From the IMG/VR virus record IMGVR_UViG_2558860984_000001, positions 49,570 to 113,569 of that record: DNA of 64,000 nt; one strand, written 5' to 3'. Below, one piece after another: positions 1 through 64,000 of the stretch; position 1 is the first letter of the stretch, and every line of letters starts with the position of its first letter. The notes below the pieces were generated by a model, which ran no database searches, had not been told where the DNA came from, and saw nothing but the letters and a program-made list of their open reading frames with translations. Position numbers and translations under genes: made by a program. This DNA comes from a virus (taxonomy: Duplodnaviria; Caudoviricetes).

Positions 1-331
1 CACCGAACCGGCCAGGTGCCGGAAGTGCCACCGGCCCCTGCGCAACACGAGCCCGGACGGACTCGGGCCGAAGTGCCGCCGGAACGTACGACGCGCGAAC
101 CGCGAGAACCGCGCCCGCTACCAGGGCTGGCAGGTCACCAAGGCCGCAGAGGCGTTGGAACTCGGCGCGGTCGTGCCGCTCCGCAAGACCAGCCGCACCC
201 GCGTGTTCCTCGTCGTCAGCGACGACGGCACCGAGATCTACCGGGCCGCGGCCTCCGGCCAATGCAACTGCCCGGCCGGCCTGCGCGGCATCCGCTGCTA
301 CCACGGCGCGGCGGCAGCCGCCGCGGCCTGA
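1..331 (+). CDS. 5'-truncated protein with DUF6011-like Zn motif and C-terminal SWIM zinc finger
   Basis: Frame 2 (absent from ORF track) reads ARCRKCHRPLRNTSPDGLGPKC...FLVVSDDGTEIYRAAASGQCNCPAGLRGIRCYH; stop TGA at 329-331. Confidence 0.7.
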   Translation, partial: TEPARCRKCHRPLRNTSPDGLGPKCRRNVRRANRENRARYQGWQVTKAAEALELGAVVPLRKTSRTRVFLVVSDDGTEIYRAAASGQCNCPAGLRGIRCYHGAAAAAAA

Positions 332-357
332 CCGAACTTCCAGGGAGGGACAGCACC

Positions 358-1014
358 ATGAACGGCCACACGAAGGCAGCCACCCGCGCCCGCCTCCTCG
401 CCAAGCTGATCCGGGGCCGCGCCGACGGCCACCCCCGGCGGCGCCGCGCGCTGCTCACCGCCGCCCGCCACCTGCACGACGTCACCGCGAACCTCCTCGA
501 CGCCGACACCGACACCGACGGCATTCCGCAGGACGCCGACGCCTCGATCAGCGCCGCGTACCGCGCGCTGACGACCACCGGCACCGACGTGCCCCTCACG
601 CTCCTGCACTACGTCACCGACCCGGTCACCGGCGCCCGCACGGAGCTGCCCGAGCTGGACCTGATCCACCCAGAGTTCCGCTACCGGGCACGCGAACTGC
701 GCGCCCGCCACCTGTACGTCATCGAGATGGGCCACCTCGACAGCCGCGACGAAGACGTGGTCCTCGCCGCGCTCGGCGCACTGTGCGACCTGCACCGCGA
801 ATGGGACCAGCTCACCGAGGACGCCCGCGACGAGCTGCGACGCGACCGCACCCGGCCCGTCATCTACCGCACCCAAGACGGCCTGCGCACCGCCGAGCAC
901 CTGCGCGGCCACCTGACCGTGCGCGACGGCACCCGCGTCATCGCCTCCCTCGACGTGCCCGAGCACACCGCGCCCGGCGACATCTGGCAGCTCATCAACC
1001 AGGCCGCGGCCTGA
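358..1014 (+). CDS. hypothetical protein
   Basis: GGGAGG RBS before ATG 358 (MNGHTK...); high GC3 codon usage. Confidence 0.75.
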   Translation: MNGHTKAATRARLLAKLIRGRADGHPRRRRALLTAARHLHDVTANLLDADTDTDGIPQDADASISAAYRALTTTGTDVPLTLLHYVTDPVTGARTELPELDLIHPEFRYRARELRARHLYVIEMGHLDSRDEDVVLAALGALCDLHREWDQLTEDARDELRRDRTRPVIYRTQDGLRTAEHLRGHLTVRDGTRVIASLDVPEHTAPGDIWQLINQAAA

Positions 1015-1082
1015 ACCCGATGGAAGGGGGGCCACGACGCACGCAGTGTTCCGCCCACACCGAGAAGAGAACGGAAGCTGAC

Positions 1083-1979
1083 ATGCCCATCTATCTGCGA
1101 GCACCTGAGGCGCCGGCCGGCGGCCCCGACGGGAAGGGCTGGAACCGCCTGAGCCTCAACGCTCACCTCGGCCTTCCGGCCCAGTGCGCACTGCGCCCCC
1201 GACGCTGGGGCGCGCTCCTGGAGTCCCAGGACACACGCCGGGCTCGATGGGGCGGTTTCGGTCCCTGCGTGAACGGCGGGAGTTGCGACGAGTGCCCTGT
1301 CACGAAGGCACTGGACGAGCGGTGCACGGTCGTACCGGTGAACGCGCCGCGGGTTCTGGTGCGGATCGAGCCGATCTTCGCGTCCGACACGCTGTTCGGC
1401 GGCCCGGACGGGTACAAGCTGTGGGTCACGACCGGGCCCGAAGACCAGAACTACCGCAATGGCCCGCCCTGGACCTGGGAAGACGCTGTGCGCGTCCGCG
1501 GCTGGGAACTGGGCCGTCCGTACCTGGACGAGCACGGTGTGGGCTTCTGGCTGGAACGCACGGCGCGCGTCCCCGCCCTCGGCTGCGTCATCACCAGCCG
1601 CCCTCGCTCCTCCTCTACCCGGCACGCGTTCCGGGTGGCCGGCTGCGGCGTCGCCCTCCTCCACTGCGCCGGCGGGTGCAGCCACGACACCGAGCTGCTG
1701 AACGCCATCTCGCATGCCTGCCCCGGCCCGGACGGTGCCAACGAGGAGCGCGTACCGGTCCGATGGACGCAGGCGCCGGAGATGACGCCACCGCCCACCG
1801 GCCGCTTCCGGGTCCACGTCGACGTGCGCCCCATGAGCGTCGTGATCAGCGTCGTGGAGAGCGACCGGCGCGAACGGGCCCGACTGACGCTCACCGGTTC
1901 CGGGTGGACGGCTGAGCGTGTGCGAGCAGCCGGCGAGGCACTCTGCACGCTGGCGGTCCCGGCCCCGGCGACCGCATGA
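1083..1979 (+). CDS. hypothetical Cys-containing protein
   Basis: ATG 1083 (MPIYLRAP...); stop overlaps next start (ATGA). Confidence 0.7.
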   Translation: MPIYLRAPEAPAGGPDGKGWNRLSLNAHLGLPAQCALRPRRWGALLESQDTRRARWGGFGPCVNGGSCDECPVTKALDERCTVVPVNAPRVLVRIEPIFASDTLFGGPDGYKLWVTTGPEDQNYRNGPPWTWEDAVRVRGWELGRPYLDEHGVGFWLERTARVPALGCVITSRPRSSSTRHAFRVAGCGVALLHCAGGCSHDTELLNAISHACPGPDGANEERVPVRWTQAPEMTPPPTGRFRVHVDVRPMSVVISVVESDRRERARLTLTGSGWTAERVRAAGEALCTLAVPAPATA

Positions 1980-2428
1980 ACGCGACCGGACACGCCCGGG
2001 CATGTCCCGGGGCGTGTCCGGGCGTCGCCGGACCCGAGCGGCACGACGGCGAGAAGCCGTACACGTTCGTGGTGAACGAGTGCAGCACCGAGAAGGCGTG
2101 GGCCGCGGTACTCGCGTGGTTCATGGTCGATATGGAGACCGTCGATGCGCACGTGGTCGCCGGCGACTCCTGCGAGGGTGTCCCCGAGCCTGAGTGCGGC
2201 TACTTCTGGATCGACTTGCGGGCGGAGTTCGAGCGGCGGAAAGCCTTCGAAGATTCGGCCAGCCAGGCGGCGGAGGCGGTCGAATCGCTACGCGCACAAA
2301 CCGAGCACATGGTGCGCGACGGTGATGTGCTCCCCAGCCACCAGACCGCATACGACACGGCGTTGGGTGATGCCGCGTACGCCGCGTGGCCGCTGGTGGT
2401 GTCGATGGCCGAGAACGCCGACCGGTGA
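1976..2428 (+). CDS. hypothetical protein
   Basis: ATGA coupling to previous gene; typical codon usage. Confidence 0.65.
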   Translation: MNATGHARACPGACPGVAGPERHDGEKPYTFVVNECSTEKAWAAVLAWFMVDMETVDAHVVAGDSCEGVPEPECGYFWIDLRAEFERRKAFEDSASQAAEAVESLRAQTEHMVRDGDVLPSHQTAYDTALGDAAYAAWPLVVSMAENADR

Positions 2429-2483
2429 TCAGCGACAACGGCGGGACGTGCCCCGCACGGCAACGTGCGGGGCTGCCGTGCAT

Positions 2484-2771
2484 TCAGGCGCCGGGCTTGA
2501 CCGTGCGGCGAGGGCCGCGCTGCCGTGAGTGGCCCTGGATGATGTCGCTGACCCGCTGGGGCTTGCAGTTGAGGTGCTCGGCGATCTCGTCGCGGCTGTG
2601 CGTGGCGCGCAGTTCGGCGACGACGCGGCTCCGGTGGGTCTTCAGCCAGCGCTGCAGGTCGGGGATCGCCTCCAGCGCCCGGGTCAGAGAGGCGGCCTGG
2701 GAGAGCGTCGGTTCGCCCTCGACCAGGCGGGCGATGTCGGCGAACTGCTGGGGAGGCTTGTCGTGATCCAT
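2484..2771 (-). CDS. small HTH DNA-binding protein (candidate repressor)
   Basis: MDHDKPP...HSRDEIAEHLNCKPQRVSDIIQG helix-turn-helix pattern; divergent from the 2943 operon. Confidence 0.75.
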   Translation of the reverse strand: MDHDKPPQQFADIARLVEGEPTLSQAASLTRALEAIPDLQRWLKTHRSRVVAELRATHSRDEIAEHLNCKPQRVSDIIQGHSRQRGPRRTVKPGA

Positions 2772-2781
2772 AAACCCAGGG

Positions 2782-2797
2782 TAGTGGGTCCCCAATA
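2782..2797. promoter_or_regulatory. degenerate copy of 16-bp palindrome (TAGTGGGTCCCCAATA)
   Basis: 2 mismatches to TATTGGGTACCCAATA at 5945 and 8160; 10 bp upstream of the HTH gene start. Confidence 0.6.
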
Positions 2798-2942
2798 GCC
2801 TTGACGATCAGCATCTGAGTCGTGTTTTCGCAGGTCAATGGACCGATATTCCGTCGCGATCCAGGTTCCAAAATGTAGTTTCCAAAGTCGATTTATGGAA
2901 TGATTTAAGTAGTTCAACCAAACCACCCTGAAAGGACACGAG

Positions 2943-3209
2943 ATGGACGCCGTGATAGCTGAAGTGCTCACCAAGGCCGGAACGGCGACCAACTGGACGC
3001 AAACCAACCTCGGCGCGATCACCGAGGTCAGCCACGGCGGCTACACCTGGACGGTGAACCTGCCGCCCGACACGGGCGAGGTCCCCCCCAAGGCGCGTGT
3101 CACCGGCCGGCTCGGCTACGGCGGCACCGAACACCTGGACGTGGAAGCCACCTACGGCCAGACGATCGCCATCGTCGACTCCGTCATGGCGTCCCGGCGC
3201 CTGCACTGA
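2943..3209 (+). CDS. hypothetical protein
   Basis: AAGGA RBS; AT-rich promoter-like region 2860-2930 upstream. Confidence 0.75.
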   Translation: MDAVIAEVLTKAGTATNWTQTNLGAITEVSHGGYTWTVNLPPDTGEVPPKARVTGRLGYGGTEHLDVEATYGQTIAIVDSVMASRRLH

Positions 3210-3242
3210 CCTCCCCGCCCCTATCTCCTGGAAGGAATCCAC

Positions 3243-3911
3243 ATGGACGCCGCAACCGCCCTCAAGCACCTCACCTACTACGCCGAGATCCGCATCGAGG
3301 CCGACGAGAAGGCGCGCACCGCGCTGGCCGCCGCGCTCGCGAACACGCCTGCCACCGAACTGACTACTCAGATCGAACGCGCACTCAGGTCATCCGCGAT
3401 CGCGAAGCCCTGGCGCCAGCTCATGCAGGCCGTGGAGCGCTACGGCGTGCGCGAGGGCCTGCTTAGGCAGCAAGGCGAGGCGCTGAACGCCCTGCTCTCC
3501 TACGGGATGGGCATGAGCACCTGCATGGTCGCCAACGCCGCGCGCCTGGCCGAGGAGGACGGACTGCGGCGCTTCCTCGGCCAGATCGACACGATCGAGA
3601 TCGCTGAGGACGACGCCCCGGCCCCTGAGCCCGAGCCCACTCCTAAGCCGACCATGACCAGGGCCGCCAAGGCGACCCCGGCGCAGAAGCGGACCCTCAC
3701 CGCTATCAAGGAAGCCGGTGTCGTCCTCAGTGAGCGCAGCGCCAGCGAGGGTCCGCGCGTGACGGTCAACTTGGGCCACGTGGCTCCGCGCCGGGACATG
3801 GTGGAGGCGGTCATCACCAAAGGCTGGGCGGCCCGTGACACCTCGACCTCACTGTTCAACGGGCAGGCCGTGACCCTCACCGCGGCCGGCGAGGCGATCC
3901 TCACGAGCTGA
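3243..3911 (+). CDS. hypothetical protein
   Basis: GAAGGA RBS; two-domain protein with PAPEPEPTP linker. Confidence 0.75.
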   Translation: MDAATALKHLTYYAEIRIEADEKARTALAAALANTPATELTTQIERALRSSAIAKPWRQLMQAVERYGVREGLLRQQGEALNALLSYGMGMSTCMVANAARLAEEDGLRRFLGQIDTIEIAEDDAPAPEPEPTPKPTMTRAAKATPAQKRTLTAIKEAGVVLSERSASEGPRVTVNLGHVAPRRDMVEAVITKGWAARDTSTSLFNGQAVTLTAAGEAILTS

Positions 3912-3976
3912 CCGGCAGCACGCCGGGAGGGGGCATCGGCCCTCTCAACCCCCCCACACCCCAAGGAGGTCCCCCC

Positions 3977-4426
3977 ATGCCCCACCGGCAGCTCACCCCC
4001 GACCAGGCCCAGCAGCTCGGCGAGGCCACCGGCAAGATCGCCGCACTCGCGGCGAAGGCCCTCCACCACACGTGGCCGCACCTGGACTTGGAGGCCCTCG
4101 TCGCGCTGTTCACCCGGGACAGCGCCCTGGAGATGATCGCCGCCACCTACCTCGCCGGGATTGACCGTGGCCGCACGCCGGGCGAAGCGGCCGGCGACGC
4201 AGGCACCGCCCTGATCCGCGTATGGGCGGATGCGCGGCTGGCCGCCCGCGCCCAGCTCGACGCGCAGCGCGCGGACGACCCGGCCGCCGAACCGCGCGTC
4301 GTCTGCGGCTGCGGCATCTCCGTCCACGACAACGACGACGCGCGCCAAGGGCACGCGGATTACTGGCACTCCGAGGCGATCCCCGCCGTGTGGGGACCGC
4401 CGGTGATCCCCGGTCGGGCCGTCTGA
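3977..4426 (+). CDS. hypothetical protein
   Basis: AAGGAGGT RBS before ATG. Confidence 0.75.
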   Translation: MPHRQLTPDQAQQLGEATGKIAALAAKALHHTWPHLDLEALVALFTRDSALEMIAATYLAGIDRGRTPGEAAGDAGTALIRVWADARLAARAQLDAQRADDPAAEPRVVCGCGISVHDNDDARQGHADYWHSEAIPAVWGPPVIPGRAV

Positions 4427-4463
4427 CCGGCGGCCCGCCATCCAATAGAGAGGAGGTCGCCGC

Positions 4464-5891
4464 ATGGCGACCATCACGATCACGCACAGCCGAGCCGAGG
4501 GAACCCTGATCGAGGGCTCCGTGAAGGGAGACGGCGTCTGGGAGGTCGTCCGGCAGCACCGGTTCCGCTCGTCCCGCATGGTCGGCCTTTACCTGCCGCA
4601 CTCCCGCGACCGCGAGGCCGACACGTGGCGGATCAACAGGGCGAAGGCCGCGCTGGAGGCGGCCGGGCACGCCGTGACCGTCGAGATCGACGAGGAGACG
4701 CGGAGGACCTTCGCCGAGGCCGAAGCCGGCCGCGTCGAGCGCGCCGAGGGCCGCGCCGAGCGGTTCAGCGGCTACGCCGACAACGCGGCCCGGTCCTCGG
4801 ACGCCCGCCGCAAGAAGGCCGACGACATCTCAAGGCGCTTCGAGTTCGGGCAGCCGATCCTGGTGGGGCACCACAGTGAGAGGCGTGCCCGCAGGGATCA
4901 GGAGCGCATCCACGACAACATGCACCGGTCGTTCGAGGACGCGGACCGTGCCGGGCACTTCCAGAACCGGGTGGACGCGGCCGAGCGGTACGAGGAGCAC
5001 CGCAACAACCCGTACCGGACGATGCGGCGCCTGGAGAAGCTGCGCGCCGAACTGCGGGCCGAGCAGCGCCGCCACGGCTGCGCCGACGGCACGGAGCACC
5101 CGGTGTCCGACCGGCATGCGCGGGCGGTCCGTGACCTGACGGAGGAGATCGAGTATTGGGAGGAGCTGATCGCCAAGGTCGAAGCGGACGGCGTGAAGAT
5201 CTGGCGGCCCGACGACTTCGCCCCCGGGGACTTCGCGCTGCTCCGCGGTGACTGGTACCAGGTGGCCCGGGTCAACCCCAAGACGCTGTCGATCGCGTGG
5301 AACCTGCGGCTGGTGCCGACGCCGGTGATGACGCTGGAGGACGCCACGGATGAGGACGGGCGGGTCGGGACGCATACCGCCGACTACAGCAACGTACGCG
5401 CACGCTGCCCCGAGGAGGCGATGCGCACCTTCCTCGCCGACGGCAAGGTGCCCGGCACCCGGTCGGCCAGCGCGGCGTCGGCGGCGGCCCCGGCAGAGGA
5501 CATCCGCCGGGAGCAGGCCGAGGCGAAGAAGGCCAGGCCGAAGGCGAAGAAGAAGCGCAGCGACCCGAGGATCCCGAAGCGTCTGCAGGTGAGGTGCAAG
5601 GTCGGCGACGGTGAGGCCACGCTGACGTGGCTGAACGGCAACAGCCAGCCGCACCCCGACCACGAGCCGGAGACACTCACCGCCCCCGAGGGGGAGAAGT
5701 ACCGCCGGGCAACGTGGTCGCGGAACCTGCGGGCGCAGGTGGACGAGCTGCTGGCCGAGCGTGGGTACGTACGCACCGGAGAGTTCATGCCCCGCCGAGA
5801 CGGGACCGGGGTCGCCACGATCGAGCCGGCCCCGGCCAAGGACGAGGAGCCGAAGCAGGAGGAGCTGGTGTGGTCCTCCGACGCCGAGTAG
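4464..5891 (+). CDS. DUF3560 domain protein
   Basis: Characteristic GQPILVGHHSERRARRD motif; GAGGAGG RBS; family typical of plasmid leading regions. Confidence 0.85.
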   Translation: MATITITHSRAEGTLIEGSVKGDGVWEVVRQHRFRSSRMVGLYLPHSRDREADTWRINRAKAALEAAGHAVTVEIDEETRRTFAEAEAGRVERAEGRAERFSGYADNAARSSDARRKKADDISRRFEFGQPILVGHHSERRARRDQERIHDNMHRSFEDADRAGHFQNRVDAAERYEEHRNNPYRTMRRLEKLRAELRAEQRRHGCADGTEHPVSDRHARAVRDLTEEIEYWEELIAKVEADGVKIWRPDDFAPGDFALLRGDWYQVARVNPKTLSIAWNLRLVPTPVMTLEDATDEDGRVGTHTADYSNVRARCPEEAMRTFLADGKVPGTRSASAASAAAPAEDIRREQAEAKKARPKAKKKRSDPRIPKRLQVRCKVGDGEATLTWLNGNSQPHPDHEPETLTAPEGEKYRRATWSRNLRAQVDELLAERGYVRTGEFMPRRDGTGVATIEPAPAKDEEPKQEELVWSSDAE

Positions 5892-5944
5892 GCATCTGAC
5901 CTGCGAAAATACGTGGATTTTCGCGGATCACCAACTGTACGGGG

Positions 5945-5960
5945 TATTGGGTACCCAATA
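5945..5960. promoter_or_regulatory. perfect 16-bp palindrome TATTGGGTACCCAATA (operator or parS candidate)
   Basis: AT-rich perfect inverted repeat upstream of parB; identical copy at 8160. Confidence 0.75.
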
Positions 5961-6050
5961 GTATTGATCTTGTTCACCTCCTCCCAACACCGGCTGGGAG
6001 GAGGCGGGACTCGCGACCCAACCGCTCCTCAAGCCCGAGAGGAACAGACG

Positions 6051-7226
6051 ATGACCACCAAGACCGACACCCCGAAGAAGCCCGCAAGGCGCAAGGCGCC
6101 CACGAAGAAGACCGCGAGCGCTACCGCTCCGGCCCGAGCCCAGAAGGACCCTGAGCCGGCGGAGGTCAGCAAGCGCCGCGAGGTGGTCGCCGAGGAGGCA
6201 GCGAAGGCGGCCGAGCAGGTGCGCACCGTGCTGAAGCGCGTCCCGGTCGACCGGATCGACCGCGACCCGAACCAACCGCGCGAGCACTTCGACGAGGCCA
6301 AGCTGAACGAGCTGGCCGGCTCCCTGCGCCGGATCGGTCAGCAGCAGCCGATCAGCGTTCGGTACCACCGGGGCACGCGCCGGTACACGCTCATCATGGG
6401 CGAGCGCCGCTGGCGGGCGGCGAAGATCGCCGGTCTGACCGAGCTGGACGCCGTCGTGCAGCACGGCATCAACGACGGCGACCGCTCGACGCTGATGCGG
6501 GCCGTCGCCGAGAACGTCGGCCGCGCCGACATGACCGCCATGGAAGAGGCCAAGGCGTTCCAGCGGCTCATCACTGACGACGGCTACACGCTCGACGAGG
6601 TCGCCGAGGGTGTCGGCCGCTCGGCCGCGTACGTCAAGTGGCGGATCGACCTGCTGGACCTGTGCCCGACCGCCCAGGAGGCCATGAGCAAGGGCCACCT
6701 GCCGCCTGCGCTGGCCTGGTACGTGGCCAAGCTGTCGACCCACAACCAGAACCGGTTCCTCGCGAAGTACCTCGGCGGGGCGTTCCCCACCACGCGCGAC
6801 GCCGAGGCATTCGTCAACGCGTGCCGGACCGAGGAGGAGCGGCGACAGTCGCAGGGCAGCTTCTTCGTCCTCGCGGATGAGGCGGAGAAGCCCGCGGCGC
6901 GGTCTGGTTCGCAGGACGCGCTTCCGGGCGCGCACGACCTGCCGGAGGAGGAGCGCGAGCGGATCACCGCGGACCGTACGCGGCTCATCAAGCGCGTCGA
7001 GAAGCTGCACACGGCCGGGGAGATCCTGTCGGAGCTGGTTGCCGCGGACCCCGACGAGCTGGCCGTGCTCCTCGCGGGCGCCGCCGGCGGCGTCGCCGGT
7101 TACCAGCAGCGCATCGAGCACCTGCGGGACCTGACGACCAAGGCGATCAAGAACCTGCGGGACGCGAAGGCCATCGCCGCCGTCCGCGCGGACGGCATCG
7201 AGATCAACCCCGACGCCGCGGCCTGA
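6051..7226 (+). CDS. ParB/RepB/Spo0J family partition protein
   Basis: DPNQPREHFDE, QPISVR, GERRWRA, EN..RAD motifs, followed by an HTH (LDEVAEGVGRSAAYV). Confidence 0.9.
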   Translation: MTTKTDTPKKPARRKAPTKKTASATAPARAQKDPEPAEVSKRREVVAEEAAKAAEQVRTVLKRVPVDRIDRDPNQPREHFDEAKLNELAGSLRRIGQQQPISVRYHRGTRRYTLIMGERRWRAAKIAGLTELDAVVQHGINDGDRSTLMRAVAENVGRADMTAMEEAKAFQRLITDDGYTLDEVAEGVGRSAAYVKWRIDLLDLCPTAQEAMSKGHLPPALAWYVAKLSTHNQNRFLAKYLGGAFPTTRDAEAFVNACRTEEERRQSQGSFFVLADEAEKPAARSGSQDALPGAHDLPEEERERITADRTRLIKRVEKLHTAGEILSELVAADPDELAVLLAGAAGGVAGYQQRIEHLRDLTTKAIKNLRDAKAIAAVRADGIEINPDAAA

Positions 7227-7292
7227 CGCTCTGCCGGCCGGGGCGGCTCGACATCGCCCCGGCCCGACCCGCTCTCTGCACCTGGAGGTGCC

Positions 7293-8123
7293 ATGCAGTT
7301 CCCGCCCGACGTGCTGCGCGTGCTCACCGACCCGCGCACGATCATCCGAGACGACAAGGTCGCTGTGCCGTTCGAGATCGACCGGCCGGTGTACGAGCAG
7401 ATGAACAAGGTGCTGAAGGAGATGGGCGGCGCCTGGGACGGCCGGAAAGCCGTACGCGCGCACGTCTTCCCGTACCGCATTGAGGAGTTCATGCGGCAGT
7501 GCCTCGCGGCCGGCGAGTACCCGACCCGAACCGAGCAGGGCTGGTTCCCGACCCCGCCGAGCCTGGTCATGCAGGTCTGCGACCTGGCAGGGATCTCCGC
7601 CGGTATGACCGTGCTGGAGCCCTCGGCCGGGGCGGGAGCGCTGACCGCCGAGATCGCCCGGCGCGGCGCGGTGGTGGACGCTGTCGAGCTGGACGAGCGG
7701 CGTGCGGAGGTCCTGCGCTCCCAGAATGACGCGCGGACCGTGACGCGCGCCAACTTCCTCGACCTGGACCCGCTGGACCTCGCCGAGCCGTACGACCGGA
7801 TCGTGATGAACCCGCCGTTCTCCGGAGGGCTCGACCACATCCGGCACGCGGTGGGATTCATGGCCGACGACGGGATTCTCGTCTCGGTCATGTCCAACGG
7901 ACTGATGTGGTGGAGCGACAGGGAGACCGTTGCGTTCCGTGAGCTGGTCGACGAGGTCGGCGGCGATATCCAGCCCTTGCCGGACGACACGTTCGCGGTG
8001 TGCGGGAAGGAGGGGGTTCGTACGTGCCTGCTGTTCCTGCCGGGCTACGCGGGCAGCCGCCTACCGACGTACGACTGGCTGATGCGGCAGCCGCGGCAGC
8101 TCGACCTGTTCGGCGCCGCGTGA
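7293..8123 (+). CDS. N6-adenine DNA methyltransferase-like (class I SAM-dependent)
   Basis: FPTP, VLEPSAGAG (motif I), MNPPF (motif IV); ends QLDLF. Confidence 0.85.
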   Translation: MQFPPDVLRVLTDPRTIIRDDKVAVPFEIDRPVYEQMNKVLKEMGGAWDGRKAVRAHVFPYRIEEFMRQCLAAGEYPTRTEQGWFPTPPSLVMQVCDLAGISAGMTVLEPSAGAGALTAEIARRGAVVDAVELDERRAEVLRSQNDARTVTRANFLDLDPLDLAEPYDRIVMNPPFSGGLDHIRHAVGFMADDGILVSVMSNGLMWWSDRETVAFRELVDEVGGDIQPLPDDTFAVCGKEGVRTCLLFLPGYAGSRLPTYDWLMRQPRQLDLFGAA

Positions 8124-8159
8124 TTGCCGGAACTTCAGGGGCTGTTCCGCTGATCGACA

Positions 8160-8175
8160 TATTGGGTACCCAATA
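8160..8175. promoter_or_regulatory. perfect 16-bp palindrome TATTGGGTACCCAATA
   Basis: Identical to 5945 copy; both are followed by G(T/A)ATTGATC. Confidence 0.75.
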
Positions 8176-8249
8176 GAATTGATCGCGGAATATGGCTACA
8201 CCCCCGGCCCGCCCGGGCCGGGGGAGCGCAACGAGAAGGCGAGAGCAGC

Positions 8250-8678
8250 GTGATCCAACAGATCAAGTTGGCGACCTGCACGTATCAGGAATTCACCCCC
8301 ACCATGGGCACCCCCGTGCGCACCACCGCGGGTCACCCGCGATTCCCCCTCACCTACCAGCTCGGCGGCATCGCGCGCTCCGTGACGCCCACACGGGATC
8401 TGCTGAAGATCGAAGCCGAGGACGCGTACGAGTGGGCGTACCGGCGGCTGCTGGCCGCGCGGGGACTCGACACGATCCGCGAGGAACTGACGGCCATCGC
8501 CGGAGTGAACGACCTCGACAGTCCGCTGGTCCTGCTGTGCTTCGACAAGCTCAGCAAGCCCGGCAACTGGTGCCACCGCACCATGTTCGCCCGCTGGTGG
8601 ACCGAGGAGACCGGCGAGCCGGTGCCCGAGCTGGGCGCCTCGCCCGCGCCGAGGTCGGCGCCCCCATCCCTGTTCTGA
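8250..8678 (+). CDS. DUF488-like protein
   Basis: PTRDLL...YRRLL...LVLLCFD...WCHRTMFARWW pattern. Confidence 0.7.
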   Translation: MIQQIKLATCTYQEFTPTMGTPVRTTAGHPRFPLTYQLGGIARSVTPTRDLLKIEAEDAYEWAYRRLLAARGLDTIREELTAIAGVNDLDSPLVLLCFDKLSKPGNWCHRTMFARWWTEETGEPVPELGASPAPRSAPPSLF

Positions 8679-8756
8679 CGACGACATTCGACCCCCGGGG
8701 CGGGCTGGCACGGACAGTGCCAGACCCGCCCCGACCCATGAGCGAAGGAGGAGACC

Positions 8757-9191
8757 GTGCACCGCGTCATGGTCAGCAACAACGACAAGGACAAGTACCC
8801 GGCGTACGTCGACCCGCGAGAGTGGGACGGCGACGGCTGGGTGAAGCCGTACTTCGACCTGGACACCGTGCGAAAGCTGGCCGCGAACACCCAGTCCGCC
8901 GCTGCGGAGTTCGGACATGGCTCGATCGACACCGTGCACGTCGTCGACGGCGACGCGAACGGCAACCCGCCCGCCCTGGTCGTTGTCGTGACCTGGATGG
9001 ACGTCGACTCCAAGGGCATCGACGAGGCCACCACGATCGTCGAGCCGATCCGCCACCCCGAGCACGACGGCCAGGACGACGACGAAGACGACGGCGAACG
9101 GCTCTGGCCGGTCGGCGGCTTCCGCTGGCGCTGGTACGCGATCGCCCCCGACGGCATCCACCCGCAGATCCCGTACGAGCCCGAGCAGTAG
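8757..9191 (+). CDS. hypothetical protein (paralog of the N-terminus of the next gene)
   Basis: AAGGAGGAG RBS; YPAYVDP..GWVKPYF..WPVGGFRWRWY. Confidence 0.8.
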   Translation: MHRVMVSNNDKDKYPAYVDPREWDGDGWVKPYFDLDTVRKLAANTQSAAAEFGHGSIDTVHVVDGDANGNPPALVVVVTWMDVDSKGIDEATTIVEPIRHPEHDGQDDDEDDGERLWPVGGFRWRWYAIAPDGIHPQIPYEPEQ

Positions 9192-9205
9192 CAGCCGGGC
9201 CACCA

Positions 9206-9251
9206 CCGGGCGGGCGCGGGCCGGGAATCCCCGCCCGCCCGGCAGCAGCGA
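9206..9251 (+). repeat. intergenic hairpin repeat (GGGAATCCC loop region plus CAGCAGCGA), copy 1
   Basis: 37 bp identical to 10427-10463. Confidence 0.75.
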
Positions 9252-9277
9252 CAAACCTCACCCCAAGGAGAACAGCG

Positions 9278-10360
9278 ATGGCTGTGATCGACACCTACGT
9301 GTGCGTGGACGACGTGCACCTTTACCCGGCCCTGGTGGACCCCACCGATCGGTGGAACGGCTGGGTCAACCCCGGCTTCACCATCGACGCTGCGCGCCAA
9401 CTCGCCGCGCACACCGAAGAGATGGCCGAGAAGTACGGCCGCGACTGCACCGACCAGATCCACGTCATCGAGGGCGGCCCCGTCCCCGTCGTGCTGCACA
9501 TCCGGTGGATGTACCTCGCCGACGAGCCCGCTACCGCCGCGAACGTCATCAAGCCCGATGAGGACGGCCTGTACTGGATCGGCGGCTACGAGTGGACCTG
9601 GTACATCGTCGAGGAGGGCCCGACGCTGTTCCACAGTAAGAACACCGCCTTCAACGCCTGGCGCGAGATGCTCGACGCCACCGCCCGCCGCATCGGCGAA
9701 GTCGTGCGCACCCAGATGCCCGACGCGCTCGCCGCGCTCGTCGACCTCCACGGCCCCGGACACATCCGGGCCATCGCCGCCTCCGCGAGCGGAACCGGCT
9801 GGCCGACCTACGACGAGCATGACGGCCAGGACGGCTGCGGACCGTTCGACAGCGAGACGCTGGGCGAAGCCGACGAACTGATGCGCAAGGCCCTCGGCTT
9901 CCGCCGCGACCCGATCATGCTGGAAATGGGCGGCTGGCGCCGCGCCCGCGACATCGCCCCGGGCATGCACCGCATCGTGTTCGCGCCGCAGGATGCCGAA
10001 CCGGCCGGCGACGGCCCGCTGGAGGAAGCCCGCGAGCGGTTCACCGAAGCCCGGCGGCAGCTCATGACCGACTGCGTGCCGAGTCTCGCCGCCACCTGCC
10101 GCGAGGCAGTTCCCGACGCAACCGGTGTCGTCGCCTCGCTCACCGACCCCGTTCGGCTGCTGTGGTTCGCGACTGCCGACGAGGGAGTTCGGACGTGGGC
10201 CATCAGCATCCCCGCCGACAAGACGCAGGCCGTCATCGACCGGCTGATGGACATCTTCGCGTACGGGCCGACCGCTGAAGACCTGGTCGCGTGCGGCTGG
10301 AAGCCGGTCAGCGGCGAAGAGGACATCGACGCGCACCTGCTGGTGCTCCCCTCCGCGTAA
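9278..10360 (+). CDS. hypothetical protein
   Basis: AAGGAG RBS, ATG 9278; N-terminal domain YPALVDP..WNGWVNPGF..YWIGGYEWTWY. Confidence 0.8.
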   Translation: MAVIDTYVCVDDVHLYPALVDPTDRWNGWVNPGFTIDAARQLAAHTEEMAEKYGRDCTDQIHVIEGGPVPVVLHIRWMYLADEPATAANVIKPDEDGLYWIGGYEWTWYIVEEGPTLFHSKNTAFNAWREMLDATARRIGEVVRTQMPDALAALVDLHGPGHIRAIAASASGTGWPTYDEHDGQDGCGPFDSETLGEADELMRKALGFRRDPIMLEMGGWRRARDIAPGMHRIVFAPQDAEPAGDGPLEEARERFTEARRQLMTDCVPSLAATCREAVPDATGVVASLTDPVRLLWFATADEGVRTWAISIPADKTQAVIDRLMDIFAYGPTAEDLVACGWKPVSGEEDIDAHLLVLPSA

Positions 10361-10426
10361 CCGCCTGTCTGCCCTCACCGGGGCGGCCTTCGTGCCGCCC
10401 CGGCCTTACCCCTGCCTTGCCACATC

Positions 10427-10476
10427 CCGGGCGGGCGCGGGCCGGGAATCCCCGCCCGCCCGGACGCCAGCAGCGA
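10427..10476 (+). repeat. intergenic hairpin repeat, copy 2
   Basis: CCGGGCGGGCGCGGGCCGGGAATCCCCGCCCGCCCGG..CAGCAGCGA. Confidence 0.75.
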
Positions 10477-10506
10477 TCACCCCTACCCAGGAAGGCCCAC
10501 ACAGGA

Positions 10507-12225
10507 ATGGCTTACCGGCACGACGGCTCCGACCTCACCGTTCAGGACTGGTTCTGCGGAGCTGGAGGCTCCAGTCAGGCGGCCGAGAAGGTGCCTGGTC
10601 TCCGGGTGTGCTTCGCGGCGAACCACTGGAAACAGGCGATCAAGTCCCACATGTTCAACTTCCCCGGCATCGCGCACTACACGGGGGACATCCGCCGCGC
10701 CCCGGTGTGGTCCTGGCCGGTCGCTGACCTGCACTGGGGATCTCCGGAGTGCACGAACTGGTCCATGGCGAAGGGCCAGAAGCGCAGCTTCGCGAAGGCC
10801 GTGCAGGGCGACCTGCTGGAGCTGTACGCGGACGAGGAAGCGGACAAGTTCCGCACGGCCGGCGACGGCGACCCGGACGGCCCGACGAAGGAAGAGAAGG
10901 AATCGCGGGCGCTGATGGAGGAGGTGCCGCTCTACCTCCGCGGGGTGCAAGAACGCGGCGGGCTCGTGAAGGCGGGCGTCGTCGAGAACGTGATCGACGT
11001 CCGTGACTGGGCGGAATGGGACCGGTGGCGCGCCGAGTTCCACAAGCTCGGCTACCACACCAGGCTGATCGCGCTGAACTCGATGCACGCCGACCCGCGC
11101 AGCGTGGACCGCGCCCCGCAGAGCCGAGACCGGCTGTACCTGGCGTACTGGCACCGCAGCCTCGGACGGACACCGAACTGGGACAAGTGGCTCAGGCCGC
11201 GGGCACGCTGCATGGCGTGCGACGAAGTCGTGGCCGCCGAGCAGGTGTTCCGGAAGCCGGGCCAGGACATGGGCCGCTACCGGCAGGCGTACGACTACCG
11301 GTGCCCGCGGAAACACTGCCGGGCCATCGTGGAACCGAAGACGCTGCCCGCGGCCGCGGCGATCGACTGGACCATCAAGGGCACGCCGATCGGCAGCCGC
11401 CCCAAGAGCAAGGACTGCCCCGAGGGCCTGGCCCCGGCGACGATGGCCCGCATCCGGGCCGGCGTCGCCAAGTTCTGGCCGCAGCCCGACGCCGTCGACG
11501 AATGCGACGGGCAGGGCGCGCTGTTCGACGACCACGGCGAAGCGGCGCCCGCCGGGGGAGCCCCGCCGCTCCTCGTGCCGACCGGCGGCACCTGGCGCAC
11601 CGGCGCGAGCAGCGTGGACGTCCCGATGCCCACGCGGACCACGACCGAAGGCGACGCGCTGACGGTCCCGCCGCTGCTGATCCCGTGCGAGGGAAGGGAC
11701 GGCAAGCGGGCCATGCCGCTGGATGAGCCGCTGCGCACCCAGACGACGCGATCGGAAACCGCCATCGCTTACGCCCCGTTCGTGGTGCCCATGCGCGGGG
11801 GCGGCGACAAGGAGAAGGCCCGGGACATCCGGCAGCCGCTCCACACCGTGACCGCCGGCGGCAACCACCACGGCCTCGTGACCCCGCCGCTGCTGGTGCC
11901 GTACTACGGCAACGGACAGGCCCGCACCACGAACGAGCCGATCGGCGCCCTGCCCACCCGCGACCGCTACGCGCTGCTGGAGAACGGCGAGTACGACGTC
12001 TCCAAGATCCTCTTCAGGATGCTGCAGCCGAGTGAGATCGGCCGGGCCATGGCGTTCGCGGCCAACTATCGCGTCCTCGGCACCAAGCGGCAGCAGGTCA
12101 AGCAGTACGGGAATGCGGTGACCCCTCCGGCGGCCGAGGTGCTGCTGTGCGCGCTCGTCGAGTGCATCACCGGCGAGGACATCGACCGGTACGCCGACCC
12201 GAACCGCATGGCACTGGTCGCCTGA
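10507..12225 (+). CDS. DNA (cytosine-5) methyltransferase
   Basis: DWFCGAGG (I), SPEC (IV), ENV (VI), QSRDR (VIII), GNAV (X); Zn-ribbon insertion and repeated PxxTxT segments. Confidence 0.92.
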   Translation: MAYRHDGSDLTVQDWFCGAGGSSQAAEKVPGLRVCFAANHWKQAIKSHMFNFPGIAHYTGDIRRAPVWSWPVADLHWGSPECTNWSMAKGQKRSFAKAVQGDLLELYADEEADKFRTAGDGDPDGPTKEEKESRALMEEVPLYLRGVQERGGLVKAGVVENVIDVRDWAEWDRWRAEFHKLGYHTRLIALNSMHADPRSVDRAPQSRDRLYLAYWHRSLGRTPNWDKWLRPRARCMACDEVVAAEQVFRKPGQDMGRYRQAYDYRCPRKHCRAIVEPKTLPAAAAIDWTIKGTPIGSRPKSKDCPEGLAPATMARIRAGVAKFWPQPDAVDECDGQGALFDDHGEAAPAGGAPPLLVPTGGTWRTGASSVDVPMPTRTTTEGDALTVPPLLIPCEGRDGKRAMPLDEPLRTQTTRSETAIAYAPFVVPMRGGGDKEKARDIRQPLHTVTAGGNHHGLVTPPLLVPYYGNGQARTTNEPIGALPTRDRYALLENGEYDVSKILFRMLQPSEIGRAMAFAANYRVLGTKRQQVKQYGNAVTPPAAEVLLCALVECITGEDIDRYADPNRMALVA

Positions 12226-12238
12226 CCTGCGCATGTGT

Positions 12239-12291
12239 GCGGCCGACGGGCGAAAGCCTGGGAATCCCGTCGGCCGCGCGCCCAGCAGCGA
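12239..12291 (+). repeat. intergenic hairpin repeat, copy 3 (different stem, same loop and tail)
   Basis: GCGGCCGACGGG..CCTGGGAAT-CCCGTCGGCCGC..CAGCAGCGA. Confidence 0.6.
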
Positions 12292-12529
12292 TGGGCCTCA
12301 CGACCCGACCAGGCGTCGCCCACCGTACCCGCCCCGGCGCAGCTCCGGCCGCCGCACCAGCCCCTCGGCGCCCCCGCCCGCCTGACCTGCCCCGGACAGA
12401 GGGACACACGCCTCCCTCAGCCCTCCACCCCCTGACGGTCCACCTCCCCCCAAGCGGTAGCCCCGCGGCCGTCACAGCCCCGGCCACCGCCTCCCTGCCC
12501 CAGATCCGGGCCAATCCGAAAGCCCCGAG

Positions 12530-13477
12530 ATGACCACCGGACAACTCGCCTTCGAACTCCCCGGCCTCGATGACGCCGGCCCCGACCTCGCCTCGTACCG
12601 GTGGCTGCTGGCGAACATCAGCGGCGGCAAGGACTCGATGGCGATGCTCCACGAACTCGTCCGCCAGGCCGACGCCGCCGGCGTCCCCCGCGACCGCATC
12701 GTCTGCGTGCACGCCGACCTCGTCCGCGCCGAGTGGGAAGGCGTCCGCGAACTCGCCGCCGCGCCCGCCGCCGCGTACGGCCTGCGGTTCGAGGTCGTGG
12801 CACGCATCGGCCTCGACCTGATCGACCGCATCGCCGAGCGCGGCATGTTCCCCGACGCATCGAACCGCTGGTGCACGAGCGACTTCAAGCGAGGCCCCGT
12901 CCGGCGCCTGATGACCGCCCTCGTCCGCGAAGCCGAAGCCGCCGGACACCTCTGCCGAGTCCGCATCCTCAACGTGATGGGCCTGCGCGCCGACGAGTCA
13001 CCGGCCCGCCGCCGACTGCGCGCCTTCTCCCACGACGGCGCCCTCACCTGCCCCTGCCCAGACTGCCTTTCCCGCCGTGCCGCGCTGGAGAGCGCCGAAC
13101 GACGCGGCGTACCCTGCCCGAAGCACAAGAAGCCCGGCCACGGCGCGTCGAACACACTGCGGCACGTCGACACCTGGCACCCCGTGCACTCCTGGTCGAC
13201 CAGAGACGTGTGGGCGGCCGTCGAGCGGTCCGGCCTCCGCCCGCACCCCGCCTACGCCAACGGCATGCCCCGCCTGTCGTGTTCGTTCTGCGTTCTAGCG
13301 TCGCGGCCGGCGCTCGTGCGCGCCGCGCAGCTCCGGCCCGAACTGGCCGCCGAGTACGCCACCATCGAGAAGCGAATCGGCCACCGCTTCAGGAACGACG
13401 TGTCGATGGCAGAGATCATCGACGAGGCTGCTGAGGCATCGTCCGAGGTCACAGCAATTCCCTGCTGGACAGGGTGA
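12530..13477 (+). CDS. phosphoadenosine phosphosulfate (PAPS) reductase family protein
   Basis: SGGKDS PP-loop, RWCTSDFK, GLRADES..R, HPAY..G..RLSCSFC. Confidence 0.9.
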   Translation: MTTGQLAFELPGLDDAGPDLASYRWLLANISGGKDSMAMLHELVRQADAAGVPRDRIVCVHADLVRAEWEGVRELAAAPAAAYGLRFEVVARIGLDLIDRIAERGMFPDASNRWCTSDFKRGPVRRLMTALVREAEAAGHLCRVRILNVMGLRADESPARRRLRAFSHDGALTCPCPDCLSRRAALESAERRGVPCPKHKKPGHGASNTLRHVDTWHPVHSWSTRDVWAAVERSGLRPHPAYANGMPRLSCSFCVLASRPALVRAAQLRPELAAEYATIEKRIGHRFRNDVSMAEIIDEAAEASSEVTAIPCWTG

Positions 13478-13641
13478 TCACCAATCGTGTGTATCATCCA
13501 AGATGCGATCGGCCGTCCTGTGCAGCGGCGCGGCCGACGCAGGCGCCGGTGGTCGCAACGCAGCACGATCGCCTTCCGGGCGATAGGTCCAGGTGCAAAC
13601 CCTGGCCGGCGCTCTCCCCACACCCTTCCAGGGGGCGCGCC

Positions 13642-15765
13642 ATGTTCCACGGATCAATCCCCGCCCCCCTCCGCTCGATCATCTACGAGCACGCCGGCGC
13701 CTGGCCCGAGACCGACATCTACATCGGCTGCAGCGGGAACTTCACCATCGAGCGCGTCCTGCACTCCCGATTCGGCAACACGCGACCGGTGCACGGCAAC
13801 GACATCACCGCCTACTCGTGCGCGCTCGGCTGGTTCCTCGCTGGGGAGGACCTGCCGTACGAGCTGCGCGAGGAGTACGAAGACGAGCTGGGGTGGGTAG
13901 CCCCCTACCTGGAGGACCGCACCGACCGGCTCGCCACCCTGATGCTCGGCACCCGCTTCCTCCAGTACGTCGGCAAGGAAGGCACCTACTACCGGCGGAT
14001 GCTCGACGCCACCCGCGATCAATGGCCGCGGATGCACGAGAAGACCGCGGCGAAGCTCCACGCACTGGAGACCCGCCTCGGCAGCTTCTACGCCGGCGAC
14101 GTCCGCACGTACCTCAGCGAAGAGGTCCCCGAGCGTGCCCCGGTCGTCATGTTCCCGCCGTTCTACTGCCTGTCGCCCGAGCACCGGCTACTCACCGCGG
14201 ATCTGCGATGGGTGCCCTGCGGCGACCTGCGGGCCGGTGACCGCCTCCTCGCCTTCGATGAAGAGACGCCCAAGGGCTCCACGCACCGGCGACTTCGCTG
14301 GTCACAGATCGTCCGTTCGGAGCCCGCCATGAAGGAGTGCGTGCGGGTCATCCTGGAGGACGGAACCGACATCGTGTGCACTGCGGACCACCCGTGGCTC
14401 GCCGACCGGCACAACCGGCCGAGCAGAACACCGAGGCGGTGGGTTCGCGCGGACCGCCTGTTCGACGAAGCGCCGTACGTGATCCGGCTGACGGACACCT
14501 GGGAGCCAGCCCGGACGTACGAGGCCGGATGGCTGGCCGGGATCTTCGACGGCGAAGGATCGGTGTACCTGGGCAAGTCGGCATCCAAGGCCGGGATCTC
14601 ACAGCGCCCCGGCCCGGTCGCCGACCAGTTCGCCGTCTGGCTCAAGAAGATGGGCTTCGACACCAGCGTGTCCCCGCGCCCCAGCGGTGTGCAGTCCATC
14701 GACGTTGCGGGCGGCTGGCCGGCGATGCTGCGGTCGCTCGGCACCCTGCGACCCGAGCGGCTGATCGCCCGCCTGCAACAGCTGGAGATCGAGCGGCTGA
14801 GCATCCGATCGCGCGGCAACCCGCGCTTGAAGGTCGTCGCGGTCGAGCGTATCGGCGACCGCCCGATCCAGTCGATCACGACGACGACCGGCACATACAT
14901 CGGCGAGGGCTTCGCCATGCACAACAGCGGCGACTACACCAGCCAGTTCGCGCCCATCGACGCCGCGTTCTCCTGGCCCGAGCCGCAGTTCGGCGAGCTG
15001 ACCGAGGACGGCAAGGAAGAGATCATCCACCAGGTGCAGGACCGGCCGCACTGGGTGCTCGGCCTGCACATCGAACGCCCGGAGCTGCGCCACCGGCTCG
15101 CCGGCGTCGTGCAGACCGCGAACCGCGGCCTGCCGATCTACGTGTACGCCGCAGCCGGGCCCCGCCGCATCGTCCGCCCCCGGCAACCCGTCGAGCCGAT
15201 CCCCATGCAGAAGATCGGCGTGGGCGATGACCTCGGCGACAAGATGACCCTCCACGTCCTGACAGGCGGCCAGTTCGCCGGCGTCCGCTCCCAGTTCATG
15301 TCCAAGAGCATCAAGCCCGGCAGCCCCCTGCTCGCCTGCGGCGTCGCCGTCGACGGGAAGCTGATCGGCGCGTTCGCGTACCTCCCGCCGAAGTTCGACC
15401 CGGCGACCGCCTACCTCATGTCCGACTTCCCGGTGTCGTGGACGAAGTACCGGCGCCTGGCCAAGCTCATCGTCATGGCCGCCTCGACCACCGAGGCGCA
15501 GCTGCTCCTCCAGCGCTCCCTCTCGAAGCGGCTCACCGGCTGGGCCACCACCGCGTTCACCGACCGGCCCAACAGCGCGAAGTACGGCCGCGGCATCCCC
15601 GGCGTGAAGCTCCAGAAGCGCACCGAGGCGAGCAGCAAGGACCCGGGCGACGGCATCCACCGCTACCAGCTCCAGTACGGCGGCCCCCTCGGCGGCTACA
15701 CCCTCGCGGGCGCCCTGGACTTGTGGAAGCGGAAGCACGGCAGCGACATGAAGAAGGACAGCTGA
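13642..15765 (+). CDS. putative anti-restriction adenine-methyltransferase-like protein with C-terminal GNAT/Mom-like domain, intein-containing
   Basis: YIGCSGNFTIE and GND SAM-binding-like motifs, FPPFY in motif IV position; C-terminal VDGKLIGAFAY..YLMSDF..RLAKL..TTAFT. Confidence 0.65.
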   Translation: MFHGSIPAPLRSIIYEHAGAWPETDIYIGCSGNFTIERVLHSRFGNTRPVHGNDITAYSCALGWFLAGEDLPYELREEYEDELGWVAPYLEDRTDRLATLMLGTRFLQYVGKEGTYYRRMLDATRDQWPRMHEKTAAKLHALETRLGSFYAGDVRTYLSEEVPERAPVVMFPPFYCLSPEHRLLTADLRWVPCGDLRAGDRLLAFDEETPKGSTHRRLRWSQIVRSEPAMKECVRVILEDGTDIVCTADHPWLADRHNRPSRTPRRWVRADRLFDEAPYVIRLTDTWEPARTYEAGWLAGIFDGEGSVYLGKSASKAGISQRPGPVADQFAVWLKKMGFDTSVSPRPSGVQSIDVAGGWPAMLRSLGTLRPERLIARLQQLEIERLSIRSRGNPRLKVVAVERIGDRPIQSITTTTGTYIGEGFAMHNSGDYTSQFAPIDAAFSWPEPQFGELTEDGKEEIIHQVQDRPHWVLGLHIERPELRHRLAGVVQTANRGLPIYVYAAAGPRRIVRPRQPVEPIPMQKIGVGDDLGDKMTLHVLTGGQFAGVRSQFMSKSIKPGSPLLACGVAVDGKLIGAFAYLPPKFDPATAYLMSDFPVSWTKYRRLAKLIVMAASTTEAQLLLQRSLSKRLTGWATTAFTDRPNSAKYGRGIPGVKLQKRTEASSKDPGDGIHRYQLQYGGPLGGYTLAGALDLWKRKHGSDMKKDS
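14167..14925 (+). mobile_element. intein (253 aa) with LAGLIDADG homing endonuclease
   Basis: Y/CLSPEHRLLT block A, TADHPW block B, WLAGIFDGEGS LAGLIDADG motif, terminal MHN/S. Confidence 0.93.
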
Positions 15766-16721
15766 TGACCGACAGCGCCCCGCCTCCGCCCGCACAGACG
15801 ATCCGGCCCCGCCTCGTCCGCCGAGACCCCCGCACCCTGACCCCCCTCGACATGAACGCCCGCTACATGCGCAAGGAGGAGTGGGACAGGCTCGTCGACA
15901 ACGTGAAGGCGGACGGCTGCCTCACCTCCGTACCGCTCATCTACGGCGCCGGGGAGTACGAAGAAGGCCGCGAACTGATCCTCTCGGGGAACCACCGCAC
16001 CGCCGCGGCCGTGGAAGTCGGCTTGGACGAGATCGACTGCATGCTGATTGACGACCCGCAGCAGAAAGACGAACTCCTCGCCCGGCAGCTCTCGCACAAC
16101 TCGATCGCCGGCCAGGACGACCCCGCCACCCTGAAGGCCCTGTACGACCAGATCGAGGACGTCGACTGGCGCGCCTACTCCGGCCTCGACGACGACCAGC
16201 TCAACCTGCTCGCCGAAGTCTCGCCCGAGGGCCTGTCGGAGGCGAACTTGGACTTCGCCACCGTGAGCCTGATCTTCCTGCCCAATGAGCTGGAGGCCGC
16301 GCGCACCGCGTTCGCCGACGCCAAGATGGGCCAGAACGAGAGCTGGCTCGCCGCCCGCGCCGACTACGACCAGACCTTGGACACGCTCGCGTCCACGCAC
16401 GCCGCGCACAAGGTCGGCAACGTCGCCACCGCGCTCCACGCCATCCTCGCCATCGTCGAGAACCACCTGACCGACCTCCAGGCCGGCTACCAGTCCCCGG
16501 ACGGCGAGCCCCTGCACACCGGGCACGTCGGGCTGGAGACCGTCCTCGGCACCCGCACCCTGCCCGCCCCCGCGGCCGTCACCCTCAACAGGGCCATAGC
16601 CGCGGCCGAAGGGCGGGGCGAGATCGACTCCGGGCAGGGCTGGCGCCTTCTGGAACGCCTCGCAGGCGAATACCTCTCTGGCCCCAACCACACCCCCGCA
16701 GCGCCCACGCCCACGTCATGA
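15765..16721 (+). CDS. ParB/Srx N-terminal domain protein
   Basis: NARYM..LVDNVKADG..ILSGNHR..QLSHN; TGATG coupling; immediately before terminase. Confidence 0.8.
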   Translation: MTDSAPPPPAQTIRPRLVRRDPRTLTPLDMNARYMRKEEWDRLVDNVKADGCLTSVPLIYGAGEYEEGRELILSGNHRTAAAVEVGLDEIDCMLIDDPQQKDELLARQLSHNSIAGQDDPATLKALYDQIEDVDWRAYSGLDDDQLNLLAEVSPEGLSEANLDFATVSLIFLPNELEAARTAFADAKMGQNESWLAARADYDQTLDTLASTHAAHKVGNVATALHAILAIVENHLTDLQAGYQSPDGEPLHTGHVGLETVLGTRTLPAPAAVTLNRAIAAAEGRGEIDSGQGWRLLERLAGEYLSGPNHTPAAPTPTS

Positions 16722-17350
16722 GCGCCCCCACGCCCATCACGCTCGACTCCGCGCTACCCCCGTGGGACCAGCAGCCGAGCGAGACCGCGAAGAAGCACGG
16801 CCAATTCGTCACCTACCGGGACCTAGGGCGCGCCCGCACGCTACCCAGGGCTGCGGAACTGCTACAGCGGCATCCGGTGACGATCCGGAAGATCAGCGCC
16901 GAGTTCCGCTGGCTGGAGCGCGCCGAAGCGTACGACCGGCACCTGGACAAGCTGTACGAGGTGATGTGGCTGGAGGAGCGCCGCAAGGCCGCCGAAGCCG
17001 ACGCGAAGATCCTCGGCGCCGCCATTGGCAAGGTCGCGCAACGGCTGCCGTCGCTGAACGCTCAGGAGATGAGCGCGGGCGACGTGATCCGGCTGATGGA
17101 CGTCGCCATGCGGCACCGCCGCGCGCTGTTCGGCGACCCCACGGAGACGATCGTCGTCACCAGCGAATCCCGGTCGCCGCTCGCCGGGAAGTTGGAGGAG
17201 TTCGCCGGGCTGCCCGCCGACCAGCGCAATGCCCGCCTGGCGGAGCTGGCCGCGACCGTCACCCGCCGCGTACGGGCCATCGAAGGCGGCGATGACGACG
17301 AGGAGGACTATCCGGCCGGGCACGACGCGCAGGACGCCGACGAGGAGTGA
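16718..17350 (+). CDS. terminase small subunit (putative)
   Basis: WDQQPSET..F..YRDLG..HTH..W.ERAEAYD; coupled to large terminase. Confidence 0.7.
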   Translation: MSAPTPITLDSALPPWDQQPSETAKKHGQFVTYRDLGRARTLPRAAELLQRHPVTIRKISAEFRWLERAEAYDRHLDKLYEVMWLEERRKAAEADAKILGAAIGKVAQRLPSLNAQEMSAGDVIRLMDVAMRHRRALFGDPTETIVVTSESRSPLAGKLEEFAGLPADQRNARLAELAATVTRRVRAIEGGDDDEEDYPAGHDAQDADEE

Positions 17351-18921
17351 GCACCCGCGCCGTTGCCGACGAGCTGGCCTACCTCGACGACGTCGCGGTG
17401 TACCAGCAGCTCACCGCCGCCGAGCAGGCCGTGAGCCGGGACCTGCTGCGCGACCCGGTCACGCTCGCCCGCGGCTTGGACCCGACCTTCCGGATGCGCC
17501 CGCACCTGCGGGTCATCGGCAACGCGCTGGCGGATGTGGAGCGCGGCGACTACGACAGGCTGCTGATCCTGACCCCGCCCCAGGTCGGGAAGTCGACGAC
17601 GGTCGCGGAGTGGTTCCCGTTCTGGTGGCTGGCGCTGCACGACCGCGACCGGGTCGCGGTCACCTCCTACTCCGACGACCTGGCGCTGAAGCGCGGCAAG
17701 ACGATCCGGTCGTACGTGGAGCAGCACGGTGCCGAGTACGAGCTGCTGATGAAAGCCGGGTCCGGCGCCATGCAGGACTGGGAGATCACTCAGGGCGGCG
17801 GCGTGCGCTCCGTGTCCGTCGGCAAGGGTCTGACCGGCCACTCGGTGAACCTGCTGATCGTCGATGACCCGCACAAGGACCGCGCGGACGCCGAGTCCGA
17901 GGCCAGCCGGCGGGCCCTGCACGACTGGTACAGCTCGACCGCGCTGAAGCGGCTCCAGCCGGACCGCAACGCCGTGGTGAGCATCATGACCCGCTGGCAC
18001 CCGGACGACTTCGCCGGGCGTCGCATCGCCGACGAAGGCCGCTTGGAGGACGGCGGCCGGTGGCGCGTCATCCACCTGCCGGCGATCGCCGACCCGAAGT
18101 TCGGGCCGGACCCCCTCGGCCGCGAGCCGGGCGAACCGCTGCCGCACCCGAAGATCGCCACCCGGGACCGGCGGGCGCTCCGGGCGTGGTGGGCGGACAT
18201 GAAGCGCACGTCGATCGTGCGGGACTGGCACGCGCTCGCCCAGGGCGACCCGCAGCCTGCAGAGGGCGCGTTGGTGTCGGAGGAACTGCTGCGACTCCTC
18301 CGGGACACGTCAACCCGGGTCGAGCCACAGAAGGTCGCTGTCGCCATCGACCCATCAGGTGGGGGCAGGGACGTGGCTGGCGTCGTCGGCGGATTCCTCG
18401 GCGACGACGGCCGCGTATGGGTCACCCACGACCGGTCCGGCGTCATGTCATCGGCCGACTGGTCGACCGCTGCGTGCCGGCTCGCGCACGAAACCGAAGC
18501 GGCGATCATCTACGTCGAGACGAACTACGGCGGCGACATGTGCTCCCTGGCCATCCGCACCTCGTGGGAAGCGCTCCAGGCGGCCGACGAGATCCCGGCG
18601 AAGGTGCTGCCGCCGATGGTGCAGACCGTCCGCGCGAAGCAGGGCAAACTGTTGCGCGCCGAGCCTGTGGCGCAGCAGATGGTGCAGGACAAGGTGCGGC
18701 TGCGCGGCGTGTTCACCGATCTCGAAAGAGAGTGGTCCACCTGGATGTCCACCGACCCGGACTCGCCGGGCCGGATCGACGCATCGACGATCCTCGTGTA
18801 CGGCCTGATCCCCGAGGCGAACCAAGGGGCGATCGTGCACGCACCGCTGCCGCGGGCGCCGACGCCGGGTCGTGGTCAGACGTCGTCGGCGGCGTCGGCG
18901 TACGGCCGCCGTATCGGCTGA
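17347..18921 (+). CDS. terminase large subunit
   Basis: PPQVGKS Walker A, LLIVDDP Walker B, MTRWH, AIDPS and ETNYGG nuclease motifs, SPGRID. Confidence 0.95.
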   Translation: MSTRAVADELAYLDDVAVYQQLTAAEQAVSRDLLRDPVTLARGLDPTFRMRPHLRVIGNALADVERGDYDRLLILTPPQVGKSTTVAEWFPFWWLALHDRDRVAVTSYSDDLALKRGKTIRSYVEQHGAEYELLMKAGSGAMQDWEITQGGGVRSVSVGKGLTGHSVNLLIVDDPHKDRADAESEASRRALHDWYSSTALKRLQPDRNAVVSIMTRWHPDDFAGRRIADEGRLEDGGRWRVIHLPAIADPKFGPDPLGREPGEPLPHPKIATRDRRALRAWWADMKRTSIVRDWHALAQGDPQPAEGALVSEELLRLLRDTSTRVEPQKVAVAIDPSGGGRDVAGVVGGFLGDDGRVWVTHDRSGVMSSADWSTAACRLAHETEAAIIYVETNYGGDMCSLAIRTSWEALQAADEIPAKVLPPMVQTVRAKQGKLLRAEPVAQQMVQDKVRLRGVFTDLEREWSTWMSTDPDSPGRIDASTILVYGLIPEANQGAIVHAPLPRAPTPGRGQTSSAASAYGRRIG

Positions 18922-19094
18922 CTCCCCAGTCCGGCAGCCGCAGACTGCAATCCAGGAGTGCCGCAGTCGCCTCTCCCTCCACGGCGGACCGGGGCAGGCC
19001 GTGCGGTGTCGGCAGCGTGGCCGCACCTGAGTCTCGTACGGGCGGCAGTGCCCCGAACTTTCCAAAAATCCCTGGTCAAACCGGGTTTTTTCAC

Positions 19095-19123
19095 TGGACG
19101 GGGTGGTGGCCACCCCCTAGATT
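19095..19123 (+). promoter_or_regulatory. sigma70/HrdB-type promoter with inverted repeat in spacer
   Basis: TGGACG-N17-TAGATT; GGGGTGG-tgg-CCACCCC at 19100-19116. Confidence 0.5.
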
Positions 19124-19167
19124 GAAAGTAGATCAAAACATACCAACTTCCTTCAAAGGAGAATGAA

Positions 19168-19359
19168 ATGGCCACCAAGATGCCGAGCGAGTGCCCCCAC
19201 CCCGCCACCGCCCGCTCCAACTGGGGCGACCGCAACTATGGGTGCGGCGACTGCGGCCTCACCCCCATCCAGCTCGAATGGCAGGCATACCGCAGGGCCC
19301 ACCCCGTTGACTGGGACGCCGTCAGCAGCCCGAGCACCACTCAGATCGACGCCGACTGA
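19168..19359 (+). CDS. small Cys/His protein (moron-like)
   Basis: AAAGGAGA RBS; CPHP..YGCGDC; own promoter and terminator. Confidence 0.65.
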   Translation: MATKMPSECPHPATARSNWGDRNYGCGDCGLTPIQLEWQAYRRAHPVDWDAVSSPSTTQIDAD

Positions 19360-19378
19360 CCAACCAATTGGCGACCTA

Positions 19379-19401
19379 GCCCCCTCGTCGTTCGAGGGGG
19401 C
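19379..19401 (+). terminator. hairpin terminator candidate
   Basis: GCCCCCTCG-tcgtt-CGAGGGGGC. Confidence 0.55.
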
Positions 19402-19509
19402 GTCGTCCTATCGCAGATCCCTCCACGGCTGTCGGGCACTCGGCCGCCTTGGAGGTGACGCCTCCGCTGCTAAGATCACCAAGAAGTCGCGCGTCAGCGC
19501 GGCGCGCGA

Positions 19510-19529
19510 CCGCTGGTGCTAGGCCGGGT
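19510..19529 (+). promoter_or_regulatory. late-gene leader motif YYGCTGG-N4-RGGCCGRRY (copy 1)
   Basis: CCGCTGGTGCTAGGCCGGGT; TAAGAT at 19471. Confidence 0.65.
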
Positions 19530-19557
19530 CCCCGCACACACCCCTGCGGGAGCACCT

Positions 19558-19806
19558 GTGCCCTCCCCGTCGCCCCTCACCCCCCACGCCCGCCCCGAAC
19601 GGGAACGCGCCCGCGCCCGCCTCGCCGGCCTCGTCCGCCACCGGCCCCCGGACGACCCGGACATCGACCGGGCGCGCCGTGACCTCGCCGCCGCCCGCGT
19701 GCAGGGCCTCCTTCAGGCGGCGCTGGCCGAACTCGCCCTCGTCACCGGCAACCCGGGCGCCAGCGACGGCGACACCGTCAAGGGGGCCGACCATGGGGCT
19801 CGTTGA
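19558..19806 (+). CDS. hypothetical phage protein
   Basis: GGGAG RBS, GTG start; RARLAGLVRHRPPDDPDIDRARRDL. Confidence 0.6.
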   Translation: MPSPSPLTPHARPERERARARLAGLVRHRPPDDPDIDRARRDLAAARVQGLLQAALAELALVTGNPGASDGDTVKGADHGAR

Positions 19807-20134
19807 GGTCCTCGTCCTCGGTCTGGCCGCGTACCGCGGAACCCAGCTCGCCGTGCACGACACCGTGCTCGACCCCGCACGGGACCGCGTGTTCGCCTGG
19901 CAGGCCCGCCGGCCGGAGTCCCGCCCACGCCAGTGGGTCATCACGCTGATCTCGTGCACGTACTGCATGGGCTGGTGGGTCGCCGGCGCCGCGCTCGGCA
20001 TCTACGTCCTGGCCGCCGACACCTGGCCCGGCGTCCCGGAGTTCGCGCTGTACTGGTTCGCCGTCGCCGGCGTACAGGCGCTCCTCAACCGCTGGGACGA
20101 CACCCGGCCCTCGTCTGCAGGGGCCGGGGAATGA
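19793..20134 (+). CDS. DUF1360 family membrane protein
   Basis: LAAYRGTQL..HD..LISCTYCMGWW with hydrophobic segments. Confidence 0.8.
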   Translation: MGLVEVLVLGLAAYRGTQLAVHDTVLDPARDRVFAWQARRPESRPRQWVITLISCTYCMGWWVAGAALGIYVLAADTWPGVPEFALYWFAVAGVQALLNRWDDTRPSSAGAGE

Positions 20135-21591
20135 AGCTCACCCGCAGCCGGTCCCTGTCTGCCGCCGCGGCACGGTTCACCACCCGCATCTTCGGCAGCG
20201 GCAGCGGCAAGTCCACGGCACCAGACCAGTCGTGGCAGAAACGCGCCTGGGACATGTACAAGACGACGCCTGAGGTCAGGTTCGTCGCGACCTGGACCGG
20301 GAACGCCATGTCCCACCTCCGGCTGACCGCTGGCCTGATCCAGCCCGACGGCAGCATCGAGGAGGCGCCCGAAGGCTCCCGCGCCGCCGAACTCGTTGCC
20401 TCGATTGCCGGAGGCCCCGAAGGCCAGTCTGAACTCATGGCCGCCTTCGGCAGGCACCTGACGGTCGCCGGAGAAGGCTGGACCGTTATCCGCCCCGCTG
20501 ACACCAGCGAGGCGGGCGCCGTGCCAGGAGGGATGCAGGGGGAAGAGTGGCACGTGCTGTCCACCTCTGAGGTGCAGCACAGACGCGGCAAACTCACAGC
20601 GGAGATCAACGGCGACGAAGTTGACATTCCCGCCGCCGACCCAGATACCCCACCCACGCCGGACACCCCACTCGCGATCCGCGTATGGACACCGTCCCCC
20701 GAGCGCCACATCGAGGCCGACTCCCCGATGCGGTCGTGCCTAGAGCTGCTGGAGGAACTGCGACTCCTCCACGCCGCAGTCAAGGCCATCATCCGCAGCA
20801 GGATCACCGGCCGCGGCGTCCTTATGATCCCCAAAGGCGCCCGATTCCCGACCACCCCCGGCCAAGGCGACGCAGAAGACAGCCTGATCGACGTGTTTAT
20901 GGAAGTCGCCGAAACCGCCATCAGAGAGCCGGAATCCGCCGCAGCGACCGTCCCGATCATCCTGGAAATGCCGCAGGACGCTATCGATGGCCTGAAGTGG
21001 CAAACATTCGAGTCCGCCTTCGACGAACTCGCCATCCGGTTGCGTGAGGAGGCCATCCGTCGCTACGCCCTCGGGCAGGACATCCCACCTGAGGTACTGC
21101 TAGGCATGGGCGCCTCCGTCAATCACTGGAACGTGTGGGCGCTGAGCGAGGAAGCCGTTCGTCTCGGAGTCCTCCCCAAAGGCAAAACCGTCGCCCACGC
21201 CTTCACCACCCAATGGCTGCGCCCCATGCTCGCCGCCGAAGGCGACCCTGAGGCACACACGTGGGTGGTGCAGGTCGACTCCAGCACTCTCCGCGTCCGC
21301 GCCAACCGCGCCCAGACCGCCCTCGACGTCTACGACCGCGGCGGCATCAGCGCCACCGCCCTCCGCCGAGAGACCGGATTCGACGAAGCCGACGCGCCCA
21401 CACCGGAAGAGTCCGCTGCCCGCCGACCCACGGCCAGCACAGCCACACCGCCGCGGCTACCCGTAGACGAGACCGGCGCCGAACCTGCCACCCAACCCGA
21501 CTCGGGTCAGCCCCCACCGGCCGAGCGCACCACCAGCACGGCCCCCACCACCCAGCCCACCGCGGAGACCAGGCCGGAGGAACCTCGATGA
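20131..21591 (+). CDS. portal protein
   Basis: WQKRAWDMY..PEV, HLTVAGE, RVWTP..ADSP, PPEVLLG..NHW motifs; position after terminase. Confidence 0.85.
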   Translation: MKLTRSRSLSAAAARFTTRIFGSGSGKSTAPDQSWQKRAWDMYKTTPEVRFVATWTGNAMSHLRLTAGLIQPDGSIEEAPEGSRAAELVASIAGGPEGQSELMAAFGRHLTVAGEGWTVIRPADTSEAGAVPGGMQGEEWHVLSTSEVQHRRGKLTAEINGDEVDIPAADPDTPPTPDTPLAIRVWTPSPERHIEADSPMRSCLELLEELRLLHAAVKAIIRSRITGRGVLMIPKGARFPTTPGQGDAEDSLIDVFMEVAETAIREPESAAATVPIILEMPQDAIDGLKWQTFESAFDELAIRLREEAIRRYALGQDIPPEVLLGMGASVNHWNVWALSEEAVRLGVLPKGKTVAHAFTTQWLRPMLAAEGDPEAHTWVVQVDSSTLRVRANRAQTALDVYDRGGISATALRRETGFDEADAPTPEESAARRPTASTATPPRLPVDETGAEPATQPDSGQPPPAERTTSTAPTTQPTAETRPEEPR

Positions 21592-21995
21592 CCACCCCCA
21601 CCACGAACCCGGCACGCGCCGCGCTCATAGCCGCCGCGGACGGCGCGATCTGGGCCGCGCTCACCCAGGCCGGGATCAAGCTCCGCGGCACCGCCCTGTG
21701 CCCGCGCAGCCGCCGCGCCCAGGCACGGACCGTCACCCCCGCCCTCCTCCACACGACGCTGCCCATGACCGCCGAGGCCATCGACCACTACAAGGTCCTC
21801 GCCGGGGCCTGGGACCGTATCCCCGAGCTGGCCGCCCGCCACGGCGTCGACGCCGGATGCCTCACCACCGCCCTCGACTCGTACTGCCGCGAGCTGCTGG
21901 CCGCCGGCCAGCCCCACGACGCCGCGTACGTCCCCCGCATCATCGCCTCCTGCCGCACCCTCCGCGCCCACGACACCGAGACCGCCCATGGCTGA
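21588..21995 (+). CDS. hypothetical portal-associated protein
   Basis: GGAGG RBS; ATGA coupling. Confidence 0.7.
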   Translation: MTTPTTNPARAALIAAADGAIWAALTQAGIKLRGTALCPRSRRAQARTVTPALLHTTLPMTAEAIDHYKVLAGAWDRIPELAARHGVDAGCLTTALDSYCRELLAAGQPHDAAYVPRIIASCRTLRAHDTETAHG

Positions 21996-22167
21996 CTGCC
22001 CGTACTGCTGGGGCGGCCACGGCTGCGATCTCGACGAACACCATCCCGGCGACCACGAGTGCCGCACCGGGCACGTAGAGCAGGGCGACGAACCTGACAC
22101 CCGCCCCCGCCGTCACCCCGATGTCTTCCACTGCCGCACCGACGAGCCGGAGCATGCCCATGGCTGA
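21988..22167 (+). CDS. 59-aa Cys/His-rich peptide (absent from ORF track)
   Basis: MADCPYCWGGHGCDLDEHHPGDHECRTGH...; ATGGCTGA overlaps with both neighbours. Confidence 0.6.
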   Translation: MADCPYCWGGHGCDLDEHHPGDHECRTGHVEQGDEPDTRPRRHPDVFHCRTDEPEHAHG

Positions 22168-25100
22168 CCCCCTCGCCGCTGCCGAGCAGGACATCGCCGA
22201 TGCCGTCGCCGCAGCGCTTGCCGACACCGCCGATGAATACGGCCGCGCCCTCAACGGCGCTACCGAGCTGGTCGCGGCCCGCTTCAGCGTTGGCCGTATC
22301 GCCGGCATGTGGGCGCGCCGTGTCCCGGCCCTGGTGCGCCGGCTCCTCGGCGTAGCGGAGACCGCGGCACAGCAGACCGCCACGGATGTCGACGCCGAGC
22401 TGCCCGACGGCTGGACGGACCTCCCCGCCCGGCACCAGGACGGCCGCCGGCTGCCCGACGGCATCGGCCGGTACGCCACAGCTACGGAGGCCCTGCTGAA
22501 CGCCGTCGGCGACCGCCTCGCCGACGCCGCCGTCCGCGAACTCGCCGCCGGCCTCAACCGGGACGAGTCTGTCGACCAGCTCCGCGCCCGCCTCCTGGAG
22601 GCATTCGCCCGCGACGGCGCCCAGCTCGGGCCCGGCCGCGAACAGCGGATCGCCCAGACCGAAGCCGTACGGGCGTGGAACACCGCCGTCCTGGCCGCCG
22701 CCCGCGACCTCACCACCCCGGACAGGCCCCTGGTCAAGCAGTGGCTCACGAGGAACGACAGCAGTGTGCGCAGCGCGCACCGAGCGGCGGCAGGCCAGCT
22801 CCGCCTCCTCGATGAACCGTTCAGGGTCGCCGGCACGAGCATGCAGGCCCCCGGCGACCCCAGCGCACCGCCGGCCCTCACCGTCAACTGCCGCTGCCGC
22901 CTGGCAATCGCACCAGAACCGCGTACCGCATCCTTGGAATCTCACGCGGCGCCGTCGGCAGCATGTTCAGATCCAAGGGAGAGTCGAGTGGACAAGACCG
23001 CGGCCAGCAGCGCGCACACCGGCGCGATGATCGCCCTGGCGCCGACCGTCGAGGACGCGCAACGCCTTGCCCTGGACTCACCCGGCGCCGAACCCGCCGG
23101 CGAGCTGCACCTGACCCTCTTCTACCTGGGCGAGGCATCCGACTGGGACGAGGAGCACCGCGCCGACCTCCTCCAGCGCCTCACCGACCGGGCCCAGGAC
23201 CTGCTGCCCCTCACCGGGCAGGCGTTCGGCGCGAACCAGTGGAACGCCAACGGCGACGAGCCGTGCTGGGTGTGGGCCGTCGGCGACGACCGCGACACAG
23301 ACGGCCCGGGTCTGGAGACGACCCGCGCCGCGGCCGTGAACGCGCTGGAGGACCAGCTCCGGCAGCCGCAGTTGCCGGCGCAGCACTCGCCGTGGCAGCC
23401 GCATGTCTGTGCCGCGTACTCCCGCAGTCCGGCCCTGCTCACGGCGATGAACGAACGCCTCGGCCCCGTCCGCTTCGACCGGCTGCGCGTCGCGTTCGCA
23501 GGCGAGTACACCGACATCCCGCTGGGACCGCCGACGCAGGAGGACCCCATGGACAACGACCAGCACAACCAGCCGCAGCACCTCGCGGCACGCCGATGGT
23601 CCACTCCCGGCGACGCTGGCCTGGCATTCGAGAACCAGCAGACCGGAGACGGCCGCGTGTTCCGCGCCGGTGCGCTCTACTGGGACGGGGCCGGCCCGTG
23701 GCCGCTGCAGTACGCCGAGGAGATGCTCACGGGCCACGAAGGCGCCGAGCTGGCGGGTGCTATCGAGCTGTTGGAGCGAGACGACTACCGCCTCGCCTCC
23801 AACGGCGTTCTCTACCCCGGTCGCCCCGCCGGCGCCGACGCGCTGATGCTGCTTGAAGAGGGCGCCCCGCTCGGAGTGTCCGTCGACCTGGACAACGTCA
23901 CCGTCGAGTTCGTCGACACCACCGGGCGGGCCGTAGGCGATCCCGACGACGAGGTGGTGCTGCTTGCCGCGGCGCTGCCGTCCGCGTCGTTCCTCCGCCT
24001 CGCCGATGGCTCGTGGGCGGTCACCGCCACGGCGACCGCCGGGTGGACCGCCTCCGGACAGGTCATGTCCCGCACCGCTGCCGGCGCGCAGATCATCACC
24101 GGCCCCGACGGGCGTATCCCCGCCACCGCCGTACAAGCCGCGTTCGGCCCGACCGGCACCCTCACTGCCGGCGCAGGCGCCCCAGACCCGGAGGACGGCA
24201 TCGTGCTGCACTCCGAATCGGCAGGCGACCTGCTGATGCGGGTGACCCGAGCCCGGGTCCGCGGCGCCACCCTCGTCAGCGTGCCGGCATTCGACCAGGC
24301 CCGCATCGTCCTCGACCCCCAGCCAGGCACCGAGCCGGTCGCTGACCCGCAGGGGAACGACCAGGGCCGGGACGACGAGGAGATGACCGCCGCAGCCGCG
24401 GGCACCCTCCTGCGTCGCGTCGTCGACTACGTCACCACCGCGCCGCATCCCGTCGGCGCCCGCGACACCGGCCAAGCGCTGGACATCACGATGACCTCTG
24501 CCCGCGGCGCGCTGAACCGTGCCGCCGCGAAGGAGCTGATCGTCCGTCTGGCCCGCGGCCTGTACGTCGGCAACCCCAGCCTCGGCGAGGACAAGACCCG
24601 CACCGCCGCCCCAGTGACAGCCCCGTTGACGGCTGCGGTGTCCGGTGACCTCGACCTGCCGGTTCTCCCCGAACGCGACGCCGAGTGGGACGGCGACAAG
24701 GCCGCTTCCCGGATCCTCGCGTGGGCCACCGACGAAGACGGCAACGTCGACGCCGACAAGCTCTCCCAAGGGTTCCTCTACCGCGACGACACCGCGAACC
24801 CCGCGACCGTGAGCGCGTACAAGCTGCCGTTCGCTGACGCCATCACACGCGGCGACACCCAGCACCTGGAGATCATCGACACCGCCGTCTACACCATCGC
24901 CAACGTCCTCCAAGGCGGCATGGGCGGCGTCGATCTGCCCGACGATGACCGGGAGGCCATCCGAGGCCGCGTCGAGGAACTGTACGCCCGTCTCGCAGGC
25001 GAGTTCGACGACGACTCGATCGCTCCGCCCTGGGCCGACGACAAGAACACCAGCGACGACCAGCCGGACGACAGCGGGGAGGAACAGGCGTCAGCAGCTC

Positions 25101-25936
25101 TGGTCGCCTCCGCTTGGACCGCCATGCGCGAAGCCCCACCCATGCCCGCCGAATGGTTCCGCGAGCCAACCGCGGCCGAGCTTCCGCCTGGCTCCGGTGG
25201 TGTCCACGTCGACGGCGGACGCATCTACGGCTGGGTTGCCCAGGTCGGAGAACCCCACGCCGGAATGCCCGGCCGCAACCTCACCATCGAATCGCTCGGC
25301 GACATCGACCTCAGCCACTTCAACCGGGCCCACTTCAAGCTCGATGACGGCTCAGTGGTCCGGGCCGGCGCCATGACGATGAATGCCGGCCATCACAACG
25401 ACGGCGCCACGTGCGAAACCTCCGCCTGTCAATTCGACGACACGCGAACGGTCGCAGGAATCGTGCGAGTCGGCCAGAACGACCGCGGCCTGTGGTTCAG
25501 CGGTGCAGCAGCTCCGTGGCTGGACACCTGGGACGACCTGACTTTCCGGGCATGCCAGCCCAGCTACCACATGATCCAGGGCCGTGACGGACGCTGGCAG
25601 CTCCGCGCAGTCCTCTCCGTACCCGTCCCCGGCCACTCCAGCCCGCTGCTGGCCGCGTTCGCCGAGCGCTCCAACCTCGCCCTCACCGCAGCCAGCACCG
25701 CGCCCACACCGGATGACTCACCGATCAGCACCGCGCAGCGGCGGCAGATCGGCGAGATCACCGCCACTCTGGCGACGATCAACGACCAGATCAGCGGGCT
25801 CCGCGACCAGATCGCCGCCCTCAACCAGCCTCCGGCACCGGCCCCCACCGGCGACCCGGTCCAAGACGAGATCAATGCCCTGGCCGCGCGAGTCGAACTC
25901 GCAGCCTCTGCCGCACCGACACGAGAAAGGCCCTGA
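22160..25936 (+). CDS. MuF-like minor head protein fused to 2H phosphoesterase (Acb1-like), prohead protease-like and scaffold-like domains
   Basis: RIAQTE..KQWLT..VRSAH..PGDP..VNCRC (MuF); HLTL and PHVC (2H); TGDGR..GH..GVSVDLD..GATLVSVPAF (protease-like). Confidence 0.85.
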   Translation: MADPLAAAEQDIADAVAAALADTADEYGRALNGATELVAARFSVGRIAGMWARRVPALVRRLLGVAETAAQQTATDVDAELPDGWTDLPARHQDGRRLPDGIGRYATATEALLNAVGDRLADAAVRELAAGLNRDESVDQLRARLLEAFARDGAQLGPGREQRIAQTEAVRAWNTAVLAAARDLTTPDRPLVKQWLTRNDSSVRSAHRAAAGQLRLLDEPFRVAGTSMQAPGDPSAPPALTVNCRCRLAIAPEPRTASLESHAAPSAACSDPRESRVDKTAASSAHTGAMIALAPTVEDAQRLALDSPGAEPAGELHLTLFYLGEASDWDEEHRADLLQRLTDRAQDLLPLTGQAFGANQWNANGDEPCWVWAVGDDRDTDGPGLETTRAAAVNALEDQLRQPQLPAQHSPWQPHVCAAYSRSPALLTAMNERLGPVRFDRLRVAFAGEYTDIPLGPPTQEDPMDNDQHNQPQHLAARRWSTPGDAGLAFENQQTGDGRVFRAGALYWDGAGPWPLQYAEEMLTGHEGAELAGAIELLERDDYRLASNGVLYPGRPAGADALMLLEEGAPLGVSVDLDNVTVEFVDTTGRAVGDPDDEVVLLAAALPSASFLRLADGSWAVTATATAGWTASGQVMSRTAAGAQIITGPDGRIPATAVQAAFGPTGTLTAGAGAPDPEDGIVLHSESAGDLLMRVTRARVRGATLVSVPAFDQARIVLDPQPGTEPVADPQGNDQGRDDEEMTAAAAGTLLRRVVDYVTTAPHPVGARDTGQALDITMTSARGALNRAAAKELIVRLARGLYVGNPSLGEDKTRTAAPVTAPLTAAVSGDLDLPVLPERDAEWDGDKAASRILAWATDEDGNVDADKLSQGFLYRDDTANPATVSAYKLPFADAITRGDTQHLEIIDTAVYTIANVLQGGMGGVDLPDDDREAIRGRVEELYARLAGEFDDDSIAPPWADDKNTSDDQPDDSGEEQASAALVASAWTAMREAPPMPAEWFREPTAAELPPGSGGVHVDGGRIYGWVAQVGEPHAGMPGRNLTIESLGDIDLSHFNRAHFKLDDGSVVRAGAMTMNAGHHNDGATCETSACQFDDTRTVAGIVRVGQNDRGLWFSGAAAPWLDTWDDLTFRACQPSYHMIQGRDGRWQLRAVLSVPVPGHSSPLLAAFAERSNLALTAASTAPTPDDSPISTAQRRQIGEITATLATINDQISGLRDQIAALNQPPAPAPTGDPVQDEINALAARVELAASAAPTRERP

Positions 25937-25938
25937 CC

Positions 25939-26193
25939 ATGGCCTGTGCCTGCAACAAGAACAACCCCAGGTGGGAAGTCGTCACGAGCAGCGGCGCCAC
26001 CGAGCGGATCGTCTACAGCGCCAGCACTGAGTCGAGGGCCCGCTCGATCGCCAAGCGCTACCCCGGCAGCACCGTGCGGAGGAACCCGCCCGCCGCGCAG
26101 CCGGCTGGGCAGACCACCCAGCCGGCCGCCCGCACGGCGGCCGGCCGCACTCCTCCGCGGGCCGCGAAAGTCAGCCCCACGACCCACGGCTGA
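25939..26193 (+). CDS. small Cys-motif phage protein (MACAC-)
   Basis: AAAGG RBS; located between protease and capsid genes. Confidence 0.7.
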   Translation: MACACNKNNPRWEVVTSSGATERIVYSASTESRARSIAKRYPGSTVRRNPPAAQPAGQTTQPAARTAAGRTPPRAAKVSPTTHG

Positions 26194-26279
26194 CCCCTGG
26201 ACACCCCCGGGTAGCGGCAGCGTGCGCCACCTCAGCTCGCTCCCGCCCGGGGACTAAGATCGAACTCCCAACTGAATAA

Positions 26280-26299
26280 CCGCTGGTTCTGGGCCGGGT
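26280..26299 (+). promoter_or_regulatory. late-gene leader motif (copy 2, before capsid gene)
   Basis: CCGCTGGTTCTGGGCCGGGT; TAAGAT at 26255. Confidence 0.7.
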
Positions 26300-26331
26300 A
26301 TCTCTCGTGAACTCCACTGGAGAGCCCACCC

Positions 26332-28044
26332 ATGACGTTCGAAGTCCCCGAGGACATCACCCAGCTCAACGACGACGAACTCGCCCAGGCCCTCGACGGC
26401 GCCCGCGAAGCGTTCCACGCGATGTCGACGGCCCAGGCCGTCACCGCGGACGACCTGACGCAGATGCGTGAACTGGCTACCGTCGTGGAGTCCATCCGCG
26501 GCGAGCAGACCGCCCGCCTGGAGGCCGCGCAGCAAGCCGCCGCCGAGATCGACGCCCTGGCCGCGCAGGTCCGCGGCACCGACCCGGATCCCGACACCGA
26601 CGCGGCCGACGGCGACGCGGACGAGACCGACAGCACCGCAGAGGCCACCGCCTCCGCCGACACCGAGCCCGAGACCGCCCCCGAGCCGGAGACCGCCACC
26701 GCCACCGCCTCCGCCGGCGTCGTCAACCCCAACGGCGGCGGCACCCTCATGCCCCGGCGCCGCGCCCTGGACCTCTCCGCCGTCCGCCGCGCCCAGCCCC
26801 GCGTCCTGCCCCCGGACCCCAACCCGCGCCCGGAGATCACCGCCAGCGTGGACGTGCCCGGCTACCAGCCCGGCCAGCCGCTGGACATGGAAGGCGTGAC
26901 CGAGGGCATCATCCGCCGCGCGAACGCCCTCAAGACCGCCGGCGGGGGCGTGGGCCTGACCGCGAGCTACCGCCTGCCGTTCGACAAGAGCCTGATCGTC
27001 AACGACAGCTCGTCGGGTACCGAGGGAACCCGGTCCGTCATCCTCGCCGCTGACCAGTCCCGCCTGAACGGCGGCAACATCGTCGCGTCCGGCGGCTGGT
27101 GCGCGCCCAGTGAAACGGTCTACGACCTCGCGTCCATCGCCTGCCCCGAAATGCTGTGGGACGCCCCGGAAATCATGCTCGCCCGCGGCGGCCTGCGGTT
27201 CTTCCCCATCCCGTCGCTCGACGTCGCGTCCATGACGTGGGTCCACACCGAGGCCGACGACATCGCCGGCTCCGAAAAGCCCTGCTTCCGCATCCCGTGC
27301 CCGGAACCCGTCGAGGTCAGGTGCGACGCGATCGGCGTCTGCCTGGAGTCGGGGATCTTGACCCAGAGGCATTTTCCCGAACTCGTCGCCTGGTACCAGA
27401 GCAACATCATGGTCGCCCACGAACTCAGGATCAGGCAGCACCTGTTCGAGCAGGCGATCACCCAGGCCACCCCCGTCACCCTCCCGGAGACCTTCGGCGC
27501 CCTGTCGGCCGTCTACCACGCCATCGCCATGCAGGCCGCCGACATGGTCGAGCGCCACGCCCTGTGCGACAGCATCAACATCGAGGTCGTCCTGCCCTGG
27601 TGGAGCCGCTCGCTGATGCTTGCCGACCTCGCCCGCCAGAACGGCCGCGCCCTCGAAGAGGTGTCCGTCGAGCAGCTCGTGGCTCTCTTCGCGTCGCTCG
27701 GCGTCGGCATCCAGTGGGCCCGCGGCCTCGGCCCCGCCGTCCCGACCGATATCGGCGGCCAGACCCCCATCACCTCCTGGCCCGCGCAGATCCAGATGCT
27801 CATGTACGTCGCCGGGTCCCTGCAGATCGGTCGCGGCGGCGAGATCAGCCTCGGCGTCGTACACGACTCGACGAAATTCTCGACGAACGATTACACCGCC
27901 CTCTTCTCAGAGGAGTGCGTCGCGCTGATCAACAGGGGCCCGGACCTGCGCCTGATCACCTTGCCCGTCTGCCCGAGCGGCGAGACCGGCGCCCAGACCC
28001 TCATGCTCTGCGACGCCTCTCCGGGCGAGCAGTCCCCGTCTTGA
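26332..28044 (+). CDS. major capsid protein with N-terminal scaffold region
   Basis: Coiled-coil and acidic N-terminus, ASGGWCAPSETVYD, RGGL.F, GVVHDS..TNDY..FSEE; position. Confidence 0.9.
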   Translation: MTFEVPEDITQLNDDELAQALDGAREAFHAMSTAQAVTADDLTQMRELATVVESIRGEQTARLEAAQQAAAEIDALAAQVRGTDPDPDTDAADGDADETDSTAEATASADTEPETAPEPETATATASAGVVNPNGGGTLMPRRRALDLSAVRRAQPRVLPPDPNPRPEITASVDVPGYQPGQPLDMEGVTEGIIRRANALKTAGGGVGLTASYRLPFDKSLIVNDSSSGTEGTRSVILAADQSRLNGGNIVASGGWCAPSETVYDLASIACPEMLWDAPEIMLARGGLRFFPIPSLDVASMTWVHTEADDIAGSEKPCFRIPCPEPVEVRCDAIGVCLESGILTQRHFPELVAWYQSNIMVAHELRIRQHLFEQAITQATPVTLPETFGALSAVYHAIAMQAADMVERHALCDSINIEVVLPWWSRSLMLADLARQNGRALEEVSVEQLVALFASLGVGIQWARGLGPAVPTDIGGQTPITSWPAQIQMLMYVAGSLQIGRGGEISLGVVHDSTKFSTNDYTALFSEECVALINRGPDLRLITLPVCPSGETGAQTLMLCDASPGEQSPS

Positions 28045-28063
28045 CCTCGCCCCTTCCGGAAAC

Positions 28064-28101
28064 GCCGGGCCCTGTCCTCCCCCCCCGGGACAGGGCCCGG
28101 C
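28064..28101 (+). terminator. hairpin after capsid gene
   Basis: GCCGGGCCCTGTCC...GGACAGGGCCCGGC 14-bp stem. Confidence 0.65.
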
Positions 28102-28129
28102 ACACCCCACCCGAAGGAGGTGAGGCACC

Positions 28130-28972
28130 GTGGCGCTGTACCAAGTCGTCGAGGCCATCGAAGGCAGTCCGCTTCCCCACGGGCTGCTGAACTCGTGCGC
28201 CCAGGTCGCCGACGTCGCTGATCCGCATGAGCTGATGGGCGTGGAGTGGCTCGCCCTCGGTTGCTGCCCGGTCAACGTGTGGGAGGACCCCTGCACCACC
28301 GACTCCCCAGGCGAAGTCAGTCCGGGGGAGGAGTCGCCTGGCTCCCGCGAAAAGGAGTTCTGTCGGCCCACGGTCGAACACGCCCGCCCGCTGACGGTGT
28401 ATGCGGCGGCGGAGTGCGGGGCGATCGGCTGGTCCTACGCCGAGGCACGGGAGCAGGTCCTCGCCACTCTCGAACTCGGAGAGCAGCGCGCCGTCGAGGA
28501 GGGCTTCTGGCGCAACACCCTCGCCCCCACCGCGATCGACCTGACCCCACCCGAGGGCCCCGTGTCCATAGCCCAGGGCGTCGCAGCGCTTGAGGGCTGC
28601 CTTGCCGAGTCGTACGGATCTCAGGGCCTGTTGCACGTGCCCGCGGGGGCGGCGGCTCTGCTGGGCTGCTGCAACGTTGTCCACCGCGACCCGGACGGGA
28701 CGCTGTCCACCCTGGCGGGGAACTGCGTCACCATCTCCTCTGGCGCATCCGCCATCAACGAGGGCCCCGACGGCATGCCGGCGGAGGCGGGCACGGCATG
28801 GCTGGCGATCTCCGGGCCGGTCGTGGTGCGCCGCGGCCCGGTTCACGTCGTCCCGGACCGTCCGAGCGCAGCCATCGACCGGTTCAACACGCTGCGCCTC
28901 ATCGCGGAGCGCACATACGTCGCGGCCACCACATGCACCACCTGCATGATCCGAATCGAGCTGTGTCCATGA
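28130..28972 (+). CDS. Cys-rich minor capsid/decoration protein (putative)
   Basis: AAGGAGGTG RBS; follows the major capsid gene; LELGEQRAVE, LAGNCV. Confidence 0.7.
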   Translation: MALYQVVEAIEGSPLPHGLLNSCAQVADVADPHELMGVEWLALGCCPVNVWEDPCTTDSPGEVSPGEESPGSREKEFCRPTVEHARPLTVYAAAECGAIGWSYAEAREQVLATLELGEQRAVEEGFWRNTLAPTAIDLTPPEGPVSIAQGVAALEGCLAESYGSQGLLHVPAGAAALLGCCNVVHRDPDGTLSTLAGNCVTISSGASAINEGPDGMPAEAGTAWLAISGPVVVRRGPVHVVPDRPSAAIDRFNTLRLIAERTYVAATTCTTCMIRIELCP

Positions 28973-29565
28973 ACACGAACCAGTCGACGATCCATGTACA
29001 GCCGGCCCCGCCGATGCGCCGCCGGTTCGCTCAGTGGGCGGTCGCGCAGCGACCTAAGGTGCGCACCATCAGCACGCACGAGTTCGCTGTGCCTCCACGG
29101 CTGTACGTGGACATGCCGGAAGAGCTGCTGCGCGGCTCCACGGTCGACGGGCACCCCTACGTCTCGCCGGAAGAGCCCACGGCACCCACGGTGGCGACAG
29201 CGGCGACGAAGAACGCACAGCCCCCTGGCCCCGACAGCGGCGCGGGCGGGGCCAGGGCTGCTGCCGCGCACGAGGAGGAACCGTCTACCGCCCCCGTCGA
29301 GCCGGCGGTTGACGGAACGACCGGCAGCAGTGTTCCGGTCCCGGAGAGGGCGCCGGGACCGGAACACCACCCCACCACCGCTCTTGCATCGGACGATCCG
29401 GCGTTCAGCCTCCCCGGGCCATCGGGGGAGCAGGAGCCGGCGGAGGAGTCGCCTGGGGACGCCGACAGCGCCGCGTTCGAGTGCGCTGAGTGCGACCGGC
29501 CGTTCACCTCTGCACGCGGCCGAGAGATGCACCGCCGCCGAGTCCACGTATCCCGAGAGGCGTGA
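28969..29565 (+). CDS. phage protein with C-terminal C2H2 zinc finger
   Basis: FECAECDRPFTSARGREMHRRRVH; ATGA coupling. Confidence 0.75.
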   Translation: MNTNQSTIHVQPAPPMRRRFAQWAVAQRPKVRTISTHEFAVPPRLYVDMPEELLRGSTVDGHPYVSPEEPTAPTVATAATKNAQPPGPDSGAGGARAAAAHEEEPSTAPVEPAVDGTTGSSVPVPERAPGPEHHPTTALASDDPAFSLPGPSGEQEPAEESPGDADSAAFECAECDRPFTSARGREMHRRRVHVSREA

Positions 29566-29568
29566 GCA

Positions 29569-30516
29569 GTGCCGATCGAGCCTCTACCCTGCGGCCCGGA
29601 GGGTCCCCCTCCGGGCCCCGGTGAGCCGTCGTGCTGCTCGCCGTCGATCAGCGCCGTGCCGCTGTGCAGGACGGACGGCAGCATGGTGCTGCTGGTGCTG
29701 CGCTCGATATGTGGGTGCGAAGGCGGGCCGGAGCCGGAGCCGGAGGCGGTTGGCTGGATCGACCCGGCCACCGGCGTGTTCACGCCCGGCCTGGCCCCGG
29801 ACGGCGCCGGGCCCTGCAGCCCCGGACCGGGGCCGAGCCCGGAGTCGTGCGCCACGGTCGCCGTCCTGCGCCTGTGCGACCACACCACCGACCCCGACAC
29901 CGGGGAGACGGCGTGCACGGAGTTCCTCCGGTTTCTCCCGGTGGACTGCGAGGGCACCCCGGGCACGCCGGTCGACCGCGACCGTGACGGCGTCACGCCG
30001 TATCTCCCCGACGGCGAGGTCGTCGACTGCTCAGACTGCGCATGCACGAGCAACACGAAGACGCTCGTGCTATGCGACTGGCAGCTCGACGGTACGAAGA
30101 TGCCGTTCGTACGCACCCTCACGTACGACTGCGATACCGGCGAGGTGCTGCAGCAGGCCGACTCCACCCCGAGCGGGGAGCCGTACACGCCGGTCGGGGA
30201 GGTAGACGACTGCGATGCCTGCCATCCGCTCCCGATGTGCCCGCAGCTGGTCGGAATCTCCGGCCCTGACACCTGGACGATGCCCACCCGGACGGAGTCC
30301 GTCACGGTCACCGTGGTGTGTGGTCCCGTCGACATCACGGACTGCGCCGGCGCTACGACGACCGTGAACGAGTGCGGGACGGGCTTCACATGGTCGGCAC
30401 CGCCCGGCGACTGCATCCCGGGGCGTCTCTGCGGCCCCTTCACTGTCGACGTTCCTTACGGATCGGCCGCCTACATCCAGCTCCTCGGCCCCTGCGATCT
30501 GGGAGACGTGTCGTGA
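29569..30516 (+). CDS. Cys-rich repeat structural protein
   Basis: LCD..F(L/V)R..DC..D..G.PY.P.GEV.DC repeats shared with the 1524-aa protein. Confidence 0.75.
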   Translation: MPIEPLPCGPEGPPPGPGEPSCCSPSISAVPLCRTDGSMVLLVLRSICGCEGGPEPEPEAVGWIDPATGVFTPGLAPDGAGPCSPGPGPSPESCATVAVLRLCDHTTDPDTGETACTEFLRFLPVDCEGTPGTPVDRDRDGVTPYLPDGEVVDCSDCACTSNTKTLVLCDWQLDGTKMPFVRTLTYDCDTGEVLQQADSTPSGEPYTPVGEVDDCDACHPLPMCPQLVGISGPDTWTMPTRTESVTVTVVCGPVDITDCAGATTTVNECGTGFTWSAPPGDCIPGRLCGPFTVDVPYGSAAYIQLLGPCDLGDVS

Positions 30517-31532
30517 GCGACAACTGCTGCTGCCCGAGTGTGATCTTCGGTAGGGGTGAGGGGGCACCCGGCCCGCCCGGACCCGAAGGACCTGCCGGCC
30601 CTGCCGGACCGCAGGGCGAGCCTGGCGAGTCCGCGTGCGTGTCCACGGACTCCGGTAACCAACTCCGCGTCGGACAGGACGGCTGCCTGTATGTGCCGCC
30701 GGCCGTGCCGCCGGAGCCGGTGCTGCCGGTCATCTCGCTGACCAACACCACCATCGTGGCTACCGAAGACGGAGTGTTCGACCCGGCCGACTACCCGGGC
30801 TTGCAGTACATCAAGGTCCGCGCCGTCGGCGGCGGTGGCGGCGGCGCCGGGGTGGAAGAGGTCGTCTACGGCACCACTGTGGCCGTCGGCATGTCCGGCT
30901 CCGGCGGCTCGTATGCCGAGTCGACGTTCCACGCTGCGGACCTGCCCGGCCCCATCACCTACACCGTCGGCCAGGGCGGCGCCGGGCTCCCCCAGGGCGC
31001 CGCGCAGGGCGACATGGCAGGCGACGGCGGCAACACCGTCTTCGGCCCGGGGGAGACAGTTCTCGACGCCATGCTCCTCGCTCTCGGTGGCGGCGGCGGT
31101 GGTGCGATCCGCGACTCCACGGACCTGTCGCAGTCCAACACCGCGAGGCCGTTCATGGCGATCCGCGGCGCCGCCAACCCGGACCACGGCACCGGGCTGC
31201 TGGCCTCGATCGGCGACATCACCATCCCCGGCGGCGCTGGCACCACCGGCCTGTCTCTCGGCGCTGCCGTGCTCGGCGCCGGTAACACGCTGGTGATCGG
31301 CGGCGCTGGCGGCACCACCCACATGTCGGGGCGCACCGCCGACGATGTGACGCTGCACCGCGGCGCCCAGGGCTGGGCGCAGGGCACCTCAACCGTGGAC
31401 GGCACGATCCGCTACGGTGCCGGCGGAACTGGCCGCGCAAGCGCGTTCGACGGCATCGACGAGAACGGCTACGACGGCGCCGACGGCATCCTGTTCATCG
31501 AGGTCGTGCAGCTGCAGGTGTCCGTGCCCTGA
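30513..31532 (+). CDS. collagen-repeat / glycine-rich fibre protein
   Basis: NCCC N-terminus, GXY repeats, VRAVGGGGGGAG Gly-rich domain; paralog of 51294-52013. Confidence 0.75.
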   Translation: MSDNCCCPSVIFGRGEGAPGPPGPEGPAGPAGPQGEPGESACVSTDSGNQLRVGQDGCLYVPPAVPPEPVLPVISLTNTTIVATEDGVFDPADYPGLQYIKVRAVGGGGGGAGVEEVVYGTTVAVGMSGSGGSYAESTFHAADLPGPITYTVGQGGAGLPQGAAQGDMAGDGGNTVFGPGETVLDAMLLALGGGGGGAIRDSTDLSQSNTARPFMAIRGAANPDHGTGLLASIGDITIPGGAGTTGLSLGAAVLGAGNTLVIGGAGGTTHMSGRTADDVTLHRGAQGWAQGTSTVDGTIRYGAGGTGRASAFDGIDENGYDGADGILFIEVVQLQVSVP

Positions 31533-31566
31533 CCTCCTGGCAAGAGCATCCCCTGCTTCCCGTCGA

Positions 31567-31586
31567 CCGCTGGCTGTGGGCCGGGT
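31567..31586 (+). promoter_or_regulatory. late-gene leader motif (copy 3)
   Basis: CCGCTGGCTGTGGGCCGGGT. Confidence 0.65.
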
Positions 31587-31629
31587 CCCATCCGCACCTC
31601 CCCCAGTCGTGGGGCGATAGGAGACCACC

Positions 31630-34600
31630 GTGCCCACTGGCGGCAACTTCTCGTGCCCTTCGGGCACCGGCCCCGTCGTCGACAACGAGCTGCGCGTCCT
31701 CTGCGACGCCGGCGGGGCCGTATTCCTGCGCCGCTACGTCATCACTGACGGCACCGCCGCGACGGTCGATACCGAACTCGACGGCATCACCCCCGTCATC
31801 GCCGCCGAGCCGGTCGGTCTGTGCGCTCAGGGCCCGGCAGAGGAGTCGCCAGGGGAGCTGTGCGAGACGACGACCCCGACGGCGACGCTCGGGCTGTGCC
31901 TTGCGGACGGCACCCCGATCGCCGTCGTGGTCACCCGCGGCTGCGACGGCACCGTCACCCAGGACGGTTGGATCAACCTCACGTCAGGCGCCTGGTCGGC
32001 AGGCACCCCTCCGGCCGGCACCGTGGCGTGCGGCAGCAGCCGCAGTATCGAGGTCTCCGGCGTGTTCTGCGACATGCTCCCGGATGGCACGGTCGCCGGG
32101 CTGGTGCTGATTGAGTACCAGTACGCGGCGGACGGAACGATCGCCGGCGTGCGCCTGGTCGACGCCACCACCGGCGATACCTACATCCCGCAAGGTGAGG
32201 TCACCACCTGCCCGGCCGGGGTGGAGCAGCCCGAGCGGGACCTGCTAGCGCTGTGCGACGTCACCGATGACGAGTCGGGCATGGTCCTCAGCGAGCCGTT
32301 CGTACGGGACTATCAGCGCGACCAGAACGGCGCCATTACCGGGCACACGGACTACACCCTCGACGGCCAGCCGTACACCCCGGTCGGCACGGTCGGAGTG
32401 TGCCAGGAGCAGCCGGATGAGCCGTGCCCGTCGACGGTGACGGTGCTGCACCTGTGTGACCTCGACCCGGACGTTGAACCGAACGATGAGGGCAAGCGGT
32501 GCGCGGTGCCGTTCCTGCGCCACCTCGTCTACGACTGCACGGGTGCCCTCACCGAGACCCGCGACACCACCCCGGACGGGTCGACCCCGTACACGCCCGT
32601 GGAGGCCGTCGACTGCGGCACCGGCGGGACCCCGGCGTTGGTCGAGGTGCCGTGGGAAGTCGTGAGCATCGAGCAGGACCCGGACAGCGACGAGGGCCGC
32701 GGCCTGGTGTTCACCCTGTCGCCGACTGACGACCCGTCGACGGTCGGCACGGTGACGGTGACGACGAGCAGCATCTACAACCCGTCCTCCTGCCCCGGGG
32801 TGCCGCCGAACTACCAGTACCGCAACCCGACGACGTACACGTTTACCCCGGACCAGGTGCTGCGGGACGCGGCGACGTACGTCCGCGTGGACCTCGAAGA
32901 CTTCGACACGTTCGAGCCCGTCACCGGCCTCACGCCGGCGCCGGACCGGCTCGGCGGCACCGCCTACTGGGACGGGACAACCGTCCGGCCGACCGAGAAC
33001 AACGGCACCGGGGAGATGTACTACGACGGCCCCCCGGAGGCGTGGTCGTACCGGGTCGGGAACACCGGTGGCGGCAACTCCTGCTCCAGCCTCAGCTTCG
33101 CCGCCGTGTCGCTGCGCGCCGAGGGCTGCTGCGCCCCATGCGGGCAGACCGAGGGCGGCGGCGACGGGCGCACCGTGCAGCCGGTGTGTGTGATCGCGAC
33201 GGCCGCGCCGGAGGACGTGCAGCGGTGGACGCGGGTCATCGACGCGGACGGCACGGCGTACTACCTCGACCCGAGCGGCGCCCGTTACGACGACGCGCTC
33301 CCCGCCGGCTACGAGATCACCGCATGCCCGGAGGAGGAGCCGCAGCCCTGCCGTGACACCTCCACGCTCCTCCTCTGTGACGCGGCATCCGGCACGGAGA
33401 CCGTTACTCCGACCGTCACCAGCACGACACTTGACGGGCTCGACCTCGGAGCGAACCCGGCCTACCCGCTTCTCGAAGGCTCATGGGCGGCGCTGTGGGC
33501 CGGCGGGGCGCTCACGTTCCCGCAGGACCCGGACGCCTCCGCGGGCGACGGCCGATTCCAGGTGTACCGGACCATCGCGGGGCAGATCACGGGCACCGTC
33601 CCGGAGGAATGCGCGACCGCGTCCGGGACGCTGACCGTCTCCGTGCGGGTCACCAACGACGGCCCGAACCCCGGGGCAGGAGGCTCCGGACTGCTGCGGC
33701 TCTACCGGGACGGCGTCGCCCTGGCGAGCGCCGGGCCAGTGGTGGACACCCCTGTGGGGCACGTGCAGACCCTCACCGTCACCGCGCCGGTCACCCCGGC
33801 CGACCTGGCGAGCGGCGCGCTCGTCGTGCTCATGTCCCTGGAGACCTTCCACACCACGCCGAAGTCCTGGACGGCCGATCAATTCATGATCGCTGGCGAC
33901 ATGGCCGGGTGTCAGGTGCAGTTCCTTCGCACCGTGACGACGGACTGCGAGACGGGCGAGGTCGTTGCGGTCACGGACACGACCCTTGACGGCACGCCGT
34001 ACACCGTCACCGGTGACGTCGGGCAGTGCACGACGGTCACGCCGCCGGAGGCGGAGGAGTGCACGCACTGCGAGACGCTGACCCTGTGCGACGCCGCCCC
34101 GGACGAGTCACCGGGCGCGCCGGACGTCGCGTACGAGACGGTTCCGCTCGCCGAGCTCGGACCGGCCCCCGCCACGGGCGTTCTGCCCAACGGTGTCGGC
34201 TATTCGGTGAACGTCGGAGCGTGGGGCGCCGCGCAGGGGCACTACACCTTCTACCCGCCGGAGGGCACCCAGCTCTGGACGTTCGACCAGCCGGTGTATG
34301 TGCGGTTCGGGCTGCGCGGCCTGAACGTCTCTCCGCCGGAGTGCTTGCGCGTGCCGGAGGGCGCGGTCGCGGAGTCGATCAGTCCCGTCCACACGTGGGA
34401 TGAGGACTCGCGCCTGCTGTGCGGGATCGTCGGCGAGTCCGACGCGGCGGACGAGTCGGTGTTCTACTTCCCCGAGCCCGTCACCGAGCTGCCGCTCGTT
34501 GCGGTGCAGAGCGACACCGGCGGGCGCGGCCCCGGCCTGATTCAAGCGGGTTTTGCCGTCGATGCGCCGGCGCCCGGCACGTCCGTGCCGTTCGGCCGCA

Positions 34601-36204
34601 CGGTCTGCCGCGACTGCTCCGGCACCGTCACGAGCATCACGGACACCACGCTGGACGGCCAGCCGTACACGGTCACCGGTGAAGTCGGCCAGTGCCAGCC
34701 GGTCGTCGAGTGCTGCGAGCAGCCGCTGCCGGAGGAGCGCGTCGACGTCGAGTCTGACGTCATGTGCATCCGCGACGCGGCCGGCGAGATCGTGCAGCAG
34801 GTCGTGGTCGAGCGGGTCTACGACGACCAGACCGGCGAGCGCACGCTGCAGCGCCTCACGGAACCGACCACCGGCGCCCCCGTGGAACTCCCCGCCGGCG
34901 CAACCCTCGTGCTGTGCACCGAGCCGGAGTGCCCGGTGGCGTTCTCCACGGAATGCGTGGGCGTGGTCGAGCGCACGGAGGCGTCGTACGACAACACGAG
35001 CCTGATCGGCGGCCTGCCGGGACTGTGCGGCAGTGTCCAGGGCCCGGACGGGCAGTTCCCGTGCACGGCCCCGGACGATACGCCGTTCACCATCGTCAGT
35101 TGGATCGTGAACGGCGAGGAGGTAATGGGCGAGGGCGGCGGCCGGCAGTTCAACGGCGGCGCCTGCGGCCCCGGCACCGACGACGCACTCGGCATGCACC
35201 GGAGCTGGGCCGAGGCGCTCACCAACCTCGACCCGACCGGCGCCACGTGGGAGGTGAAGTCGGCCGACTCCTGCGCCTGGTTCGTCGGCTCGGCCGGCGG
35301 CACCGACACCGTGTACGGGCCGATGACGGTCGTCGGCACCAGCTACGGCGGCGTACCCGAGTCCCGGTGGGTCCTCGGCCCCGCCCAGAGCTGCACCGAG
35401 ACCCCGTACACCAAGGTGTACACGCAGGACTGCGACGGTACGGTTTCCGTGTCGTGGCTGACCGAGCAGGGCGTGCCGACCGACGCGCCGACCGGCGATC
35501 TCGTGCCGTGCGGCACCGGATGCGGCAAGGGCGGCGGCGAGGGCCTGGACGTCGAGGTCCTCACCGTCTGCGACGTCAACGACGACGAGTCCGGCGCTGT
35601 CGCCGCGGTGCCGTTCCTGCGGCACTTGGTTTATGACACGGGTGGCGCCGTCGCGTACGTCGTCGACACCGGCCTCGACGGGCTCACTCCGTACACGCCG
35701 TCCGGCACCGTCGGTGTGTGCCCGGCCGGCGGTGACCAGCCGGTCACCGTCCTGGAGCAGTGCCGCTGCGACGACACCGACGGCGACGGCGTCGCCGACA
35801 CCAGCTACGTCGAACTCGTCGGGGTGGCCGCGGACGGCACGCTGACGAGCCTGGGCACCCACACGCCCGACCTCAGCGCCCCGTACGAGCCCGTCGCCCC
35901 CGTCGAATGCGCCACGGACGGAGCGCCAGCGCCCGTGGCGACCGTGCAGGCGCACCGGGTGGAAGTCCCGGCGGGCGGATCATGGACCGCGGACGGGGTA
36001 CCGCTGCTGCACGCCGTCACCCTCACCGCGTGGGGCGCCGGGGCGCAGATCACCACCGAGGACGGCACCAGCACCCTCCACGACGGCGAGTCGGCGTCGT
36101 GGTCGATCAGCCGCGACGGCGACGCGTTCCTGACGGGACCGCTGTCGGTGACTGCCACCGCGGGGACCGTGACCGTCACCTACACCACCGGGGGAACTGC
36201 ATGA
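31630..36204 (+). CDS. large acidic Cys-rich repeat protein (virion appendage candidate)
   Basis: AGGAG RBS; multiple LCD...FLR..D..G...DTTLDG.PY...G.VG.C repeats with inserted domains. Confidence 0.85.
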   Translation: MPTGGNFSCPSGTGPVVDNELRVLCDAGGAVFLRRYVITDGTAATVDTELDGITPVIAAEPVGLCAQGPAEESPGELCETTTPTATLGLCLADGTPIAVVVTRGCDGTVTQDGWINLTSGAWSAGTPPAGTVACGSSRSIEVSGVFCDMLPDGTVAGLVLIEYQYAADGTIAGVRLVDATTGDTYIPQGEVTTCPAGVEQPERDLLALCDVTDDESGMVLSEPFVRDYQRDQNGAITGHTDYTLDGQPYTPVGTVGVCQEQPDEPCPSTVTVLHLCDLDPDVEPNDEGKRCAVPFLRHLVYDCTGALTETRDTTPDGSTPYTPVEAVDCGTGGTPALVEVPWEVVSIEQDPDSDEGRGLVFTLSPTDDPSTVGTVTVTTSSIYNPSSCPGVPPNYQYRNPTTYTFTPDQVLRDAATYVRVDLEDFDTFEPVTGLTPAPDRLGGTAYWDGTTVRPTENNGTGEMYYDGPPEAWSYRVGNTGGGNSCSSLSFAAVSLRAEGCCAPCGQTEGGGDGRTVQPVCVIATAAPEDVQRWTRVIDADGTAYYLDPSGARYDDALPAGYEITACPEEEPQPCRDTSTLLLCDAASGTETVTPTVTSTTLDGLDLGANPAYPLLEGSWAALWAGGALTFPQDPDASAGDGRFQVYRTIAGQITGTVPEECATASGTLTVSVRVTNDGPNPGAGGSGLLRLYRDGVALASAGPVVDTPVGHVQTLTVTAPVTPADLASGALVVLMSLETFHTTPKSWTADQFMIAGDMAGCQVQFLRTVTTDCETGEVVAVTDTTLDGTPYTVTGDVGQCTTVTPPEAEECTHCETLTLCDAAPDESPGAPDVAYETVPLAELGPAPATGVLPNGVGYSVNVGAWGAAQGHYTFYPPEGTQLWTFDQPVYVRFGLRGLNVSPPECLRVPEGAVAESISPVHTWDEDSRLLCGIVGESDAADESVFYFPEPVTELPLVAVQSDTGGRGPGLIQAGFAVDAPAPGTSVPFGRTVCRDCSGTVTSITDTTLDGQPYTVTGEVGQCQPVVECCEQPLPEERVDVESDVMCIRDAAGEIVQQVVVERVYDDQTGERTLQRLTEPTTGAPVELPAGATLVLCTEPECPVAFSTECVGVVERTEASYDNTSLIGGLPGLCGSVQGPDGQFPCTAPDDTPFTIVSWIVNGEEVMGEGGGRQFNGGACGPGTDDALGMHRSWAEALTNLDPTGATWEVKSADSCAWFVGSAGGTDTVYGPMTVVGTSYGGVPESRWVLGPAQSCTETPYTKVYTQDCDGTVSVSWLTEQGVPTDAPTGDLVPCGTGCGKGGGEGLDVEVLTVCDVNDDESGAVAAVPFLRHLVYDTGGAVAYVVDTGLDGLTPYTPSGTVGVCPAGGDQPVTVLEQCRCDDTDGDGVADTSYVELVGVAADGTLTSLGTHTPDLSAPYEPVAPVECATDGAPAPVATVQAHRVEVPAGGSWTADGVPLLHAVTLTAWGAGAQITTEDGTSTLHDGESASWSISRDGDAFLTGPLSVTATAGTVTVTYTTGGTA

Positions 36205-36797
36205 CCCGCCCAGAGCCGTCGCGGGCCGTCAGCGATGGCGTCGACGAGTTCCAGACCCGCTACCTCGACCACCAGGCGCGGAAGCGGGAGGTTCTGATCG
36301 AGATCATGCGGCAGCGGCACTCGGACCGCATGTACGACACCCGGCCGGTCGAGGACGACGTGCGCGCTCAGGTGCGTGAGGCGATCGGGCTGGTCCCGTC
36401 GAGCTGCAACCGCCGTGGCGTCACCGTGCGGGAGGTCGACGGCCGCGACGAACTCGCCCTCCTCGGAGGGCTCCTCGTCGGCGGCGTCGGGTGGATCCAC
36501 CGCGCGCCGTGGGTGCTGCTGCTCCTCGCCAACCCGGTGGCATACAAGGCCGGCGACGAAGTTCAGTTCATGCCGTTCCTGGACGCGGGATGCGTGATCC
36601 AGCAGATCATGCTGAGGGCCACTGACCTGGGGCTCGCCTCCGCGTACGCGAACCCGAACATCCGTGACCACAACCGCGCCCACTTCAGCGCGATGTTCGG
36701 CGAGGGCGTGTTCTGCGGAGCGGTGGCCATCGGCTACCCGCATCCCGACTCGCCGGATCGCGCGCACCACGAGAAGCGCACGCAGGCCGCTCTGTGA
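36201..36797 (+). CDS. nitroreductase family (FMN-dependent) protein
   Basis: RQRHSDRMY..PV, PSSCNR, DAGCVIQQIMLRATDLGLAS, AVAIGYP. Confidence 0.88.
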   Translation: MTRPEPSRAVSDGVDEFQTRYLDHQARKREVLIEIMRQRHSDRMYDTRPVEDDVRAQVREAIGLVPSSCNRRGVTVREVDGRDELALLGGLLVGGVGWIHRAPWVLLLLANPVAYKAGDEVQFMPFLDAGCVIQQIMLRATDLGLASAYANPNIRDHNRAHFSAMFGEGVFCGAVAIGYPHPDSPDRAHHEKRTQAAL

Positions 36798-37741
36798 CCG
36801 GCCGGCCGCGGATCTTCGCTGTCGCCGGCTGGCGGTACGAACCTGCGTGGCTCGTCGACGAGCTGCGCGACAACTTGTCGTGGGTCGATGAGTTGGTCAT
36901 TGTCGACGACCGTGCCCGTACGGACGAGTTGTGGGTGCATGAGGGGGAGTACCGGCTGATGCAGCGCCGCGCCCTGGAGGCCGCCGGCATCCGCCCGTGG
37001 GACCTCGTCCTCGTCACCTCCCCCGACGAGCGGTGGGGGCGCCGCGCCGGCCGTATCCTCCGCGGTCTGGCCGCCGCCTACCCCCGCCGTAAGAGGATCT
37101 ATGAGTTCCCGCTGCGGGAGCTGTGGACCCCGACCCGATACCGAATCGACGGGTTCTGGGGCAACAAGTGGCGCCCCAGAGTGTTTCCCTACCTGTCGCG
37201 GCAGGTGTTCACCAGCCGAGCGATCCAGACCGTTCCCGTGCCGGTCGACCGTGGATACCATCGCGTCCGCGTGCCCAAGGTCCCCATCTATCACCTGGAG
37301 AACGTCGCCCCTGCGAGCAGGGCGGAGCGCGCCATCGTCTACGAAGCCCTCAGCCCGGGGTCGCAGCACCGCGCCGCTCGCTCCCCGTACTGGAAGCGGC
37401 ACGACCCCACCGGCCGGTACATGCGAGCGTATGGCTACGCCTACCTGGCCGACTCCCGCGGCCTGCGCTGTGCCCCCGTCCCGGCCGGTGACATCACCCC
37501 GCCTCCGGTCAGGCCCTACGTGTTCCGCGTACCTGACGACCTCTTGGAGGCCGCATCCGTGGAGAACGGCGCACCCGCCCGCACGCGCGCAGAGTGGGAG
37601 CGCTGGCTACGCTCCACCCTGGCCGGCCCGCCGGCCACCCGTCCCGCGGCCAGTCCCACGATGCGCGTACGGACTCGCCGCCGTCCCCTTCCGACCGGAC
37701 AGCCGGTGTACGGCGGCCTGAGCCGCGCGGGACCACGATGA
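36794..37741 (+). CDS. glycosyltransferase (GT-A/GT2-like)
   Basis: RYE..L..LSWVDELVIVDDR, LVTSPDERW (DxD-like position), PIYHL. Confidence 0.65.
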   Translation: MTGRPRIFAVAGWRYEPAWLVDELRDNLSWVDELVIVDDRARTDELWVHEGEYRLMQRRALEAAGIRPWDLVLVTSPDERWGRRAGRILRGLAAAYPRRKRIYEFPLRELWTPTRYRIDGFWGNKWRPRVFPYLSRQVFTSRAIQTVPVPVDRGYHRVRVPKVPIYHLENVAPASRAERAIVYEALSPGSQHRAARSPYWKRHDPTGRYMRAYGYAYLADSRGLRCAPVPAGDITPPPVRPYVFRVPDDLLEAASVENGAPARTRAEWERWLRSTLAGPPATRPAASPTMRVRTRRRPLPTGQPVYGGLSRAGPR

Positions 37742-37800
37742 AAGCCAGCTGCTCGGCGCCGCGTCCTCGGTAGCACGGCGCGGCTAGACTGGTCCACGAG

Positions 37801-37856
37801 CTGCTGGCGGTAGGCCGAGCGGAACGCCTCACGGCGCCGCTGGTTCTGGGCCGGGC
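37801..37856 (+). promoter_or_regulatory. two tandem late-gene leader motifs (copies 4 and 5) before tail tube gene
   Basis: CTGCTGGCGGTAGGCCGAGC at 37801 and CCGCTGGTTCTGGGCCGGGC at 37837; TAGACT at 37785. Confidence 0.7.
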
Positions 37857-37882
37857 ATCCAACGCACCTGTTGGAGGCCCGG

Positions 37883-38584
37883 ATGCCGGCCCCTCTCATC
37901 TCCAACGCGGCCACCGTCCGCGTTACCCGCGTTGATGGCTGCGGGCGCCCTGTCTGTGGTGATGACGCGAGCTTCGTCACCGACTGCTTCGCCAGCGTGC
38001 AGATGGAAGCGAACATCGAAGAAGGCGAAGATATTTCGTTCATCGCCGCCAACGGCAGGCAGTGCGGATTCAAGAAGGGCTGCCCGTCGCTGAACGGGTA
38101 CGACCTGACGTTCACCTTCTTCCAGGCAAGCCCTGAGCTGCTGGAAATCATGACCGGATCGCCGGTGTACTTCGATTACAACGGTGACCCCGTCGGGTTC
38201 GACAGCTGCTCCATTTCCTGCCGCACCGGTTTCGCGCTGGAAGTCTGGGCCGACGTCCTCGGCGAGGACGTGTGCCCGGAAGAAGACATCGGTGAGGGCG
38301 CCTGGACCTACTTCCTTCTTCCCTGGGTTAGCAACGGCATCATCGGCGACCTTGAACTGGCGAACGAGGCAGTGAACTTGGAATTGACGGGCGCCACGCG
38401 AGCCGGCGGACGATGGGGCGTCGGTCCCTACGACGTCGTCGCCCAGGACGCCTCCGGAACCCCGGGCCCGATGCTCACCCCGCTGGCCTCGAACTGCCAC
38501 CGCCGTATGATCATCACGACCGTGGCCCCGCCCGAGCCCAGCACCACGTACGTGCCGGTGCTCTGCGACGCCTCCCTGTCATGA
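37883..38584 (+). CDS. major tail (tube) protein
   Basis: GGAGG RBS; VRVTRVDGCG..EEGEDI..ANG..C, GFALEVW, YFLLPWV, WGVGPY. Confidence 0.8.
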   Translation: MPAPLISNAATVRVTRVDGCGRPVCGDDASFVTDCFASVQMEANIEEGEDISFIAANGRQCGFKKGCPSLNGYDLTFTFFQASPELLEIMTGSPVYFDYNGDPVGFDSCSISCRTGFALEVWADVLGEDVCPEEDIGEGAWTYFLLPWVSNGIIGDLELANEAVNLELTGATRAGGRWGVGPYDVVAQDASGTPGPMLTPLASNCHRRMIITTVAPPEPSTTYVPVLCDASLS

Positions 38585-39423
38585 TGGGGCTGCCTGACAT
38601 CGTCGTCCCCGTCCGCGAAGGGCCGGCGAACCAGCAACTGCGCTACGCGCTACGCAGCTGGGCGGTGCATGTTCCGCATCGGCGGGTGTGGATTGTGGGT
38701 CATCGGCCGCCGTGGGTGGCCGACAACGTGGGCCACATCCCCACCCAGCAGGCCGGGAAGACGAAGTACAAGAACACCACGACCGCAGTGCGTGCGGCCT
38801 GTCTGCACCCCGCAGTGTCACAGAGTTTCCTGCTGTGCAATGACGACTTCTTCATCATGAAGAAGCTCCGCGCGATGCCTGTGCTCCACCGAGGCCCCGT
38901 CGCCGAGGTGGAGCGGTACTACGCGGCGCGGGCGTCGGGCGCCTATCTGCGGGGGATGCGGGAGACACGGGAGCTGCTGGAGTCCCTCGGCGTGAACGAG
39001 CCGCTGTCGTACGAGCTTCACGTTCCCCTGCCGGTCGACAAGACGGGCATGCTCGCTGCACTGGACAGGGCCCGGCACCTGGACGTCGTGCACAAGCGCA
39101 CCCTCTACGGCAACCTCGCCGGCCTGAGCGGGCGCCGCATCCGGGACGTGAAGATCATGAACCGCGGCGGCAACTTCGCCCGCGATGGTGCGTTCCTGTC
39201 GACGATGCTCGACTCCTTCGCCCACGGCCTGGTGGGTGCGCACATCCGCAGGTCGTTCCCGCGGCCGGGCCCGTACGAGAAGCCCGGAGTCCGCGTACCC
39301 GCCGCCGCGGCCCGCCCTGCGCGTGCAGCCGGGCCGGGCCGGGCCGGTGCGCCGCGCTCGAAAGCGGCTGGCGGCGGGGTCCGCCGCCCCGCACCCCGCG
39401 TCCCGCCCCCCAGGGGCGGCTGA
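38581..39423 (+). CDS. Stealth-family-like sugar-phosphate transferase
   Basis: DIVVP (CR1-like), QLRYALRS..VWIVGHRPPW and FLLCNDDFF (CR2-like). Confidence 0.7.
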   Translation: MMGLPDIVVPVREGPANQQLRYALRSWAVHVPHRRVWIVGHRPPWVADNVGHIPTQQAGKTKYKNTTTAVRAACLHPAVSQSFLLCNDDFFIMKKLRAMPVLHRGPVAEVERYYAARASGAYLRGMRETRELLESLGVNEPLSYELHVPLPVDKTGMLAALDRARHLDVVHKRTLYGNLAGLSGRRIRDVKIMNRGGNFARDGAFLSTMLDSFAHGLVGAHIRRSFPRPGPYEKPGVRVPAAAARPARAAGPGRAGAPRSKAAGGGVRRPAPRVPPPRGG

Positions 39424-40238
39424 TGCCGCTGAGTCCGGCGCCGTGTGAGCCGTGGCCGTTCGATCCGTCGTGCTGCGACGTTCCCGATGGTGTCAAGCAG
39501 AGCGACATCGACCGATGGCGGCAAGTGGCCACCAGCATCCTGTTCTTCCTGTCCGGTCGACGCTGGGGGCCGTCGTGCCCCCTGACGGTTCGCCCGTGCG
39601 GACGGTCGTGCATCGAGGCGCTGCTGCCGCTGACGCCCTCGGGCTACAGAGGGCCACAGACCGGGGGGCGCGTCCCGTACCTGCACGATGGGGCGTGGTT
39701 CAACGCCGTGTGCGGCTGCACCACGGACTGCTCCTGCACACAGCTGTGCAGCCTGCGCTTGGTCGGCCCGGTACACGACGTCGTCGAGGTCCTGGTCGAC
39801 GGAGTCGTGTTGCCGCCGGAGGCATACCGGGTGGACTCGGCGAACATGCTGATCCGGCTGGACGGCGAATGCTGGGACGCCTGTCAAGATCTTCAGGCTC
39901 CGCCGACGGAGCCGGGCACGGCAGCGGTGACATACCGGGTGGGGCTACCGCTTGACGCCGCGGCCATCGCGGCTGTCTCCGAGCTGACCTGTCACCTGCT
40001 GAAGGGGTGCAACGGCGGCTCATGCGGCTGCGGCGTCTCCCGGCAAAACGTGTCCCGGGTACAGCGGCAGGGCGTGACCCTAGAGATGGCCGACATTGGC
40101 CTTCTGTACCGGGAAGGGAGGACGGGGTTGCCGGTCACGGATATGTGGCTGGCGGCCGTGAACCCCTACGGGCAGCACAGCCCTTCAACCGTCCGGAGCG
40201 TGGATCACCGACGTCCTCGCCAGCAAACCTGGCCCTGA
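39423..40238 (+). CDS. head-tail adaptor/connector (putative, Cys-rich)
   Basis: ATSILFFLSGR, GPV..V.EVLVDG, RQGVT, GRTGLP..D.WL..VNP. Confidence 0.7.
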   Translation: MPLSPAPCEPWPFDPSCCDVPDGVKQSDIDRWRQVATSILFFLSGRRWGPSCPLTVRPCGRSCIEALLPLTPSGYRGPQTGGRVPYLHDGAWFNAVCGCTTDCSCTQLCSLRLVGPVHDVVEVLVDGVVLPPEAYRVDSANMLIRLDGECWDACQDLQAPPTEPGTAAVTYRVGLPLDAAAIAAVSELTCHLLKGCNGGSCGCGVSRQNVSRVQRQGVTLEMADIGLLYREGRTGLPVTDMWLAAVNPYGQHSPSTVRSVDHRRPRQQTWP

Positions 40239-40249
40239 GAGCGAGACCG

Positions 40250-40846
40250 ATGATGCCGCTATCACCGTTGTCCGTGCACGACCTCACCGAGGCCGTTCTT
40301 GCGTGCGTGTGCGCCCACCTGGAGGAGACCGCCGCGCAGACCGAGGGACAGCCCGGCTGCCCCTGCCGTACGTGCGTCGTGCCCGGCGCTGTCGCCTTCG
40401 ACTCGTGCGAAGACCCGTGCAGCGGTGAAGCCGGCGGCCAACTCACCGTCAGCCTCGCCCGCCTCTACCCGGCGTCGCCAAGCGACTTCCCCGCCGAGGA
40501 CCGCACGGTGCGCGGGCTGCGAGGCTGTCCCGGCATCTCACTGAACGCAGCTGAACTCATCGTCACGCTGCTGCGCTGCGCTCCGATCGGTGACGACAAC
40601 GGCTGCCCACCAACGTGCGAGGAACTGGCCGCCGCCGCCCGCGTCATGCACATCGATGCCGTGACCGTGCAGACGGCGCTGCTGTGCTGCTTTCCGGCTA
40701 CTGCGCCATCTCGCCGAGGGCGCCGCTTCGTCCTCGGGCCCCAGCGCACCATCGGCCCCCAGGGCGGCTGCGTCGGGGTCGAGCAGCGGGTGACGATCGC
40801 GCTGCCCGGTTGCGCTTCGTGCCCTGGGGAGGACAGCCCGAGTTGA
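40250..40846 (+). CDS. tail terminator / neck protein (putative, Cys-rich)
   Basis: Position; GPQGGCVG motif; ends CPGEDSPS. Confidence 0.6.
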   Translation: MMPLSPLSVHDLTEAVLACVCAHLEETAAQTEGQPGCPCRTCVVPGAVAFDSCEDPCSGEAGGQLTVSLARLYPASPSDFPAEDRTVRGLRGCPGISLNAAELIVTLLRCAPIGDDNGCPPTCEELAAAARVMHIDAVTVQTALLCCFPATAPSRRGRRFVLGPQRTIGPQGGCVGVEQRVTIALPGCASCPGEDSPS

Positions 40847-40925
40847 CAGGCGCGCCGCTGCCAACATGCTCCCCCGGCCCGATCCCGGGCGGGGCCCGCA
40901 CACGCCAGGGAAGGAGGGAAGCAAG

Positions 40926-40994
40926 ATGATCGTTCTGAACGAGGTGCTGACCAACGTGCTCCAGTACGCCGTGATCTTCGTCGACGTCCTGTAA
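40926..40994 (+). CDS. 22-aa hydrophobic peptide
   Basis: MIVLNEVLTNVLQYAVIFVDVL; GAAGGAGG RBS; TTGACA-N16-CATGCT upstream. Confidence 0.5.
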   Translation: MIVLNEVLTNVLQYAVIFVDVL

Positions 40995-41050
40995 GGGCGC
41001 CGGGCCCCGCGGCCGCGGCCGGGCTGCGGGGCCACCGACGCGCAGGCGTC

Positions 41051-41287
41051 TCAGAACAAGGCTGGCTCGGCGCCGTGGGGCGTGAGGTCGAGGAGGAGCT
41101 GCAGCGCGCTGGGCAGCGGACTGAGGGGAACGGTATCCAGACTCCCAGGGCAGGAGACGAGGGAACCCATGAAGGAGCGGTGCATGCCGGGCTCGTCGTG
41201 GCGGCGTAGCCGGACCCGGCCTGTGGTGACCGGATCGCCGGCTATCGGGCGCCCGCAGCGCGGGCATTGGGCACGTGGTAGGCGCAT
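41051..41287 (-). CDS. small CxxC hypothetical protein
   Basis: CPRCGR..H..CPGS; fills the gap on the reverse strand. Confidence 0.55.
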   Translation of the reverse strand: MRLPRAQCPRCGRPIAGDPVTTGRVRLRRHDEPGMHRSFMGSLVSCPGSLDTVPLSPLPSALQLLLDLTPHGAEPALF

Positions 41288-41353
41288 GGGCAGGATTTTG
41301 CCCGCTATGGTCTGATCAACTCAGGTGGTTTGTCCTGCCGCGAGGAGGCTGTG

Positions 41354-41707
41354 ATGTCGGTTCGGGTGAGCATCGACCGCGCGGCGCTCCGCCGCGCTGT
41401 GGCCGGCCGTGGCGGCTACCTGGAGAACGTCACCGACCGGGCGGCGCGCAACGCCCGCCAGCTGGCGCCGGGCTCCATGCCGAGCCAGATCACCTCACGG
41501 GTCGAGGGCGAGACGGGCATCGTCACGAGCCACCACCCGGCCAGCACCTTCGTCGTGTTCGGGACCCGGCCGCACCGGATCGTGGCGCGGCGTGCCAAGG
41601 CGCTGCGGTTCGAGGTCGGCGGGCGGACGGTGTTCGCGAAGTCCGTCAACCACCCCGGGACGCGGCCGAACAACTTCCTCATGGAAGCGGCTCGTGCGGC
41701 CCTGTGA
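41354..41707 (+). CDS. HK97 gp10-like neck protein
   Basis: AGGAGG RBS; GTRPH.I..KALRF..GRTVFAK.VNHPGTRPNNFL. Confidence 0.8.
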   Translation: MSVRVSIDRAALRRAVAGRGGYLENVTDRAARNARQLAPGSMPSQITSRVEGETGIVTSHHPASTFVVFGTRPHRIVARRAKALRFEVGGRTVFAKSVNHPGTRPNNFLMEAARAAL

Positions 41708-41869
41708 TCGGGAAATCTCGGCTCGCTCCCCGGACTTCGGGTAGCGTGCTGGTATCCGCCTTGGGCGATGCCCGGCGGTTCTCTACGCTGATGGCCGCGG
41801 GCCTGGCGATGAGACTTCTTGGTCGCGTGTGCCGACCGACGCGAAGCTAGCCAGAGAGGTCCGTCCCCC

Positions 41870-42430
41870 ATGCGTAAGATCCCGACGCTGTTCGTCCGTG
41901 ACCCCGATGACCTTCGCCGTGTGCTGCCGGAGGCCACGCCAGGGTGCGAATGGGTCCTCGCTGGCGAGGGCGTCCCAACCCGCAAGTACGACGGGACGTG
42001 CGTGATGCTCGACGCCTCGGGAGAGTGGTGGGCGCGCCGCGAGGTCAAGCCCGGGAAGGCCGCGCCGGACCGCTTCGTCCAGGTCGACCACGATCCGGTC
42101 ACGGGTAAGTCGGTGGGCTGGGAGCCGATCAGCCAGTCGGCCTTCGCGAAGTTCCACGCCGAGGCGGTCGCCGACGTTTCGGCTGTGTTCGAGCCCGGCA
42201 CCTACGAGCTGATTGGCCCGAAGATCAACGGGAATCCGGAGGGTGAAGGGCACCACCGGCTCCGGCCGCATGCGTCCGCGCAGCGCCTGGAGGTCGCGGA
42301 GCGTTCCTTCGACGGCATCCGGGAGGCCGTGCTGACGCTGCGGGCGGTCGACGGTGCGGAGGGTGTGGTGTTCCACCACCCTGACGGGCGCATGGCGAAG
42401 ATCAAGGCGCGCGACTTCCGCGTGCTCTGA
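41870..42430 (+). CDS. RNA ligase-like nucleotidyltransferase (DUF5565/RLIG1-like)
   Basis: MRKIPTLF, TRKYDGT (motif I), TYELIGPKINGN, EGVVFH..MAKIK. Confidence 0.8.
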   Translation: MRKIPTLFVRDPDDLRRVLPEATPGCEWVLAGEGVPTRKYDGTCVMLDASGEWWARREVKPGKAAPDRFVQVDHDPVTGKSVGWEPISQSAFAKFHAEAVADVSAVFEPGTYELIGPKINGNPEGEGHHRLRPHASAQRLEVAERSFDGIREAVLTLRAVDGAEGVVFHHPDGRMAKIKARDFRVL

Positions 42431-42467
42431 CTCCCGACCCTCCGGGTCAGGCAACAGAGGTCCTTCG

Positions 42468-42487
42468 CTGCTGGTCACGGGCCGGGC
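42468..42487 (+). promoter_or_regulatory. late-gene leader motif (copy 6)
   Basis: CTGCTGGTCACGGGCCGGGC. Confidence 0.5.
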
Positions 42488-42540
42488 GGAGGGCCTTCTG
42501 CTGCTCGGCTCGGGCTCGTCTGTCCTCTTCGTCGAGCAGG

Positions 42541-42976
42541 ATGTGCCGCATGGCGCGCCCCACTGGAACCGCCGATGTCGTTCCGCTGTCCCGGTTCACG
42601 TGGCGGACCCAAGCCGTCCTCGACGTGCTCCTCGACGGGGTGTGACCCAGCGCGGGAGGTGTGGCCGGGGCTGGTGGACCGGTACTGGCGAAGGCAGTTG
42701 GTCAGCGGTCCGATCCTCAAGCGGCTGGCCCGATTGGGCTGACTGGAGATCCGCCGGGAGCCGGACGGGGACGACGGCGCGCCGGGACGGCTGCTGTACC
42801 GGCTCACGGCCGGTGGCGAGCGGCTGGCGCGTGAGGCGGCCGGGCAGGCGGTGGTGTGGCCGGCTCGGGTGGACCGTGGATGTCCAGATACAGAGCCGCT
42901 GTATCTAGAGACCGTCGAGTATCCGCGCGGGCTGATCACGTATGTGCTTGCCGTCGCCCTGGACGAGCGGGCTTGA
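42541..42976 (+). pseudogene. PadR-like winged-helix regulator remnant
   Basis: TQAVLDVLL / frameshift / DPAREVW..GPILKRLARLG*LEIRRE..LYRLTAGG; in-frame TGA at 42740 in the conserved Trp position. Confidence 0.6.
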
Positions 42977-43183
42977 GCCAATGAAGTTGGTGCGCCAGCT
43001 GCTGCCGCCGGATCGCCTGTTCCCTGCGGCCGGGCCGGAGGCTGCAGCCTTGGCGCTGCGGATGCTCGGTGCGCGGCCGGGTAGCGGCGTGGAGGAGACG
43101 GTCACCGCCCTGTTCGACGGCAGCTGACCGCAGCCGGTGCGCCGTACGGCCGCGCTGAGAGCTGGCTACTCTGGTTGGTGACG

Positions 43184-43203
43184 TTGCTGGTGCTAGGCCG
43201 GAC
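43184..43203 (+). promoter_or_regulatory. late-gene leader motif (copy 7)
   Basis: TTGCTGGTGCTAGGCCGGAC; TACTCT at 43167. Confidence 0.65.
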
Positions 43204-43229
43204 GTGGCCGCCCTCGCCAGGAGCACCTG

Positions 43230-43661
43230 ATGCGTCGTTCCTTCGCCCTCGCCACCGAGCCGCACACCGCCGACATCGGCGGCACCGAACTGGAGTTCCA
43301 GCCTGAGATCCCCGCAGACGAGTTCCTCGACGCCTACGAACGGGTTCGGGAAGCATCGCAGGCGGCGACAACGCCGGAGTCGGTGACGACCGATCAACTC
43401 CGCGACGCCAACCGCGCGGTCCGCGAGTTCCTGGGCGACCTGATGCTGCCGGAGTCGGCCCAGGTCTTCGCGGAGATGCGGCTGCCCTCGCGCGTCTACG
43501 CCGAGCTGCTGGAGTGGGTCCTGGAGCTGTACGGCGGCGGGGCGTCGGGGGAGCGCCCTACTGGGTCGTCCAGCGCCTCTGCGCCGCCGTCGCGGAGGGC
43601 TGGGACGAGTGGGAGGGGAGCCTCGCCCTCGAAGGGGTCACCCCGCGGGCGTGGTCGCTGA
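43230..43661 (+). CDS. tail assembly chaperone (gpG-like)
   Basis: AGGAG RBS; before tape measure; ends ..YGG..RPT.. Confidence 0.8.
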   Translation: MRRSFALATEPHTADIGGTELEFQPEIPADEFLDAYERVREASQAATTPESVTTDQLRDANRAVREFLGDLMLPESAQVFAEMRLPSRVYAELLEWVLELYGGGASGERPTGSSSASAPPSRRAGTSGRGASPSKGSPRGRGR

Positions 43662-43894
43662 GGACGCTGCTGTCCGCGGCTGAGCAGGCGATGATGCGGG
43701 CTGCGACGGACGACGCCGACCGTGAGCGGCAGCGCACCCGGTTGTACGCGCCGCCGCACGGCGCCGAACTCCGCGGCCGGCGTGGTGCCCGCCGCGGGGC
43801 CGGAGGGATCCCGGGTGGGGTGAGTCACGGCCAGGCGCAGGCGCTCATCGCGCAGCTGGCGGCCGAGGACACCCGGTACGGCGGCGGTGTGTAG
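43556..43894 (+). CDS. tail assembly chaperone -1 frameshift extension (gpGT-like)
   Basis: -1 frame ORF PYWVVQRL..LYAPP overlapping gpG, with no RBS of its own. Confidence 0.65.
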   Translation, partial: PYWVVQRLCAAVAEGWDEWEGSLALEGVTPRAWSLRTLLSAAEQAMMRAATDDADRERQRTRLYAPPHGAELRGRRGARRGAGGIPGGVSHGQAQALIAQLAAEDTRYGGGV

Positions 43895-43946
43895 AGCTGC
43901 TCGGGATGGGTGTGTGCGCCGGATACCCTGAGTACGACGTACGACG

Positions 43947-43966
43947 CTGCTGGCGGTAGGCCGGGC
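43947..43966 (+). promoter_or_regulatory. late-gene leader motif (copy 8, before tape measure)
   Basis: CTGCTGGCGGTAGGCCGGGC; TACCCT at 43924. Confidence 0.7.
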
Positions 43967-43995
43967 CCCGCGAATTTCCGCGAGGCGGTGGGCCG

Positions 43996-46900
43996 GTGGC
44001 AGATGGCGAGCTGGCAGGCGCCGCCCACATCCGCATCGAGCTGGATGACAGCGGCCTGGACACTGCCGGTCGGCGTGCCGGTGAGCGGGCCGGGCGCGAC
44101 TTCGAGCAGGCGCTCAACCGGGCGGGCCAGCGCAGTGCACGCAGGATGCGGCGCATCCTGCAGAACGCGGCACGTGACCTGACGGTCCGGGTGCGGGTCG
44201 AGCCGGACCTGAGCCGCCTGGGCAGTGTCACCGTCCCGGTCGAGCCGGACGTCAGCCTGTTCATGGCGCGGCTGCGTTCGGCGCTGGCTGATGAGGAGGT
44301 TGCGATCCGGGTCGTCCCAGACCTGGATCGTTTTGACTCCGCCCTGCTGTCCGGGCTGTCGAGCCTGACCAGCATCAACATTCCTGTCGAGCCGGACACA
44401 ACGTTCTTCGTGGCGCGGTTGCAGGACGCGCTCGTCGGCGAGCAGGTCGCTATCGAGGTCATCCCGGACCTTTCCGGCTTCGATGCGCGGCTGCGCACGG
44501 TGTTGGCGAGTATGCCCGCGGTCGAGATTCCGGTCCGGCCGAACGCAGCGCTCTTCCGCCAGTGGCTGGCGAACGATCTGCGTGGTCTGGCGGCGGTTGA
44601 GGTTCCGGTCAGCCCAGATATGACCGGGCTCGATGCGCAGGTTCGTGCTCACCGGGCGCCAGCTATCGGGGTATCGGTGGATGCGGATCCGGCCGGGCTG
44701 GACCGGATGTCGGCGTCGTTGGAGAGGCTGGGATCGGTCCTCGGGATCACTGCCCGCGTCACGGCCCTGACGCTGGCCCTTGGGCTCCTCGGTGGCGCCG
44801 CCGCAGCGTCGGCCGCGTCGCTCATCGGCGTCGGTGCCGCGCTCGCTCCTGCCGCCGGGATCCTGGCTGCGTTCCCGGCGGCGGTTCTTGGTGCCTCGGC
44901 CGCGCTCGGCGCGCTGCGCCTGGCGACGTTGGGTGTCAGCGAGGCGTTCGAGGCCGCGCTCACCGGCGACGCCGAGGAATTCGAGGAGGCCCTGGAGGGT
45001 CTGAGCCCAGCGGCGCGGGCGGCGGCCCGGGAAGTGCGGGCGCTCACGCCGGAGTTCCAGCGGCTCCGGTCAGCGGTTCAGGACGCGTTCTTCTCGCGCA
45101 TCGAGGGCGACATCACCCGTGTCGCCGAAGCCCTGGGCGGACCGCTGCGCCGCGGACTGCGGGAGATCGCAGCGGATTGGGGGGTTGCCGCATCGGCCGC
45201 GGCCGGCTTCCTGGCTTCGACGCAGGGCGTCACCCGTATCTCGCAGGTCCTCGCGGGCACCCAGCGGGTCACCGGCGCCCTCGCGGGCGAGGTCCGCGGG
45301 CTGGTCGCCGGGTTCCTCAACCTCGCCGGCGCCATCAGCCGGGCGTTCGGTGCCCGAGCGGCGACCGCGCTCGGCGATCTCGCAGGAGGGCTCGGCGACT
45401 TCCTCAACCGCATCGCCAACTCCGGGCAGGCGGTCGCATGGGTCGACGACGCCGTCTTCACTTTCCGGCAGCTCGGCGCTGTCATCTCGAACGTCGCCAG
45501 CATCATCGGGTCCGTCTTCCAGGCGGCCAACGCCGCTGGCGGTGATGTTCTCGGCGTCCTGGGGAGCCTGACCGGCGAGGCTGCGCGGTTCCTGAACACC
45601 GCGGAGGGCTCTGGCGCCCTCGTCGGCGTCTTCGAGACCCTCGCCGCGGTCGGAGCCGCGCTGGGGCCGATCCTGACGGAGCTGGTCACGCAGATCGGAG
45701 CCCTCGCACCAGCGTTCGTACCGATCATCCAGGCCCTCGGCCCGGCGCTCACCCGGGTCCTGGCCGCCCTGGGCCCCGCCCTACAGGCGGTCATGCCCGG
45801 CCTCCAGGCCATCGCCGCCGGGCTCGCCGACGGGCTGGGCGCCCTCGGCCCGGCGCTGCAGCCCCTCGGCGCGGCCCTCGGCCAGGCGCTCGCTGCACTG
45901 GCGCCGCTGCTGCCCCTGCTGGGGGAGTTCGCCGCGTTCGTCGGGACCGCCCTGACCGGCTCGCTGGGGGTCCTGACCGCTGCGCTCTCCCCGGTCATCG
46001 ACGCGCTCGCCAGCTCGTTCGCCCCGGTGATCCGGCAGCTCGTGCCGATCCTTCGGCAGATGACAGCTGCTGCCATGCCGCTGGCCGCAGCGTTCGGGCA
46101 GAGTCTCGCGTTGGCCCTACAGCAGCTCCTGCCCCCGGTACTGGAGCTGATCCCGCAGCTGCTCACGGGGCTGCTACCTGCGTTCCAGCAGCTCGTCGCG
46201 GCGATCGTGCCGCTTCTCCCGCTGCTCGCCGAGCTGGTGGTGGTTGCCCTGCAGCCGGTGATCGCGGTGCTGCCGCAGGCGATCACCCTGTTCGTCGCGC
46301 TGGTCAACGGGCTCACCCCGCTGCTGCACCTGCTGAACCAGATCCTGCCGCCGGCGCTCCGCTTCTACACCGCGGTGTTGGGATGGGTGAACATGCAGGT
46401 CGTCGTCCCGGCGCTGAGGTTGATTGTCGGGGCACTCGGGCTCCTGGCTCGTGCCGTGACCGCGGTAGTGGGCGCCGTGGCGAGCTTCGTCTCCCGCGTG
46501 ATCAGCTTCTTCCAGACCCTCTACAACACCCTCGTCGGCAACAGCATCATCCCGGACCTGGTCAACGGGATTCTCCGATGGTTCGGCATGCTGGGGCGGA
46601 TCCCGGGGATCGTCGCGCGGGTGGTCGCGCAGGTGCTCGGAGCGTTCGCGCGGATGGCCGCCAGCGCCATCGCCGCCGCCGGCCGGCTCGTCAGCCGCGT
46701 CGCGGACACGATCGGGCGGCTCCCCGCAGAGGCAGCCTCGGCGATCAGCAGTCTGGGGTCCCGCGTCGCGGACGAGATCAGCGGTGCCGCGAGGGCTGCC
46801 ATCGGCGCGGCGAAGGGTCTGATCAGCGACATCGCATCCCAGTTCAGCGGCCTGGCCTCGGCGATCGTGAGCAACATCGGTGATGTAGGCGGCGCGATCA

Positions 46901-47247
46901 TGGGCGCCATCCGCGGCTCGGTGCCGTCCGGGGTCCGGGATCTCCTCCCCGACATCGGGATCCCACTGTTCGCGAACGGCGGGATCGTCAACCGGCCCAC
47001 CCTCGGTGTCCTCGGAGAAGCCGGGCGCGAGGTTGTCCTGCCTCTTACCCGCCATGCCAGGGCCCGCCAGCTCGCCGAGCAGTCCGGCCTGACGGACATC
47101 CTGGGCACCGGAAGCGGCGACGGCGACGGCGACGGCGACGGGCCGCACACCGTCCACCACCACACCTGGAACCTCCAAGAGGTCGGCGACGCCGAGGTGA
47201 CCGCGCGCAGGGTGATGCACCGCATGGCGATGGCAGCAGGAGTGTGA
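43996..47247 (+). CDS. tape measure protein
   Basis: 1083 aa Ala/Leu/Gly-rich helical repeats, LVGNSIIPDLV, C-terminal FANGGIV..GEAGREVVLPL. Confidence 0.93.
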   Translation: MADGELAGAAHIRIELDDSGLDTAGRRAGERAGRDFEQALNRAGQRSARRMRRILQNAARDLTVRVRVEPDLSRLGSVTVPVEPDVSLFMARLRSALADEEVAIRVVPDLDRFDSALLSGLSSLTSINIPVEPDTTFFVARLQDALVGEQVAIEVIPDLSGFDARLRTVLASMPAVEIPVRPNAALFRQWLANDLRGLAAVEVPVSPDMTGLDAQVRAHRAPAIGVSVDADPAGLDRMSASLERLGSVLGITARVTALTLALGLLGGAAAASAASLIGVGAALAPAAGILAAFPAAVLGASAALGALRLATLGVSEAFEAALTGDAEEFEEALEGLSPAARAAAREVRALTPEFQRLRSAVQDAFFSRIEGDITRVAEALGGPLRRGLREIAADWGVAASAAAGFLASTQGVTRISQVLAGTQRVTGALAGEVRGLVAGFLNLAGAISRAFGARAATALGDLAGGLGDFLNRIANSGQAVAWVDDAVFTFRQLGAVISNVASIIGSVFQAANAAGGDVLGVLGSLTGEAARFLNTAEGSGALVGVFETLAAVGAALGPILTELVTQIGALAPAFVPIIQALGPALTRVLAALGPALQAVMPGLQAIAAGLADGLGALGPALQPLGAALGQALAALAPLLPLLGEFAAFVGTALTGSLGVLTAALSPVIDALASSFAPVIRQLVPILRQMTAAAMPLAAAFGQSLALALQQLLPPVLELIPQLLTGLLPAFQQLVAAIVPLLPLLAELVVVALQPVIAVLPQAITLFVALVNGLTPLLHLLNQILPPALRFYTAVLGWVNMQVVVPALRLIVGALGLLARAVTAVVGAVASFVSRVISFFQTLYNTLVGNSIIPDLVNGILRWFGMLGRIPGIVARVVAQVLGAFARMAASAIAAAGRLVSRVADTIGRLPAEAASAISSLGSRVADEISGAARAAIGAAKGLISDIASQFSGLASAIVSNIGDVGGAIMGAIRGSVPSGVRDLLPDIGIPLFANGGIVNRPTLGVLGEAGREVVLPLTRHARARQLAEQSGLTDILGTGSGDGDGDGDGPHTVHHHTWNLQEVGDAEVTARRVMHRMAMAAGV

Positions 47248-47250
47248 CCC

Positions 47251-48720
47251 GTGATCCCTGACTACCTCCTCCTCGGCGAGACGGAGATCATCAACACGGC
47301 GCGGCTGCGCACCTACCTGGATACGGTTGGCTCTCCGCTGGACTCGGTCACCCCGTGCGGCTGCGGCACGCTGGAGGCCGAGCACGTCGGCGACGATCCG
47401 TACACCACCCCGGACGCGGACACCGCGCCGTGGTACGACCCCGACATCCCTGAGAGCGCGGATTTCGTCGGGTTCCTGCCGATGGAAGTCACCGGTTTCG
47501 ACGACCACCCGGTGACCCGGGAGGTCACCACTTCGATCACGGGCGGGGCAGCGTTCGCGCGGGCGCGCACCCAGCCGCGGACGATCACCGTCACCGGCAT
47601 CCTGCTCGGGGTGACGTGCTGCGCGGTGGCGTACGGGCTGCGGTGGCTGTCGCAGGCGTTGGGCGGCTGTACCGGATCGGCCTGCGGTGGGGACTGCCTG
47701 ACGGGCTACATCTGCTGCCCGGACGACGACGAGGCCGCCGAGACGGACGGGTTCGAGCGGCATCGGCGGACGCTGCGTCGTGTGGGGCTCACCTCCGGGC
47801 CGACGGTCACGGCCCGATCGGGTACTGGCTGCTCCGGGGTGGGCGGCTGCTCTGTCGGCGCCGACATCCTCACCGTTGAGTTCGTGCTGACGGCCGGGGT
47901 GCCGTGGGCGTGGACCTCCCTGGTACCCGTCCTCAATGTCGACGTGCCCTCCGATGACGGGGAGTGCATCACGTGGTGCATCCACGGCGGCGACGTGCCG
48001 CCGGCACCGGTGTGCGTGGACCTGCCGGTGGGCGGCGTCGATCCCGAGTGCGGCCCGGACGGGGTCCTGGTCCCGATCGGTGAGGACGAGTCGCCCGGGG
48101 AGGAGTCCCCAGGCGACGGGTGCGTGCAGTGGCCGGTGCTGGAGGAGATCACCGATCCGTGTGTGCGGTGTCGGCTGGCGCCGTGCCCGGACCCAGAGGC
48201 GGGCTGCCAGGACCCGACATGCCGCACACCGACGCCGCCGGCGCCCCCGCCGCCGAGCACCTGCTTCTGCACGCAGCTCGCGGTGAACGAGGAGTTCTAC
48301 GACCTCGACCTGTCTGATCAGCCGCGGTGGTTCGCGAGCGTGCCGGTGATCGAGGTGCACGCCGGCAGCGCGAGTCTGAGGCGAGTCACGGTCACCTTTT
48401 ACGAGCGCACGGGCGAGCACGAAGGGCTGTCGTGTGAGGAGGTCGCCTACGCCGAGCGCTGCTCCCCAGCCGCGGTCTTCGAGGCGTCGTTCGTACCTGA
48501 AGGCGGGGTGCTCACGTTCGACGGGCAGACCGGGCGGGCGATCGTCGAGTGCCGCGACGATTGCGAAACCTCGCAGGACTCTTACGGCGCGGACGGCGGC
48601 CCGATCGAATGGCCGGACCTGGACTGTGACCAGTACTGCATCAGCATCGCCGCGGACGCCATCGTTCCACCGGCGGACGACGCCCGGGTGGTCGTCGCGG
48701 TGACCGGCAGGGAGTACTGA
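47251..48720 (+). CDS. distal tail protein (putative, Cys-rich)
   Basis: Directly after tape measure; APWYDP..ES..F.G. Confidence 0.75.
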   Translation: MIPDYLLLGETEIINTARLRTYLDTVGSPLDSVTPCGCGTLEAEHVGDDPYTTPDADTAPWYDPDIPESADFVGFLPMEVTGFDDHPVTREVTTSITGGAAFARARTQPRTITVTGILLGVTCCAVAYGLRWLSQALGGCTGSACGGDCLTGYICCPDDDEAAETDGFERHRRTLRRVGLTSGPTVTARSGTGCSGVGGCSVGADILTVEFVLTAGVPWAWTSLVPVLNVDVPSDDGECITWCIHGGDVPPAPVCVDLPVGGVDPECGPDGVLVPIGEDESPGEESPGDGCVQWPVLEEITDPCVRCRLAPCPDPEAGCQDPTCRTPTPPAPPPPSTCFCTQLAVNEEFYDLDLSDQPRWFASVPVIEVHAGSASLRRVTVTFYERTGEHEGLSCEEVAYAERCSPAAVFEASFVPEGGVLTFDGQTGRAIVECRDDCETSQDSYGADGGPIEWPDLDCDQYCISIAADAIVPPADDARVVVAVTGREY

Positions 48721-48721
48721 G

Positions 48722-49768
48722 ATGGCGGTTGGCTGCGGGACGCACACGGCGCAGATCCATGACCGTGACGGCGCGCTGGTGGCGCGCGCCGAACTGCTGC
48801 TGGAAGTCGACTGGTCCCGGGCCCTGGATGAGGTGTCGACGGCCCGTGTGCTGGTGCGCCCCGAGGGGGACTGCTGCGAAGCGCTGGCGCGCGTGCGGTC
48901 CTGGCGGCATGAGCTTCATATCCACCTTGACGGTCGGCCGGTGTGGTCGGGCCCGGTCACGCAGGTCGGCTGGCTGGCGGACGACATCGAGATTCAGGCC
49001 GCTGACGTGCTGGCTTGGCTCGACGTGCGCGTACCGCACCAGGACATGCAGTTCGGGAACAGTGACCTGGCGCAGATCGCTGAGACGCTCATCGAGGACG
49101 CGTTCGCGCCGGACGATCCGGGGCACGCGGTCGTCATCGTCGCCCGGAGCAGGGTGTCCGGGGCGCGGGAGTACTGGCGGGACGAGGGGCAGACTGGTGA
49201 CCACCTGCGGGACCTCGCGCAGACGGGCCTGGACTACACCGCGATCGGCGAGCGGATCCTGCTGCTGCCGGAGGACTGGACGGAGAAGGTCGGTTCCCTG
49301 ACCGATGAGGACTTCCCCGACGGGCTGGCGATCACCGAGGAGGGCAGCACGCTCGCGACGCGGTGGGTGGTTCACGGCAAGGACGACGACAACGAGGATC
49401 CGCACGAGATCACCGGTACGGCTGGCGGGATCGATCCGTACTACGGCCTCATCGAGCGCGTAATCGTCGAGGACAGCATCCTCGACCAGGGGTCGGCGAT
49501 CGCCGCGGCCCGCTCCCGGCTACGTGCCTCGACGCCGGCGCCGACGTACATCGACACCAGCCAGCAGACGACCTTGTCGCCGGACGCGGCGGTGGATGTG
49601 CCGCAGCTCGTGCCGGGCTGGTGTCTGGACATCACCACTACGCAGACGTGTCGGCGGCTGACACAGACGTTCAAGATCGTTGGTGTGCGCGTGACCGAGC
49701 GCGGCTCTGGCGAGTCCGTGTCCGTGCAGCTCGCTCCGACCGGCGCCGGAGGGGCGGGGACGGTATGA
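48722..49768 (+). CDS. minor tail / baseplate hub protein
   Basis: W.R.LD..S.A, VWSGPV, YYGLIE, L.PG motifs; position. Confidence 0.75.
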   Translation: MAVGCGTHTAQIHDRDGALVARAELLLEVDWSRALDEVSTARVLVRPEGDCCEALARVRSWRHELHIHLDGRPVWSGPVTQVGWLADDIEIQAADVLAWLDVRVPHQDMQFGNSDLAQIAETLIEDAFAPDDPGHAVVIVARSRVSGAREYWRDEGQTGDHLRDLAQTGLDYTAIGERILLLPEDWTEKVGSLTDEDFPDGLAITEEGSTLATRWVVHGKDDDNEDPHEITGTAGGIDPYYGLIERVIVEDSILDQGSAIAAARSRLRASTPAPTYIDTSQQTTLSPDAAVDVPQLVPGWCLDITTTQTCRRLTQTFKIVGVRVTERGSGESVSVQLAPTGAGGAGTV

Positions 49769-50280
49769 CGTTGAGGGGGTCGGCCGGACGGCGGAGTCCG
49801 GACGGTGCTCTGGTCGGTGTGCTGCGGGAGGTGGCCGGTCAGCAGCGTCGGGCACGCACCCGCCCCCGACGCCGCCGGAGCGAGGAGAACCAGGCGGCTG
49901 TCGAGGCATCTGGTGTCGCCGGTCCTCCAGGCCCCCGCGGCGTCGCCGGCCCTCCGGGAGAGCCGGGGCCTCCCGGGCCGGCCGGAGCCCGCGGTACCCG
50001 AGGTGCCCGCGGCCCGGCGCCCGCCGCCGCGGTGGTGATGACCGACGAGCGGGGCGTGGCCGAGTGGCAGCCGCCTGCAGACCGGGGGTCTGCCACGCCG
50101 GACGGGTGGGTGGTGTCCGCGGCGCCGGCAGCCGCCGGTGGGAGGCCGCTCCTCGCCGTCGTCGACCAGGATGAGGAGCAGGGGTCTGGGAGGGTCGTGG
50201 TGCGGGTGTGGGACCTGAGCGTCGGCCAGCCCGTGCTGGCGCCCGACGTCGAGGTGCATCTGCTGGCCGTGCCGCGGTGA
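49765..50280 (+). CDS. collagen-repeat minor tail protein
   Basis: ATGA coupling; GVAGPPGPRGVAGPPGEPGPPGPAGARG. Confidence 0.7.
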   Translation: MTLRGSAGRRSPDGALVGVLREVAGQQRRARTRPRRRRSEENQAAVEASGVAGPPGPRGVAGPPGEPGPPGPAGARGTRGARGPAPAAAVVMTDERGVAEWQPPADRGSATPDGWVVSAAPAAAGGRPLLAVVDQDEEQGSGRVVVRVWDLSVGQPVLAPDVEVHLLAVPR

Positions 50281-50362
50281 GGTGCGATCGAGGCCCAAAA
50301 TGCGCTGTGACCAGGTAAAATGACATTCGAGACCCCCGCGACGGCGGCCACCGTCCGGGGGC

Positions 50363-51250
50363 ATGGCCGACTACGAAGGAGTCGACATGACCCACGGTAC
50401 GTGCGAGAGCGATGGCTGCTCCAAACCCGTCGCCGCCCGAGGACTGTGCAAGACCTGCCACACCCGCCTACGCCGGGCAGAGAAGAGGCAGCAGGCCCCC
50501 GCGCCAGAACCTCGGGCCTGCGAAGTCTGCGGCGCCGACATCACAGAGCGCCGCAGCCACGCCCGGGTGTGCTCCAGCTCAAGGTGCCGAAACGCGGCGC
50601 GCCGCAAGCTGCCGCGGATGTGGACCCAGGTCGAGCCGCAGCAGTGCACAGTGGTCGAGAATGGCGAGCGGTGCCCTGAGCAGGCCACGCATCGGCTGAG
50701 AACCGATCGCTGGTGCAGGAAGCACTGCGCCCGTTACGAACGTCAAGGCGATCCGGCCATCCTCACGGTAGTGCGGCGCCCGGCCGGCGAGGTCCAGGAG
50801 TATCTGCGCCAGTCCGCTCAGTCGGACACCAGCGAGTGCATCCTGTTGCCCAGCCCGACCAAGGGACGGCTGACGGTCAGCTACCAGGGCAAGCCCATGA
50901 CCGCAGCCCGCGCAGTGTGGATCATCGCACGCGACGATCCCGGGCCGGATGTGCACGTGCTGCACACCTGCCACCGTGGTGACGACGGCTGTGTCAACAT
51001 CCGGCACCTGTACCTCGGGGACCACGAGCAGAACATGGTCGACATGATCGAGTCCGACCGCGCTATGCACGGCGAGCGGCACGTTCGGCACAAATTGACC
51101 GAGATCCAGGTGCGCGAGATTGTCCGCCGTGCGCGGGCAGGGGAGAATCAGCGCAGGATCGCCGAGATGTTCGCCATCACGCCGTCGCACGTCTCCAACC
51201 TCAAGCGCGGCAGGTCGTGGTGGCGCATCACTAGACTCGGCGAGCCGTAG
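50363..51250 (+). CDS. HNH homing endonuclease with N-terminal Zn fingers and C-terminal HTH
   Basis: VLHTCH..CVNIRHL.LGDHEQN..D, KLTE..VREI..QRRIAEMF. Confidence 0.88.
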   Translation: MADYEGVDMTHGTCESDGCSKPVAARGLCKTCHTRLRRAEKRQQAPAPEPRACEVCGADITERRSHARVCSSSRCRNAARRKLPRMWTQVEPQQCTVVENGERCPEQATHRLRTDRWCRKHCARYERQGDPAILTVVRRPAGEVQEYLRQSAQSDTSECILLPSPTKGRLTVSYQGKPMTAARAVWIIARDDPGPDVHVLHTCHRGDDGCVNIRHLYLGDHEQNMVDMIESDRAMHGERHVRHKLTEIQVREIVRRARAGENQRRIAEMFAITPSHVSNLKRGRSWWRITRLGEP

Positions 51251-51270
51251 CTGCTGGTTTGGGGCCGAGC
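51251..51270 (+). promoter_or_regulatory. late-gene leader motif (copy 9)
   Basis: CTGCTGGTTTGGGGCCGAGC; TAGACT at 51232. Confidence 0.6.
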
Positions 51271-51293
51271 ACTGTGACTGTGTGAGGTGCGCC

Positions 51294-52013
51294 TTGGCCG
51301 CAGTATGTGCATGCTCAACCTATTTCAACGTCGACCCGGATACAGGCGAGTTGTGCCTGAATGCGGGCACGATGGGGCTGCGGGAGGTCCTGTATTTCGG
51401 AGTCGGCACTCACCAGTTCCGGAAGGCGGATTACCCGTGGCTGGCGCGGGTCAGGGTGCGTGTGCAGGCCGGGGGTGGCGGGGCGGCCGGAGCGAATGCG
51501 GCGTCCGGGGAGTGCATCGTGCGCCCGGGGGCGGCTGGCGGGGGCTATTCGGAGAGTCTCCTTGAGGTGAGCGCGCTGGGAGACGTCGAGTCGGTGGTGG
51601 TCGGCGAAGGGGGCGCCCCGGGAAACGGCAACGAGGACGGCGGCACGGGCGGCGGATCGAGTTTCGGCGGGTTGGTCACCGCAACCGGCGGCGCGGGCAG
51701 CACGGCCTCGCAGACCTCCGGCACGAATTTGACCTGTACGTCTGGGACGGTCGCTCCGCTCGCGGGGACCGGCGATTTCCGCATTGGTGGCGGGGCTGGC
51801 GGCAGCGCTATCCGTTTGACGGGTGCGCAGGGTGTGTCCGGGCAGGGGGGCGAATCGCATCTGGGTCACGGTGGGTGGCCGCGGTCCAGTGAGGGCCAGG
51901 GGGGTGCCAGCAGAGGTTTCGGCGGAGGTGGAGGCGGAGGGCTGTCCCATGGGGAATCGGTGTCTGGTGGGTCCGGTGGCAGTGGCCGGGTGATCGTGGA
52001 GCTGTACGGCTGA
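51294..52013 (+). CDS. glycine-rich tail fibre-like protein
   Basis: GAGGTG RBS, TTG start; ADYPWLARVRVRVQAGGGG..G.VIVELY. Confidence 0.75.
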   Translation: MAAVCACSTYFNVDPDTGELCLNAGTMGLREVLYFGVGTHQFRKADYPWLARVRVRVQAGGGGAAGANAASGECIVRPGAAGGGYSESLLEVSALGDVESVVVGEGGAPGNGNEDGGTGGGSSFGGLVTATGGAGSTASQTSGTNLTCTSGTVAPLAGTGDFRIGGGAGGSAIRLTGAQGVSGQGGESHLGHGGWPRSSEGQGGASRGFGGGGGGGLSHGESVSGGSGGSGRVIVELYG

Positions 52014-52064
52014 CCACGGGGCGGTGTGCTGGTGGGTGGTTAGGCTGGTGCTCGTGGTGTGGTG

Positions 52065-52084
52065 CCGCTGGTGGTAGGCCGGGC
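52065..52084 (+). promoter_or_regulatory. late-gene leader motif (copy 10)
   Basis: CCGCTGGTGGTAGGCCGGGC; TAGGCT at 52041. Confidence 0.7.
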
Positions 52085-52113
52085 CTTGGTCCTCACGGGG
52101 TGAGGTGGTGGGT

Positions 52114-52956
52114 GTGGCCAGATGCGGATGTGGCATCCAGTGCGGCTGCCGGGTGGTGGCCGGGGAGAACGTGACGGTCGAAGGCTCCGGGTCGGATGCG
52201 AACCCGATCGTGATCTCATCCGAGGTGTCGTGCGATCAGGTGCGGCCGTGTCTGTCTGCGGGGCCGGGTACTGAGTATGACCCGGTGACGGGCGAGATGA
52301 GTGCGGACATCTCGGAGACCGCCGGGAACACCTTGACCATCGACGAGGGCGGGCTGTACGTGCCGGCGGCGTCCGGGTCGCAGGTGGTCGCCGCGTGCGG
52401 CCTGACCGGCGAGGGCACGACCGTCGCGCCGCTGGCCGCGGCGACGGGCACGTGGCCGTATGACTGCGACGTCGACACCGCGGCCGGCGCGGTCTACTGC
52501 GACAGCACGGGGCAGCTGCGCTCGGAGCCGCGCGGGCAGATCCACTACCAGCAGCTGCAGCAGGTCGACCAGGTCGACGACGAGTTCGTGCCCACGGGCA
52601 ACGACAACATCATCGCCACGCACGAGATGGCCGTGACCAACCCGGACGAGTGCCGGCCGGCGTTCTTGATCGTGGAGTGGGAGCAGGACGTCGACTTCAC
52701 GATCCCGCCCGGCTCGGGGGCCTCAGCGGGGATGGGTGCCGACACCGTGAGCTTCTTTCAGAACACGGGCGGGCAGACCATCACTAACCAGCACACCCAG
52801 ACCTCACGCACCATCACGCCCGGAGTGGAGACGATTCCGCCGGGCGGCTCCTACACCATCAGCGTGGATGTGACCGCAGGCCGGCCGGTGGTGGCGGAGA
52901 CGACGACGTACTCCCGTGTCCAGACCCACATCCGTGCGTGGCTGATCATCCTCTGA
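52114..52956 (+). CDS. Cys-rich minor tail / receptor-binding protein
   Basis: MARCGCGIQCGC; G.G....PL segments; GAGGTG RBS. Confidence 0.75.
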   Translation: MARCGCGIQCGCRVVAGENVTVEGSGSDANPIVISSEVSCDQVRPCLSAGPGTEYDPVTGEMSADISETAGNTLTIDEGGLYVPAASGSQVVAACGLTGEGTTVAPLAAATGTWPYDCDVDTAAGAVYCDSTGQLRSEPRGQIHYQQLQQVDQVDDEFVPTGNDNIIATHEMAVTNPDECRPAFLIVEWEQDVDFTIPPGSGASAGMGADTVSFFQNTGGQTITNQHTQTSRTITPGVETIPPGGSYTISVDVTAGRPVVAETTTYSRVQTHIRAWLIIL

Positions 52957-52970
52957 AAGGGGCGGTTGAC

Positions 52971-53264
52971 GTGGAGACGATCTACCTGCGGTACGGCACC
53001 GGACGGCTCGCCGTCCGCTCGGGCAGCCCGGACCGGCCCGATGTCCCGCCCGACGCTGTCGAGATCACCCAGGCCGAGTACGACGCCGAACTCGCGGCGA
53101 TGCAGGGCCGGCGCGAAGATCGCCTCGCCGGTATCCGCGCGGTCGAGCAGCAGACGGTTCTGGATGACTACGACGCGCTCGTGGCCGCCGGGATTTCCGA
53201 GGCGACAGCACGCCGCGTGTCCGGTCTCGGCGCTGCCGAGGCGGCGGCGCGAGGGACTGCCTGA
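52971..53264 (+). CDS. hypothetical tail-associated protein
   Basis: AAGGGG RBS; ITQAEY..YDAL..AGI.EATARR.SG. Confidence 0.65.
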   Translation: METIYLRYGTGRLAVRSGSPDRPDVPPDAVEITQAEYDAELAAMQGRREDRLAGIRAVEQQTVLDDYDALVAAGISEATARRVSGLGAAEAAARGTA

Positions 53265-53274
53265 GGAAGTGACC

Positions 53275-54276
53275 ATGATCAAGGGCATCGACGTCTCCGC
53301 CTACCAGGCGAGTGACTACGCGACGAGCGGCTACGACTTCGTGATCGTCAAGGCGACCGAGGGCCGCAGCTACATCAACCCCAAGCAGGGCGCCCAGGCC
53401 GCGCACGGCCGTGAGGCGGGCCTGGTGCTGGGCTTCTACCACTTCCTGTGGCCCGGCAACATCACGGCCCAGGCCCGCTACTTCGTGGACAAGTGCGCGA
53501 GCCGGCCGGGCGATGTGCTCGCGTGCGACTGGGAGCACACCGGCTCGGGCACCGCGGCGAGCAACGGGGAGAAGGACGCGTTCATCCGCGAAGTGAAGCG
53601 GCTCAGGCGGGACCACCGGGTGCTGCTCTACTGCAACCGCGACTTCTGGCTCAACCGCGACACCACCAGCTACGCCGGCGACGGCCTGTGGATCGCCCAG
53701 TACAACGGCAACCCGGGCAACCCGGACATCCGGGCATCGTGGCTCATCCACCAGTACACGAGCAGCCCGCTCGACATCAACGTGGCCCGGTTCGACTCGC
53801 GCGCGGCGATGCGCGCGTGGGCGGTCGGTGCCAGTACACCCCCTGAGGAGGACGACATGCCGGAGTACGTCGGGCTGGGGAAGAAGAAGCGCCAGAAGCT
53901 CACGGACGGCGTGTGGACGTCGCTGACGTGGGACGCGGAGTACAGCGACGAGCCGGGCATGCACGGCTCCGGTGGCCGCGCGTTCGTCAAGGGCGCCGCT
54001 CTGTATCAGGGCACCGCCTACCTGGACTTCAAGGGGCTGCCGGACGACGGGCAGGTGCAGGTGCGGCTCGTCGAGACCGACGCTGACACCGGCAAGGCGG
54101 TCCACACCTACTCCCCGGGCGAGCACGGCCCGACGATCGGCAGAGAGTTCTATGCCTTCCCGATCACCGGCCGCTGCAAGAAGGGACGGCACACCGTACT
54201 GCAGGTGATCCAGCACCGCGGCGAGCAAGTCACCGTGGACGGCCAGTTGAAGGTCCTCGTCTGGGACCGAGGCTGA
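53275..54276 (+). CDS. endolysin, glycoside hydrolase family 25
   Basis: GIDVSAYQ, VKATEG, GFYHF, CDWE, LWIAQY, HQYTS. Confidence 0.93.
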   Translation: MIKGIDVSAYQASDYATSGYDFVIVKATEGRSYINPKQGAQAAHGREAGLVLGFYHFLWPGNITAQARYFVDKCASRPGDVLACDWEHTGSGTAASNGEKDAFIREVKRLRRDHRVLLYCNRDFWLNRDTTSYAGDGLWIAQYNGNPGNPDIRASWLIHQYTSSPLDINVARFDSRAAMRAWAVGASTPPEEDDMPEYVGLGKKKRQKLTDGVWTSLTWDAEYSDEPGMHGSGGRAFVKGAALYQGTAYLDFKGLPDDGQVQVRLVETDADTGKAVHTYSPGEHGPTIGREFYAFPITGRCKKGRHTVLQVIQHRGEQVTVDGQLKVLVWDRG

Positions 54277-54328
54277 TGAGCGGCCACGACCACGCCGAGC
54301 TGGCCGCGCTTTCCTATGGGGGCGGTGC

Positions 54329-54616
54329 GTGACGTCGTCCGAGCAGCAGGCCATCGCGGTCGAGCTGGAGCGCCTCCGCGGCATCACCGAGGCCAACTTC
54401 GCTCGCCTGCACGGGCGGCTTGACGTGGTGCTGCAGCGTACGGACCGTGCCGAGGAGGACGTGCGCAGGCTCCGCGAGGACCACGACCAGGACCTCACCG
54501 ACCTCCGCGCGGAGGTCGAGGCGCTGAAACGGGGGCGGTGGCCGCTGCCCGCGGTCGGTGCGCTGACCGGTGCCGGCGCGCTGGCCATCGCGGTCCTGCA
54601 GCACATCGGTAGGTGA
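54329..54616 (+). CDS. holin-like small membrane protein
   Basis: Coiled coil followed by RWP and a C-terminal TM helix; after lysin. Confidence 0.6.
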   Translation: MTSSEQQAIAVELERLRGITEANFARLHGRLDVVLQRTDRAEEDVRRLREDHDQDLTDLRAEVEALKRGRWPLPAVGALTGAGALAIAVLQHIGR

Positions 54617-54651
54617 TCGCGAGGACGGCCTGTTCGGCGCGTCGGTCGGGA

Positions 54652-55257
54652 TCACCACAGGGTGGGGGCGGCCTCGTCGGCTGGTGCTCCAGGCATTCCC
54701 GGCGGTACGGCGGCCTTCGCCAGACCTTCCCAGGTGGTGTACTGGTCCGCCATGCGAAGCAGGAGCAGCCCTGTGGCGTAGGCGTCGAAGGTAGCGCGGT
54801 GCCGGTGGGCGGGCGCGCCGGTCAGGTCAAGGTGCGTGTGCTCGATCAGGGCATCGAGGTTGTGCTTGGGTGCGTCTGCGTAGGTGGCGCGGGCGAGGCG
54901 AAGGGTGTCGAGGACACCGGTGGGCTGCCAGCCGGGCAGGTGCCGGGTGAGGATCTTGAATTCAACGCTGGCGTTGTGGGCGCAGATCCATGCTCCATCC
55001 AGCATGAGGCACACCTGTTCGGAGACCGCCTCCCAGGGGGGACAGTCCGTGAGATAGTCGTTGGCGATCTTGTGGACTTGGGTGGCGAACGGTGTGACAG
55101 GCGCCGGCGGGCGGATCAGCCACGCCCCCGCAGTGGAAGTGTCCGGAGTACCGTGCCGGATGGGCAGAGCGGCGACCTCTACCAGGTCCGGGGGCTGGGC
55201 GCCGTTGCCCTCAACGTCCACCACGAGCAGCCTGCTGGGCCAGTCCTCGGGCTTCAC
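54652..55257 (-). CDS. DEDDh 3'-5' exonuclease (DnaQ-like)
   Basis: VVDVE, AHNA, DTL.LAR, HRA..DA. Confidence 0.88.
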   Translation of the reverse strand: MKPEDWPSRLLVVDVEGNGAQPPDLVEVAALPIRHGTPDTSTAGAWLIRPPAPVTPFATQVHKIANDYLTDCPPWEAVSEQVCLMLDGAWICAHNASVEFKILTRHLPGWQPTGVLDTLRLARATYADAPKHNLDALIEHTHLDLTGAPAHRHRATFDAYATGLLLLRMADQYTTWEGLAKAAVPPGMPGAPADEAAPTLW

Positions 55258-55379
55258 GTGGTGTCCTCCTTGATTGTGGTCCAGCCGACCTCGACGCGAT
55301 CGAGCGCGCGTCTACCCTCCCGCCCGGCTGTCGTGGGTGAGAACTGGCGGGCCAGCCTCGGCAGCCACCACGACCGGTT

Positions 55380-56231
55380 TCACGTCGGCCCGAGCGCGTG
55401 TCGTGCGCGGGCGATGGCCCGGTGTGCATCGGAGCCGTAGAGGGCGGAGTCGCGCAGTGCCTCCCACGCTCTCAGGTGCATTGCGACGGTTTCGGCATCA
55501 TCGAGCCACAGCTCAGCGTGCCACGTCTCGACAATCACCTGCCGGTCGTCGTAGATCCAGAAGCCGACGGCGGGCGGCTGCTTGAGGGTGGCGGCGAAGG
55601 GCACGATGCCCAGCTCGACGGTGTCCAGGCCGATAACGCCGGCGAGCCGGTCCAGTTGGGCGGCCAGCACCGCCGGCGGGCAGAGCAGCGTACGCAGCAC
55701 GCCCTCCCACAACAGAATGTGGTACCGGCGACCGGGCTGGTAGAGCAGTTCCTGTCGCCGTATTCGTGTCCGTACGGCCTCCTCAATGTCGCGGGGCGAG
55801 CGGTGCAGTTCGACAGCGCGGGACAGGACGGCGCGGGCGTAGTCCGGGGTCTGGAGCACGCCGACGATCCACGACGACTCCCACGCACGGAGCACGGAGG
55901 CTTGTGCTTGGGCCTGGTTGTGCGCGTTCTGCACAGGCGCGTGGCCGCCGACGAGTTGGCGGCGCCACGAACGGATGTGGGATTCGAACCCGGCGAGTCG
56001 GGAGCGCAACTCCTGATAGGTCTCCGGCTGGCCGCACGCCTCCGCCCAGGCGCGCAGGTCGTCCGGGGTGGCGGTCTGCTTGCCCAGCTCCAGCTTCGAG
56101 ACCTTCGAGTTGGGCCAGCCGAGCGCGAGAGCTAGGGCGCTACCGGTGAGCCGGCCGTCGGGCGTCGAGTAGCGCAGCTCCCGGAGCCGGGCGCCGAGCG
56201 CTTCGCGGGCCTGCTGGTAATCCGTGCTCAC
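55380..56231 (-). CDS. XRE-family HTH regulator with DUF5753 domain
   Basis: LGARLRELR..SKVSKLELGKQ; G.LQTPDYAR..R..RQ. Confidence 0.9.
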   Translation of the reverse strand: MSTDYQQAREALGARLRELRYSTPDGRLTGSALALALGWPNSKVSKLELGKQTATPDDLRAWAEACGQPETYQELRSRLAGFESHIRSWRRQLVGGHAPVQNAHNQAQAQASVLRAWESSWIVGVLQTPDYARAVLSRAVELHRSPRDIEEAVRTRIRRQELLYQPGRRYHILLWEGVLRTLLCPPAVLAAQLDRLAGVIGLDTVELGIVPFAATLKQPPAVGFWIYDDRQVIVETWHAELWLDDAETVAMHLRAWEALRDSALYGSDAHRAIARARHALGPT

Positions 56232-56246
56232 CGGCGCCCACCCGCT

Positions 56247-57002
56247 CTACGCCTCCATGCCGGCCAGGCGCTCGGCGAACTCCGAGTAAGGCGTGGCGTA
56301 GTGCAGTGCGATGTCACGAAGTCGGTTGTACTGGTTGACGCGCGCCGGCTCGGTAATCAGCTCGGCGCCCGTGAGCTGGTCGTCGGTGTCGAAGAGGCAC
56401 AGGGCGACGATATGCGAATCGAAGATCCAGAAGTCCTTCGACGGCAGGTTCACCCGCTCGGCGTCCGCCCGCCACATGTTGCGGACGTCTTCGCCAAGGG
56501 CGGCGTTCTTCTCGGAGTACGCCAGCAGGAACCGCTGCCCGGTGGTGGGCGGGTTGTCGAGGATCCTCACCCGGCCCACGTACGCGCCGTCCTGGGTCTT
56601 GGCTCTGATGGTGCGGCCCCACGGGGTGTCGAGGTCCCACGTCGGCGTCAGGCCGGCGATGAACTGTTTCCAGTCGTCGCCTTGTTCGTCGACCGCGTAG
56701 CGCTGGCGCATCTCCAGGTGCCACGCGGAGTGCAGGAAGTTGTCGAAGAGGCGGCTGAACTGCTCCGGGTTGAGGATGCGCGGCTCCTCGTCGCGGGTCT
56801 TCGGGCCGAAGTCGATCAGGGTGTTCCTCGGGATGACGACCGGCACCTCGTCCTCGTCCAGGTGCTGTAACTGGGCGAGGGCTTCGGGGTCGGTAAGCCG
56901 GGGCCCGTGGACGATGATCTCGCCGCTGTCAAGGTCTTCGTGCACGGCGGGGCAACTGCCCTCACCGCTGCCGGTGCCGTTGAAGCGCAGCCGTCGAGCC
57001 AT
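56247..57002 (-). CDS. DUF6879 family protein
   Basis: SCPAVHED N-terminus; AWHLEMR..Y, RVRI, GEDVR, DFWIFD. Confidence 0.85.
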   Translation of the reverse strand: MARRLRFNGTGSGEGSCPAVHEDLDSGEIIVHGPRLTDPEALAQLQHLDEDEVPVVIPRNTLIDFGPKTRDEEPRILNPEQFSRLFDNFLHSAWHLEMRQRYAVDEQGDDWKQFIAGLTPTWDLDTPWGRTIRAKTQDGAYVGRVRILDNPPTTGQRFLLAYSEKNAALGEDVRNMWRADAERVNLPSKDFWIFDSHIVALCLFDTDDQLTGAELITEPARVNQYNRLRDIALHYATPYSEFAERLAGMEA

Positions 57003-57176
57003 GGCGGATCCTCTCTCTCGCGGGAGCTGATCACCCCAGCATCACAAGGGCGCACACCCTCGGCCACAGCGTGCTACCACCTTCGTGAGAAAAAACGAGG
57101 GAAGCAAGAACAAGGCTGAGAAAAATCGCGAAAACCGCCTCGTTCCCTGCGGCTCTCCACTCCTACGGTGCGGGGC

Positions 57177-57404
57177 ATGGCAACTACCCCGGCGGCCGAC
57201 CCGTACATGGCTGTGGAACAGCTCCGCGACGCGCTCACCCAGGCGGACATAGTCCTGCCGTCGCTCGCCGTCGACCCGGCCTCGCCCAGCCTCCGGCTCG
57301 TCTGCCTCGGCCGCGTACGAGCCGACGTGGCGGTGAAGCTCGCCAGAGCGATCAGCGATGGAGGTGAGCGCGATGGGCAGTGCCGCGCTGCCGCCCCCAC
57401 CTGA
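57177..57404 (+). CDS. small hypothetical protein (partner of XRE/DUF5753 loci)
   Basis: LRDAL...IVLPSL.VD...LV.LGRVRADVA. Confidence 0.7.
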   Translation: MATTPAADPYMAVEQLRDALTQADIVLPSLAVDPASPSLRLVCLGRVRADVAVKLARAISDGGERDGQCRAAAPT

Positions 57405-57558
57405 GCGCCCCCGGATGATCCTGCGGGTCTCCCACGACAGCGGGCGCACCTTCGGACGCCCGAAGCGCTTCTACACCCGCGACTGCGAGCCGCCGCCGCT
57501 CAACGGCTGCATGCCACCGTGCGCGTGCCCGCGCTGCCGCCCGAGGAAGGCGCGATGA
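57373..57558 (+). CDS. small Cys-tail hypothetical protein
   Basis: GGAGGTG RBS; LRVSHDSGRTF..PPCACPRC. Confidence 0.6.
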   Translation: MGSAALPPPPERPRMILRVSHDSGRTFGRPKRFYTRDCEPPPLNGCMPPCACPRCRPRKAR

Positions 57559-57832
57559 CCACCGCCCGGCCGCTGGCCCCCTACGCAACCGCATGCACTG
57601 GTGGAAAACCGCCCGTCCGAGCCGGTATCCGCCGCCGCAGATGACCCTGACCTCCGCCTCGGGGCCGCAGCAACGGACGGCCGCCGCCCCGAGGCGGGCC
57701 CGTGTCTGGTCGGCAACGTAGCCGCCGGCCGGACGCGGAGGCCCCCGCCTGCCGCCGCTTGCCGCTGGGCAGGCGGGGCGGCGCACCACCGCCCCGGGCG
57801 GCCCGGGGCGCCCTTGAGAGGAGGCACCAACC

Positions 57833-57958
57833 ATGCACCTCCCGGCCCTGAAGACGCTCACCCCCGCCGTATGCGGCGACCCGGGCGATAAGGACGACAA
57901 CACCGACATCGAGGACGGCGACGGCGGAGGCGGCAACCCGTCCCCCGGCCACCGCTGA
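57833..57958 (+). CDS. 41-aa acidic peptide (absent from ORF track)
   Basis: GAGGAGG RBS; MHLPALKTLTPAVCGDPGDKDDNTDIEDGDGGGGNPSPGHR. Confidence 0.5.
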   Translation: MHLPALKTLTPAVCGDPGDKDDNTDIEDGDGGGGNPSPGHR

Positions 57959-58027
57959 AATCCCCGGAAACGCCAGCCCCAGCGGCTACGGTGCCGCGGG
58001 GGCCGGCCCGGAACCGACAGGAGCACC

Positions 58028-58498
58028 ATGGGCAGCGAGCAGACCGGCACCGGCCGCGTCACCGTCTTCCCGCTCACCCACCACTGGCCCGACCGCCGCT
58101 GCCTGCTCGCCTACACCACCACCGGCGACTTCGGCACCACCGCGATCGTCGGAGTCCTCCCGGTACCGGAGCTGGAGCACCCCGAACTCCTGGCCATCGC
58201 CGCCGACCACCACCCCCAGGGCCTCTACGGCTCCCGCAGCGGACACGAAGACGCCTGCGCCGGCTGGGTGATCTGCACCGGCTGGTCCGCCCGCATCGGC
58301 GGATCCGGCCCCCGCCTCGACCTCACCAACACCGGCTGGAGCCTGCGCCTGGACCGCCGCATCGAACTGGCCAAGCAGATGTACGGCCACGACACCCTGC
58401 ACACCGGCACCTTCGCCCTCGATGACAGCGTCCTGATGGAACAGGCCCGCCAACTCGTCCGCAGACCGCCCGGTCTTAGCGCAGTTGGAGGGCCATGA
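58028..58498 (+). CDS. hypothetical protein
   Basis: AGGAG RBS; high GC3. Confidence 0.65.
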   Translation: MGSEQTGTGRVTVFPLTHHWPDRRCLLAYTTTGDFGTTAIVGVLPVPELEHPELLAIAADHHPQGLYGSRSGHEDACAGWVICTGWSARIGGSGPRLDLTNTGWSLRLDRRIELAKQMYGHDTLHTGTFALDDSVLMEQARQLVRRPPGLSAVGGP

Positions 58499-58964
58499 CG
58501 TCGTAGAGAGGGGCGTCAGGGAAAGGCAGCTTCTCACCGACCTGTTGGTAGCCCCAGCGTTCGTACATTGCCCGAAGCCTCGGCCGCTCGCGGCGGACCA
58601 GAAGCTCAGCTCGCTCCTCCTGGCGGTGGCGCATTAGTTCATCGTGCATGATCTTGGAAACGCCGCGACCCCGCCACTCCTCGCGGAGCATGTTCTCGCA
58701 TAGCTTGAATGTGGTGGGGTCATTGCGGGCGGTGAAGCCGTAGGTGAAGCCCGCGGGGGCGCTCTCGACTTCGGCGATGACGCAGCCCCAGCCGCCAGCC
58801 GAGGTGTGCGCGGTCAGCCGCTCCTGGAACCTGTCCATGGAGAAGAACGGGTCGGTGGCGATGTCTTCGGCGTAGACCTCCGCGTAGATGCGGAGGATTG
58901 TCTTGCGGATCTCCTCCAACTGGTCAGCCGTGTAGTGGTCGGTCGTCAGAAGATCCACGGTCAT
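58476..58964 (-). CDS. GNAT N-acetyltransferase
   Basis: GFTYG, EEWRGRGVS, AMYERWGY. Confidence 0.85.
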   Translation of the reverse strand: MTVDLLTTDHYTADQLEEIRKTILRIYAEVYAEDIATDPFFSMDRFQERLTAHTSAGGWGCVIAEVESAPAGFTYGFTARNDPTTFKLCENMLREEWRGRGVSKIMHDELMRHRQEERAELLVRRERPRLRAMYERWGYQQVGEKLPFPDAPLYDVMALQLR

Positions 58965-60238
58965 TCAGCCACCGCCTCGTATCGTTCGGAGAAGTCCGTG
59001 GCGCCAGGCACGCTGGCTTCGAGCAGATTGTCCCGCAGTTCCTTCACACGCATGGTGATGCGCGGGCTTTCCACGTCCGACATGAGGTCGAGCGCCTTGT
59101 CGCCGGAGGCGATGGCCTCGTCGGGCTCGCCAGCGGACAGCAGGCAACGGCCAAGCCGGGCGTGGGCGGCGAGCTGGTTGCGCCGTAGCGCGGTGGCCTG
59201 GATCACCGATAGGGCTTCACGTGCGGCATCGACCGACTTCGCGTGCTGGCCGAGGTTGCGGTAGCACAGCGAAGCTGCACTGTGGACCTCGCCGGGGTTG
59301 TAGAAGTGGAGCCAGCTCTGGTCGCTGGGGCCGCGGTCATACTCCTGCTCGGCGCGGAGCAGCGACCTTCCGCACCAGCCGGCCTCGCCTTGGAGGGAAT
59401 GCCCCTGCGCGACGCGAGTGTGGAGCAACGAGGACAGCCGTCCGTCGCGGCGCCCGCGGGTCTCATCCAGGGCAGCGCGAGCGATCGACACGGCCTCGCC
59501 ACTGTGCCCGAGGTGGTACGCCTGGTGGGACATGGAGGACCAGATGCGGGCCTGGAGTTGCTTGTCGCGGGCTAGCAAGGCGTAGCGGAGTCCCGCATCC
59601 CACCAGCGGCGTGCGCCCGCCTGCTGCTTGGCGTCGAACGCGAACCAGCCGGCGCTACACGCCATGCCGCCGAGGGCCTGGTAGAGGGCCGTCTGCACCT
59701 GGCTCCCGTAAGTGCAGCGGCGGGCAGAGTGCTCGACGTAATCGATGTAACGGGCTGCGGCTCCGACGACTTGGGTGCCGCCGTACTGGTCATCGAGATG
59801 GTGGAGCTTGACCAGCGTGGTGTGGATGCGGCCGACATCGGTCATGCCCAGGCGCCCCGATTCAGGCAGCGTGGGCAGAGCGAGCATGCTGCCTGTCAAG
59901 CCGAGGACGAAGGTACGACGTTCCACAGGCGGTTCCTGATTCTGAGCGGGTGCTGACGTTCGCACAGTACGCCCGCGCAACGCCGATTGGGGAGGCTGGA
60001 ACCCGAGTTGTTCCGCAGGCCGACCCAGGACGTGTTCGAGTGGTATGCGGCTGTAGTCCCGCGGCCAAGCCACCTCGCCGCGCAACCACAGACCGATGAG
60101 TTGCACGCTGCAACTACCGCGGACGCCGGTCAATCGCTCAGCAGCATCGTTGATGGCTTCGGCCAGGCCAGCAAGGGTGTACCCGTGCTCCTTGATGGCT
60201 GCGCGCAAGTCGTGGTTCGGCGGTAAGGGCATCGGCAT
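58961..60238 (-). CDS. XRE-HTH / TPR transcriptional regulator (NsdA-like)
   Basis: GGAGG RBS; N-terminal HTH, VERRTF, LDDQYGG, AGWFAFD; coupled to GNAT gene. Confidence 0.85.
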   Translation of the reverse strand: MPMPLPPNHDLRAAIKEHGYTLAGLAEAINDAAERLTGVRGSCSVQLIGLWLRGEVAWPRDYSRIPLEHVLGRPAEQLGFQPPQSALRGRTVRTSAPAQNQEPPVERRTFVLGLTGSMLALPTLPESGRLGMTDVGRIHTTLVKLHHLDDQYGGTQVVGAAARYIDYVEHSARRCTYGSQVQTALYQALGGMACSAGWFAFDAKQQAGARRWWDAGLRYALLARDKQLQARIWSSMSHQAYHLGHSGEAVSIARAALDETRGRRDGRLSSLLHTRVAQGHSLQGEAGWCGRSLLRAEQEYDRGPSDQSWLHFYNPGEVHSAASLCYRNLGQHAKSVDAAREALSVIQATALRRNQLAAHARLGRCLLSAGEPDEAIASGDKALDLMSDVESPRITMRVKELRDNLLEASVPGATDFSERYEAVAE

Positions 60239-60303
60239 CGACTCCTCCACGGTGACCCCGAAACACAGTAACGGGACGATCACCGACCGTGGACCTCGCA
60301 GCG

Positions 60304-60372
60304 CGAAGTTTGCAGGTGCCGTGAAGTAAGTCCCTCGTGGCACGAAGTTTGCGGGTCCCGTGAAGTAAGTCC
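60304..60372. repeat. two 30-bp direct repeats, 39-bp period
   Basis: CGAAGTTTGCRGGTSCCGTGAAGTAAGTCC at 60304 and 60343 in the divergent promoter region. Confidence 0.8.
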
Positions 60373-60450
60373 TAGGCGGAGTTGGCTTTTTCGCATCGCC
60401 TGTAACGCGCGACGGTGGCATTGCCAGCTCGTAGACATGCGGAGCCCTCG

Positions 60451-61005
60451 ATGCCGAACGACTTCCCCGACGCCTCAGAGCGCTTGGACCCGGATAAGCC
60501 ACCCAGCGATACGTCTGTCGTCCTGGTCGACATCTCCACCGTCGCGGAGACGATCCGGAAGACGAGGATGCGTCTCGCGGCTCCGGCCGAGAAGGCCATT
60601 CGAGAGCTTGTCGAGCAGCTTCTGGAGCACACCGCCCTGCTGATGCATCAGAACCTCGGTCCAGATGACGACGGGCTGAAGGCACTTCGCGAGCGGGCGG
60701 AGGAGTGCTCCACTACCCGCCTCCCGGATCTGGTGGACAGGGAGGCCCGAGCCGCGGCGTGGAAGCAGGTGCAGCACGTCGCCAACGTCACCGAGGAACT
60801 GCTCGCCCGCTGGTGCCAGGTCGACACCAGCGAAGGCGACTACGAGCTCCGCACCGAGGACGACGAGGACGGCTACTACGTGTGGGACATCGCCAGCCGC
60901 AGCCGCGCCTCACTCCGGAATCTGCGCGGGAGCCGTCCAACCACTCATATGCCCCTCGAAGCAGCGTGGCAGCTAACCCGCCGTCTCAACGAGAAGGCCA
61001 GGTGA
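60451..61005 (+). CDS. hypothetical protein
   Basis: GGAG RBS; ATG 60451. Confidence 0.65.
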   Translation: MPNDFPDASERLDPDKPPSDTSVVLVDISTVAETIRKTRMRLAAPAEKAIRELVEQLLEHTALLMHQNLGPDDDGLKALRERAEECSTTRLPDLVDREARAAAWKQVQHVANVTEELLARWCQVDTSEGDYELRTEDDEDGYYVWDIASRSRASLRNLRGSRPTTHMPLEAAWQLTRRLNEKAR

Positions 61006-61010
61006 GGACG

Positions 61011-61283
61011 ATGGCCGCAGCGACCAGGACCCTCGGTATGGGGCACCAACCCCACCCGTTTCTGGACCGCTTGGTTGTCGACACCGAGCACGACGGACGT
61101 GTCGGTGTTCTGCGGGCTGTGGCGCCTGACGTGGACGACATCCGGCTGGAGCCGATCTTACGAGTGCCGGAGGCGCCGCCGGTGGCGTGGCTCGTGCCGC
61201 CTGCTGGGGGACGGGAGTGGACGACCAGCTTGACCGCGATCGAGGAGGTACACGGTGGCGACGCCACATTGCGCGCTTCGTGA
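61011..61283 (+). CDS. hypothetical protein
   Basis: GAGG RBS; VVDT..RVGVL..AWL.P..GGREW. Confidence 0.65.
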   Translation: MAAATRTLGMGHQPHPFLDRLVVDTEHDGRVGVLRAVAPDVDDIRLEPILRVPEAPPVAWLVPPAGGREWTTSLTAIEEVHGGDATLRAS

Positions 61284-61357
61284 GCGCGTCTTCGAGCCCG
61301 GTTACCGGGGGCCGGCGGGCTGGGTGCCGGAGCCGGTGGCGGCTGGGGAGGGTAGTC

Positions 61358-61552
61358 ATGGTGTGTGAGCATGTTCCGCCGTGTCCGTCTGCGGAGGCGT
61401 CCGACCGGGAGGCGGCCAGGAGCCTCGTGCGCCGCTTCGAGCAGGGGTGGACCCGGCTGTGCAACGGGGTGCTTGCGTTCGATGACACCGGCGAGCTGCT
61501 TCCCGACGGCAGCGTCATCCGCCCGCACCGAGCCGCCAAGGGGGTGTCATGA
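61358..61552 (+). CDS. DUF5999 family protein
   Basis: MVCEHVPPCPSA..EQGW..LCNGV..FDDTGELLPDG. Confidence 0.85.
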   Translation: MVCEHVPPCPSAEASDREAARSLVRRFEQGWTRLCNGVLAFDDTGELLPDGSVIRPHRAAKGVS

Positions 61553-62244
61553 CCTCCCGGGAGACGCGCTACCAGCAGGGTGTGCGGGTGCCGGCGATCG
61601 CTCCGTGGCGCGGCGAGGACCCCCTCCCTGGCCCCGTGACGCGGCGATGGCTTCCCTTCCTCGGCGGCGAAGGGCTCGGGTACGAGGACGAGCAGCCGGC
61701 GGACCGGCATCGCGGCCTGCTGTGGAAGCGGTTCGGCGAGGCCGAGGGCAAAGGGCGCGCGCGGATCGGACTCGTGCACGCTCCGCGTCAGCGGCAGATG
61801 ATGAACGAGAAGCGGTGCCAGGTCTGTTTCGAACCGGCCGCGGTCGCGGGGGAGCCGCTGCTGTTCCTTGTCGCCGGTAAGCGGCCCATCGCCAACGGTG
61901 AGCGCATGACTCAGCCTCCGGTCCACGAGGAGTGCGCTGACGAGGCCGTGCGCGACTGCCCCCATCTGGCGGACGCCTACTCCGCCGCGTTGGTGCGGCG
62001 CGCGTCGAGCTGGGGGGTCGCTGGGATGCTCTACCACCCGGACACGCTGAAGCCGATCCCCAGTGGGCAGAAGAACGGGTTGACGTTCGTCCCGTACAAC
62101 GGCGAGCCGGTGCAGTTGCGGTGGACGCTGGCGGTGCAGGAGGTCATCACCGTCCACGACTGCACGGCCGTACGTCTGGACGAACTTCCCACCGAGGCCG
62201 CGGGCGCCCGCCGCTTGGAGCCCGGGAAGGGAGCTGCCCGGTGA
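61549..62244 (+). CDS. hypothetical Zn-binding protein
   Basis: H..RQR..M..CQVC..PPVH..CA...CPHL; ATGA coupling. Confidence 0.75.
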   Translation: MTSRETRYQQGVRVPAIAPWRGEDPLPGPVTRRWLPFLGGEGLGYEDEQPADRHRGLLWKRFGEAEGKGRARIGLVHAPRQRQMMNEKRCQVCFEPAAVAGEPLLFLVAGKRPIANGERMTQPPVHEECADEAVRDCPHLADAYSAALVRRASSWGVAGMLYHPDTLKPIPSGQKNGLTFVPYNGEPVQLRWTLAVQEVITVHDCTAVRLDELPTEAAGARRLEPGKGAAR

Positions 62245-62631
62245 TCGAAGTCCCGCTCGCCGTGCGGTTCGGTCACCGGGGTGTGCCGGACGGGGAGGTC
62301 ACGCTGTCGCGTGGCGATCTGACGGTCGCCTGGGCCCCGGCGGCTCACCAGACGCGCGGCTGCACGGCTGTTGAGCCGGTTGCGGGCCGTCGCAGACCCT
62401 GACTCCCGCCCCCTGGCTGGCCCTGGACAGCGGCCAGGGGGCGGGTCAAGAGCCCCGCCCGCTGTTGCGCCGGCTCCGGCGGGCGGGGTCCCGGATGCGT
62501 CCGCCGCTGACGGGGGCGGCGGACGCTCCCCATCAGCCCCGGCCGCGACCTCCCCCGGCGCGGCCGGGGTGCCGACCCAGTGATCAATGCCGTCTCGACA
62601 TCCACGAGATAAAGGAGATAAAGGAGATATC

Positions 62632-63435
62632 GTGTCGTTATATGTTGACCCAGGTCGGATCTTCACCGGAACCGCTGCCTTCTATCGCGTCCGGCCGGGC
62701 TACCCGGACGAGCTGCTGGACCGCGTTGCCCAACTAGCCGGTGGTGAGCCCGGTGTCCGGGTGCTCGACCTCGGCACCGGTACCGGCGTCGTCGCACGTC
62801 CCCTGGCCGCCCGCGGCCTGGACGTGCTCGCGGTGGACCCCTGCCGCGAGATGCTGGAGGAGGGCCGCCGCCTGGCGGCGGCCGACGGCCAGGTGATCGA
62901 GTGGCACGAGGGCACCGCCGAGGACCTCCCGACCGACCTGGGGCCGTTCTCACTGGCCGTCATCGGGGATGCCTTCCACTGGATGGACCGCGGCCGGGTG
63001 CTGCGCGTACTGCACGAACTCATCGCGCCGGGCGGGTGCGTGGCGCTGCTGTCGCACCGCTGGCCCGGATACCCCAAGCCGTCCTGGACCCCCGTCCTGG
63101 AGAAGGTTCGCATCCGGCACCTGGGCCTGAACCGGATTGCGGGACCGACCGGAGAATTCACCCGGCCGCAGACGGATCATGAGGGCGTTTTCCGTGACTC
63201 GGACTTCGGACACCTGACTCGGATCACGACCGATTACCTCATTGATGTCGGACTTGACGACCTCGTTCGCTGGCAGTGGTCCCAGGTCCACTCCTCGGCA
63301 GCACTGCTGGGGGAGGGGCAGGCGGCGTATGAGGCCGACCTTCGAGCCTCGCTGCGTGCCTGGGAGCCGGCCGAGCGGTTCCGCGAAGTCAGCCAGGCCC
63401 ACCTGCTGATCGGGCAGCGCGGAGGCGAACGGTGA
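62632..63435 (+). CDS. class I SAM-dependent methyltransferase
   Basis: AAGGAG RBS; RPGYP, VLDLGTGTG, VDP..EML, AFHWMD, PGG. Confidence 0.9.
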   Translation: MSLYVDPGRIFTGTAAFYRVRPGYPDELLDRVAQLAGGEPGVRVLDLGTGTGVVARPLAARGLDVLAVDPCREMLEEGRRLAAADGQVIEWHEGTAEDLPTDLGPFSLAVIGDAFHWMDRGRVLRVLHELIAPGGCVALLSHRWPGYPKPSWTPVLEKVRIRHLGLNRIAGPTGEFTRPQTDHEGVFRDSDFGHLTRITTDYLIDVGLDDLVRWQWSQVHSSAALLGEGQAAYEADLRASLRAWEPAERFREVSQAHLLIGQRGGER

Positions 63436-63760
63436 GCCGCCACAAGCAGCAGGACCTGGGGCAGGACGCGATCGGCTTTGGCCTGTGGCCGTTCGTCTGG
63501 CTCGCCGTTGCCGTGATCGCCACCTTCCTCCTCGTGCTGACAGGCGCAGCACCCGGAAGCTAGCCCACCGCACCGATTCCGGCACGCGGGGCCGCACGAA
63601 GGCGTTCGCTGCCGGCCGTCTACGGGACCGTCGGCGGGCACCACGGCGTGGGGGCGCCCCATGACCGAGTCAGGAACAGGGGACCGCCGGAGTGCCCTGG
63701 TGAAAAGACGGTTCCCATCTCACACCGACAAACCTGTTTCATCCGACGCAAGGAGACCTC

Positions 63761-64000
63761 GTGTCAACAGCCCTCCGCATTCCGCTTGTCCTGGACAGGT
63801 TCACCCCCACGGCAGATGTCCCCGCGGATGTCGCCGCGCCCGGCGAACGCTTCGACTCCACGCTCCAGGTGACCGTCCGAGCGGACGGCACCCCGCGATC
63901 CGCCGGCACCTACCAGCGCAGCCACACCTGTAACGGCATCACGACTGCCGCCGAATCGGCGACTATGGACGTCCGGCCCGATGGGGCAGACCTGTGCTAG
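63761..64000 (+). CDS. putative ATP-grasp-modified RiPP (graspetide) precursor
   Basis: AAGGAG RBS; leader-like FDSTLQVTVRADGTP; Thr/Ser-rich then Asp-rich core. Confidence 0.5.
   Translation: MSTALRIPLVLDRFTPTADVPADVAAPGERFDSTLQVTVRADGTPRSAGTYQRSHTCNGITTAAESATMDVRPDGADLC

Follow-up and report, generated by a model that had tools for sequence, protein, structure and literature searches.

The late structural genes of this phage are preceded by repeated copies of a short motif, best explained as encoding a small RNA hairpin that opens late structural 5' leaders and raises their output via a trans-acting partner, an explanation to which we give an even chance. The 21-base hairpin is common to many phages of Streptomyces and related bacteria, and probably boosts or coordinates capsid and tail expression in a way that seems not to have been described previously. 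At sequence level, the pairing of the hairpin is shown by covariation; the promoters and the leader RNA are both predicted.

The window, that is, the whole stretch of DNA analysed, comprises the last 64 kb of a single phage genome of 113,569 bp. A search of both strands with the pattern YYGCTGGNNNNRGGCCGRRY gave 10 exact matches in the window, all on the + strand, against a mean of 0.01 in the shuffled window. A sequence-only reading of this DNA had claimed about ten + strand copies, and all ten of its coordinates were exact; it had also made the motif stand or fall by its frequency in the background, and none of 100 shuffles reached 10 matches, nor did the reverse strand contain any. The motif had gone unnoticed in the early and right-hand regions, and the strict pattern was indeed absent from both strands of the rest of the 113.6-kb genome: all copies were located within 19509–52084 of the window, the other 80 kb of the genome being empty. 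Over the whole genome, the weight matrix scored the ten copies at 22.8–29.7 and the next best site at 13.7, and the covariance model at 26.6–40.3 bits and 18.6 bits, respectively. A supposedly degenerate copy at 41788 proved to be a variant that fits the motif with 2 mismatches. The copies are essentially intergenic, as had been proposed, except that the copy at 19510 overlaps the final bases of a doubtful ORF (19163–19522); the copy at 51251 begins right behind the stop codon of an HNH gene.

Copy 1 (19509–19529, hairpin positions -1 to 20; 31.5 bits) lies 33 nt downstream of the -10-like hexamer TAAGAT (19471–19476), ahead of a DUF1360 gene (19679) and the portal gene (19933–21591), with a long leader of about 150 nt. 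Copy 2 (26279–26299; 34.1 bits) follows a second TAAGAT (26255–26260) by 19 nt, and the ATG of the major capsid gene (26332–28044) is 32 nt on. Copy 3 (31566–31586; 33.4 bits), with no -10 nearby, is situated 35 nt past the stop of 30318–31532 and 43 nt before the gene for a 1524-aa protein (31630–36204). Copies 4 (37800–37820; 27.5 bits) and 5 (37836–37856; 40.3 bits) stand in tandem ahead of the major tail gene, the first 10 nt downstream of TAGACT (37785–37790) and the second 26 nt from the ATG at 37883 (gene to 38584). The variant hairpin (41787–41807), with a compensated pair A4-U17 and no nearby -10, is found about 62 nt before an RNA-ligase-like gene (ORF 41819–42430, likely ATG near 41870). 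Copy 6 (42467–42487; 27.9 bits), also without a nearby -10, comes after the stop of that gene, and a small ORF (ATG near 42540, to 42908) follows some 52 nt further on. Copy 7 (43183–43203; 26.6 bits), a U1-A19 variant, follows TACTCT (43167–43172) by 11 nt, and the tail assembly chaperone gene (43230–43661) begins after another 26 nt. Copy 8 (43946–43966; 32.7 bits) follows TACCCT (43924–43929) by 17 nt, with the tape measure gene (43996–47247) starting about 29 nt later. Copy 9 (51250–51270; 30.7 bits) is 13 nt downstream of a TAGACT in the 3' end of the HNH gene (51232–51237), before a glycine-rich minor tail gene (start near 51295, ending at 52013). Finally, copy 10 (52064–52084; 33.7 bits) is placed 18 nt downstream of TAGGCT (52041–52046) and 20 nt before a 283-aa minor tail gene (52105–52956). 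All these features are on the + strand.

The seven -10-like hexamers had been noted beforehand, and each was found where it had been placed. Since only 40 TAnnnT sequences occur on the + strand of the whole 64-kb window, seven of them at most 33 nt upstream of ten copies is far from chance. No TAnnnT was present within 60 nt of the copies at 31567 and 42468, and the copy at 37837 is the second of the tandem pair behind TAGACT at 37785; three copies in this phage have no promoter. The lack of an obvious -35 was borne out both by sigma-70 scans (1 and 0 sites, the same as in shuffles) and by an alignment of 139 sites, in which positions upstream of -17 carried no information. These 139 sites constitute the promoter-linked set, namely those of 241 non-redundant pattern matches with a TAnnnT ending 5–16 nt upstream. 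The gap was 7–11 nt in 115 of them, every other distance being represented by 1–3 cases only. The logo read G-14, C-13, T, A, n, n, C-8, T, with G-14 in 90, C-13 in 81 and C-8 in 109 of the 139 sites; T-12, A-11 and T-7 are the positions that define the alignment. At sequence level this corresponds to a sigma-70-type promoter, in which TAnnnT keeps a constant position and a -35 is optional. Between the motif and the start codon lay 21–33 nt in 108 of the 115 sites with a callable start (median 27). The consensus unit of the non-redundant sites was G-C-TAnnCT, 7–11 nt, motif, 21–33 nt and start codon, which would represent a host-type, -10-only promoter, the hairpin, a stretch with the ribosome-binding site and the start codon. 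The hairpin would begin usually 0–4 nt from the predicted transcript start in the relatives and about 3–26 nt from it in this phage, where gaps of 10–33 nt and three promoter-less copies mean that a 5'-terminal placement is not obligatory.

Because four position pairs covary by Watson–Crick and wobble rules, and on the sense strand only, this strand is predicted to fold into an 8-bp hairpin of 21 nt with invariant bulged G and U. The lower stem has three pairs (-1:20, 1:19 and 2:18) and is followed by bulged G3; above it are C4-G17, bulged U5, G6-C16 and G7-C15, and the upper stem usually adds U8.G14 and U9.G13, closing a small loop. At the covarying pairs C-G, U-A and U-G occur, whereas C-A and A-C almost never do. 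Pair 2:18 was C-G in 102 sites, U-G in 25 and U-A in 12, never unpaired (p = 1.6e-6, Fisher test on the 112 sites with both positions free), and pair -1:20 was G-C in 116, A-U in 14, G-U in 7 and otherwise in 2. In total, 99.1% of 1112 cells were paired, with 27 double changes, a result that none of 500 shuffles reached, although the shuffle tests overstate significance because the sites are kin by descent and most were gathered with core-fixing patterns; slid controls were at most 61% paired. Pair 4:17 changes from C-G to A-U in four leaders, including that at 41788 of the window, and scans for either single change gave no leader-like match among the 120 matches listed for each. In one relative the lower stem GCC/GGC is swapped for GACU/AGUC. 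The antisense strand folds worse (-2.4 vs -5.2 kcal/mol). In isolation the hairpin is of marginal stability (-5.2 to -5.3 kcal/mol, no better than the -5.6 ± 2.4 of composition-matched shuffles), and its minimum-energy fold pairs C4 with G18, departing from the covarying register; both points count against the preferred explanation.

This sense-strand covariation by RNA rules bears on the two readings that had been offered for the motif. It supports, together with the orientation of the element, which is always that of the following gene, a 5'-UTR RNA element, and disfavours a DNA activator box. The geometry speaks against the latter too: the distance between the -10 and the motif is evenly spread over 7–11 nt, a range of roughly half a turn of the helix, with up to 33 nt in this phage, and such a site would fall at about +1 to +25, under RNA polymerase. 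A phage repressor or an early protein might instead bind the 20-bp site as duplex DNA downstream of late promoters and block initiation or elongation. The site is asymmetric, points along transcription and occupies short intergenic gaps, and its position at about +1 to +25 is one at which a roadblock could work; this would suit such an operator, as would the temperate nature of this phage and of TurkishDelight, both with an integrase and a repressor/Cro pair. We nevertheless consider it very improbable, since a duplex-binding protein would not impose wobble-rule covariation on one strand, with C-A never found at 2:18 and non-pairs at -1:20 in only 2 of 139 sites. Furthermore, all sites fall in the late structural region, with no genome-wide spread, the promoter-less copies also adjoin start codons, and the element persists in Woodruffvirus phages, which are predicted to be virulent. 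Such an operator may be likened to the stoperators of cluster A mycobacteriophages and R4-like Streptomyces phages, which are 13–14-bp duplex sites distributed genome-wide and tied to lysogeny. The start-associated sequences of cluster K lie at 3–8 bp from the start codon, the ribosome-binding site being part of them. Both resemble the motif as short asymmetric repeats of actinophage intergenic gaps, oriented with transcription, but this is a folded 21-mer, 21–33 nt from the start, restricted to late structural units and found in virulent relatives too.

The element was present in related phages at equivalent places, while the intergenic flanks were not conserved. The Streptomyces phage TurkishDelight has 7 strong and 2 weaker copies, which precede the capsid, tail-tube (2 copies), chaperone and tape-measure (2 copies) genes and three tail genes. 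In the Streptomyces phages YDN12 and Mischief19, copies were found before the capsid and tail-tube genes only, one of those in Mischief19 being weak; in virulent Woodruffvirus phages the element is retained solely ahead of the genes of the two most abundant virion proteins, which, like its steady distance from the start codon, ties it to the cistron. Among the capsid leaders of 11 uncultured relatives, 9 were detected by the weight matrix, one more by the covariance model and one by eye only. The hairpin unit also occurs in prophages of several actinomycete genera, and one relative carries a minus-strand copy ahead of a minus-strand gene. In five host genomes (7–10 Mb), all 18 model matches fell in one strand-uniform cluster per genome; the element is phage-specific and absent from host genes.

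A very improbable explanation is that the block has no separate function, being part of a copied promoter cassette (an initial transcribed sequence favouring promoter escape, or a small mobile unit) whose apparent pairing would merely reflect common ancestry. In its favour, the sites are plainly kin, many having been gathered with core-fixing patterns, and the hairpin is thermodynamically weak. However, the flanks of the copies are unrelated, as are those of phages with about 50–65% capsid identity, yet 13 of the 20 positions are invariant across 139 sites. The same compensatory changes recur across gene contexts, copies without any promoter exist, and neither terminal repeats nor target duplications were seen.

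Under the preferred explanation, a trans-acting hairpin reader, the invariant bulges and adjacent pairs would be the recognition site for one partner, which could be encoded by the phage or be conserved machinery of the host. Through this partner the hairpin would raise the yield of the next cistron after initiation. The gain could come from shielding of the 5' end against 5'-end-dependent decay, from aid in ribosome loading, or from both. A factor-recognised leader that protects the mRNA or promotes translation of late structural genes is the most likely class of function. If so, promoter and hairpin would together be a portable booster for abundant virion proteins, defining a late structural regulon. 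The 5'-terminal stabilisers of E. coli ompA and of Bacillus leaders require structure and not sequence. They resemble the element in that the hairpin would be a few nt from the predicted 5' end, gaps of 7–11 nt implying 0–4 unpaired bases, but here 13 positions, including the two bulged bases, are invariant in phages of several host genera, and not all copies are 5'-terminal. For stabilisation by itself, 13 invariant positions would be unnecessary, a point against the explanation.

The main rival is antitermination. According to it, the nascent hairpin, alone as in HK022 put, or bound by protein as for lambda N–boxB and HIV Tat–TAR, would modify the polymerase just past the late promoter, and the modified enzyme would read through GC-rich hairpins between late genes. 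We regard it as rather unlikely. The element lies close to the promoter in a set orientation, and its conserved sequence and invariant bulged bases are like those of hairpins that bind proteins or polymerase; it stands in tandem before tail-tube and tape-measure genes, in a late region of more than 30 kb, and its absence from host genes fits an RNA directed at polymerase or at a phage factor. GC-rich hairpins without T tracts are also found directly upstream of several -10 hexamers. On the other hand, terminators were not enriched in the late region (6 vs 4.2 and 3 vs 4.0 expected) and none was found inside leaders. Operon-level antitermination elements would be expected at operon starts, not solely before capsid and tail-tube genes as in YDN12 and Mischief19, and the tight distance of 21–33 nt to the start codon would be superfluous. 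In addition, neither Pfam (44 window and 57 left-arm proteins) nor PHROGs (19 proteins) revealed a protein of the N, Q, NusG/KOW, sigma or polymerase type, although short arginine-rich proteins could escape these libraries.

Known leader RNAs share parts of this arrangement. The lambda nut site (boxA and boxB), which acts with N protein, is a short leader RNA hairpin downstream of phage promoters, and it resembles the element as an orientation-specific leader hairpin that recurs within the genome and is recognised through both its sequence and its shape. The present hairpin has four covarying pairs, but two bulges and a variable loop instead of a GNRA-like pentaloop, neither boxA nor an N-like protein was found, and about ten copies serve late structural units, each near a start codon. 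A boxA-type nut failed the comparison with the host rrn leader: the 1.5 kb preceding a Streptomyces 16S gene contained no boxA-like match (best matrix score -13.3, maximum 34.2). The put RNAs of HK022 are cis-acting leader RNAs after phage promoters that need no phage protein, and cis-only action would explain the lack of a common regulator gene. They are, however, two-stem structures of about 65–70 nt, twice per genome in early operons, compared with a single 21-nt stem-loop in up to about ten copies before late structural genes, and the leader downstream of this stem-loop was no more structured than shuffles (mean z -0.18). HIV-1 TAR, the target of Tat, begins every transcript of its class as a bulged hairpin, and its invariant bulge is the point of recognition. 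The likeness is one of mechanism only, since here the virus is bacterial, with the host bacterial polymerase, and the hairpin has 21 nt vs 59 nt, no sign of promoter-proximal pausing or of an arginine-rich activator being seen. The ops element of RfaH (consensus GGCGGTAGnnTG) is likewise located in the leader and read from the non-template strand or the transcript side. The octamer GGCGGTAG is present in 2 of 11 window copies (37801 and 43947), within the variable upper stem and loop, but the other 9 lack it, no NusG paralogue or KOW/NGN domain was found in the phage, and a 21-nt hairpin cannot form inside the transcription bubble. As far as Rfam (cmscan of 19000–53000 of the window, E-value threshold 1, 0 matches) and the literature, with no description of this leader element found, were searched, the suggestion of a late regulon without described match stands.

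In phage Mu, the zinc-finger protein Com reads a small hairpin upstream of the start of the late gene mom and activates its translation. A Com-like opening mechanism does not seem general here, because sequestration of the ribosome-binding site was just slightly above that of shuffles (paired fraction 0.69 vs 0.60 in 111 leaders); sequestration of the start in structure was clear in capsid and tail-tube leaders. Moreover, mom is a single target, whereas the present element has many. The late region does encode a zinc-finger protein, although its finger is of the C2H2 type, on a head-module protein, and not Com-like. No hairpin-binding factor was identified, and this protein, P0001 (28969–29565, + strand), with a conserved N domain and a C-terminal C2H2 zinc finger, may be regarded as a candidate binder only; its family carries an arginine-rich tail in 4 of 14 relatives.

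The phage is represented by a single contig of 113,569 bp with a G+C content of 70.7%, and the window covers its last 64 kb. A tyrosine integrase is encoded at the left end of the contig; a repressor/Cro-like pair and terminase, portal, MuF-protease fusion, capsid, tail and lysis genes are also encoded. In its major capsid protein the phage shares 65% identity with Streptomyces phage TurkishDelight and about 56% with the cluster BG (Woodruffvirus) phages. The phage is a large temperate siphophage of Streptomyces type. Window positions 5913-16721 hold a dense DNA-modification block, with ParB-like proteins, several methyltransferases, a C5 methylase, a PAPS-reductase/DndC-like protein and one protein that is both DAM-like and GNAT-like (Mom-type), which points to a heavily modified genome. 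A tRNA-Gly (anticodon TCC) was predicted by ARAGORN at 13543-13614, within a long called ORF (13474-15765). Since the first Pfam domain of this ORF begins at residue 58, the start of the DAM-like/GNAT-like gene is probably downstream of the tRNA.

The sequence-only reading had noticed a 20-bp leader motif, YYGCTGG-N4-RGGCCGRRY, repeated upstream of late genes, and this observation was confirmed. Ten exact matches, all on the + strand, are at 19510 (portal operon), 26280 (capsid), 31567, 37801 and 37837 (tail tube), 42468, 43184 (chaperone), 43947 (tape measure), 51251 and 52065 (fibres); shuffled sequences are expected to hold 0.01, and 0/100 shuffles reached ten. The copy called degenerate, at 41788, is also present and differs from the pattern at two positions. 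The strict pattern had no other site in the whole genome on either strand. With a weight matrix the ten copies scored 22.8-29.7 and the next best site in the genome 13.7; with a covariance model the values were 26.6-40.3 bits and 18.6 bits, respectively. All seven reported TAnnnT hexamers were found, 10-33 nt upstream of a copy (TAAGAT at 19471 and 26255, TAGACT at 37785 and 51232, TACTCT at 43167, TACCCT at 43924 and TAGGCT at 52041), and, with no more than 40 TAnnnT hexamers on the + strand across the whole window, their association with the motif is not due to chance. The copies at 31567 and 42468 have no TAnnnT within 60 nt, and the copy at 37837 is the second of a tandem pair.

To assess the distribution of the element, a weight matrix built from the ten window copies was applied to cultured phages, and the same element was present in TurkishDelight, YDN12 and Mischief19. 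In TurkishDelight it precedes the major capsid, major tail (twice) and tail assembly chaperone genes and three minor tail or tailspike genes, and two weaker copies with one extra bulge base are upstream of the tape measure gene; the coding strand carries every copy. YDN12 carries it ahead of the capsid and major tail genes only, and Mischief19 ahead of the same two genes, its second copy being weak. Eleven uncultured viral contigs encode a capsid protein with 65-78% identity to that of this phage. In nine of them a matrix match lies close ahead of the capsid gene; in one more the copy was found by the covariance model and has a one-base loop insertion, and in the last a version is visible only by eye, its lower stem GCC/GGC being changed to GACU/AGUC. 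One of these capsid relatives, IMG/VR contig L141, has CCAGG in place of TTNTG (upper stem and loop) in all four copies, one of which is on the minus strand, ahead of a minus-strand gene. The shared variant is a concerted change within one genome, which could reflect co-evolution with a reader encoded by the phage.

When IMG/VR and a set of prokaryote genomes, one for each species, were scanned with the pattern, the matches listed included many more copies in prophages of at least seven actinomycete genera according to the record names (Streptomyces, Kitasatospora, Embleya, Nonomuraea, Planomonospora, Sphaerisporangium and Planotetraspora). The listed matches in unrelated phyla are evidently coding and have no upstream hexamer. 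Five of the host genomes that carry such prophages (7.2-10.4 Mb), for each of which 150 candidates were scored with the covariance model, yielded 18 matches at E <= 0.01, grouped in one strand-uniform cluster per genome (5, 5, 5, 2 and 1 matches). The element is part of phages and not of a host regulon. It is real and widespread, it is restricted to late structural genes, and it stays conserved among phages that have otherwise unrelated intergenic flanks.

Pooling of all sources gave at least 249 pattern matches, at least 241 of them non-redundant; a TAnnnT hexamer ends 5-16 nt upstream in 139 of these 241, and the figures that follow refer to these 139 sites among the matches listed. The gap between hexamer and motif was 7 nt in 22 sites, 8 nt in 18, 9 nt in 19, 10 nt in 35 and 11 nt in 21, that is, 7-11 nt in 115/139, and each length outside 7-14 nt had only 1-3 cases. 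When the sites were aligned on the hexamer, most commonly TAGACT (30 sites) or TACCCT (24 sites), G was found at -14 in 90, C at -13 in 81 and C at -8 in 109. The -35 region carried zero information, which agrees with the earlier remark that no -35 is apparent, and the signature is consistent with an actinobacterial -10-only promoter. The base preceding the motif is G in 127/139 and A in 12/139. With a transcription start about 7 nt beyond the hexamer, the element would begin 0-4 nt from the predicted 5' end in most relatives and 3-26 nt from it in this phage. A start codon and a ribosome-binding site could be called in 115/139 sites, and the distance from motif to start codon was 21-33 nt in 108 of these 115 (median 27). 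The element is sequence-invariant, orientation-bound, foldable and tied both to the -10 hexamer and to the start codon.

The fold was analysed on an alignment of the same 139 listed sites, numbered -1 to 20 along the sense-strand 21-mer. Three outer pairs covary: pair -1:20 is G-C in 116, A-U in 14, G-U in 7 and other in 2; pair 1:19 is C-G in 137, U-A in 1 and U-G in 1; and pair 2:18 is C-G in 102, U-G in 25 and U-A in 12, never unpaired. At positions 2 and 18, C is never opposite A (Fisher's test, 1.6e-6, for the 112 sites in which they were not fixed by the search pattern). A fourth pair, 4:17, changes from C4-G17 to A4-U17 in four leaders, namely at window 41788, in the capsid leader of the related locus L142 and in the tail-tube leaders of the related loci L349 and L404; the corresponding lone changes (A4 with G17, C4 with T17) had no leader-like site among 120 listed matches each. 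Positions 8 and 9 show one-sided U-to-C changes opposite the invariant G14 and G13, which fit an upper stem. Under the 8-pair model, standard pairs occupied 99.1% of 1112 cells, 27 with double changes, and 0/500 column shuffles reached the observed pairing, with slid controls at <= 61%; the sites are related by descent and most were gathered with patterns that fix the core. What emerges from the sequence comparison is a hairpin of 8 bp, with a small variable loop and with invariant bulges of a single base each, G3 and U5.

Of the single changes, those tolerated (U2 with G18 and G-1 with U20) correspond exactly to wobble pairing on the sense strand. The fold energy of the commonest sequence was -5.2 kcal/mol for the sense and -2.4 kcal/mol for the antisense strand, the latter being weaker because the sense wobble pairs become A-C mismatches. 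Two readings of the motif had been offered, a 5'-UTR RNA element and a downstream activator box in DNA; the one-strand wobble covariation upholds the former, and we infer that the element acts as RNA. An activator box is unlikely, since its spacing from the -10 hexamer spreads over half a helical turn and more, it would sit under the polymerase, and a reader of duplex DNA would not impose covariation by wobble rules. A stoperator-like roadblock is unlikely on the same ground of wobble covariation, and also because the other 80 kb of this temperate genome are without sites and the sites persist in Woodruffvirus phages. A member of this genus, Geonosis, is given as predicted virulent in a passage of PMC11536984.

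The isolated hairpin, at about -5 kcal/mol, was no more stable than composition-matched shuffles, its minimum-energy register differs from the covarying one, and minimum-energy folding of the leaders gave no common structure. A fold that covaries yet is weakly stable is typical of an RNA shape held by a bound partner.

Among RNA mechanisms we favour a post-initiation booster of the adjacent cistron: the hairpin would protect the 5' end and/or help ribosome loading through one specific partner. This reading is favoured because the hairpin is at the predicted 5' terminus in most relatives, the start-codon distance stays narrow even without a promoter, and smaller virulent relatives keep the hairpin only ahead of the two most abundant virion proteins; a further reason is that consensus scans found no terminators in the leaders, and Pfam and PHROGs searches no antiterminator gene. 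The last point weighs against the main rival, processive antitermination of N-boxB, put or TAR-like type, which is favoured by the sequence invariance of the element, by the tandem copies upstream of the tail-tube and tape-measure genes and by the GC-rich hairpins that immediately precede several promoters. Such hairpins ahead of the -10 were present at some sites and had no consistent form, and consensus scans for intrinsic terminators and sigma-70 promoters gave no more than in shuffles. Near the region, the only intrinsic terminator of canonical form, a stem with TTTTTT behind it, is at window 19071-19085, after the large terminase gene and just ahead of the first late unit.

Sequestration of the ribosome-binding site, which a Com-like protein would open, is clear in the capsid and tail-tube leaders; as a general rule it is weak, the paired fraction of the ribosome-binding site being 0.69 against 0.60 in shuffles. 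The 3' arm of the motif, CCGGGC, pairs with GCCCGG beside the start codon in the tail-tube and tape-measure leaders. This pairing is not general, because GCCCG (33/139) and GGCCC (32/139) occur in the downstream stretches of the listed matches at about the rate estimated for their base composition. Other candidates were rejected: a boxA reading, as nothing similar was present in the rrn leader of a Streptomyces genome; pairing with 16S rRNA, as the best antisense match was 13 nt, G-U-rich and at an internal site, and was judged to be chance; and ops/RfaH, sigma-54, AdpA, DasR and anticodon or T-arm mimicry, which were dropped on comparing the motif copies by eye.

A tblastn comparison of all ORFs of this phage with the three cultured relatives left, apart from structural proteins, only a WhiB-like protein and two small membrane-type proteins as common to the four phages. 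Two WhiB domains (Pfam Whib, two stretches) are in one long frame at genome 11976-13016, left of the window. The protein encoded at 28969-29565 in the head module has, in its predicted structure, a conserved N domain of some 65 residues, modelled confidently at a pLDDT of about 95, then a disordered linker, acidic/proline-rich in the family, and a C2H2 zinc finger. A fold search returned weak Cas2/RRM-like rows (E about 1) and C2H2 zinc-finger rows. The family is encoded about 1 kb after the capsid gene in 14/14 capsid-related loci checked (L134-L144, L001, L003 and L004), with a C-terminal C2H2 finger in 10/14 and an arginine-rich tail in the remaining 4/14, and it was detected in 3/5 motif-bearing host genomes. 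As the family is syntenic with the capsid gene, its joint occurrence with the motif is confounded, and as a candidate binder of the hairpin, of suggestive architecture, it is a lead and not a finding.

A bolder proposal, which we consider rather improbable, is that the hairpin could be the operator of a previously unrecognised late-gene control of actinomycete siphophages. The head-module candidate, with its conserved small alpha/beta domain and C2H2 finger or arginine-rich tail, would recognise, on each nascent structural mRNA, the pair of bulged bases at the 5' end, and would couple the state of capsid assembly to the elongation of transcription or to the translation of all virion genes in a feedback loop of TAR/boxB type; alternatively, the RNA would act directly, free of protein, on the actinobacterial RNA polymerase or ribosome. 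Protein-free action would equally explain the lack of a common regulator.

A scan of the late region against Rfam gave no match, no description of the element was found in the literature search, and the 14-mers of the motif were not found in the papers searched. The element is apparently undescribed so far and, judging from its sequence features, may best be filed as a phage leader RNA operator hairpin. General descriptions of stoperators, cluster K start-associated sequences, nut/N, put, TAR/Tat, Com/mom, ops/RfaH and 5' stabilisers served for comparison, and some of their features were tested here. The genome announcement of cluster BG makes no mention of repeats (PMC5511901), and passages of the phiSASD1 promoter paper describe canonical -35/-10 promoters (PMC13722658). 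A 17-bp palindromic DNA repeat, described in part of the cluster O paper (PMC4351075), is a different thing from the leader hairpin.

The predicted -10-only promoter and the 21-nt bulged hairpin form a compact, sequence-defined unit, which marks capsid, tail-tube, chaperone, tape-measure and tail-fibre genes in TurkishDelight, cluster BG/Woodruffvirus and prophages of at least seven genera. To our knowledge, the switching on and balancing of late genes in actinobacteriophages are largely not understood. Since cultured isolates are available along with hosts, the unit makes late regulation open to direct testing. The element is also a candidate for a new family of cis-regulatory RNAs in Rfam; in the annotation of high-GC phage genomes the unit is a practical marker that shows where late transcription units lie and which start codons are the true ones, and it is possibly a strong portable expression part for Streptomyces engineering.

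Other features of the genome were also observed. Domains of RNA-repair type are scattered over the phage: the 1271-aa MuF-protease fusion (window 22121-25936) includes one that resembles 2'-5' RNA ligases, an RLIG1-like RNA ligase is encoded amid the tail genes (window 41819-42430), and the left arm (genome 10507-11037) has a HAD domain of the kind found in 'Swiss Army Knife' RNA repair proteins. An HNH endonuclease gene (50363-51250) is inserted between tail-fibre genes; the TAGACT hexamer that belongs to the following late unit lies in its 3' end, and the hairpin adjoins its stop codon. The tail assembly chaperone is encoded by overlapping ORFs, 43230-43661 and 43514-43894, both with homologues in the relatives, an arrangement that is usual for programmed frameshifting. 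Several late proteins have a cysteine motif right behind the initiator (MACAC, MAAVCAC and MARCGCG, at window 25939-26193, about 51295 and 52105), which takes the forms MANCCG, MASVCVC and MSSCGCS in many related loci, and the gene of the small MACAC protein is directly upstream of the capsid promoter in all four cultured phages.

What the first reader, a model, noticed from the sequence alone, without database searches (positions are those of the whole stretch)
28011..48117. Candidate virion-modification system: recurring [ED]SPG[ED] tag and C-terminal Ser on structural proteins, with GT2-like and Stealth-like enzymes in the same operon
Seen in sequence: the capsid ends LCDASPGEQSPS, the tail tube ends LCDASLS and the neck protein (40250) ends CPGEDSPS. 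Internal DSPGEVSPGEESPG (28301), EESPGD (29442), EESPGE (31840), DESPG (34102) and EDESPGEESPGD (48082) occur in otherwise unrelated proteins. Ser and Pro codons vary, suggesting selection on the peptide. A GT-A-like gene (36794) and a Stealth-like gene (38581) flank the tail tube gene. Established: some mycobacteriophages O-glycosylate the C-terminal Ser of capsid and tail tube using their own glycosyltransferases, and Stealth proteins transfer hexose-1-phosphate. Inference: the tag is an acceptor sequon for glycan or phosphoglycan coating of many virion proteins.
Basis: partly seen in the sequence, partly recalled or inferred. Interest (0 to 1): 0.8.

Follow-up and report, generated by a model that had tools for sequence, protein, structure and literature searches.

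The report
Phage particle serine-tag sugar-coating system
A Streptomyces-type prophage ends its head-shell and tail-tube proteins in serine and carries short serine-proline-glycine tags on other particle proteins; these features appear in related phages only where a small sugar-phosphate-transferase-like gene sits beside the tail-tube gene, so the phage probably coats its own particle with sugar.

Summary
In detail: every motif is at the stated coordinates. [ED]SPG[ED] occurs 5 times in the 18 structural-module proteins against 0.06 expected, and 0 times in 33 other window proteins.

Both enzymes are confirmed by fold. The gene at 38581 is a roughly 230-aa "mini-Stealth" whose best PDB matches are CpsY and GNPTAB. 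The gene at 36794 is a GT-A enzyme closest to the glycocin peptide glycosyltransferases SunS and ThuS.

- Among relatives, the tail tube has Ser in its last three residues in 27 of 27 loci with the Stealth gene and 0 of 24 without.
- Capsid tails give 6 of 7 against 0 of 9.
- The SPG loop tags give 7 of 9 against 0 of 14.
- Mycobacteriophages Fionnbharth and Gaia, and Gordonia phages OneUp and Yvonnetastic, show the same pattern, although their Stealth gene lies far from the structural genes.
- One partial exception is Hammy.

No modification has been shown, and the chemistry (sugar or sugar-phosphate) is inferred. This is a new variant of mycobacteriophage virion glycosylation. The scan has noted similar serine tags on other DNA before.

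The parts
26332..28044 (+). Major capsid (hexamer) protein, 570 aa. Its C-terminal tail LCDASPGEQSPS (nt 28006-28041) is the proposed acceptor.
   Evidence: phrog_777, E 1.6e-157. 65% identity to the TurkishDelight 'major capsid hexamer protein'. Tail coordinates. Capsid tails have Ser in the last three residues in 6 of 7 Stealth-positive relatives and 0 of 9 Stealth-negative relatives.
28130..28972 (+). Capsid-associated protein (phrog_779), 280 aa, pentamer-like by position. It has three tandem tags, DSPG-EVSPG-EESPG, at nt 28301-28342 in a Cys-flanked loop.
   Evidence: In the alignment of homologues, the loop carries 1-5 SPG units in 7 of 9 Stealth-positive loci and none in 14 informative Stealth-negative loci.
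28969..29565 (+). 198-aa protein (phrog_30321) with a C2H2-like zinc finger at its C-terminus. It carries the tag EESPGD at 29443-29460.
29569..30516 (+). Cys-rich 315-aa protein (25 Cys; N-terminal part matches phrog_18824). It ends PCDLGDVS, another terminal Ser.
31630..36204 (+). Giant Cys-rich repeat protein, 1524 aa (phrog_18824). It carries the tags EESPGE (31840-31857) and DESPGA (34102-34119) and many LCD motifs.
36201..36797 (+). Nitroreductase-family protein, 198 aa. Its gene overlaps the start of the GT-A gene. Its role is unknown.
   Evidence: Pfam Nitroreductase, E 8.9e-15. It occurs together with the GT-A gene in L004.
36794..37741 (+). GT-A-fold glycosyltransferase, 315 aa, from a family without a Pfam model. 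Invariant residues include the SPDER motif and D38.
   Evidence: 31 homologues, none with a Pfam domain; alignment. AF2 model pLDDT 89. Foldseek top hits are SunS/ThuS at E 1e-4. VIA-align gives SunS Z 12.1 and ThuS Z 11.8, against 9.7 or less for the next entries.
37883..38584 (+). Major tail (tube) protein, 233 aa. Its C-terminal tail LCDASLS (38561-38581) is the proposed acceptor.
   Evidence: phrog_792, E 1.5e-92. Tail coordinates. Ser is present in the last three residues in 27 of 27 Stealth-positive loci and 0 of 24 Stealth-negative loci. Both traits change at the same two places on the tree.
38581..39423 (+). Mini-Stealth transferase, 280 aa (core about 235 aa; the tail is disordered). 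It sits between the tail-tube and adaptor genes and is the proposed tag-modifying enzyme.
   Evidence: phrog_7999, E 4e-79. Pfam Stealth_CR2, E 3.4e-6, below the cut-off. Profile search of PDB: CpsY E 1e-6, GNPTAB E 1e-5, sharing the LRYxLRS and NDD motifs. AF2 model pLDDT 86.8. The 11 best Foldseek rows are all Stealth enzymes, with CpsY at E 8e-13.
39423..40238 (+). Head-tail adaptor, 271 aa, used as the downstream anchor. In relatives without the Stealth gene it follows the tail-tube gene within about 30-110 nt.
   Evidence: phrog_783, E 1.5e-76. Gene spacing.
40250..40846 (+). Connector-region protein (phrog_810, function unknown), 198 aa, ending CPGEDSPS (40820-40843).
   Evidence: Ser in the last three residues in 17 of 26 Stealth-positive loci and 2 of 23 Stealth-negative loci.
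47251..48720 (+). Minor tail protein (phrog_838), 489 aa. It has the tandem tags EDESPGEESPGD at 48082-48117, inside an insertion present in only a few relatives.

Best explanation
The window is the structural module of a temperate Streptomyces-type siphophage (provirus) that covalently decorates its own particle.

A small cytoplasmic Stealth-family transferase is encoded between the tail-tube and adaptor genes. It recognises short exposed Ser-containing peptides. These are the extreme C-terminal Ser tails of the capsid and tail-tube subunits, probably also those of the connector-region protein and a Cys-rich protein, and the internal tandem (D/E)xSPG tags in loops of the capsid-associated, giant and minor tail proteins.

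The enzyme transfers a sugar, or a sugar-1-phosphate as Stealth enzymes do, from a UDP-sugar to the Ser hydroxyl. The neighbouring GT-A enzyme, whose nearest solved relatives glycosylate peptides, then adds to or extends the modification. The result is a glycan coat on head and tail.

What is shown: the motifs and their enrichment, the folds of the two enzymes, and the co-variation of tags with the Stealth gene. What is inferred: that the Ser residues are modified, which enzyme acts first, the donor sugar, and the phosphodiester chemistry.
For: 1. Both enzymes are real transferase folds.
- The mini-Stealth profile hits CpsY (E 1e-6) and GNPTAB (E 1e-5), with the LRYxLRS and NDD motifs aligned.
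- Its AF2 model (pLDDT 86.8) has only Stealth enzymes in the 11 best listed Foldseek rows.
- The GT-A model (pLDDT 89) is closest to the peptide glycosyltransferases SunS and ThuS.

2. Co-variation in the window's own clade.
- The Stealth gene is either exactly between the tail-tube and adaptor genes (gap about 710 nt) or absent (gap about 30-110 nt).
- The tail tube has Ser in its last three residues in 27 of 27 loci with the gene and 0 of 24 without.
- On a tail-tube tree built without the tail, both traits change at the same two places.
- Capsid tails give 6 of 7 against 0 of 9, and SPG loop tags 7 of 9 against 0 of 14.

3. Physical linkage does not explain it.
- In Fionnbharth, Gaia, OneUp and Yvonnetastic the Stealth gene is far from the structural genes. 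Capsid and tail tube still end AGSGS/VGSV, SSGS/VVGS, NAGS/GFGS and GTAS/AASS.
- K-cluster relatives ZoeJ, Pixie, BarrelRoll and Yunkel11 end in A, P, E or V. A profile search of the whole record found no Stealth gene in the first three. Yunkel11 was not profile-searched and is only absent from the tblastn list.
- The profile search hit 4 of 4 positive controls and 0 of 6 expected negatives.

4. Tags follow the Stealth gene rather than the second enzyme. Tagged phages carry a GT-A (window, L004), a double GT4 (TurkishDelight) or no second transferase within reach (L005).

5. Natural fusions exist between GT2 and mini-Stealth, and between GT4 and mini-Stealth: 2 of 16 longer family members scanned.

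6. Codon diversity shows selection on the peptide.

7. Glycosylation of capsid and tail tube by phage-encoded transferases is established for Che8, Corndog and Myrna. This rests on secondary citations of Freeman 2023 in PMC12363180 and PMC11256854 (passages read).
Against: - There is no direct evidence of any modification.
- Within the window's clade there are only two independent gain/loss events, and the sign test cannot reach significance.
- Many rows are near-duplicates: 43 distinct tail-tube cores among 49.
- One row counted as Stealth-negative (L028) ends 74 nt after the tail-tube gene, so its status is not established.
- Hammy has no Stealth gene, yet its capsid ends GGS, although its tail tube ends VAA.
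- Ramsey (F1) has no Stealth gene and both its proteins end DGS. Terminal Ser is therefore not specific to this enzyme.
- The connector-protein tail is only a partial match (17 of 26 against 2 of 23).
- Two Stealth-positive loci (L018, L039) lack SPG in the loop.
- Known Stealth acceptors are sugar hydroxyls, not protein Ser. For CpsY the acceptor is glucan (PMC10668966, passages read).
- The CLND/CIND motif of Stealth CR4 is absent.
- CpsY E305 aligns with an Arg in the phage family.
Confidence: 0.65

Rival explanations
1. The Stealth-like and GT-A enzymes act on the host cell envelope, for example by modifying a capsule, glucan or wall polysaccharide for superinfection exclusion or receptor masking. 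The Ser tails and SPG tags would then be unrelated structural features.
For: Characterised Stealth enzymes act on polysaccharides: CpsY transfers to glucan (PMC10668966, passages read). The element is a provirus. In Gaia and OneUp the gene lies among non-structural genes.
Against: In the window's clade the gene sits inside the late structural operon, between the tail-tube and adaptor genes, in every one of the 27 Stealth-positive loci. The co-variation with terminal Ser on two different virion proteins recurs in several lineages that have non-homologous capsid and tail genes. This rival does not explain that.
Confidence: 0.1
2. The tails and tags are unmodified structural elements: acidic Pro-Gly turns, flexible spacers, or Cys-linked stabilising or assembly signals. 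They would track the Stealth gene only through shared descent or recombination of adjacent DNA, since the 3' end of the tail-tube gene abuts the Stealth gene.
For: There are only two independent transitions in the clade. The tail-tube tail is physically adjacent to the Stealth gene. The virion proteins are unusually Cys-rich and the tags are Cys-flanked. Hammy has a GGS capsid end without the gene.
Against: Capsid tails lie 3-10 kb from the gene and co-vary too. Lineages in which the gene is tens of kb from the structural genes show the same terminal Ser. The copy number of the SPG unit varies from 1 to 5 at one loop only in Stealth-positive phages, as expected for an acceptor array.
Confidence: 0.12
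3. The acceptor is the conserved Cys just upstream of the Ser (LCDAS, CLAS, CPGE). This would be S-linked glycosylation by the SunS/ThuS-like GT-A enzyme, with the Ser only part of the recognition motif.
For: SunS and ThuS, which are S-glycosyltransferases of Cys in peptides, are the closest solved structures and stand about 2 Z units above other GT-A enzymes. LCD is enriched, 10 observed against 1.03 expected. Nearly all tails in the clade have a Cys 2-11 residues from the end.
Against: The GT-A enzyme occurs only in the window and L004. A Cys near the end is also present in Stealth-negative relatives (CAVTP, CPTA, SCDYVPVPA). The mycobacteriophage and Gordonia phage tails have no Cys. The Foldseek TM-score is only 0.39.
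Confidence: 0.07

Closest known systems
Mycobacteriophage virion O-glycosylation (Che8, Corndog, Myrna; Freeman et al. 2023, Cell Host Microbe). The paper itself was not readable here. It is known from secondary citations (PMC12363180 and PMC11256854, passages read) and from recall.
   Same: Phage-encoded transferases, and capsid and tail-tube subunits as targets. The F1 relative Ramsey ends both proteins in DGS, the same terminal-Ser signature as seen here.
   Different: The enzyme that tracks the tags here is a mini-Stealth protein. It is absent from Ramsey and was not found in any cluster F, O or C phage by tblastn. The transferase genes sit inside the structural operon. There are also internal tandem (D/E)xSPG tags on further virion proteins.
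Stealth family hexose-1-phosphate transferases (M. tuberculosis CpsY, PDB 8j2n; GlcNAc-1-phosphotransferase GNPTAB, PDB 7s6n and 9bgg)
   Same: The fold and the CR2 motifs LRYxLRS and NDD, including the metal-binding Asp (PMC10668966, passages read). There is also a CR1-like DIVVPV start.
   Different: The core is only about 230 aa, with no spacer segments. There is no CLND/CIND CR4 motif. It scores below Pfam's cut-off. CpsY E305 is replaced by Arg. The presumed acceptor is a protein Ser rather than a sugar.
Glycocin glycosyltransferases SunS and ThuS (PDB 7msp, 7msk)
   Same: They are the closest solved structures to the GT-A enzyme (Z 12.1 and 11.8, about 200 aligned residues). They modify Cys or Ser of peptides. 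That description of their activity is recalled, apart from the entry titles.
   Different: Sequence identity is 8-12%. There is no Pfam GT2 match. The extra peptide-binding domains of SunS were not assessed.
Eukaryotic protein phosphoglycosylation (sugar-1-phosphate on Ser in Dictyostelium and Leishmania); recalled, with no call
   Same: It would be the same linkage if the mini-Stealth enzyme keeps Stealth chemistry, and it also targets Ser-rich repeat tags.
   Different: No homology was tested, and the organisms and compartments differ.

Membership tests
Stealth protein family | CR2 (about 100 residues) with the catalytic Asn and Asp (CpsY N322, D324) | tested here: met
   The profile aligns LRYaLRS and NDD with CpsY and GNPTAB. 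N87, D88 and D89 are invariant in 23 sequences. The Pfam Stealth_CR2 hit, at E 3.4e-6 and 27.7 bits, is below the 39.4-bit cut-off.
Stealth protein family | Overall Stealth catalytic fold | tested here: met
   The 11 best listed Foldseek PDB rows (ranks 1-13) are all Stealth enzymes. CpsY scores E 8e-13 with TM 0.56-0.59.
Stealth protein family | CR1 motif IDVVYTF | tested here: inconclusive
   The N-terminus reads PDIVVPV, with D6 and V8 invariant. No Pfam CR1 hit was reported at E up to 10.
Stealth protein family | CR3 with the essential Arg (CpsY R419) | tested here: inconclusive
   The HMMER alignment stops at profile position 155. The invariant residues H171 and R173 are candidates, but they were not mapped structurally.
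Stealth protein family | CR4 tetrapeptide CLND or CIND | tested here: not met
   There is no CLND or CIND in the 280-aa sequence. The conserved C-terminal block is LSTMxDSF.
Stealth protein family | Transfer of hexose-1-phosphate with release of UMP | not testable with these tools
   This needs an enzyme assay.
GT-A fold glycosyltransferases (GT2-like) | GT-A Rossmann-like fold | tested here: met
   SunS Z 12.1, ThuS Z 11.8, SpsA Z 9.3, and LARGE1, cellulose synthase and heparosan synthase at Z 9.4-9.7. Foldseek E 1e-4.
GT-A fold glycosyltransferases (GT2-like) | DxD-type metal and nucleotide-sugar motif | tested here: inconclusive
   P77, D78, E79 and R80 are invariant after a beta-strand, and D38 is nearly invariant. 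Their positions were not mapped onto a ligand-bound structure.
Phage virion glycosylation systems (Che8 type) | Phage-encoded transferase(s) together with capsid and tail-tube subunits ending in Ser | tested here: met
   Ramsey (F1) ends both proteins in DGS.
Phage virion glycosylation systems (Che8 type) | Homology of the transferases to the Che8 or Corndog enzymes | not tested
   No Che8 or Corndog transferase sequence was fetched. The mini-Stealth protein is absent from Ramsey.
Phage virion glycosylation systems (Che8 type) | Glycan demonstrated on virion proteins | not testable with these tools
   This needs glycostain and mass spectrometry.

The most novel reading that the evidence does not exclude
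The mini-Stealth enzyme keeps Stealth chemistry and writes sugar-1-phosphate directly onto protein serine. This would be phosphoglycosylation of phage capsid, tail tube and other virion proteins, a linkage not known in bacteria or their viruses.

The short (D/E)xSPG unit and the terminal x-Ser-COOH would be portable, copy-number-variable sequons by which actinophages tune a charged phosphoglycan coat. The roughly 1,100 clusters of this unnamed family would then mark a widespread virion-modification system.
Probability: 0.3. Interest if true: 0.85.

Novelty: new variant of a known kind. Interest (0 to 1): 0.62.

Why it matters
Virion glycosylation is known from a few mycobacteriophages, where it shields particles from antibodies. 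That point comes from secondary citations.

The analysis here makes three contributions:
- It gives a concrete enzyme-plus-tag rule for a different and much larger set of actinophages. The family is about 230 aa and Stealth-like. It is annotated 'hypothetical protein' in all 50 phage records that hold it. It has 1117 cluster representatives at E ≤ 1e-30.
- It provides acceptor signatures that can be read from sequence, so predicted glycosylation can be tested phage by phage. This includes Fionnbharth-type phages that grow on a laboratory host.
- If the chemistry is sugar-phosphate transfer to Ser, it would be a new protein modification for bacterial viruses. The tandem tags would also be candidate short sequons for engineering particle surfaces.

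Tried and rejected
1. DNA-level explanation of the tags. Four of the five strict tags in the window contain CCWGG and use the rare Pro codons CCA or CCT. Across 28 tags in seven phages the codons vary freely, so this explanation was rejected.

2. Hitch-hiking of the tail-tube tail with the adjacent Stealth gene. This was rejected because capsid tails, and lineages where the gene is distant, behave the same way.

3. Sequence-only annotation of the GT-A gene. Pfam gave 0 families even at E 10. PHROGs gave none. PDB by sequence gave only a chance hit at E 2.3. The fold search was needed.

4. Reading Freeman et al. 2023. It is not held by DOI or by PMC id. Details of the Che8 sites are therefore recalled or second-hand, and its supplements could not be seen.

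5. Literature searches for a link between Stealth proteins and phage virions, or for glycosylation of Streptomyces phage capsids. None was found. The library lacks most subscription papers, so this is weak evidence of absence.

6. Phylogenetic sign test. There were only 1-2 independent pairs, too few for significance.

7. A first shuffle script timed out. It was rerun with 300 shuffles.

8. Complex prediction was not used, because an enzyme-substrate contact is a poor case for it.

Surface exposure of the tags is assumed, not shown.

10. The minor-tail tags lie in an insertion that most relatives lack, so they give no with/without contrast.

Full report
**What the region is.** The window is the right-hand 64 kb of a 113,569-base IMG/VR provirus record that CheckV rates complete. 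It has 70% G+C, and its genes lie on the plus strand. PHROG and Pfam scans give the following gene order:
- major capsid protein, 26332-28044 (phrog_777)
- capsid-associated protein, 28130-28972 (phrog_779)
- a 198-aa protein with a C2H2-like finger, 28969-29565
- a Cys-rich 315-aa protein, 29569-30516
- a collagen/Gly-rich protein, 30513-31532
- a 1524-aa Cys-rich repeat protein, 31630-36204 (phrog_18824)
- a nitroreductase, 36201-36797
- an unannotated 315-aa protein, 36794-37741
- major tail protein, 37883-38584 (phrog_792)
- phrog_7999 protein, 38581-39423
- head-tail adaptor, 39423-40238
- phrog_810 protein, 40250-40846
- an RNA ligase, the tape measure protein (43996-47247), and two minor tail proteins (47251-48720 and 48722-49768)

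The nearest isolated phage is Streptomyces phage TurkishDelight, at 65% capsid identity. The Woodruffvirus group (YDN12 and others) follows at about 56%.

**Checking the observation.**
- [ED]SPG[ED] occurs 5 times in the 18 structural-module proteins. Residue shuffles give a mean of 0.06, and 0 of 300 shuffles reached 5. The motif is absent from 33 other window proteins and from the non-coding frames.
- LCD is also enriched, 10 observed against 1.03 expected.
- Across 28 SPG tags in the window and six relatives, all six Ser codons and all four Pro codons are used. The peptide is what is conserved. An initial suspicion of a CCWGG DNA motif was dropped.

**The two enzymes.**

*The gene at 36794.* It has no Pfam, PHROG or PDB sequence match. 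It belongs to a family of 31 proteins with invariant SPDER and other residues. Its AF2 model (pLDDT 89) is a GT-A fold. The best Foldseek hits are the glycocin peptide glycosyltransferases SunS and ThuS (E 1e-4, TM 0.39). VIA-align places them at Z 12.1 and 11.8, above LARGE1, cellulose synthase and SpsA at 9.3-9.7.

*The gene at 38581.* It hits Pfam Stealth_CR2 below the cut-off (E 3.4e-6). A profile of 23 homologues matches M. tuberculosis CpsY (E 1e-6) and GNPTAB (E 1e-5), with LRYxLRS and NDD aligned. The AF2 model (pLDDT 86.8) has only Stealth enzymes in its 11 best listed Foldseek rows, with CpsY at E 8e-13.

Against the Stealth definition given in PMC10668966 (passages read):
- CR2 and the fold are met.
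- CR1 is only similar (DIVVPV).
- The essential Arg of CR3 could not be mapped.
- The CLND/CIND motif of CR4 is absent.

It is therefore a divergent, minimal member of about 230 aa. The family has 1117 cluster representatives at E ≤ 1e-30, and most are 220-260 aa long. All 50 phage records that contain it call it 'hypothetical protein'.

**The natural experiment in the window's clade.** Eighty IMG/VR loci anchored on the tail-tube protein were compared with three phage records by tblastn.
- *Gene presence.* The Stealth gene either lies exactly between the tail-tube and adaptor genes (gap about 710 nt), or the two genes abut (about 30-110 nt).
- *Tail tube.* Among loci with at least 50% tail-tube identity, the tail tube has Ser in its last three residues in 27 of 27 Stealth-positive loci and 0 of 24 Stealth-negative loci. 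The very last residue is Ser in 21 of 27 against 0 of 24. Typical positive tails are ..LCLAS..CEVS and ..LCDAS(LS/PS/V/A). Negative tails are ..CDYVPVPA and similar.
- *Capsid.* The counts are 6 of 7 against 0 of 9. Positive examples are CAAGSS, CGSGDAS and CAAAESPGSTS, against CAVTP and CPTA. The one positive miss, L005, ends SESPAI.
- *phrog_810 protein.* The counts are 17 of 26 against 2 of 23.
- *phrog_779 loop.* It carries 1-5 tandem (D/E)xSPG units in 7 of 9 Stealth-positive loci (five units in L004) and none in 14 informative Stealth-negative loci.
- *Tree.* On a tail-tube tree built without the last 25 residues (49 rows, 43 distinct), both traits need two changes, and these fall at the same places.

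Caveats: that is only two independent contrasts, the sign test is powerless, many rows are near-copies, and L028 is truncated just after the tail-tube gene.

**The second transferase varies.** Pfam GT4 domains were found upstream of the tail-tube gene in 14 Stealth-positive loci, plus TurkishDelight, and in none of the 11 Stealth-negative loci scanned.
- Ninety-seven upstream ORFs were scanned.
- ORFs matching the capsid, phrog_779 or giant proteins were left out, as were five duplicate loci and nine further ORFs.
- The GT-A gene and the nitroreductase occur only in the window and L004.
- L005, L007, L012, L023, L050 and L058 have the Stealth gene but no recognisable second transferase within 6.5 kb.
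- L005 nevertheless carries four SPG tags.

The Stealth gene is thus the common factor. Two of 16 longer family members scanned are natural fusions, GT2 with mini-Stealth and GT4 with mini-Stealth. This fits the two kinds of enzyme acting in one pathway.

**Independent lineages.** The Stealth-like gene also occurs in unrelated actinophages.

| Phage | Stealth-like gene | Capsid end | Tail-tube end |
|---|---|---|---|
| Fionnbharth (K4) | gp6; no annotated glycosyltransferase in the genome | AGSGS | LVGSV |
| ZoeJ | none | TPAA | VIAV |
| Pixie | none | DVTP | VIAV |
| BarrelRoll | none | PAGE | IVAA |
| Yunkel11 | none by tblastn; not profile-searched | TAGP | TVAV |
| Hammy | none | QGGS | VVAA |
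| Gaia | solitary, about 78 kb from the capsid gene | PSSGS | VVGS |
| OneUp | present | NAGS | GFGS |
| Yvonnetastic (capsid homologous to OneUp's, so not independent of it) | present | GTAS | AASS |
| Ramsey (F1, the Che8 group) | none | DGS | DGS |

- Hammy is a partial exception, because its capsid ends in Ser without the gene.
- A profile search of whole records found the gene in 4 of 4 expected positives (E 1e-41 to 1e-58) and in 0 of 6 expected negatives, including all of YDN12.
- Ramsey shows that terminal Ser also goes with other transferase systems.

**Interpretation.** The most economical reading is a virion-modification system. The mini-Stealth enzyme recognises exposed Ser-bearing peptides, namely the C-terminal tails and, in this sub-clade, the tandem (D/E)xSPG tags. 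A second transferase (GT-A here, GT4 elsewhere) adds to the product.
- Stealth enzymes transfer hexose-1-phosphate from UDP-sugars (PMC10668966), so a Ser-phosphosugar linkage is possible. I put that at about 0.3.
- Nothing here shows modification, donor, order of action or surface exposure.
- The rivals are action on the host envelope, unmodified structural motifs co-inherited with the gene, and S-glycosylation of the neighbouring Cys. Each explains less of the co-variation.

**Relation to what is known.** Glycosylation of mycobacteriophage capsid and tail-tube proteins by phage transferases is established. I could read only secondary citations, because the primary paper is not held. Four literature searches found nothing that links Stealth proteins to phage particles.

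Earlier AI notes of this scan describe terminal-Ser or Gly-Ser tags with transferases on other phage DNA. One of them involves a sugar-phosphate transferase next to a tail-tube gene. They agree with this reading but are not independent evidence. What this window adds is the internal tandem sequon-like tags and the link to the mini-Stealth family. I class it as a new variant of a known kind.

Noticed in passing
window 26332-49768 (structural proteins): The virion proteins are unusually Cys-rich: capsid 10, phrog_779 protein 13, adaptor 17, phrog_810 protein 16, minor tail 29, the 315-aa protein 25 and the giant protein 56. The tape measure and chaperone-region proteins have none. The tripeptide LCD is enriched tenfold (10 observed, 1.03 expected). 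This suggests disulfide- or metal-stabilised particles.
   Followed up: partly
window 36201-36797: A nitroreductase-family gene is embedded in the late structural operon, and its end overlaps the GT-A start codon. The same pair occurs in L004. A 56%-identical copy is in L070 and L071. Its role is unknown.
   Followed up: partly
window 31630-36204 and 29569-30516: The giant 1524-aa protein (phrog_18824) is built of repeated Cys-bracketed units of the form ..DTTLDGxPYTPxGxVxxC... It sits between the capsid and tail genes and varies widely in size among relatives (about 400 to 1600 aa). It may be a decoration or fibre protein.
   Followed up: no
window 41870-42430: An RNA ligase gene (phrog_14301; Pfam RLIG1) sits between the connector genes and the tail assembly/tape measure genes. 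tblastn found no counterpart in any of the 83 related loci.
   Followed up: no
window 28969-29565: A structural-operon protein has a C-terminal C2H2-like zinc finger (Pfam E 0.005-0.008, below the cut-off). The finger is conserved in TurkishDelight gp19.
   Followed up: no
L017:8019-9016 and L019:1-917: An IS4/IS5-type transposase (DUF4096 plus DDE) is inserted just upstream of the tail-tube gene in two relatives. In L019 the Stealth-like gene is cut to 148 aa, although the tail tube keeps its Ser tail.
   Followed up: no
proteins P0140 and P0160: Natural fusion proteins exist: GT2 with mini-Stealth (526 aa), and GT4 with mini-Stealth and a HeH domain (635 aa). A HeH domain also follows the mini-Stealth core in P0076.
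   Followed up: partly
L096 (Mycobacterium phage Hammy): The capsid ends QGGS although the genome has no mini-Stealth gene, and the tail tube ends VVAA. Whether Hammy has another transferase was not checked.
   Followed up: partly
window 37883-38584: The tail-tube protein matches only positions 3-230 of the 350-position phrog_792 profile. It therefore lacks the C-terminal extension domain of other family members and ends in the short Ser tail instead.
   Followed up: no
L008:4453-5775: A C-5 cytosine DNA methylase gene lies within the structural region of one Stealth-positive relative.
   Followed up: no
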